A DNA stretch of 23,502 bases from Collodictyon triciliatum (lineage: Eukaryota): the NCBI GenBank assembly GCA_043381765.1, contig JBHJMP010000834.1:62001-85502 (forward strand), written 5' to 3'. The position numbers and the translations under genes are program-made. The notes under the pieces were generated by a model. It searched no databases. It was not told the origin of the DNA and saw only the letters and a list, made by a program, of their open reading frames with translations. Shown in pieces: positions 1-23,502 of this stretch (position 1 is the stretch's first letter; every line of letters begins with the position of its first letter).

Positions 1-488
1 AGACCGATAAAAGGTGTTAACCAAGGTCGGATTTTAGAATTGATTTGAACAAAATCTCCTAATTCCACCTTGTAACTTGGTTTATATATTTTTTGACCAT
101 TTACCAAAACATGGCCATGATTGATCAATTGTTTTGCAGTATATATTGAATTAGAGCTAAGCCCAGTTCTAAATAAAACCACATCTAATCTTAATTCTAG
201 GTTTCGCAGAAACCCGTTTGTCGATCTGGCTTTAACCAAATATCGACAAATGTTTCCCTGTCTAATATTACCATAAAAATGTCTTAATAGGGTTTGGATT
301 GGCATGTTCCTTTTGTGGAGAGCAGAAACCTTCGTCCCCCGTCCAGTCGAAGTCTGTTGCTCCGCTCTGTCACTATGACGGTCCGCAGCGGAGTTAAGTT
401 CATTATGAACGCGTGGGCCCCCTTGCCCATTGCCAGTTTTCCCCCTTAATCGTTTAAATTGCTTAATTTTTTTAGGTTTTTTTAACAT
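1..488 (-). CDS. rps4: Ribosomal protein S4, 5' part (runs off the window start)
   Basis: Hand translation from ATG at 488: MLKKPKKIKQFKRLRG...LLRHFYGNIRQ...LELRLDVVLFRTGL..SIYTAKQLINHGHVLVNGQKIYKPSYKVELGD. This is the S4 RNA-binding motif. Not in the ORF track because the stop is outside the window. Confidence 0.95.
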   Translation of the reverse strand, partial: MLKKPKKIKQFKRLRGKTGNGQGGPRVHNELNSAADRHSDRAEQQTSTGRGTKVSALHKRNMPIQTLLRHFYGNIRQGNICRYLVKARSTNGFLRNLELRLDVVLFRTGLSSNSIYTAKQLINHGHVLVNGQKIYKPSYKVELGDFVQINSKIRPWLTPFIG

Positions 489-605
489 AACGTCCTTAAC
501 CACTTTTCATCATATACTATGGGGTAGCAATTGACCCTGCTTACGGATAACAACGCTCAGACCCCATCAAATATCAAATAAAGACAGGGAGGGTAAAGGT
601 GGCTT

Positions 606-648
606 TTCCCTTCCCTTCCCTTCCCTTCCCTTCCCATCCCATCCCATC
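606..648. repeat. Pentanucleotide microsatellite (TTCCC)6(ATCCC)2
   Basis: Read directly in the divergent rps4/rpl35 spacer. Confidence 0.95.
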
Positions 649-706
649 GGGTCATCAAATAAAGCCCGGGCTTCTGGCCATCACCGCTTGCCAGTTAGTA
701 TAAAAA

Positions 707-1150
707 GTGGCTCTAAACATGAAAACTAAAAAAAGTGTAAAAAAACGTTTTTGGATAACAAGGAATAGAGGGAACAGTTGTTCCCGGTTTTTCTGTCACT
801 CTTTTGGTCGCAGCGACCTTTGTGAACTGGCTTCACCTATGCCGCTGAATCGCGGGCGAAGCCCAGTCGTAACGCCCGGAAAAAATGACGAGCGAAGCGA
901 CGTTGTTTCCCTCCGTTGCAGAGGAAACAAAGCAGAAGCAAAGCAGCTTATAGCATTTCAAAAGGCGGAGAAAAAGCACGATATCTTCCAGCGCAGCCGA
1001 TTGAGAGCATCTAAAAGATGCAGCAAGGAGCAAGCCCGTAACCAAAGCATATTAGCTAGAAGTGGTTCAGCTAAAAAAGGGTTTAATCCCGTCATCATTA
1101 AAAAATGTGATAAAAAACGATTATTAAAATGCTCCCCACGGTCATTATGA
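707..1150 (+). CDS. rpl35: Ribosomal protein L35-like, expanded by internal insertions (GTG 707 or ATG 719 start)
   Basis: N-terminus MKTKKSVKKRFWIT matches the bL35 signature (KT...AKRF..T). KAEKKHDIFQRS resembles the HA..RHILTKK block and PVIIKKCDKKRLLKCSP resembles the bL35 C-terminus. It lies directly upstream of rpl20, as in bacterial rpmI-rplT. Confidence 0.72.
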   Translation: MALNMKTKKSVKKRFWITRNRGNSCSRFFCHSFGRSDLCELASPMPLNRGRSPVVTPGKNDERSDVVSLRCRGNKAEAKQLIAFQKAEKKHDIFQRSRLRASKRCSKEQARNQSILARSGSAKKGFNPVIIKKCDKKRLLKCSPRSL

Positions 1151-1444
1151 AAGCTTGCTCTATCGGGACAAAGGGGTAGCCGACCGATGCCGCGGTTGGG
1201 GGCAAGACGTTTTGAGTCATCTGTTGGGCCGGAGAGTTTTCGAAGCCCGGTTCGCAGCGAACGTGCTTTATTTTTAGGGACCGTTCGCAGCGAACGGATA
1301 ACCATTCGGTCAAAGCCCTAACAATGGGGCCCAAGAGGTTCACTATGAACCGTGTAGAAAATAGGAAACGTTCAAAAGAGCAATAACCGGTGGGGCCGAT
1401 GACGACTGTTCCGGGCCCCGTAGAACGAAGTGAGTTGTTAAATA

Positions 1445-1705
1445 ATGAAAAACAAAGGTGCGTACGGGTTTCATGCGCACAATGGGGCTAAAGCCCGTGC
1501 GCATAAAAACAAGAAATTATATATTAGCAAACTTGGCAGTTGTTGCCGATTATATGGGTTATCTTTCGCTTCACTCATATCAAAATTAAAAGAAGAAAAT
1601 ATAAAATTAAATCGAGAAATCTTGCCATTATTAGCCATTTATGAACCAATGTCGCTTAAGGCAGTCATTAATAGGTCGCAGCATCAGTCACCCTCAAAAG
1701 AATGA
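1445..1705 (+). CDS. rpl20: Ribosomal protein L20, N-terminally shortened
   Basis: KLYISKLGSCCRLYGLSFASLISKLKEENIKLNREILPLLAIYEP matches the bL20 C-terminal domain (LWI.RINAA.R..G.SYS.FI..LK...I.L.RKIL..LA). Confidence 0.85.
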   Translation: MKNKGAYGFHAHNGAKARAHKNKKLYISKLGSCCRLYGLSFASLISKLKEENIKLNREILPLLAIYEPMSLKAVINRSQHQSPSKE

Positions 1706-1833
1706 ACAAGCCAGTCGCTAGCTTCGACAGCTTGGTCAAAGTGACCGCGTTTATCTTTGCTCTCCCTTCCCTTTCGCTTCTCTCGACCAAACAAGGTGGC
1801 CTATCAAGTCAAACAAAACAAAGAACAAAAGTT

Positions 1834-2133
1834 ATGCTCAAAAAAAATTATCGCGACCAAAAACGAAGGTCACTCTTTGGAAAGCATGAATCTCTTAGAA
1901 TAGTTTTAAAAAGTATTATTTATAATCAAGAATTGCCAGAAGAAATTAGATTTAAAGCTCAATTAGAATTAGCATCATTACCTAAAGATTCTTCTAAAGT
2001 TAGAATTAGAAATCGTTGTGTTTTAACTGGAAGAGCTCGGGGTAATTATAGATTGTTCAAGATGAGCAGAATAAAATTTAGAGAATTAGCTTCAATGGGT
2101 ATGATACCTGGTATTACAAAAGCAAGTTGGTAG
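1834..2133 (+). CDS. rps14: Ribosomal protein S14 (homologous start ATG 1834; frame is open back to ATG 1702)
   Basis: RDQKRR...LPKDSSKVRIRNRCVLTGRARGNYRLFKMSRIKFRELASMGMIPGITKASW. Confidence 0.97.
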   Translation: MLKKNYRDQKRRSLFGKHESLRIVLKSIIYNQELPEEIRFKAQLELASLPKDSSKVRIRNRCVLTGRARGNYRLFKMSRIKFRELASMGMIPGITKASW

Positions 2134-2231
2134 GAGCTGACACGCTTTATTGACTTCAAGGTCCGCTGCTCTGGACCGCTGCCTCGGTATTGATGGGAGG
2201 CAGTCATTTCCTGTACTACATAAAAAAAAGA

Positions 2232-2636
2232 ATGATTATTGACCATATTGGTGATCTTTTAACTAGAATTAGAAACGGTCTGCTGGCCGGATTAGAATCA
2301 ATTGTTGTAACTAAAACTAAAATAAACGGGCGAATTGCCCAAATTCTCTTAGAAGAAGGATATATAAGAGGTTATACTGAAAAAGAGGGGGCTATGACCC
2401 TTTATCTAAAACGCTGCAACGACCAACCGATGGGCTTTGCCACGGTTTCATTTAGAAGTGGGCAGGGGCGTAGATCTAGTGTATATTTAAAATGTAGTAA
2501 TATCCCCTCACTATCTTATGGAACATTAATTTTAACAACAAATCGTGGTATACTATCCCACAGATTATGTAAAGATTTAAATATAGGAGGGGAAGTTCTT
2601 TGTTATATTGGTATGGGGAAAGGAGCCGGAAGTTAA
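2232..2636 (+). CDS. rps8: Ribosomal protein S8
   Basis: DHIGDLLTRIRNG...ILLEEGYIRGY...ILTTNRGILSH...IGGEVLCYI; follows rps14 as in the spc operon. Confidence 0.96.
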   Translation: MIIDHIGDLLTRIRNGLLAGLESIVVTKTKINGRIAQILLEEGYIRGYTEKEGAMTLYLKRCNDQPMGFATVSFRSGQGRRSSVYLKCSNIPSLSYGTLILTTNRGILSHRLCKDLNIGGEVLCYIGMGKGAGS

Positions 2637-3222
2637 ATGCGCTTGATGTGGCCTGAGCTCTGCCGGTTCGCGCCGGTCGTTCAAGCTGTCTAAGCTAACG
2701 ACCGTCTCTCCAGGTCGTTCGTTGCACGCGGGAGCCGCTTCGCTCAGTGGGGAACAGTCGTTCCCCCGCTCCTCCTCCCCGCATCACCCCGTAGCTGCAC
2801 TTAATCGAGGCAACCACGGTCCCTGAAAGCTGATTCGCTCCAATGAAGGGGATCGTTCTGCTCCTACGGTCCTACGGGCCGCCCCCTCTGACGTAGGACC
2901 GTAGCAGATGGGTCAAAGACGGGCCAACGACCCTCCTCCCCCGACTACCCTTTTCGCTGCAACGACTTTCTTGCCACAAAGACGCGATGGCCTATTTTTC
3001 ATAGTGCCAGTACAAAGGTATGAAGAGGAGAATAAGCTCTACGGGGTGGCTGGGAAGCGCAATTCCCACCCTGAATGCGTGTTCGGGGCTGCTGACTTTG
3101 CTCGGGTGGCTAAAGAGAGTGACCCCAAACGACAGCATCGATTAGAGAGAGACTGAACCTTCCCCTTCCCCCTTCCAGCTTCACCCCTTCCCCCTCGGTT
3201 TATCCTGCTTTAAGAAATAAGG

Positions 3223-3301
3223 CCTTCGGACCCTTCGGACCCTTCGGACCCTTCGGACCCTTCGGACCCTTCGGACCCTTCGGACCCTTCGGACCCTTCG
3301 G
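3223..3301. repeat. Tandem array of a 9-bp unit CCTTCGGAC, 8 full copies plus a partial copy
   Basis: Read directly; ends 16 nt upstream of the nad4L ATG. Confidence 0.97.
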
Positions 3302-3317
3302 CCGCAAAATAAGATTT

Positions 3318-3626
3318 ATGCTTGATTTAATTCAATTATTAACAGGCAGCTGCTGCCTAATCTATCTTTTAGGTATTTGGGGTATTTGGATTAGACGATC
3401 CAATATTATTATTATTTTAATGTCTATAGAATTGATGTTATTAGCTGTAAACCTTAGTTTTACAGTTTTCTCTTACTTTTTAGATGATTTTTATGGTCAA
3501 GTTATTTCATTATTTGCTCTGTCAGTTGCTGCTGCTGAATCTGCAATCGGATTAGCAATTTTAGTAGTATATTATCGGTTAACTGGGTCAATATTGATTG
3601 ATTTCGCTAGCTTATTAAAAGGTTAA
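3318..3626 (+). CDS. nad4L: NADH dehydrogenase subunit 4L
   Basis: NIIIILMSIELMLLAVNLSF...DDFYGQV..LF..SVAAAESAIGLAILVVYYR. Confidence 0.98.
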   Translation: MLDLIQLLTGSCCLIYLLGIWGIWIRRSNIIIILMSIELMLLAVNLSFTVFSYFLDDFYGQVISLFALSVAAAESAIGLAILVVYYRLTGSILIDFASLLKG

Positions 3627-3638
3627 AAGAACGCGGTC

Positions 3639-3739
3639 GCTACGACCTTGCTCTGGGGGTATTGGGGCTTTAGCCCCGAACGTGCCCTACGGCCCCTTTC
3701 AGCCCCTTTTTTGTGTGGGCGATGCGGCAAGGTCGTAGC
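3639..3739. terminator. 13-bp inverted repeat 3' of nad4L, possible processing or termination stem
   Basis: GCTACGACCTTGC (3639-3651) pairs with GCAAGGTCGTAGC (3727-3739); function inferred from position only. Confidence 0.35.
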
Positions 3740-3961
3740 CGGGCGTAACATTTTTTATACGTTATATTTTGCTAAATAATTACGCTTCGCTCAGGGGAGG
3801 AAGGGTCGAGCAAGCCGGGAGCAAGGATACAGATTCTTTTGTCGTTAGCTCCGACAGCTTGGTCCTTGCTCCCCTTCCCTTCACCCCGGCGTCATGAGGT
3901 CGTTGCACCCCGCAAGGTTAACTGTCTTATGAAGGGGGATTCAGCGGCATCGGCCCCTGGT

Positions 3962-4294
3962 CTAGCGAACCGAAAGTTTGTTGACCATAGTAGAAAATCG
4001 AAGTAATGATGTGGCCCGGCTTGGTCCGTTCATTCGGTCGGGAGAGGGTTCATTCGCTACGCTTGTCAGCAGCTGCCCATCCTGCCGAAGGGTCCGAAGG
4101 GCAAGGTCATAATGTGGTTCATTGTGAACCTGATGATAGTTATTTTTATTATTTTTTGAGTCATATTCTAATTTTAAGATAGGGCTTGGAGTGGATTTAC
4201 CTCCCCCGTTAATTGTTGTTCGCATTTCACATGTTGTTCCATTTGATAAGAAAACTAATAATTTGCTTAATTGAGGATGTTTATTTTTTTTCAT
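3962..4294 (-). CDS. rpl31: Ribosomal protein L31 with repeat-derived C-terminal extension
   Basis: MKKNKHPQLSKLLVFLSNGTT...ILKLEYDSKN matches the alphaproteobacterial/mitochondrial bL31 pattern MKK.IHP......V..SDG...L.LD.D.. Confidence 0.85.
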   Translation of the reverse strand: MKKNKHPQLSKLLVFLSNGTTCEMRTTINGGGKSTPSPILKLEYDSKNNKNNYHQVHNEPHYDLALRTLRQDGQLLTSVANEPSPDRMNGPSRATSLLRFSTMVNKLSVR

Positions 4295-4812
4295 TTTTAG
4301 TTGCGTGTCAATCGCTGTCTAACGACAGCTTGCACCTTGACGGTGGGGGAAACATCGCCGTCCGCCCGAGCGAAGGGGGGGCCCGTTACGACACGGCGAG
4401 TATGCTGTCATTAGCCGGTTAACCTTGGCCTATGACCTTGGCTATGACCTCCCTGGACAGAGGAACCTCCTCGAGTGCGGGGAGGAAGGCGGTCACACGC
4501 TGCTTGATTATGCTGAAGTGTAACGAAGCGAGGGAGCAAACAAGGTCGCAGCAAAAAGAAACCAAGCTGTCGTATCGTTAGGCGCTACGTGCCACTTCGC
4601 AAGTAGTCTAACGATACTCCCGGCATTAAAGTACAAGGACATTGCGGCTTGGCCAAATAACGCTTATCGATATATGGTTTGGCATTAGAGAACAACGCTC
4701 CGCCCCTTCGGCAAGGTAGGCACGAGAAGCGAAGCGATTCGGCTACGCCTACCTTTGTTTTTTTTGACCCGCTTCGCTCGGGGGAGAGAGAGAAACGAAT
4801 CCCCCGCTACGC

Positions 4813-4885
4813 TGGAGATGGTTGGGCATGATCCAACAACCTCGTATATGCAAAACACGAATTCTACCAATTGAACTACACCCCC
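4813..4885 (-). tRNA. trnA: tRNA-Ala(UGC)
   Basis: Cloverleaf GGGGGTG...CATCTCC-A with G3:U70; anticodon arm CGTGT-TTTGCAT-ATACG; T-loop ATCATGC. Confidence 0.95.
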
Positions 4886-5287
4886 ATTCGGTCAAAGCCC
4901 TAACAAGAGGGGAAGGAGAGTAAATTATTCCCCCCGCTCAAGGACACGGTCGCTAGCTCAGACTGGCCTTCGGCCGGTTAAGCGAAGCGTGGGTGCCTTT
5001 TATATACTCTTTAAAGGGAAAAGGCGGTCGTAACAACCTCCATTATGCACTACTACGACTCACACACATTCAGTGGGAACGTGTGACACGGTCCCGGACT
5101 GGAGAGGGAGGGGGAAGTCGCGGGTGGCCAGTTTTCGTTACGGATCGAAGCGGGGGCAATAAAACCAACAGTCGTACCCCTGTAGAGCGAAGCGACTCAC
5201 CCTTCGCTCCCGTAACGACTGTCCTTTCTGTCCTTATGACGGTTTCTCTGTCCAAGGGGAAGCGCAATGACTCAGGGTATATAAATA

Positions 5288-5358
5288 AGAAGAGTAGTTT
5301 AAGGGTAGAATATCGGCCTCCAAATTCGATGATATAGGTTCAAATCCTGTCTCTTCTG
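5288..5358 (+). tRNA. trnW: tRNA-Trp(CCA)
   Basis: Acceptor AGAAGAG/CTCTTCT, anticodon loop CTCCAAA, T-arm ATAGG-TTCAAAT-CCTGT. Confidence 0.93.
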
Positions 5359-5365
5359 TAATAAG

Positions 5366-5450
5366 GCTTCGGGCCGCTTCGGGCCGCTTCGGGCCGCTTC
5401 GGGCCACTTCGGGCCGCTTCGGGCCGCTTCGGGCCGCTTCGGGCCGCTCC
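5366..5450. repeat. Tandem array of a 10-bp unit GGGCCGCTTC, 8 copies (two with one substitution) plus a partial copy
   Basis: Read directly, immediately 3' of trnW. Confidence 0.97.
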
Positions 5451-5776
5451 GGCCCCCTTGTAAAGGAGGGGCGGCCTTGGGGTCGAGCAAAGATAATGCA
5501 GGCCGTGCTGCCCCTTTCACCCTTGCTCCGCATCGCCGGAGGACCGGGGCAACCCAAGCGTTAAGCTATCAAACTTTCGTAGCGACCGACACCACAGTGG
5601 CCGGCTTACGACACGGTCGTGCCTACCTTGCTGTTCACCCCGTAGAGCGACATTCTTAATCCAGGGTCCAAGGGGGGCCCTCCGACATGACGAATGTCGC
5701 TTCGCTCTACGGGGGCCCCCCCTTTTCTTCGCTGGACACGTAACGACACGCAACTAAAAAAAACAGAGCCGGACAA

Positions 5777-6319
5777 ATGAAAAAAACGTCTTTTACCCTT
5801 CGTTTAAAAATCTTAGCTACAAAAGCAACACCAAAACCTCCAATCGGACCAATATTAGGCCAATATTCAATTAATTTAATGGAATTTTGTAAAGAGTTTA
5901 ATGAGCGTAGCAGTCAAATATATAAACCAAATAGAGGTAGTCGCGGAATCATAGTCCCAACAATCGTTAAAATAAGAGAAGATAAAAGCTATTCAATCGA
6001 ATTAAAACCAATAAGTGTTAGTGGAATGCTAGAATTACTTGGACAAGGAAAATTATCAGCATCAGGAGGTCATAATGACCGCGCCCCTCGCCGCAAAAAA
6101 ATAATAGATGCACGAATCATTTATGAGATTGCTATTATACGCATCGCTCGATTCGCTGTGGAAGCAAAGGGCCAAACCTTGTCCCCCCTTCCTAACGACC
6201 GCAGCATAGGAAACTTTGTTTCCAGCCAAAGGCCTTCCCACATCTTTAATGAATGCTTAATGATTAAGGGAACTATTAAATCAATGGGGTATAAAATTAT
6301 TGGACCTAAAGACCTATGA
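5777..6319 (+). CDS. rpl11: Ribosomal protein L11 with insertions
   Basis: LKILATKATPKPPIGPILGQYSINLMEFCKEFNERS...IVPTIVKIREDKSY...IYEIA...MIKGTIKSMGYKI. Confidence 0.96.
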   Translation: MKKTSFTLRLKILATKATPKPPIGPILGQYSINLMEFCKEFNERSSQIYKPNRGSRGIIVPTIVKIREDKSYSIELKPISVSGMLELLGQGKLSASGGHNDRAPRRKKIIDARIIYEIAIIRIARFAVEAKGQTLSPLPNDRSIGNFVSSQRPSHIFNECLMIKGTIKSMGYKIIGPKDL

Positions 6320-8538
6320 TTAATATTATTATTGATGGTAAAGAATTGCGGGCGAAGCCTGGTTTAACTATACTTCAGGCTTGTGCTAGTATAGGCATAA
6401 CAATTCCTAGATTTTGTTATCATGAAAGATTATCAATAGCAGGAAATTGTAGAATGTGCTTAGTTGAAATTGCTAAATCTCCAAAACCAGTAGCATCTTG
6501 TGCATTACAAATAGATAATGGAATGATTATTAAAACAAATTCGGATCTAGTTAAAAAAGCTAGAGAAGGAGTAATGGAATTACTTTTAGCAAATCACCCA
6601 TTAGATTGTCCAATATGTGATCAAGGAGGAGAATGCGATTTACAAGATCAAACAATGGTTTATGGAAGCGATAGAGGTAGATTTAAAGAAGATAAAAGAG
6701 TAGTAGAAGATAAAAATCTTGGACCATTTATTAAAACAATAATGACTAGATGTATCCATTGTACTCGATGTATTCGTTTTGCCAGCGAAATCGCTGGAGT
6801 TCCTTTATTAGGTTTAACTGGTCGAGGAGGTTCAATGGAAGTTGGTACTTATGTTGAAAAAACATTAGATTCCGAATTATCAGGTAATGTTATTGATCTT
6901 TGTCCTGTTGGTGCTTTAACTTCTAAACCTTTTGCTTTTACTGCCAGAAATTGGGAATTAAGATCGGTTAATTCTATCGATGTTACTGATCCAATGGGAT
7001 CAAATATTAGAATAGATCATAGAGGAGGAAAGGTTTTTAGAATAATCCCTAGATTAAATGAAGAAATTAATGAAGAATGGATTACCGATAAAATTCGATT
7101 TCTTTATGACTCCTTTTATAAACAACGATTAAATAAACCGCTCATTAGAAGTAGCCGAAGAGGTGAAACGAGCGAAGCGACTCACCAAAATGGTCGATTA
7201 ATACCTACAAATTGGCAAAATGCCTTTGAGGTTATAACAACTAAGCTTAAAGGCATCTCCGGAGCAAGCAAAGCGCAATTAATCGAATTTAAAATAGGAC
7301 CTTTAATTGAAGTAGAACAATTATTAGTTTTTAAAGATCTTTTAACTAAATTAGGAGTATCTATTAAAGGATGTATTGGAAACTCCCTTGATTTTAGATC
7401 CGATTTTACTCTTGGTTGTGGATTAAAAAACGCTTCACTTGAACTATCTACAGTTTTATTAATAGGAGCAGCTGATATTCCTTTATTAAATGTTAGATTA
7501 AAAAAGGGCGGAGTTCACAATGAACCACTTGCTCCTACAGCCCCTTCTTTATTCTTAATAGGGAATTATCGTGACCTGACTCAACCTTTTAAACATTTAG
7601 GGAATGGACCTAAATCAATTTTTAAAATCTTACAAGGAAAAGATCCCTTCTGTAGATTATTAATTAAAGAAAACAACGTAGCCATTTTATTTGGTTTTAA
7701 TGGACCATTTGTTCAACGAGCAATTGATTCACTTAAACATTTAACATATTGGATAGGTAAAGATCGTTGCCCTGGTCCAAGAAGAACATTTATTGTCGCT
7801 CCAATTCATCAGACAATGTCAAAAATAAATGGAAGCGAAATAGGATTAGAAGACGGTCGTGCCGACCCCTCATCAAAAACGGAAACACGGAAAAACGGTT
7901 CTCCACTTGGTCCTTATTCACCCCAGATTGTCTTTAATCTAGGAAATGAAATAAAAAAAAATGGAGGGAGGGAAGGCGAGGTCGCACCTTTTAATATTTA
8001 TCTAGGACATCATGGTAGTGGTCAAATAAATTTAGCAGATGTAATCTTACCTGGAGCCACTTTCATTGAAAAAAATAGTACTTATTTAAATATTGAAGGA
8101 AGAACTCAAGAAACTAGATTAGTCAACCTACCACCAGATTTAGCAAGAGAAGATTGGAAAATTTTAAAAGCTTTATCCGGCCTTATCGACCTACAGGGTA
8201 ATGAACATGCTCCCCGGCTCTATAAAAAAGGAGAAGGACCTCTGTTCGGTAATGAACCCAGCGTAACGACTGCGTCATCCGGTCCATTGTCCTTACCATT
8301 CTCCTCAAAATCAATGTTATCATCTAGAGGTTTCGCTGTTTCACCTCACTTATTAGATTTAGGACGATTACCACAACAAGATCCAGTGCTTTTACAAAAA
8401 CCTTTTAGACCTTTAAAAATTCAATTAAGACCATTTAAAAGAGTGCCTTATTTAACGGACCCTTTAACTCAAAATAGTAAAAATCTTTGTATTGCGGCTA
8501 CTACTTTTAAATTAGGTGTGTTTCCGCTCGTATCATAA
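6316..8538 (+). CDS. nad11: NADH dehydrogenase subunit 11 (75 kDa / NuoG homologue)
   Basis: IPRFCYHERLSIAGNCRMC, HPLDCPICDQGGECDLQD, RCIHCTRCIRF and DLCPVGALT Fe-S motifs; C-terminal ADVILPG...EK..TYLNIEGRTQ; ATGA overlap with rpl11. Confidence 0.99.
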   Translation: MINIIIDGKELRAKPGLTILQACASIGITIPRFCYHERLSIAGNCRMCLVEIAKSPKPVASCALQIDNGMIIKTNSDLVKKAREGVMELLLANHPLDCPICDQGGECDLQDQTMVYGSDRGRFKEDKRVVEDKNLGPFIKTIMTRCIHCTRCIRFASEIAGVPLLGLTGRGGSMEVGTYVEKTLDSELSGNVIDLCPVGALTSKPFAFTARNWELRSVNSIDVTDPMGSNIRIDHRGGKVFRIIPRLNEEINEEWITDKIRFLYDSFYKQRLNKPLIRSSRRGETSEATHQNGRLIPTNWQNAFEVITTKLKGISGASKAQLIEFKIGPLIEVEQLLVFKDLLTKLGVSIKGCIGNSLDFRSDFTLGCGLKNASLELSTVLLIGAADIPLLNVRLKKGGVHNEPLAPTAPSLFLIGNYRDLTQPFKHLGNGPKSIFKILQGKDPFCRLLIKENNVAILFGFNGPFVQRAIDSLKHLTYWIGKDRCPGPRRTFIVAPIHQTMSKINGSEIGLEDGRADPSSKTETRKNGSPLGPYSPQIVFNLGNEIKKNGGREGEVAPFNIYLGHHGSGQINLADVILPGATFIEKNSTYLNIEGRTQETRLVNLPPDLAREDWKILKALSGLIDLQGNEHAPRLYKKGEGPLFGNEPSVTTASSGPLSLPFSSKSMLSSRGFAVSPHLLDLGRLPQQDPVLLQKPFRPLKIQLRPFKRVPYLTDPLTQNSKNLCIAATTFKLGVFPLVS

Positions 8539-8549
8539 ATGGAGCGAAG

Positions 8550-8573
8550 CGGCTCCGCTTTAAGGCGGAGCCG
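8550..8573. terminator. GC-rich hairpin 3' of nad11
   Basis: CGGCTCCGC-TTTAAG-GCGGAGCCG begins 12 nt after the nad11 stop, at the junction converging with the minus-strand tRNA cluster. Confidence 0.45.
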
Positions 8574-8753
8574 GATCAAGTGGGGTCCGTAGGGGTCAAA
8601 GCTTGTGGTCGCGGTGACAGGCGTAGCCGGTGCTATATATTCATACGCTTCGCTGGACAACGCTCAGCCCCAGAAAGACGAGCGAATAGATTTGCGCTTC
8701 GCTTGAGGTCGTAACGGCGGGGTTCATGAGGCCACTTTTCGAAGGCTTATTTT

Positions 8754-8841
8754 TACTTGCTATCGGACTTGAACCGATAATCGACGTTAGAGGCCGAAGC
8801 AGATTTTAAGTCTGCCGTGTCTACCATTCCACCAAGCAAGT
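8754..8841 (-). tRNA. trnL: tRNA-Leu(UAA)
   Basis: ACTTGCT...AGCAAGT-A; anticodon arm GCAGA-CTTAAAA-TCTGC; long variable arm. Confidence 0.95.
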
Positions 8842-8845
8842 TTGT

Positions 8846-8918
8846 TGCTTAGAGACGGACTTGAACCATCAACCGTAGGACCTTCAAACCTAAGCTCTAC
8901 CAATTGAGCTATCTAAGC
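8846..8918 (-). tRNA. trnF: tRNA-Phe(GAA)
   Basis: GCTTAGA...TCTAAGC-A; anticodon loop TTGAAGG; GGTTCAAGTCC T-arm. Confidence 0.94.
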
Positions 8919-8923
8919 AAATT

Positions 8924-8997
8924 AGCCAGATGTCAGACTTGAACTGACAACCTGAGGATTACAAATCAACTGCTCTACCAATTAAAGCTAATCTGGC
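8924..8997 (-). tRNA. trnT: tRNA-Thr(UGU), with two mismatches in the anticodon stem
   Basis: GCCAGAT...ATCTGGC-T; anticodon arm GTTGA-TTTGTAA-TCCTC. Confidence 0.88.
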
Positions 8998-8999
8998 AT

Positions 9000-9073
9000 T
9001 TGTGGAGATAGGATTTGAACCTATGACCTTCAGATTATGAGCCTGATGAGCTACCAACCTGCTCTACCCCACA
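9000..9073 (-). tRNA. trnfM: Initiator tRNA-fMet(CAU)
   Basis: TGTGGGGTAGAGCAGGTTGGTAGCTCATCAGGCTCATAATCTGAAGGTC...GGTTCAAATCC closely follows the bacterial fMet pattern. Confidence 0.92.
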
Positions 9074-9675
9074 ATGAAATAGTATTAAAAGGAGATGCCT
9101 GGACTGTATTCTACCTTCCTGTTAAGTACGCGTTTTCCACCAACAGAACTGAAGGGTTGACGACGAGCGAGGGTCTGATGAGCTATTTTTCGTTACGGAG
9201 CGGAAGGAATAGTCGTTTGGAACAGCGACGTCCTATTGCGCTTGCGGCGTCGTCATTGCTTCGCTCCCTTTCTGCGCAAGACGGTCACTATGAAGCGTTT
9301 CATTACTTTAAATAAGCTTTTGTACGTCTTCGCTGCGGTCGATACGACCTTGACCCTTGGACCTTGACCATCTCGATAGGCCATCCAGGCTTAAATAGGC
9401 CACCAAGCGAAGAATGACGACCTTTGACCCGTCCACATGTCGAGGCCCCTGACTGGGTAAATAGGCACCCTAATTATATACTCAACAATAAGGGGGTAGG
9501 CCCGGGGGCGCCGGGCCAATTCCGTTCACTATGAAAGAAGGGGATTGGGCCAGTCGTTGACGCGGGAAAAAAACACAGTGACCGCATCCTTACGGGCAGC
9601 AGCCAGTTCATAGTGGAAAGCAGCGAACAGGTTTTTCGCGTCGTCGTAAGGGTGGCCCCCTTCACACGCGGGAGC

Positions 9676-9714
9676 GAAGCGAGAAGGGGGGAGGGGCGCA
9701 GAGCGAAGCGACCT
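9676..9714 (+). repeat. 39-bp dispersed direct repeat, copy 1
   Basis: GAAGCGAGAAGGGGGGAGGGGCGCAGAGCGAAGCGACCT, identical to 21159-21197. Confidence 0.95.
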
Positions 9715-9874
9715 TGCTCTTTGGCCGAACGCTTGCTCACGGCCCACACGCTCCGCTGGAACGCTCCAGCCAGGCTCCTGCTGCCCATCACGGGATGTAA
9801 ACAGACGAAGGAGGGGGGAACGAATGTTGGGGCAACCGGAAAATCTTATTTTCCAGTTCCCCGCTTCCCTCTCT

Positions 9875-10159
9875 TTAGCCCCTTTTTCTAGTTGGAGCGA
9901 ATTCACCTAATTTATGTCCTACCATCTCTTCAGAAACTTTTACTTTAATAAAACTTTTTCCATTGTGTACTTCAAACACTTTGCCTACATAACTTGGCAA
10001 AATAACGGAATTTCTATTGGTTGTTCTTTGTATTAATCGGGAAGGGGGAACAATGTTTGTTCCCTGCTCTTCGCTTCCTGTTTGATGAGACTGAGCTGGT
10101 CGTTGCGACCGCATTAACTCAGGATCAATAAATGGTCCTTTCCAAATAGATCTAGTCAT
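9875..10159 (-). CDS. rps19: Ribosomal protein S19
   Basis: MTRSIWKGPFID...RNSVILPSYVGKVFEVHNGKSFIKVKVSEEMVGHKLGEFAPTRK. Confidence 0.98.
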   Translation of the reverse strand: MTRSIWKGPFIDPELMRSQRPAQSHQTGSEEQGTNIVPPSRLIQRTTNRNSVILPSYVGKVFEVHNGKSFIKVKVSEEMVGHKLGEFAPTRKRG

Positions 10160-10288
10160 GAGCTAGCGGACATTATTTTCTTCTGCATCGAAAACCAGAT
10201 CTACGTTTTAAAATTAATAATTTAGGTTGATAAGTTCGTTTCAAGTCGTTGGCATTTGAGGTCAGAATGACCGGCTTTCAAAAAATTA

Positions 10289-11023
10289 ATGAATACTAAT
10301 CATATTTTATACACTACGAGATCTTATCCCATTTGGACTTTAGGTGCTTATTTTTTAATTTTACTTATTTCAGGAGGTTATTTATTAACAACTTATATTG
10401 AATCTGATTTTCAACAAGATGACTTTTTTAAAATTATTTATTGTCATGTTCCCTGTGCTTGGTTAGCTTTACAGCTATTTGTTGTGATGTTGGGGTTAGC
10501 TATTACTTATTTGGTGAAAAAGAATCCTATTTATTTTATTTTTATTAAAACGATTACTGGTTTAGGAACGGTATTCTCGACCCTAACTTTAATATCAGGT
10601 TCTCTTTGGGCCAAACCTATTTGGGGCTCTTATTGGGTTTGGGATGGACGGTTGTCCGCAATGTTTTTATTGAGTATTATTTATATTGCAATATTACTCA
10701 GTCAATCAGAAAAAATCCGGCTAAGGCTTATTTTTTTAGGTTCAATTAATCTTCCAATAATAAAATATTCAGTTGATTGGTGGAATAGTTTACATCAACC
10801 CTCAACTTTTAAACATTTTACTATTGCCCAGGAGATGTTTTCTTCAGTGATATTGATTTATCTGAGTTTTTTGGCTTTAACCTTTTTAATAACATTAATT
10901 GAATTTAGAATTGCAATATTAAACTTGAAAGCCGGTCGCTACGACAAGCAGAAATGCGCTTCGCTTGTTACAAGCACCAACTTTGTTTCCTCTGTTCGTT
11001 CAAAAGAGGGGGTGGAGCGATAA
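10289..11023 (+). CDS. ccmC: Cytochrome c maturation (System I) heme chaperone-loading membrane protein CcmC
   Basis: KIIYCHVPCAW, tryptophan-rich WWD motif GSLWAKPIWGSYWVWDGRL, and INLPIIKYSVDWWNSLHQ. Confidence 0.98.
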   Translation: MNTNHILYTTRSYPIWTLGAYFLILLISGGYLLTTYIESDFQQDDFFKIIYCHVPCAWLALQLFVVMLGLAITYLVKKNPIYFIFIKTITGLGTVFSTLTLISGSLWAKPIWGSYWVWDGRLSAMFLLSIIYIAILLSQSEKIRLRLIFLGSINLPIIKYSVDWWNSLHQPSTFKHFTIAQEMFSSVILIYLSFLALTFLITLIEFRIAILNLKAGRYDKQKCASLVTSTNFVSSVRSKEGVER

Positions 11024-11759
11024 AAAGTCGCTCAAGTCGTGATGCTACATTCATAGAGGTGAGGACCGGTTTAACGACCGCAAGGCAGGGAGAAAATAAG
11101 CTCCATCATGACAAGCTCCCCTTGCTCTACGAGCGAATGAAGGCGAGCGAAGCAGGAATAGTTTACATCCCGTGACCCAGATGTTACGGGTCCGGCTAAC
11201 ACAGGCGAGCGAAGCGACTTTGTTTCAAGCGAAGCGGTTATGCTCTTCGTTACGGGGGAAAGATGAGACGCCAAGCGAAGCGGTTATAAGCTTATTCTTT
11301 AGACTGGGTGGTGTAAAGAGGAGTGACGGGGTGCGAAGTGATCCTGCATATATATTTATCAAACTAAACTACCCACCCTTCCCTTCGCACCCTTAAGTGA
11401 ACCCGATTCTGAGGTCCCCGAAGGTCGCTTGGTATGAAAAGGTTGCTTGGTATGAAGGAGGGAAAAGCCGTTGGACCGTCGAAGCAAGTTTATCTACGAA
11501 CGGAGTAACCTTCGTGTGCGGGACAGCTTATCTATTGCTTATAACTATTGGATCGAAGCCAGTCGCTACGAAAGCCCCAGTAGAGCGCCGCCGTCTCTTG
11601 AGCGAAGCCGTCTCTTCTTTCCTTTGGCCTATAAGGTTGGACGGGAATGTATTCTTGCTCACCCTTTTCGCTTAGCCGCCCGTTACGACCTCGACCCCAG
11701 CAGCTACGGCCTTCCCTTAACGTTCGTAGTTACCACTTTCATACCCCGGCCTTAAAGGT

Positions 11760-11825
11760 CCGTCCCTGCTGTCATGTGTTTGAAGCTTAAATGACCGTCC
11801 CTGCTGTCATGTGTTTGAAGCTTAA
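11760..11825 (+). repeat. 31-bp direct duplication (period 35) covering the 5' leader and first 15 nt of trnR
   Basis: CCGTCCCTGCTGTCATGTGTTTGAAGCTTAA at 11760-11790 and 11795-11825. Confidence 0.95.
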
Positions 11826-11884
11826 TTGGATTGAGCGTCAGATTGCGAATCTGAAGGTAGAAAGTTCAAATCTTTCCAAACACG
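11811..11884 (+). tRNA. trnR: tRNA-Arg(GCG)
   Basis: GTGTTTG/CAAACAC-G acceptor; TCAGA-TTGCGAA-TCTGA anticodon arm; GAAAG-TTCAAAT-CTTTC T-arm; A at position 8. Confidence 0.92.
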
Positions 11885-12576
11885 AAAACGGAGCGGAGCG
11901 CCCTCGAAAGAACCTTCCCATGTAGAGCGAAGCGACACTTATCGTTGGAAGCTGCTATAACAACGAGCTTAATGAGACCACCGGTTGACCCCTAACGACA
12001 GGAAGAGTGCATAATGCAAGGTCGAACCCCCGTCATTGTGGAAACGAGCTCTGGAGTGCTTATCTACTATGACCTTGTTCTTTCGCCCGAGTTGAGGAAC
12101 AAGGTCAGGGACTGCGTGTTCATATCGTCTAACAAGCAAGGGCGGGAAATGAACCTCTTGCCACTTACCTTTTCCCTCTATATTCTTGCTCTCCTCCCCC
12201 GGCAAGGGCGAAATGACAGCATCGCAAGGGTGTTGTTCAAGGCTGGATTGTGCGGGACCGCTTATCTACTGCTTATAACAGTGCCTATGAACCGGAGTGT
12301 GTGTGGTGGTGCATTATGCTGTTCACTATGAACCAGACGAAGGAAGGGAAAATAAGATTGCCAACTGTCGTTTGGAGCTTTGCTCCTGCCTGGCCCCCTT
12401 ATGACACACAACAAAAAGAACAGAAAACGGACCGTACCCACTTTCCCGTTTCGACCTTGAATGGCCTTTTTCGGACGAAGGGGAAATGTGGGTCGTTACG
12501 ACCCGTACCATTTCCCCCTTCATTAGTATTGCGGCTCCCCCTTTGCGGTCGTAACGACATGAACGCTACCCCTTTA

Positions 12577-12765
12577 TTATGTTAAAAGCGGGAGAGGATG
12601 GAGCGAAGCAGCATAGTGATGCCGTCTTTTTATAAGCAAACACCCGCGTCGTTTTGACCTAGATATACCAGCTTCACCTCGTTCGTAATGGGGGTTCACC
12701 AGCCATCTTAATTTTCGTTTTAAGGCTCTTCTTCTAAAGCTAACTTTTTTTTTAGGTACACTCAT
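12577..12765 (-). CDS. rpl32: Ribosomal protein L32
   Basis: MSVPKKKVSFRRRALKR matches the bL32 start MAVPK.K.S..R...RR; C-terminal KRRHH-like block. Confidence 0.85.
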   Translation of the reverse strand: MSVPKKKVSFRRRALKRKLRWLVNPHYERGEAGISRSKRRGCLLIKRRHHYAASLHPLPLLT

Positions 12766-12853
12766 TTTATTTTTTTTTTATTTACTGGACGGGGGTAAAC
12801 CTCGCCCCCAAGGAAAAGGGTCATCGTGAACCTATGTTGGGGGCCGGAGGTGG

Positions 12854-13990
12854 TTAGCGATCAATTTCGCCGAAAACAATATCTTGGGTACCGATTATAG
12901 TAACTACATCAGCAATCATATGCCCTTTTGTCATAAAATTTAAGCCTTGTAAATGAGCAAATCCTGGAGTTCTTATTTTGCATCGATATGGTTTATTAGA
13001 ACCATCTGAAACAAGGAATACTCCAAATTCTCCTTTAGGAGCTTCAATTGCTGTATAAGTTTCGCCTCTACCTATAACGCTTATCCCTTCTGTAAAATGT
13101 TTAAAATGATGGATTAAAGCTTCCATATTAGATTTCATTTCTTGTCTACTTGGAGGAACAATTTTATAATCATCAACTTTAACCGGTCCTTCAACCATTT
13201 GATTTAAAACTTGTTGAATAATTTTAACACTTTGTCTCATTTCGAATACTCTTATTAAATATCGGTCATAGCAATCTCCGTTTTTACCTACAGCAATATC
13301 GAAATCTAATTTATCATAAACTTCATAAGGTTCATTTTTTCGTAAATCCCAAGGAATACCAGAACCTCTTAGCATTACACCGGTAAAACCCCAATTAAGA
13401 GCATCAGCAGCAGATACTATTCCAATATCAACTAATCTTTGTTTCCAAATTCTATTAGTTGTTAATAAGTCTTCGATTTCATCCAGAGTTGAAGAGTGAC
13501 TACTATTGGCGAAGCCTCCTATAAACGCATATATATCATCTAATAATCCAATAGGTAAATCTTGAGCAACACCACCTGGTCTAATATAAGCAGCGTGAAA
13601 TCGAGCCCCTGAAACTCGCTCATAGAATTCCATTAATTTTTCTCGTTCTTCAAATGCCCATAATAATGGAGTCATAGCACCAACATCTAGAGCATGACAA
13701 GTAACTGCTAATAAATGATTTAATATTCGAGTTATTTCATCAAATAATACTCTAATATATTTAGCTCTTAATGGTACTTCACAATTTAATAATTTTTCCA
13801 CAGCTAAAGAATAACAATGTTCTTGAGCCATCATTGATACATAATCTAATCTATCAAAATAAGGTAAAGCTTGAATATAATTTTTAGTTTCAATTAATTT
13901 TTCTGTTCCTCGATGTAATAAACCAATATGAGGATCAGCTCTAATAACAACTTCTCCGTTTAATTCTAATATTAATCGTAATACGCCATG
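12854..13990 (-). CDS. nad7: NADH dehydrogenase subunit 7, exon 2
   Basis: Begins [10 protein letters not shown]...[13 protein letters not shown]...DRLDYVSMM and ends [12 protein letters not shown]. The ORF-track N-terminus (MSGLGRG...) is intron sequence. Confidence 0.98.
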
Positions 13991-15684
13991 ATGAAGTGGG
14001 CTGTTGCTGCCCCTTCCCAAACCTGACAAGCTGGTTTCCCAGCATCAGGCTTTAAAACCGCTGCTTCGGCGAGCTGGCGGCCCGTTAAAATAACGCTTTG
14101 CAAGCAAAACGTATTGTAGTAATGAATCAAGGTGGCCTATCGTCAACAGAAAAAAGATGTTGTCCCTTTTCTCGCTTTGCTCTACGGGAACGACACGGGG
14201 GAAAGCGGGGAACTGGAAAATAAGATTTTCCGGTTGTCCCAACAGTCGTTAATACTTGCCGGTTGGCCCCCTATTAGGCAAAGCTAGTTCACGATGAACC
14301 TCTCTTTGCCTGGCGAGAGAAGCGAGGGCCTCTTTGCCCGGAAGGAACGCTTATCGATTGTTTGTTCTGCATCCAAGGTCGTAGAAGAGGTCACAGCGAC
14401 CGCGTGCATCAATGAGTTGACTCCCGGGTGGAAAGACCTATTCATTAAGGTCTATTTAATTCTTTTGTATTCATCTGGGGCTAAAGAGAGGGAAGCGGGG
14501 CCTTCTTTCACTATTATTACAAAGCAATGAATGAAGAACAGCCGTTCCCCCTCCCTTGAACGCGGCTACGCTCCGAGAATAAGGCACATAAACAACCGAG
14601 AAGCGAATACAACATTTCAATTTAATTTCCAAGCTTGTAACAATGAATGGCGGCAAGTACAAGGAATCTCGCCTGTCCTTCCCAAACAAATTTAGGTGGT
14701 TCCTCGAAACAATCTAGTGCAAGGTCATAACGCTTCGCTTGCCTCTTGCCCCCCAGCTTATAGGCCATCGGCCTGTTCCTTATAGGCGGTTACTGTATAA
14801 TGCTGCACTTATTATGGAACCGGGGGCTGAGATTTTTTGACTTCTAAGCTACTTTTGCTTATCACCTTTTTTGTTCTTAATTCAAAACAGGTTATTGTCC
14901 CTTTAGGTAGAGATCGTGAACAACTTCACTTGCGAACGGAATAAAGAAGCCGCTTCGCTCAAGTAGGGCAAGTGCCGCAGAGCGTCATGCCCGCCTGTCC
15001 TTGCTCTCCCTTCCCTTCGATCCCGTAACGACTGTTCTTTCTGTCCTTATGAAGCAGCTTACGACCGCGTGCCTTATGAAGCGCGACTGGGGTTCTAGGT
15101 CATTGTGACCGGAAGCAAAGGGAACGCGCTTCCGGCCGGAGGCAAGTCAGAGCTAAATACAAACAGGCTTTTCGCGTCGTCCCCCGTCCGCTTGAATGAC
15201 TGGAAACGAGCTCATGGGGCGCAAAGCCAGTGCCGGTCAACCACCACTATCAGAAAGCGGTCCAAGTGGGCTTTTGTACGCTCCGTCTTCGTTCCATTTC
15301 ACCGGCAGCTGCTCTTCACAACGATGTGGCTTTGTGGCTTTGCCTAAAACGACGTAGTCCCCAGAATATATAGGGGACCCGCCGGCGGGCGGGCGGCTGA
15401 GCGAAGCGGGAGCATCACAGAGGCGAAAGGAGTGAGAGCGACAACGTTGACAACAAAGCGACTTTACCAGTGCAAGGGAACGACTGTTGCAATCTTATTT
15501 TCCAGTTCCCTTTCATCTGCCACCCTTTTACAACTGTCCTTTATGTAGAAAAGTTGAGCGAAGCGACTTTACCCCGACCTGGGCGTACGCATACCCCAAC
15601 AACTGCGACATTCGTTCTTCTTCGCCTTATCTCAGGTTAGTTTTGAATAATATAAGCTCATTTGGAAATTAAAAATGATCACAC
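13991..15684 (-). mobile_element. Group IIA intron in nad7, 1694 nt, no intact ORF
   Basis: 5' end GTGTG. Domain V AAGCCTGATGCTGGGAAACCAGCTTGTCAGGTTT (14052-14019). Domain VI GAAGGGGC..GCCC-A-CTTC with bulged A (13997) 7 nt from the terminal AT. EBS1 TGCAGC (14807-14802) in an ATAAT/ATTAT hairpin is complementary to the exon end GCTGCA. Splicing restores NFGPQHPAA|HGVLRL. Confidence 0.96.
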
Positions 15685-15771
15685 TGCAGCTGGATGTTGT
15701 GGTCCAAAATTAATAGTAAAATTTTTAACTTCTAAAAGGGGGAGTGAACTTGTGTACAATGGTTCTTTCAT
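15685..15771 (-). CDS. nad7: NADH dehydrogenase subunit 7, exon 1 (29 codons)
   Basis: MKEPLYTSSLPLLEVKNFTINFGPQHPAA, the conserved Nad7/NuoD N-terminal motif. Confidence 0.96.
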
Positions 15772-15788
15772 TAATTTCTTTTTCTTTT

Positions 15789-16148
15789 TTATACTCGTCG
15801 TCGTTTAGATGGTCTACAACCATTATGTGGGATTGGTGTTATATCATGAATAAGAGTAATTATTAAACCTTTATTTTGTAGAGAGCGTATAGCTACTTCT
15901 CGGCCATTTCCAAATCCTTGAACTTTGATTTGAACTCGATCTATTGATCTATTTACAGCGGCAGCAGCAATTTTTTCTGCTGCTAATTGCGCACCATAAG
16001 TTGTAGATCTTTTATTTTTTGTGGATGACACCATTCCAGCAGAACACCAAATTAAAGTATCACCTTTTTTATTTGTTAAGGTTATTATTGTATTATTATA
16101 TGTTGATTTAATATAAACATAATGTTCAGTAAAAAAATCCGAAATCAT
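15789..16148 (-). CDS. rps11: Ribosomal protein S11
   Basis: YIKSTYNNTIITLTNKKGDTLIWCSAG...RSTTYGAQLAA...GFGNGRE...DITPIPHNGCRPSKRRRV. Confidence 0.98.
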   Translation of the reverse strand: MISDFFTEHYVYIKSTYNNTIITLTNKKGDTLIWCSAGMVSSTKNKRSTTYGAQLAAEKIAAAAVNRSIDRVQIKVQGFGNGREVAIRSLQNKGLIITLIHDITPIPHNGCRPSKRRRV

Positions 16149-16504
16149 ATTGTTATTCGTTTACAAGTTTTAGCATTACTATGAGTTCTTTGACCATGTA
16201 CTGGTAATTTTTTAATGTGTCTTAAACCTCTATAACATTTAATCTTTTTCAACCTTTCGATATTGGCCCTCACCGTTTGTTTTAATTCTGGACCTATTAT
16301 CCAAGTGGGGTGTGTTTCAAGATATTTTGATATTTTTGCTATTATTTCTTGGACTGTTTTAGGATCTTTTGTTTTTAATCTTAACGTCGGATCTAAGCCT
16401 AAATCTGAGCAAATTTTTTGACTTCTTGTTACTCCGATACCATATATTTTAGTTAAAGCTATATACAGCGGGTTTGTTAAACCCTCTCGACCTAAAATAT
16501 TCAT
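16145..16504 (-). CDS. rps13: Ribosomal protein S13
   Basis: IALTKIYGIG...IERLKKIKCYRGLRHIKKLPVHGQRTHSNAKT; ATGA overlap with rps11. Confidence 0.98.
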   Translation of the reverse strand: MNILGREGLTNPLYIALTKIYGIGVTRSQKICSDLGLDPTLRLKTKDPKTVQEIIAKISKYLETHPTWIIGPELKQTVRANIERLKKIKCYRGLRHIKKLPVHGQRTHSNAKTCKRITI

Positions 16505-16507
16505 TGT

Positions 16508-17083
16508 TTACTTCTTCTTATTTTTATTGGACGATCCAAGCGCTATCTCGCCCCCTTCCATTAAATATCTAATACCTTGACCTTTATAACGATCAATTGG
16601 TTTTAATTTTTTAAGTTCTGCAGCCACTTTTGTAACTTCTATTAAATTTATTCCAAAAATATTTAAAACTACTGAAGGTTGGCCTATCGTTGCAGCACTT
16701 TCCATACCAATTGTTATTTCAATATTCGCTGGAATTGGGTACTCGACCCCATGACTATATCCTAATTTAAATAATAAAGTTCGATTCTGTTTACTTACTT
16801 TATAAAAAATACCTACAATTTTTAATATAACTAAATGACCTATTGTTACTCCTTGAATCATTTGATTTAATAAACTAATAAAGGGGACACGCCGTCCCTG
16901 ATCGGGTTTTGGGATCTGTAATCTTAATTCTCCTAATGGTCCTTTTACTCGGAGTCCATTATCTTTATCCAATGTGGTCATTATGACCTTGTTACGACTT
17001 TGGCTCATTTCGTTATTTTTGTGCGGGACTCGCTTTACTCTACGGGAGTCTGTTGTCCGAAACGTGTCGAGCGAAGTACTCAT
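16508..17083 (-). CDS. rpl6: Ribosomal protein L6, divergent N-terminus (start uncertain)
   Basis: VKGPLGEL, SLLNQMIQGVTIG, LKIVGIFYK, KLGYSH and KPIDRYKGQGIRY motifs; precedes rps13-rps11. Confidence 0.93.
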   Translation of the reverse strand: MSTSLDTFRTTDSRRVKRVPHKNNEMSQSRNKVIMTTLDKDNGLRVKGPLGELRLQIPKPDQGRRVPFISLLNQMIQGVTIGHLVILKIVGIFYKVSKQNRTLLFKLGYSHGVEYPIPANIEITIGMESAATIGQPSVVLNIFGINLIEVTKVAAELKKLKPIDRYKGQGIRYLMEGGEIALGSSNKNKKK

Positions 17084-17608
17084 TTCCCTCTCTTCTTTCA
17101 CGAAGCGTAAGGCAAGTGGCGGTCCGCTTTTCGCTCGTCTTCAAGCTGCTAACGACAGCATGAACAAGTGTGAACGCGGGTGCTTTAGCACCAGTAATCC
17201 ACCCATTCGTTCCCCTTAGACCCAGCCTACCTTTTATACTCCAAATCTGAGACCCTGTTCGCGGCGAACGTGAATAAAAAAGGTCGCAGTTGTTGGAAGC
17301 GATGGCCGGTTCATAGTGAACACGGTCTCGTGGGACGTTCTTTTGTGGTTACCCGCTTCGCTCAGGGAGGGAATACAGCAAGGACGACCAAAGCGTGCCA
17401 GGACCAAAGGACAAGTCAAGTATTCCTTCCGAACGATAAGTTCGTCTTTGCTTTCCGCCTTTTCCCCCTGCTACAGTATTATTGGTGTCCACTTTTCGCT
17501 CGACTTGGACAATTACTTTAACAATGAGTGGAAGCAAAGGGGATGAGAACTATTGACGGCCGAAGAGGACCCAGTTAGCTCTGACAGCTTGACCGTTCGC
17601 GTCGTCTT

Positions 17609-17680
17609 TGAGTGTACTGGGACTTGAACCCAGGACCTTCAACTTAAAAGGTTGTTGCTCTACCACTGAGCTATACACTC
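17609..17680 (-). tRNA. trnK: tRNA-Lys(UUU)
   Basis: GAGTGTA...TACACTC-A; anticodon loop CTTTTAA; GGTTCAAGTCC. Confidence 0.95.
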
Positions 17681-18199
17681 TCTTTCGGGCTGCGGCTGGT
17701 TGAGCGAAGCGTGTGGAAGCAAAGGTCCTTGTTATGTCCTCAATGACCCTCTATTCGCCCCCCCGCGATTGCTTAGATCGACAGGAGCACTTCGACTGCC
17801 TAAAAAGGAGCATACTAATTGACAACTGGTCAACAGCTTGACGAAGGATTATCTATATACCCGAGCGAGGCTACCGTCCGACTTCATTTCATTCGCCTCT
17901 GTCACTCCTTTTCCCTCTCCTCTCCTTGCTCTTTGTCCGGTCCTTGATCCCTAGGCACATCTATGCCGACACGGGTGGGCAGTTTGCTCAAGGTCATAGT
18001 AGATATGCACACCCGTCAACCCCCCGAGCGAAGCTGATTGTGGCTGGTTCGCTCGCCCCTACCCCCTGTGTAAGCCCCAAGAGGAGAGACAGGGCTGCTG
18101 CTGCCCGGGAGTAGGGAAACAACTCATGACCTTGAAGGCGGGGGGGGGCCGCCGCTGGATCCGGCTTCGCCCCCTTTTGGTCAAAAGCGCTCATTTGTT

Positions 18200-18643
18200 T
18201 CACCTATAACGTCGAAGCCACTCCCATTTATTTCCATTATCTAATAATTTTTCTTTGCTATATAATAATTCTTCTCTTGTTTGAGTAGAATATTCAAAAT
18301 TAGGACCTTCTACAATAGCATCTACAGGACAAGCTTCTTGGCAAAATCCACAATAAATGCATTTAGTCATATCAATATCATATTTTACTGTTCTACGACT
18401 ACCATCTTCTCTAATTAATGTTTCAATTGTTATTGCTTGAGCAGGACAAATTGCCTCACATAATTTACAAGCAATACAACGTTCTTCCCCATTATCGTAT
18501 CTTCTTAAAGCGTGTTCTCCTCGAAATCTTGGACTTAAAGGTCCTTTTTCAAAAGGATAATTTAAAGTAACACTTGGCCGAAAGACCACTATTAAAGTTT
18601 TATATAATCCTCCTACTATTTCGGTTAATAATAAACTATTCAT
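18200..18643 (-). CDS. nad8: NADH dehydrogenase subunit 8 (TYKY / NuoI)
   Basis: [16 protein letters not shown]; two 4Fe-4S motifs [12 protein letters not shown] and [12 protein letters not shown]. Confidence 0.99.
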
Positions 18644-19502
18644 TGTTTAGTAGATAAGCGCGGAAGCTTAGGATATCACATGGTTGCTCTGAAAATGAGG
18701 CAACAACGGAGCATGATGTGGGGGGCAGGCAAAGAGAGGAAGGAAGTTAACAAAGTTGCATTTAAGCGGCCGTTTCAATTGTTGTTTTATCCCTTTGTTT
18801 AGGCCGGTTTGTTCCTTTTCCATCTCCGTGTCGTAAGCCGGTCACAGGCGCTCGTCATAGGCGAAGCCACATTACGCTTTGGAAGCAAAGGGAACGCGCC
18901 TCCGGCCGGAGGCCTGTCTGAGCTAACGACAAACTGGCCACCCGCGACAAAGCGTGTAGGAAGGCCTTCGGCCGGCAATTGACCTTGTGCTAAAGAACGC
19001 CTCCTTTGACGCACATCATTGCTCCCCGTGCGATTGGGATGTGTGAAGTGAGGGGATCATTGTGGATTAAAGGTATCCGCCCCTGATCCGGACCCCCCGC
19101 CCTGACTGGGGGTCCCTTGCCCCCCTTTATTATCCCAAGCTCGGGATGGGATGGGATGCGCTTCGCTTGCGGAAAAGCCTTAAATGAAACGGGCGGCTTG
19201 ATAGTTTTTTCTATTCGAATCTATATACTCATATTCTACACCTCGAGCGAAAGAAAGAGCGAAAAACAGCGACATCTTCACCTTTCGCCGGGGGGGATGT
19301 TCAGCCCCCCTCCCGACTTCGAGCGAAGCGTGTTTCCCCCGAGCGAAAGAAAGAGCAGCGTGTTACCCTTGATTAACAGGCCATTATGGGAACAGGGCGG
19401 AGCGATAAAAACAGGCTTCGCCGCCTACGGTAACTCTCCGGCCTTTATTAAGCAGCAGTCTTATTAAGGCTGGATCCATTGCGCTTCGCTTGTTATTTAA
19501 GG

Positions 19503-19877
19503 TTATTTTATTCTCTCATTAGTTAGAGCAAGTAATTTTATATGATTTTTTCTTAATTCATGAGTAACTGGACCAAAAATTCTTGTTGCTAAAGGTTGAC
19601 CATTTTCTTTAATAATAGTTATAGCATTATCATTAAATGAGCGAAGCGTGCCATCTGGTCTAATTATTTCTTTTTTAGTTCTAATAACAACACCATAATG
19701 AACTTCTCCTTTTTTTAGGAAGAAACCTCTTGAGCCAATTTTACCAGGGATGGCATCTTTAATACTAACTACGATAACGTCTCCAATTGTGGCGTATTTT
19801 CCTGTGATTTTTATTGTTTCAGCTATTTTTCCACCACTATTATCAGATATTTTTACTCTAGTAGATTTTAAAATCAT
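19503..19877 (-). CDS. rpl14: Ribosomal protein L14
   Basis: SDNSGGK...ATIGDVIVVSIKDAIP...VVIRTKK..RPDG...FNDNA...TRIFGPV.HELR. Confidence 0.98.
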   Translation of the reverse strand: MILKSTRVKISDNSGGKIAETIKITGKYATIGDVIVVSIKDAIPGKIGSRGFFLKKGEVHYGVVIRTKKEIIRPDGTLRSFNDNAITIIKENGQPLATRIFGPVTHELRKNHIKLLALTNERIK

Positions 19878-19889
19878 AATGGTATATAA

Positions 19890-20360
19890 TTAATTAAGGT
19901 TGGGAGTAGCGACTGTATTAATTGGTAATTTAATTTTACCGGCCTTTAGCCAGCTTTTAATGGTACTCGCTTTGTTTTTTTGATGATCTCCCTTATGCGT
20001 TTCACTTGAAGAAAGGGAAGTAGCCAGTGATACTTCAAATAATATTTGTCCAGGTTTAACTTTTGCAACCCAAAAACTTGGAACACCTTTACCTTTACCC
20101 ATTCTAACTTCAGTAGGTTTTTCAGTAACAGGAGTATGTGGGAATATTCTAATCCAAACTTGTGCTAATCGTCCGTGTCCCTGTTTTTTTATTTCCTTAT
20201 TAATTGCTTTTAGGGCTGATTCGATTTGTTTAGCAGTTATTCGTCCATATTCTAATGCTCTTAATCCAAATGAGCCATAACATAAAAAATCCTCTTTTAT
20301 TCCTTTACCTATTTTACCTTTTTGAACTTTTCTATATTTAACTTTTCTTGGTTGTAGCAT
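19890..20360 (-). CDS. rpl16: Ribosomal protein L16
   Basis: MLQPRKVKYRKVQKG...WIRIFPHTPVTEKPTEVRMGKGKG...KPGQILFEV...KLPI. Confidence 0.98.
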   Translation of the reverse strand: MLQPRKVKYRKVQKGKIGKGIKEDFLCYGSFGLRALEYGRITAKQIESALKAINKEIKKQGHGRLAQVWIRIFPHTPVTEKPTEVRMGKGKGVPSFWVAKVKPGQILFEVSLATSLSSSETHKGDHQKNKASTIKSWLKAGKIKLPINTVATPNLN

Positions 20361-20361
20361 T

Positions 20362-20997
20362 TTAATTTATCCAAACTTTTATTCCTATTACACCAAATTT
20401 AGTGTGGGCCTTAGCAAAACCATAATTTACTTTAACACTGATGGTTTGTAATGGGATTCTACCTATTTTTATTATTTGGGTTTTTGCCATTTCTGCACCA
20501 TTTAATCTACCTGAACATAAGATTTTTAAACCTTTTAAAGGTGAAGATGAAGAGCGGGGTTTAACAAATTCAGAAATTAAAGCTGCTACATCTTTAAATG
20601 GTGATGAGGTTTTCTTTTCTATTCTTTTTGCAATTAATTCTGCTAAGGTTTTTGCACCCACTGTAGAGCCGAACCCATCTAAAAAATATATAATAAGACA
20701 AAGCTTTGATTTAGTTAAATTCTCAATAAATTTTGATATGTGGAGACGAAGCGCTGCATTCATAGTGAACGCGCTTTGCTTGACCACATCACTCCATATT
20801 TGTAATTTTACAATACAAAGCCTTGCTCCTCGATTAATTTGACAATCCTTTAAGTAGTAATTATTTATTTTGCACCTTGTTTCAATATATTTTATTATTT
20901 GTAAGTCCTCGTGTAATAGTTTATCAAAATGTTTTAAACTATACCAAGGGGCTGCCCGTTTATTTCGAAAGATTATTGGATTTACTTTTTGACCCAT
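20362..20997 (-). CDS. rps3: Ribosomal protein S3 (homologous start ATG 20997)
   Basis: MGQKVNPIIFR...GLKILCSGRLNGAEMAK...GRIPLQT...YG...AHTKFGVIGIKVWI. Confidence 0.97.
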   Translation of the reverse strand: MGQKVNPIIFRNKRAAPWYSLKHFDKLLHEDLQIIKYIETRCKINNYYLKDCQINRGARLCIVKLQIWSDVVKQSAFTMNAALRLHISKFIENLTKSKLCLIIYFLDGFGSTVGAKTLAELIAKRIEKKTSSPFKDVAALISEFVKPRSSSSPLKGLKILCSGRLNGAEMAKTQIIKIGRIPLQTISVKVNYGFAKAHTKFGVIGIKVWIN

Positions 20998-21158
20998 TGT
21001 TATATTGATTTTATAAGCTCGGGTATTCAAATCCGGCCGGGCGGGTCCCCTATATACCCCCAAGCTGGTCAACGTTAACCCCACAATCAGGGCAACACAA
21101 TGAACTGCGTCAAGCCGGGAGAGGAGAGAAGCGAAAGAGGCGAGTAACGACAGCGAGT

Positions 21159-21197
21159 GAAGCGAGAAGGGGGGAGGGGCGCAGAGCGAAGCGACCT
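21159..21197 (+). repeat. 39-bp dispersed direct repeat, copy 2
   Basis: Identical to 9676-9714; lies between rps10 and rps3. Confidence 0.95.
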
Positions 21198-21350
21198 CGT
21201 TCTTTTCTTTTTATACCCCATTATGGAAAACAGAGACCGGCGAACAGACCACTCGGACCAGCCTAATGTTATCGATCCCGTAACGACCGTCCTTGCCGTC
21301 CTTACTCTTCCCGTTTTCCACCGCTTAAAGGAAGGGGACAACGACAAAAA

Positions 21351-21388
21351 GGTCTCCACATGATACAGAATTGAGCTATGTGGAGACC
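21351..21388. terminator. 11-bp stem immediately 3' of the rps10 stop
   Basis: GGTCTCCACAT (21351-21361) pairs with ATGTGGAGACC (21378-21388); function inferred. Confidence 0.4.
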
Positions 21389-21391
21389 CTT

Positions 21392-21853
21392 TTATCTCCC
21401 TATCCGAATTTCAGTCAGATCAAGACGAAGCCGAACTCCAACTGGTAATTTTTCTAAATGGGATGTGGGTGAAGCCGATGGGGCAAACCCATCAATAATT
21501 AAAGTAGGATGAATCATGCCTTTAATCACCCCGCCTGTTTGATTCGTTGCTGCGGTTTTCGAAATGGTTTGAACCCTGTCATTCGACCTTGAATGAGGTA
21601 TAGCTGGTGATGTGAAGACGGGTTCACAACGCGTTGCCCCGCTTGGTTGGCAACCGATCTTATTATGATCAACCATTATTATTGAACTTTTTCTTATTTG
21701 TTGTTCTAATTGATCTCTAGATTTTTTATCAATATGTGGACTTCTTAAAACAGTAAATCGTTTAATTTTTTTAGGATGCATTATAGAGGAATTAACCGAA
21801 AATGGCCATCCTTCTAATGTTACAGAATAAGAATGAATGTGAAGAGTTTTCAT
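21392..21853 (-). CDS. rps10: Ribosomal protein S10, divergent with large insertion
   Basis: PKKIKRFTVLRSPHIDKKSRDQLE signature and C-terminal LPVGV. Confidence 0.93.
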   Translation of the reverse strand: MKTLHIHSYSVTLEGWPFSVNSSIMHPKKIKRFTVLRSPHIDKKSRDQLEQQIRKSSIIMVDHNKIGCQPSGATRCEPVFTSPAIPHSRSNDRVQTISKTAATNQTGGVIKGMIHPTLIIDGFAPSASPTSHLEKLPVGVRLRLDLTEIRIGR

Positions 21854-22013
21854 AGGCGTTTATTGAGGCGAAGCCGGTTGTCCTCCCTTTGGCCGGAAGG
21901 AACGCTTGAAGGGGGCAGCCGTTACGATCTTGCTCCCCGTAGCGGTCGAGCAAAGCACATGTGTGGGACCAACACGCTTCACTGAACCCACCGGCCCCTG
22001 ACCTGGATGCATT

Positions 22014-22087
22014 TAGCCTTAGGAGGGCATGATCCTCCGACATTACCATTATGAGTGGTATGTTCTAACCAACTGAACTATAAGGCC
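22014..22087 (-). tRNA. trnI: tRNA with CAU anticodon, most likely tRNA-Ile(CAU, lysidine type)
   Basis: GGCCTTATAGTTCAGTTGGTTAGAACATACCACTCATAATGGT...TAAGGCT-A resembles mitochondrial trnI(cau) genes; elongator Met is not strictly excluded. Confidence 0.8.
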
Positions 22088-22983
22088 TTAGGGCGTAGGT
22101 TGGTTGGGTTCCCATTATATGGGAGGAAATGAAAATACCTGCAGCGGCCGAAGGCCACTCAGTGGGGGGGGGCGAGAGGGCGACCAAGAGGCTGCATTTT
22201 CATCTTCTGTCGTTACGACCACTTACATACCCCAAGAGAGGCGAGAGGAGCGAGAGAACGAAAAACGGATGGGGAGCGAACACCCGCGTCGTCGTAACAA
22301 CGCTCCGCCCCAAGGAATGAATGAAATGGGCTTACGACCGTTTGGTTTGGCTCGGCAAGCCTTTCTCCTTCATAAGCCAGTCGGGCTTCCACCTTTTACA
22401 CGCTTTTATACTCTTTGAGCCGCAGGGCATTGTATAAAATAAGACGCTTCGAACCGGAAACAAAGCTAACACCGGGTGGTGATGGTAGATGTGGTCACTG
22501 CCGCATCGAGGGTATATGACCTTTTAGACCGGAAAGGGGGGAACTGTGATAAGGCCGGCTCCCTAATAAGCGCATCAAGGTCGAATGACAGCTTGAAGCG
22601 AGGACATCGAACGCTTGGGAATCAAGGTCGAATGACCGGCACCATTGTGAACGTGTTACCCCACATCAAGGACGTTACGACCGGGTTCCACTTGTATAAT
22701 AAAGGTAGGGTAAAAAGTAAGGAGAGTCCATTCGTTTGGTGGGCACCTTTTCCTTTTCCCTTCGCCTCTGTCACTGCTTATAACCGGCCGAAGGGCTCAA
22801 TCAATCAATCGATCGATCGGCGATCAATTGAGAGGCCCTCACCACGTATGACCCTTTACCCTAAAACAGAATTGACGCAGCGGACTGGTAGTAGAGGTCA
22901 CAGTGACCGCAATGCAGCCAAAGTGGGTTGTCACCTCATTTCCGGTGCATCCCATAGTGCATGTTTTCTTTGCCCCGTCCGAT

Positions 22984-23038
22984 CTTGCCCGTTCTTCGAT
23001 GCTACGGGGACTTGCCCGTTCTTCGATGCTACGGGGAC
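22984..23038. repeat. Perfect tandem duplication of a 27-bp unit CTTGCCCGTTCTTCGATGCTACGGGGA
   Basis: 22984-23010 and 23011-23037 are identical. Confidence 0.95.
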
Positions 23039-23502
23039 ATAAGGCCTTGGTAAGGTTTAACAAGATTAAAATTAAGTACCAAAAGTTTAAGGTCGCAACG
23101 ACCGCAAGTCATTGCTGAACGAGCGAACGATGATGATGAGGGTCAAGGTCAGGGACCGTATAGGGCGGACCAAAGACATAGGGGGCCGGAACGACAGTTG
23201 GAAGCGCAATCTTGCGCTTCGCTTCGCTTCGCTTCCCTTCCCCACTCTTTGCTGATAACACGAATGACGCTTCACTCCCCCCTTCCACTCTCCTACGCTA
23301 CGGACCTTAACTCCGGTCTTCCAAGAGGAAGGACGGTCAATACGAAAGCTTGAGCTAAAGTTGAGCGACTGCAGCTTCGACCTGGGGAGCAAAAGTGGCC
23401 TTCGGTAGGTTCACTTGTCTTTGTGGCCTTAACAGTAATGTTTGGTTCAACAACCCAACCCTGGTATCCTTGCACCCATCTTGCTCGGCACTTCCCCCCC
23501 CC

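What the first reader, a model, noticed from the sequence alone, without database searches (positions are those of the whole stretch)
370..23103. A family of 13-bp triloop palindromes has invaded protein genes in frame
Seen: a palindrome G(G/T)TC(A/G)-NNN-(C/T)GA(A/C)C with compensatory stem changes and variable loop. It occurs in spacers and the intron (1250, 1283, 1338, 3635, 12321, 14287, 15098, 17309, 22896, 23091). It also occurs inside CDSs: rps4 398-410, rpl35 806-818, rpl31 4117-4129, rpl11 6068-6080, nad11 7513-7525, rps19 10098-10110, ccmC about 10934, rpl6 16976-16988 and rps3 about 20758. The same peptide therefore recurs in unrelated proteins (VHNE in Rps4, Rpl31 and Nad11; GHND in Rpl11). 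These copies sit in GC-rich segments that interrupt or extend AT-rich conserved blocks without breaking the frame. Known analogues: Rickettsia palindromic elements in ORFs, and yeast/Magnusiomyces GC clusters and byps. Inference: a mobile micro-hairpin system that adds new peptide loops to mitoribosomal and complex I proteins, or that is removed or skipped at the RNA level.
Basis: partly seen in the sequence, partly recalled or inferred. Interest (0 to 1): 0.8.

Follow-up and report, generated by a model that had tools for sequence, protein, structure and literature searches.

The report
Tiny hairpin repeats inside mitochondrial genes
The mitochondrial DNA of an uncultured freshwater relative of Diphylleia is peppered with a 13-base palindrome that also sits, in frame and apparently translated, inside ribosomal-protein and complex I genes: a clear new example of the selfish hairpin repeats already known from other mitochondria.

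Summary
G(G/T)TC(A/G)-NNN-(C/T)GA(A/C)C occurs 25 times against 0.22 expected, and both variable stem positions covary (24 of 25 each). The window is mitochondrial DNA of an uncultured diphylleid; the closest named relative is Diphylleia rotans.

Eight exact copies lie in coding sequence, 3 in the nad7 group II intron and 14 in spacers. The nad11 copies (2 exact, plus 1 tetraloop variant) and the rpl11 copy lie in GC-rich, whole-codon inserts that D. rotans lacks. One nad11 insert is also missing from an 87%-identical relative.

The rps19 copy sits in a hypervariable linker. The rpl6 copy aligns to ordinary residues. The rps14 copy is upstream of the true start. The rps4, rpl31 and rpl35 copies could not be tested against D. 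rotans.

Contigs from three RNA libraries keep the inserts. Two of those libraries show the nad7 intron spliced out, so removal at the RNA level is unlikely.

Best reading: a lineage-specific family of repetitive hairpin elements, copied at the DNA level and translated as extra loops. This is a new member of a known kind (yeast GC clusters, sponge hairpin elements, Rickettsia palindromic elements). Earlier reports of this scan describe similar in-frame hairpin inserts on other DNA. How the copies spread is not shown.

The parts
398..410 (.). Palindrome copy in rps4 (minus-strand gene), read as VHNEL, inside a 40-residue GC-rich block
   Evidence: no close comparator, so insertion not tested
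806..818 (.). Copy in the rpl35-like ORF 719-1150, read as GRSDL
   Evidence: the ORF has only a weak L35 match (E 0.19, residues 1-16)
1250..1262 (.). Spacer copy between rpl35-like ORF and rpl20
1283..1295 (.). Spacer copy; stem extends to 7 bp (1281-1297)
1338..1350 (.). Spacer copy; 6-bp stem
1734..1746 (.). Copy 29 nt after the rpl20 stop and upstream of the true rps14 start (1834); not coding
   Evidence: D. rotans Rps14 P0167 is 99 aa and starts at the window's M45
3635..3647 (.). Spacer copy 9 nt after the nad4L stop
4117..4129 (.). Copy in rpl31 (minus), read as VHNEP. Polymorphic: an equal-length allele reads LPSEAG, carries GCGAAGC and has no palindrome
6068..6080 (.). Copy in rpl11, read as GHNDR, inside the 24-nt insert 6059-6082 that the 149-aa relative P0124 lacks
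7513..7525 (.). Copy in nad11, read as VHNEP, inside the 27-nt insert 7507-7533 absent from D. rotans
7855..7867 (.). Copy in nad11, read as GRADP. It opens the 18-nt insert 7855-7872, absent from D. rotans (P0003) and from the 87%-identical P0002, present in P0001
8244..8257 (.). Four-base-loop variant (GTTCG-GTAA-TGAAC) inside the 27-nt nad11 insert 8236-8262
9337..9349 (.). Spacer copy
10098..10110 (.). Copy in rps19 (minus), read as RSQRP in another frame; lies in a hypervariable linker, +2 residues against D. rotans
10046..10064 (.). A different palindrome (8-bp stem GGGAACAA, 3-nt loop) inside a clean 9-residue rps19 insert (GTNIVPPSR, about 10037-10063)
10260..10272 (.). Spacer copy between the rps19 and ccmC starts
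10934..10946 (.). Near copy (one arm position off) in the variable C-terminal tail of ccmC
12321..12333 (.). Spacer copy
12491..12503 (.). Spacer copy; 6-bp stem
12819..12831 (.). Imperfect copy (G-A at positions 2/12) 23 nt after the nad7 stop
14287..14299 (.). Copy in the nad7 group II intron
14389..14401 (.). Imperfect copy (A-C at positions 5/9) in the nad7 intron
15098..15110 (.). Copy in the nad7 intron
16976..16988 (.). Copy in rpl6 (minus), read as KVIMT. AT-rich context; aligns to the ordinary N-terminal strand, so not an insert and possibly a chance match
17257..17269 (.). Spacer copy
17309..17321 (.). Spacer copy
20758..20770 (.). Near copy in rps3 (minus), within AFTMNAALR; overlies the degenerate KH region, net +4 residues against a bacterial S3
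22896..22908 (.). Spacer copy
23091..23103 (.). Spacer copy
13991..15684 (-). nad7 group II intron (1,694 nt, starts GTGTG). Serves as the positive control for RNA: it is spliced out in two RNA libraries

Best explanation

Shown: copies are dispersed through GC-rich spacers, an intron and genes. Related genomes differ in having or lacking the insert at a given site.

Inferred: copies are written into new places at the DNA level, by insertion or by short-patch replacement from another copy. A single-stranded hairpin stage keeps the two arms complementary.

Inside genes, only copies that add whole codons without a stop at tolerant sites survive. Those sites are variable loops, linkers and tails.

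Shown only at the level of contigs from RNA libraries: the in-gene copies stay in the transcript. Inferred from the intact frames: they are translated as a few extra residues, which is why the same peptides (VHNE, GHND) recur in unrelated proteins. They need have no function of their own.
For: Enrichment and covariation:
- 25 copies against 0.22 expected; 13 against 0.26 within GC-rich sequence alone.
- Four stem variants. Both variable pairs are compensated in 24 of 25 copies each, with 14 different loops.
- The shared stem argues for copying from common sources, not independent origin.

Distribution: 0.72 copies per kb in coding sequence, 1.40 in spacers and 1.77 in the intron.

Inserts:
- Against D. 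rotans, nad11 has 12 whole-codon gaps. The 27-, 18- and 27-nt inserts each hold a family palindrome. rpl11 has a 24-nt insert with one.
- Inserted codons are 54% and 53% GC, aligned codons 33% and 34%.
- The 18-nt nad11 insert is present in the window and in P0001 (96% identical) but absent from P0002 (87%) and from D. rotans.

Turnover: in rpl31, an equal-length allele with the GCGAAGC heptamer replaces the palindrome. It is seen in proteins P0127 and P0129 and in an RNA-library contig.

Retention in RNA:
- RNA-library contigs span the inserts with no gaps: X3 5732-8077, X18 6315-8077, X13 6874-8387.
- X3 and X18 also carry the joint 13990-15685. That is exact nad7 splicing and restores NFGPQHPAA|HGVLRL.

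Frames: every affected reading frame is intact.

Structure: in a poor AlphaFold model, the segments below pLDDT 50 at 285-291, 398-407, 516-531 and 629-655 coincide with the inserts and have no secondary structure.
Against: - No empty site was seen at the nucleotide level. All presence/absence evidence is from protein alignments.
- No target-site duplication, terminal signature or candidate enzyme was identified.
- The rpl6 copy aligns to ordinary residues, and the rps19 copy adds only 2 residues against D. rotans. Simple insertion therefore does not explain every copy. Short-patch replacement or chance is needed for these.
- The hairpins are weak: -1.7 to -4.9 kcal/mol as RNA and -1.8 to -3.3 as DNA for the copies that fold.
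- Contigs from RNA libraries show presence, not absence, and such libraries can contain DNA. Translation of the inserts is inferred from the intact frames, not observed.
- Within 90%-identity clusters, the rps19, rps3 and rpl16 sites do not vary, so turnover is not fast everywhere.
Confidence: 0.7

Rival explanations
1. The palindromes are not copied elements. They are by-products of a local mutational process: template switching or fold-back synthesis during break repair, with GC-biased repair. This would make or perfect small palindromes in place, and selection would then keep the in-frame ones.
For: - Equal-length allele replacement in rpl31.
- The rps19 and rpl6 copies overlie existing residues.
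- A GCGAAGC heptamer in rpl14 overlies conserved residues without length change (for its place; the comparison with bacterial L14 is recalled, not tested).
- The near-perfect arm complementarity is what hairpin-templated correction would give.
- Different lineages carry different inserts at the same hot spots.
Against: Independent in-place origin would give stems of arbitrary sequence. Here 23 of the 50 perfect 5+3+5 palindromes share one stem frame, and only four stem variants occur. That points to copying from shared templates or to a sequence-specific agent.
Confidence: 0.15
2. The palindromes are functional signals, and the in-gene copies are spill-over. The signals could be RNA stem-loops that mark processing or 3' ends of mitochondrial transcripts, or binding sites for a dimeric DNA-binding protein.
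For: - 3 of 14 spacer copies lie within 30 nt after a stop codon (1734, 3635, 12819; my reading).
- The stem is conserved while the loop is free.
- The covariation favours a structure over two independent half-sites.
Against: - 11 of 14 spacer copies are not near a gene end.
- No molecule ends could be read, because only contigs were available (table 6: none).
- The hairpins are weak.
- D. rotans manages without this motif and has unrelated AT-rich palindromes.
- Copies in introns and inside genes have no obvious use as end signals.
Confidence: 0.1
3. The in-gene copies are neutralised after transcription. They would be excised from the RNA, or skipped by the ribosome as in the translational bypassing of Magnusiomyces mitochondria.
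For: - The inserts are short, GC-rich and hairpin-forming, like the bypassed blocks.
- Atkins et al. 2016 (PMC5009743, passages read) raise in-frame bypassing in other mitochondria as an open possibility.
Against: - Every insert keeps the frame and lacks stops. A skipped block would not need to. In Magnusiomyces the blocks disrupt the frames of 12 of 15 genes.
- Contigs from three RNA libraries retain the inserts, while the nad7 intron is spliced in two of them.
- No joint at an insert boundary is among the 15 joints shown (6 more were not shown).
Confidence: 0.05

Closest known systems
Mobile GC clusters of yeast mitochondrial DNA (for example GC42; Wu and Hao 2015, PMC4478555, passages read; var1 insertions as cited in Erpenbeck et al. 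2009, PMC2800124, passages read)
   Same: - Short, gene-less, palindromic repeats, GC-richer than the surrounding genes.
- Scattered through spacers of an AT-rich mitochondrial genome.
- Variable between relatives.
[quoted passage not shown]
- The mechanism of spread is unresolved there too.
   Different: - Here the core is only 13 bp, whereas the named yeast cluster GC42 is 42 bp.
- The motif itself is not especially GC-rich (5 to 9 of 13 bases).
- No target-site duplication was seen.
- Many conserved genes are affected, not one.
- The host is a diphylleid protist.
Repetitive hairpin-forming elements of sponge mitochondria and double-hairpin elements of fungal mitochondria (Erpenbeck et al. 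2009, PMC2800124, passages read)
   Same: - Dispersed hairpin repeats with conserved stems and variable loops.
- Mostly in spacers, sometimes in rRNA genes and, less often, in protein genes.
[quoted passage not shown]
   Different: - By that paper's account, copies in protein genes are infrequent.
- Here 8 of 25 exact copies are in coding sequence, at half the spacer density.
Palindromic repeats of Diphylleia rotans mitochondrial DNA, types A-C (Kamikawa et al. 2016, PMC4779616; passages, section 4 and three rows of supplementary file 3 read)
   Same: Closest relative's genome: abundant short palindromes in spacers and introns, interpreted as selfish elements.
   Different: - The D. rotans repeats are 21-45 nt, with AT-rich 8-10 bp stems of unrelated sequence.
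- They are reported only in spacers, introns and three unidentified ORFs.
- None of the three consensus patterns occurs in the window.
- D. rotans lacks the nad11, rpl11 and rps19 inserts.
Rickettsia palindromic elements (review PMC10969869, passages read)
   Same: Palindromic repeats inserted in frame into unrelated housekeeping genes, so that one peptide recurs in unrelated proteins.
   Different: Those elements are about 150 bp, each with its own conserved peptide-coding frame, and the host is a bacterium. Here the element is ten times shorter and contributes four or five residues.
Bypassed inserts of Magnusiomyces capitatus mitochondria (Atkins et al. 2016, PMC5009743, passages read)
   Same: Short blocks inserted into many mitochondrial protein genes and kept in the mRNA.
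   Different: Those blocks break the frame and are skipped by the ribosome. Here every insert is a whole number of codons without stops.

Membership tests
Mitochondrial repetitive hairpin elements / GC clusters | Short dispersed repeat with hairpin potential, far above chance | tested here: met
   25 copies against 0.22 expected; 23 of 25 are perfect 5-bp stems with a 3-nt loop
Mitochondrial repetitive hairpin elements / GC clusters | Conserved stem with free loop; arms stay complementary | tested here: met
   24 of 25 copies compensated at each of the two variable pairs, Fisher p 3.4e-6; 14 different loops
Mitochondrial repetitive hairpin elements / GC clusters | Presence/absence between related genomes at the same site | tested here: met
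   Protein level only. The nad11 insert GRADPS is absent from P0002 and D. rotans. The rpl11 insert is absent from P0124. In rpl31 one allele replaces the other.
Mitochondrial repetitive hairpin elements / GC clusters | Target-site duplication or constant ends | tested here: inconclusive
   The flanks of the 25 copies show only a tendency to GC after the palindrome. No relative's DNA was available to define insert ends (searches found none).
Mitochondrial repetitive hairpin elements / GC clusters | In-gene copies retained in the transcript | tested here: met
   Contigs of three RNA libraries span the inserts without gaps, with spliced nad7 as control. These are contigs, not raw reads.
Diphylleia rotans palindromes, types A-C | Match to the published consensus stems | tested here: not met
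   0 matches to any of the three consensus patterns
Rickettsia palindromic elements | About 150-bp element with its own conserved peptide-coding frame | tested here: not met
   The core is 13 bp. Copies are read in three different frames (6 copies at offset 0, 1 at offset 1, 2 at offset 2, counting the non-coding rps14 copy).
Translational bypass inserts (Magnusiomyces type) | Insert disrupts the reading frame or carries stops and must be skipped | tested here: not met
   All affected ORFs are open through the inserts. All 14 gaps against the reference proteins are whole codons by alignment.
Translational bypass inserts (Magnusiomyces type) | Protein lacks the insert-encoded residues | not testable with these tools
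   No proteomic data

The most novel reading that the evidence does not exclude
The in-frame hairpin blocks are sites of partial, in-frame ribosome hopping. Each invaded gene would then yield two proteins, one with and one without the extra loop. This is the 'in-frame bypassing in other mitochondria' that Atkins et al. 2016 flag as an open issue. My evidence shows that the inserts are kept in RNA-library contigs and keep the frame. It does not show that they are present in the proteins.
Probability: 0.05. Interest if true: 0.8.

Novelty: new member of a known kind. Interest (0 to 1): 0.4.

Why it matters
It extends in-frame colonisation of core mitochondrial genes by selfish hairpin repeats to Diphylleida. 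It also does so with an element of only 13 bp, close to the smallest size at which a repeat family can still be recognised.

Two closely related genomes differ sharply here. D. rotans has clean genes, while this uncultured relative has inserts in nad11, nad7, rpl11 and rps19. That gives a natural before-and-after pair for asking three questions:
- how such elements spread;
- which protein sites tolerate them;
- how much they inflate mitochondrial genomes (the contig on record is 85 kb, against 62.6 kb for D. rotans).

Practically, annotators and phylogeneticists who use these proteins should mask the inserts.

Tried and rejected
- First guess, the jakobid Moramonas (bloated mitochondrial DNA). 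Rejected: that paper lists no trnW or trnT and mentions no palindromes. Nad11 points to Diphylleia instead.
- No whole genome is held for the window.
- Scan of metagenome contigs with Nad11.
- Scan of viral contigs with Nad11 found no relative. Scan of genome contigs with the lineage-specific Nad11 tail found none either. No nucleotide-level empty site could therefore be examined.
- Matches in solved structures for Rpl11, Rps19, Rpl6 and Rps4 gave local alignments that break at the inserts. They were of limited use for placing them.
- The Rps4 copy could not be classed as an insertion. The window holds only part of the gene, and no D. rotans Rps4 was retrieved.
- The rpl35 identity rests on a sub-threshold match (E 0.19) and on its position next to rpl20.
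- The AlphaFold model of Nad11 is poor (mean pLDDT 61.9; the Fe-S domain 88-212 is below 50), so I did not use it for surface mapping or fold searches.
- Depth differences between genes and spacers in the RNA runs (table 2) were not used as evidence, because contig depth cannot rank regions.
- Earlier notes of this scan: none exist for this genome.
- My first regular expression was one base short. The count was redone.

Full report
**What the window is**

Open reading frames and Pfam matches give rps4, an rpl35-like ORF, rpl20, rps14, rps8, nad4L, rpl31, rpl11, nad11, rps19, ccmC, nad7, rps11, rps13, rpl6, a 2x[4Fe-4S] subunit (nad8), rpl14, rpl16, rps3 and rps10. There are also nine tRNA genes.

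The closest named Nad11 is that of Diphylleia rotans (P0003: 77% by BLASTP, 83% over the aligned columns). Unnamed metagenome proteins are 96% (P0001) and 87% (P0002) identical. Rps14 falls in one 90% cluster with the D. rotans protein. The window is therefore mitochondrial DNA of an uncultured relative of D. rotans.

Its proteins are on record on a contig of 85,133 nt. The D. rotans genome is 62,563 bp (PMC4779616, section 4). Twenty runs from 15 studies hold the stretch 5777-11023. The listed rows are nearly all labelled as freshwater or lake metagenomes.

**The observation**

The motif occurs 25 times against 0.22 expected. In my own simulations it occurs 25 times against 0.25, and 13 times against 0.26 when only the GC-rich 37% of the window is considered. 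So composition does not explain it. Of the 50 perfect 5+3+5 palindromes in the window, 23 belong to the family.

The stems are GTTCA (7), GGTCG (7), GGTCA (6) and GTTCG (3). Two further copies each have one unpaired position (12819 and 14389). Both variable positions are compensated on the other arm in 24 of 25 copies. I tallied the table by hand; Fisher p = 3.4e-6 for each pair. With only G.TC.....GA.C fixed there are 30 hits, 23 of them doubly complementary. Loops vary, with 14 different triplets.

Seventeen more sites differ from the consensus at one arm position. A variant with a four-base loop lies at 8244.

Eight further exact copies were missed.

**Where the copies lie**

I used corrected gene limits: rps14 starts at 1834, rps3 at 20997 and rpl6 at 17008, and nad7 is split by an intron. 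With these limits:

| Region | Copies | Length (nt) | Copies per kb |
|---|---|---|---|
| Coding sequence | 8 | 11,137 | 0.72 |
| Spacers | 14 | 9,988 | 1.40 |
| nad7 intron | 3 | 1,694 | 1.77 |

Coding sequence is 34% GC and spacers are 53% GC.

Copies 1250-1338 lie in a spacer, not in an intron. The 1734 copy sits in an ORF extension that the 99-aa D. rotans Rps14 shows to be non-coding.

**Are the in-gene copies insertions?**

- **Nad11.** Against D. rotans there are 12 gaps, all whole codons. The inserted codons are 54% GC and the aligned codons 33%. The 27-nt insert at 7507-7533 holds the 7513 copy. The 18-nt insert at 7855-7872 begins with the 7855 copy. The 27-nt insert at 8236-8262 holds the four-base-loop variant. 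A 33-nt insert holds the heptamer GCGAAGC. The 18-nt insert is present in the window and in P0001 but absent from P0002 and from D. rotans.
- **Rpl11.** The 149-aa relative P0124 lacks a 24-nt insert with the 6068 copy and a 69-nt GC-rich insert. Closer relatives have altered versions of both.
- **Rps19.** The 13-bp copy lies in a linker that differs throughout from D. rotans and is only 2 residues longer there. A different 19-bp palindrome (10046-10064) makes a clean 9-residue insert.
- **Rps3.** The near copy overlies the degenerate KH region, with a net 4 extra residues against a bacterial S3.
- **CcmC.** The near copy is in a C-terminal tail that differs among strains.
- **Rpl6.** The copy is in AT-rich sequence and aligns to the ordinary N-terminal strand. 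It is not an insert and may be the one chance match that 0.25 expected allows.
- **Rpl31.** The copy lies beyond the part that matches the L31 profile. It is polymorphic (see 'Turnover' below).
- **Rps4 and the rpl35-like ORF.** The copies lie in long GC-rich blocks, but I had no close comparator.

In sum, insertion is shown for 3 exact copies and 1 variant. Two sites are only mildly expanded (the rps19 linker and the rps3 KH region). One copy is not an insert, and three are untested.

**Turnover**

In rpl31, proteins P0127 and P0129 read LPSEAG where the window reads QVHNEP. A contig of RNA run X3 has the matching differences. When these differences are applied to the window, they give that peptide, remove the palindrome and create GCGAAGC, at unchanged length. 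So one small hairpin motif replaces another at the same six codons.

The P0002/P0123 lineage carries different or longer inserts at the same places in Nad11 and Rpl11. DNA run X16 has six extra bases just before the 7513 copy, matching P0001. Within 90% clusters, the rps19 and rps3 sites do not vary.

**RNA**

Three metatranscriptome runs from three studies give contigs that span the nad11 and rpl11 inserts with no gaps:
- X3, 5732-8077, 0 other letters;
- X18, 6315-8077, 1 other letter;
- X13, 6874-8387, 3 other letters.

Other RNA-library contigs cover 806, the 4117 site (as its LPSEAG allele, which has no palindrome), 8244, 10098 and 10934 (table 8).

The control is nad7. Rfam finds group II domain V/VI at 13991-14054 on the minus strand. 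X3 (depth 22.9) and X18 (depth 16.8) contain the joint 13990-15685. That joint removes 1,694 nt starting GTGTG and joins NFGPQHPAA to HGVLRL, the conserved Nad7 sequence. D. rotans also has a cis-spliced group II intron in nad7.

These libraries therefore hold mature RNA, yet the hairpin inserts are kept. The limits are that contigs show presence and not absence, that 6 joints were not shown, and that translation is inferred from the open frames.

**How it most likely works**

The shared stem frame with compensated variants argues for copying from common templates and for a single-stranded hairpin stage. It argues against two independent protein half-sites and against independent origin.

The hairpins are weak: -1.7 to -4.9 kcal/mol as RNA and -1.8 to -3.3 as DNA for the copies that fold. 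Only 3 of 14 spacer copies lie within 30 nt after a stop codon. A role as transcript-end signals is therefore not supported.

I conclude that this is a selfish or neutral hairpin repeat family that spreads at the DNA level. Selection leaves only whole-codon, stop-free copies at tolerant protein sites. In the poor AlphaFold model, the low-confidence coil segments coincide with the inserts, which is weak support for 'loops'. Whether spread is by insertion, by short-patch conversion or by templated break repair is open. The rpl31 swap and the rps19 and rpl6 cases favour a replacement component.

**Comparison with what is known**

- D. rotans has 83 palindromes of 21-45 nt in three AT-rich types. 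They are reported only in spacers, introns and three unidentified ORFs. Their consensus stems do not occur in the window.
- Repetitive hairpin elements of sponge mitochondria, fungal double-hairpin elements and yeast GC clusters are the same kind of thing. That includes rare copies in protein genes and retention in transcripts (PMC2800124). For yeast GC clusters the mechanism is still debated (PMC4478555).
- Rickettsia palindromic elements share the in-frame habit but are about 150 bp (PMC10969869).
- The Magnusiomyces blocks break the frame and are bypassed (PMC5009743). That defining feature is not met here.
- Volvox palindromes are described for spacers and introns in the passages I read (PMC2670323).
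- Searches for a description of this family or of another diphylleid mitochondrial genome found only the D. rotans paper.
- Earlier reports of this scan describe similar in-frame hairpin inserts in giant viruses, CPR bacteria and a green-alga mitochondrial rps4. I did not test those.

**Verdict**

This is a new member of a known kind and is of moderate interest. Its value lies in the very small element size, the number of conserved genes affected, and the clean contrast with D. rotans.

Noticed in passing
whole window, e.g. 7170-7180 (nad11), 13508-13516 (nad7), 19640-19650 (rpl14): The heptamer GCGAAGC (either strand) is the most over-represented word: 45 copies against 2.3 simulated. AGCGAAGCG occurs 33 times. 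34 copies are in spacers, 7 in coding sequence and 4 in the intron. In nad7 it adjoins a 5-residue insert (NSSHS), and in nad11 it lies in a 33-nt insert. From memory, d(GCGAAGC) is a known very stable DNA mini-hairpin; ViennaRNA does not fold it.
   Followed up: partly
13991-15684 (minus strand): nad7 is split by a 1,694-nt group II intron with no recognisable maturase ORF. Exon 1 is 15685-15771. The intron is spliced in RNA runs X3 and X18. Runs X18 and X16 also show a form that skips 756 nt inside the intron (14906 to 15663), so the intron interior differs between strains.
   Followed up: partly
9154-9228: All three RNA-library runs (X3, X13, X18), but not the DNA run X16, contain a form that skips 73 nt of the spacer next to trnM. 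The unskipped form is also present in the RNA runs. It could be a strain variant, an assembly effect at a short repeat, or RNA processing; not resolved.
   Followed up: no
3223-3301, 5366-5452, 606-645: Perfect or near-perfect tandem arrays of short GC-rich units: CCTTCGGAC x8.8, GCTTCGGGCC x8.7 and TTCCC x8. The first two contain CTTCGG.
   Followed up: no
770-785, 2749-2766, 10046-10064: A second small palindrome family with stems GGGAAC/GTTCCC. One copy is in the rpl35-like ORF and one forms a clean 9-residue insert in rps19. Its half-sites are the same GAAC/GTTC words as in the 13-bp family, but in the opposite order.
   Followed up: partly
11751-11825: A 35-nt unit repeated 2.1 times overlaps the 5' end of trnR(gcg) (11810-11885). 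The start of the tRNA gene appears to be duplicated upstream.
   Followed up: no
1445-1705, 21392-21853, 719-1150: Several ribosomal-protein genes are heavily remodelled. The rpl20 ORF matches only profile positions 43-106 of 107. rps10 matches only 29-74 of 98 and carries long GC-rich stretches. The rpl35-like ORF matches L35 only in its first 16 residues.
   Followed up: partly
1734, 6068, 10260, 15098, 16976, 22896: The six GGTCA-NNN-TGACC copies coincide with the core of the vertebrate oestrogen response element (recalled, not tested). This is surely a coincidence, but motif scanners may flag it.
   Followed up: no

Follow-up and report, generated by a model that had tools for sequence, protein, structure and literature searches.

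An enlarged, hypervariable form of a probable mitochondrial rpl35 in a collodictyonid related to Diphylleia rotans

Mitochondrial rpl35 is rare in the published record. In its accessible text, Burger 2013 reports the gene only in Andalucia (PMC3590771), the available part of Kamikawa 2014 discusses its loss in discobids (PMC3942025), and the Mantamonas preprint, in the sections at hand, counts it among the rare genes of Mantamonas (10.1101/2024.01.30.577968). The accessible material of Butenko 2024 gives mitochondrial rpl35 accessions for Andalucia and Tsukubamonas, and its Additional file 2 enters an 'orf9281' under rpl35 for Diphylleia rotans, with no nuclear transcript (PMC10809612). Going by the available methods text of that study and by its Dictyostelium row, the prefix of 'orf9281' would denote an ORF of the mitochondrial genome. 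The D. rotans genome paper, in its accessible text, names no rpl35 and no unassigned ORF of fewer than 98 codons (PMC4779616), and neither that paper nor the Mantamonas comparison, as far as both are accessible, credits Diphylleia with the gene. Here we describe a related locus in which an ORF of 143 codons is most likely a divergent rpl35. What is new is the bloated, hypervariable form, the gene and its order being already known in the group; our literature search, which covered mainly journals outside subscription, found no description of the long form in print.

The window, the whole 23,502-nucleotide stretch that was analysed, is mitochondrial DNA (mtDNA) of a collodictyonid (CRuMs) that is near D. 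rotans yet separate from that species. It carries nad4L, nad7, nad8, nad11, ccmC, 9 tRNAs and about 16 ribosomal protein genes. D. rotans proteins fall in the 90% clusters of the window's rps11 and rps14, identities to D. rotans are 113/119 for rps11, 95/99 for rps14 and 57/86 for L20, and D. rotans palindromes of types A–C are absent within the window. The D. rotans entry that clusters with the window's rps11 (P0059) is labelled 'ribosomal protein S13' in UniRef/nr, which looks like a swapped annotation. An earlier note on this DNA had called rpl35 rare in mtDNA, naming jakobids as an example. The rarity stands, but the host is a relative of Diphylleia rather than a jakobid-like exception, in a group with rpl35 on record (Mantamonas, and D. 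rotans in a supplement, in the parts of these sources available). At least half of the sampled window words are held by 20 of the 24 listed sequencing runs, from 17 studies, and five runs may be the source. The host is common in fresh water and widespread across lake metagenomes, and population data therefore exist. Those 20 runs, together with three metagenomic loci that encode a protein identical to the window's rpl35 (L001–L003), argue that the window sequence is free of assembly artefact.

Several other features of the window may interest annotators. A basic 62-aa ORF at 12577–12765 (minus strand) is rpl32-like by eye, with no Pfam match at E up to 1. A tRNA-Ala is called by ARAGORN yet does not reach the Rfam gathering score, with 4811–4886 and 22014–22087 (both minus strand) flagged, and two tRNAs have a CAT anticodon (8999–9074 and 22014–22087). 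The rpl35 region itself is laid out as follows.

1..488, minus strand: rps4, 5′ part, with an S4 domain (Pfam E 1.4e-14), oriented divergently to rpl35; it is also the neighbour in metagenomic loci L004–L008
501..519, minus strand: TAGTATA..AAAAGTG, a motif 12 nt upstream of the rps4 ATG that may serve as a promoter or initiation signal (candidate)
696..709, plus strand: TAGTATA..AAAAGTG motif (pattern match), 9 nt before the rpl35 ATG, including GTG 707
719..1150, plus strand: rpl35 (bL35m), long form, 143 aa (open frame, homologues, profile alignment, selection)
719..763, plus strand: N-terminal L35 block, residues 1–15, corresponding to alphaproteobacterial L35 4–18 (0/2000 shuffles; 14/15 identical to the D. 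rotans type; GC 0.24)
764..1036, plus strand: variable in-frame middle, residues 16–106, 91 codons (GC 0.51, GC3 0.49)
770..785, no strand assigned: short hairpin at the insert's start, near copy at 2750–2765
872..1036, plus strand: stretch of the middle that cannot be aligned to L005, the nearest relative (89 of 144 aligned positions mismatched), containing GAGCGAAGCGA at 890
938..997, plus strand: weak L35-like middle block, residues 74–93, of uncertain status (His87 on invariant His31)
1037..1138, plus strand: conserved C-terminal block, residues 107–140 (in register with L35 30–63; dN/dS 0.19 against the D. rotans type)
1151..1444, no strand assigned: rpl35–rpl20 spacer, 294 nt (frameshifting indels between relatives)
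1445..1705, plus strand: rpl20, 86 aa, without about 35 first residues of bacterial L20 (PF00453 positions 43–106 of 107, E 2.7e-10)
1834..2133, plus strand: rps14, 99 aa (profile match, synteny)

The rpl35 frame is open on the plus strand from 707 or 719 to 1150 (147 or 143 aa), as the earlier note had read it. We place the start at ATG 719, because GTG 707, which the ORF finder had chosen, lies inside the upstream motif and is directly followed by TAG in the D. rotans-type loci L007 and L008. A 143-aa reading of rps14 from 1702 was dropped, its extension not being conserved. The TAGTATA..AAAAGTG pattern, defined after both sites were seen, has two matches in the window, a number reached by 0 of 100 shuffles, and occurs twice in each of L004–L008; the 40 nt preceding each of 16 other starts contain none. 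These mirror-image motifs before the divergent rps4 and rpl35 form a candidate bidirectional promoter pair, conserved to the D. rotans type. A sigma-70 promoter scan stayed at chance level (6 versus 3.7).

Repeated searches for relatives converged on one small family, comprising long forms of 143, 145 and 148–150 aa and a form of 62 aa; two family entries of 207 aa run through a TGA stop and are evidently under another code. Viral contigs, genome contigs and plasmids yielded no relatives, and the ESM Atlas no usable match for the long or short form. A metagenome scan gave eight loci, three of the window type (L001–L003), three of the 145-aa type (L004–L006) and two short (L007 and L008); in all eight, rps4 lies divergently upstream where the sequence permits and rpl20 lies downstream. 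The short gene has 62 codons (L007:695–883 and L008:807–995, protein P0006) and is unnamed in the accessible text of the 2016 D. rotans genome paper. It represents the D. rotans type, because L008 encodes an L20 identical to that of D. rotans and also bears type B and C palindromes, and it is probably orf9281, a match made by locus.

This insert-free orthologue supports the view that the window's L35 has more than doubled in length. Relative to the 62-aa form there are 81 extra residues, and 78 of these fall in 764–1036, so the insert is larger than the roughly 60 codons (about 761–945) assigned to it before; those limits would be right only if the middle block, which is weak, were real. Among nine aligned proteins, residues 1–15 and 108–137 are common to all and the region between them differs, with a middle of 13 residues in the D. 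rotans type and of 91, 91, 94 and 96 in the long forms. Four sequences (L001, P0105, P0106 and a contig of run X15) look like chimeras of both types and were not used as haplotypes: rpl20 and the upstream sequence switch between window and D. rotans type (in L001 at 735–1004), probably through assembly of co-occurring species. A contig of DNA run X12, covering window 678–1228, combines a window-type ORF with L005-type flanks, and this one contig suggests exchange between mitochondrial haplotypes.

Standard profiles miss the gene. The window protein scores 13.1 bits on Pfam PF01632 (cut-off 28.9) and 14.8 bits on NCBIfam TIGR00001 (cut-off 51.2), and the 62-aa form reaches 9.5–11.6 bits on the curated L35 profiles, also under cut-off. 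The N-terminal piece (first 16 residues) gives sub-cut-off matches to PF01632 (E 0.13) and TIGR00001 (E 6e-4), and standard libraries matched nothing else in the protein. We built profiles of 58 alphaproteobacterial L35 and 46 L20 proteins, drawn from 62 bacterial loci (usable L35 from 58, usable L20 from 46), plus E. coli; locus L106, flagged as unpublished, was excluded from all profiles. With hhalign, the nine homologues align to the 59 L35 rows (58 alphaproteobacterial plus E. coli) at a probability of 89% (E 2.2e-6, columns 1–60 on positions 4–63); the same family aligns to L20 at 1.5%, and E. coli L35 alone gives no match. The profile search that the earlier note had envisaged, with and without the insert, thus left every form under the Pfam cut-off, whereas alignment at the family level favoured L35. 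HMM alignment of the 62-aa form to L35 is a single domain of 20.4 bits, the best among 2000 shuffles reaching 12.4.

Three bL35-like blocks had been proposed, and they fare unequally. The score of the N-terminal block on the alphaproteobacterial L35 profile is reached by none of 2000 shuffles; its basic motif ends in K-K-R-F, and K2, R10 and F11 are invariant over the 58 L35 rows. The C-terminal block is conserved in all nine proteins and has its best ungapped place at L35 30–63, but 227 of 2000 shuffles score equally, so that alone it is non-significant; the L35 signal comes mostly from the first 15 residues. The middle block (residues 74–93) is weak. It beats 180 of 180 intergenic control windows, 25 of 3000 shuffles equal or exceed its score, and with residues 80–100 placed ungapped the figure is 282 of 2000; P0004 repeats 4 of 10 residues in register and P0065 none, and the block is not kept in the nearest relative or the D. 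rotans type. His87 of the window protein aligns on the invariant His31, is in register in P0004 and is missing in P0065, the alignments disagreeing, and the aligned homologues show no family-wide conserved counterpart of His31. Against the PDB, phmmer found no match for the protein, and the family profile found a sole match, a bL35 (E 0.049). Two AlphaFold models are of low confidence (pTM 0.17 and 0.18), with no Foldseek match; the alignment behind the second was seeded with bacterial L35 and is therefore circular and not counted as evidence.

Gene order adds to this, L35 preceding L20 in 61 of 61 alphaproteobacterial loci that have an L35 match and rpl20 being the next gene downstream of rpl35, on the same strand, in the window. 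The two are not directly adjoining, as had been stated: the gap is 294 nt here and 96 nt in L008, against an alphaproteobacterial median of 14 nt. Support for the proposed mitochondrial rpl35 in rpmI–rplT order comes from the orthologue without the insert, from the alignment of profiles, from synteny and from the selection seen in both terminal blocks, and the ORF is most likely a divergent rpl35 whose incorporation into the ribosome is predicted. An independent lineage thereby confirms mtDNA rpl35 in collodictyonids.

Both terminal blocks are under purifying selection. Compared with the D. rotans type they carry 9 synonymous changes at 26 sites and 9 nonsynonymous changes at 106 (dN/dS about 0.2, Fisher p 0.002); for rpl20, dN/dS is 0.32. 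In a rival reading, the ORF derives from rpl35 and is translated under selection without being any longer a folded bL35 at its site: its basic ends alone would bind RNA, or it would serve another role, and the ribosome would use a nuclear bL35m or none. In its favour, degeneracy of the core extends to the 62-aa form, with 2 K/R among the 13 residues of its middle; the scores fall far beneath the family cut-offs; and the rpl20 N-terminal extension is lost as well, which points to a remodelled large subunit. However, both ends keep the L35 register, the 62-aa form retains the length of L35, and the accessible Butenko 2024 table lists no nuclear rpl35 for D. rotans (PMC10809612). We consider this alternative unlikely.

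The window rpl20 scores 40.8 bits on PF00453 (cut-off 30.8) through its C-terminal globular domain and falls under the cut-off of the full-length TIGR01032; in E. coli, according to the accessible text of the source, L20's globular domain at the C-terminus binds 23S rRNA, and its N-terminus forms a long extension (PMC1888825). Because the D. rotans L20 (89 aa; L008:1092–1361) starts at the same point, the N-terminal loss is a lineage trait, and no trace of the missing 35 or so residues was found nearby. A mini-ORF at 1345–1386 was rejected as a lost rpl20 start: it is out of frame and matches no family when read through, L005 has a 5-nt insertion that breaks it, and L008 lacks it. Compensation for the lost L20 arm was rejected as a role of the insert, as D. 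rotans lacks both.

In composition, the insert is close to intergenic DNA: its GC is 0.51, against 0.52 in intergenic sequence and 0.24–0.33 in the blocks, and its GC3 is 0.49, against 0.22 in the blocks and 0.14 in gene cores. Both motifs singled out in the earlier note sit where it had placed them, the palindrome GGTCGCAGCGACC at 806 as a single copy in the window and GAGCGAAGCGA at 890 as one of 10. Its description of the insert as built from the genome's repeats is not borne out, repeat coverage (the share covered by 11-mers or 12-mers found elsewhere in the window) being 24% for 11-mers, where 30 intergenic windows have a median of 38%, and 19% against 23% for 12-mers. The insert is intergenic-like DNA with a few short motifs and no repeat array. 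An origin by inversion or copying of other DNA in the window was discarded, no match longer than 21 nt occurring in the window or L004–L008 beyond the orthologous part. In other places the window does hold spacer tandem arrays (9-nt and 10-nt hairpin-like units and a 5-nt pyrimidine unit; 3214–3312, 5356–5469, 598–656 and 23011–23063), and a 35-nt tandem duplication at 11751–11885 overlaps the 5′ end of tRNA-Arg(GCG).

Comparison with L005 shows how the insert changes. The flanking genes differ from the window at 9/488 (rps4), 1/231 (rpl20), 2/298 (rps14) and 9/405 (rps8) positions, or 0.4–2%, with no indels, and the N-terminal and C-terminal blocks at 0/45 and 2/102. In the first 108 nt of the insert there are 7 differences, 6 nonsynonymous and 1 synonymous, and the next 165 nt are unalignable; for nonsynonymous change, insert and blocks differ with a p of only 0.054. 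Net changes in ORF length are +21, +6 and −21 nt (the −21 in the replaced part), all keeping the frame. Of the 20 indels outside gene cores, 4 have a length divisible by three, and most are of 4–5 nt. The corresponding test for frame-keeping gives p 0.02, a value that rests on merging 16- and 5-nt aligner gaps inside the unalignable part. The commonest indel between the relatives is a 4–5 nt duplication. The middle thus drifts, is partly replaced between close relatives, and is in frame in three lineages.

Another reading is a young pseudogene: after a transfer to the nucleus, the long form would be decaying and its frame would be open by chance. The middle does change at intergenic rates, about 3% of overlapping intergenic windows of 91 codons (397/12414) lack a stop in any case, and the dN/dS against D. 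rotans may partly mirror past selection. Yet the frame is open in each of the three long lineages, whose middles differ, the near identity of both blocks to those of L005 contrasts with 7/108 in the adjoining insert and loss of alignability beyond it, the upstream motif is intact, and the sequence is present in RNA runs. We regard a pseudogene as improbable.

In-frame extra residues are general in this mtDNA, and L35 is extreme proportionally but not unique. In pairwise comparisons with rough boundaries, rps10, rpl31, rpl11 and rpl16 exceed their E. coli counterparts by 50, 40, 38 and 20 aa, and nad11 variants differ through indels of 2–4 residues. The genes with such in-frame segments lie at 21392–21853 (rps10), 3962–4294 (rpl31), 5777–6319 (rpl11), 19890–20360 (rpl16) and 6316–8538 (nad11). 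The Pfam match of rps10 is limited to model positions 29–74 of 98, and this protein may be as altered as L35.

Removal of the insert during expression, as a degenerate intron or by trans-splicing, editing or ribosomal bypassing, would yield an L35 of normal size. D. rotans has both cis- and trans-spliced mitochondrial introns, according to the accessible text of its genome paper (PMC4779616), and a hairpin stands at the start of the insert. However, the folding z is only −1.6, and Rfam intron models match nothing in the insert region. They do match the window at 13991–14054 (minus strand), with group II intron domains V/VI where the large nad7 exon starts, and nad7 has a group II intron in D. 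rotans also; in the 145-aa lineage, cob carries an intron upstream of rps4 (L005:1329–3771). Contigs from 3 of 3 RNA runs (of 6 RNA runs with the sequence) and from one DNA run span the insert unspliced, with no joint and no listed ORF change, although RNA evidence in the form of assembled contigs may include DNA, is strandless and may drop rare spliced forms. Further, a removed insert would have no need of a frame, and only 2 of its 91 codons are unseen among 861 core codons. Removal is very improbable. The RNA runs are uncovered at 500–692, contigs in two studies begin at 719/720 and the DNA run extends to 678; the starts at 719/720 weakly hint at a 5′ end, an effect that co-occurring DNA of the D. 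rotans type could also produce, through a graph junction.

It is barely credible that the N-terminal arm absent from L20 survives as the C-terminal block, the ORF being a fusion of an L35 start and an L20 start and rpl20 being split, since the fit in size and place (34 residues just upstream of an rpl20 without about 35) is countered by a score of −9.7 bits on the L20 profile, equalled by 1081 of 2000 shuffles, by a best place that is not the L20 N-terminus, and by the hhalign result of 1.5% for L20 against 89% for L35.

The reading that we favour, and think probable, is that of a working bL35m gene, still located upstream of rpl20 like the ancestral rpmI–rplT pair. Its translated product would be a degenerate protein that binds rRNA with its ends and loops out a neutral linker between them. 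A mutational process that inflates intergenic DNA through 4–6 nt duplications, hairpin and motif insertions and patch replacements would also have struck rpl35 after residue 15, at what we take to be the β-hairpin turn of bL35. In-frame, stop-free outcomes alone would survive, because both ends are proposed to be needed in one chain. Translation would continue across the insert, large-subunit rRNA would be bound by the basic N-terminal block and by the C-terminal helix, and the roughly 80 insert residues would loop out as a disordered linker with no sequence requirement. The L35 core would already have been degenerate in the ancestor common with D. rotans, and an insert would therefore probably have been tolerable.

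A bolder version of this translated bL35m, which we rate as quite unlikely, sees an expansion in progress: a segment of junk DNA, its length held at 91–96 residues and its sequence swapped among recombining haplotypes, in a ribosome that also lacks the L20 arm. If the segment were ordered on the ribosome and its length mattered, it would be a population-level example of mitoribosomal extensions arising neutrally and then becoming needed. Sister species with L35 of 62 aa and of 143–150 aa lend themselves to asking how far a small rRNA-embedded protein tolerates insertion, and how mitoribosomal extensions originate. The inferred ancestral gene set is unchanged, and the mechanism, junk insertions surviving in frame, is ordinary.

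Among known systems, the D. rotans-type locus is compared most directly. It has the same order of rps4, rpl35, rpl20, rps14, rps8, nad4L and rpl31 as the window (an order in which the available D. rotans accession numbers also run), and it shares the terminal blocks, upstream motif and shortened L20; it differs in the length of L35 (62 versus 143 aa), of the middle (13 versus 91 residues) and of the spacer (96 versus 294 nt). Andalucia godoyi, Tsukubamonas globosa and Mantamonas sphyraenae have rpl35 in their mtDNA as the window does, by the accessible parts of the respective reports (PMC3590771, PMC3942025, 10.1101/2024.01.30.577968), but those mtDNAs are compact, unlike the window, and the comparison concerns gene presence. 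In Andalucia, the rpl35 and rpl20 accession numbers available are consecutive, so the pair is probably adjacent there too. Bacterial bL35 (PF01632, TIGR00001) shares the N-terminal K-T-K..K-K-R-F, the C-terminal Asp..Pro register and the gene order with the window; it is 63–83 aa long (median 65) with no internal insert, whereas the window protein has 143 aa and lacks the first three residues, and the invariant His31 and Arg42/Arg45/Gly46 of bL35 are only partly traceable in it. Nucleus-encoded bL35m and chloroplast L35 in the PDB, with chains of 114–173 aa, exceed bacterial L35 as the window form does, but there the extra length precedes the domain (match from residue 47–111), whereas in the window it lies inside the domain.
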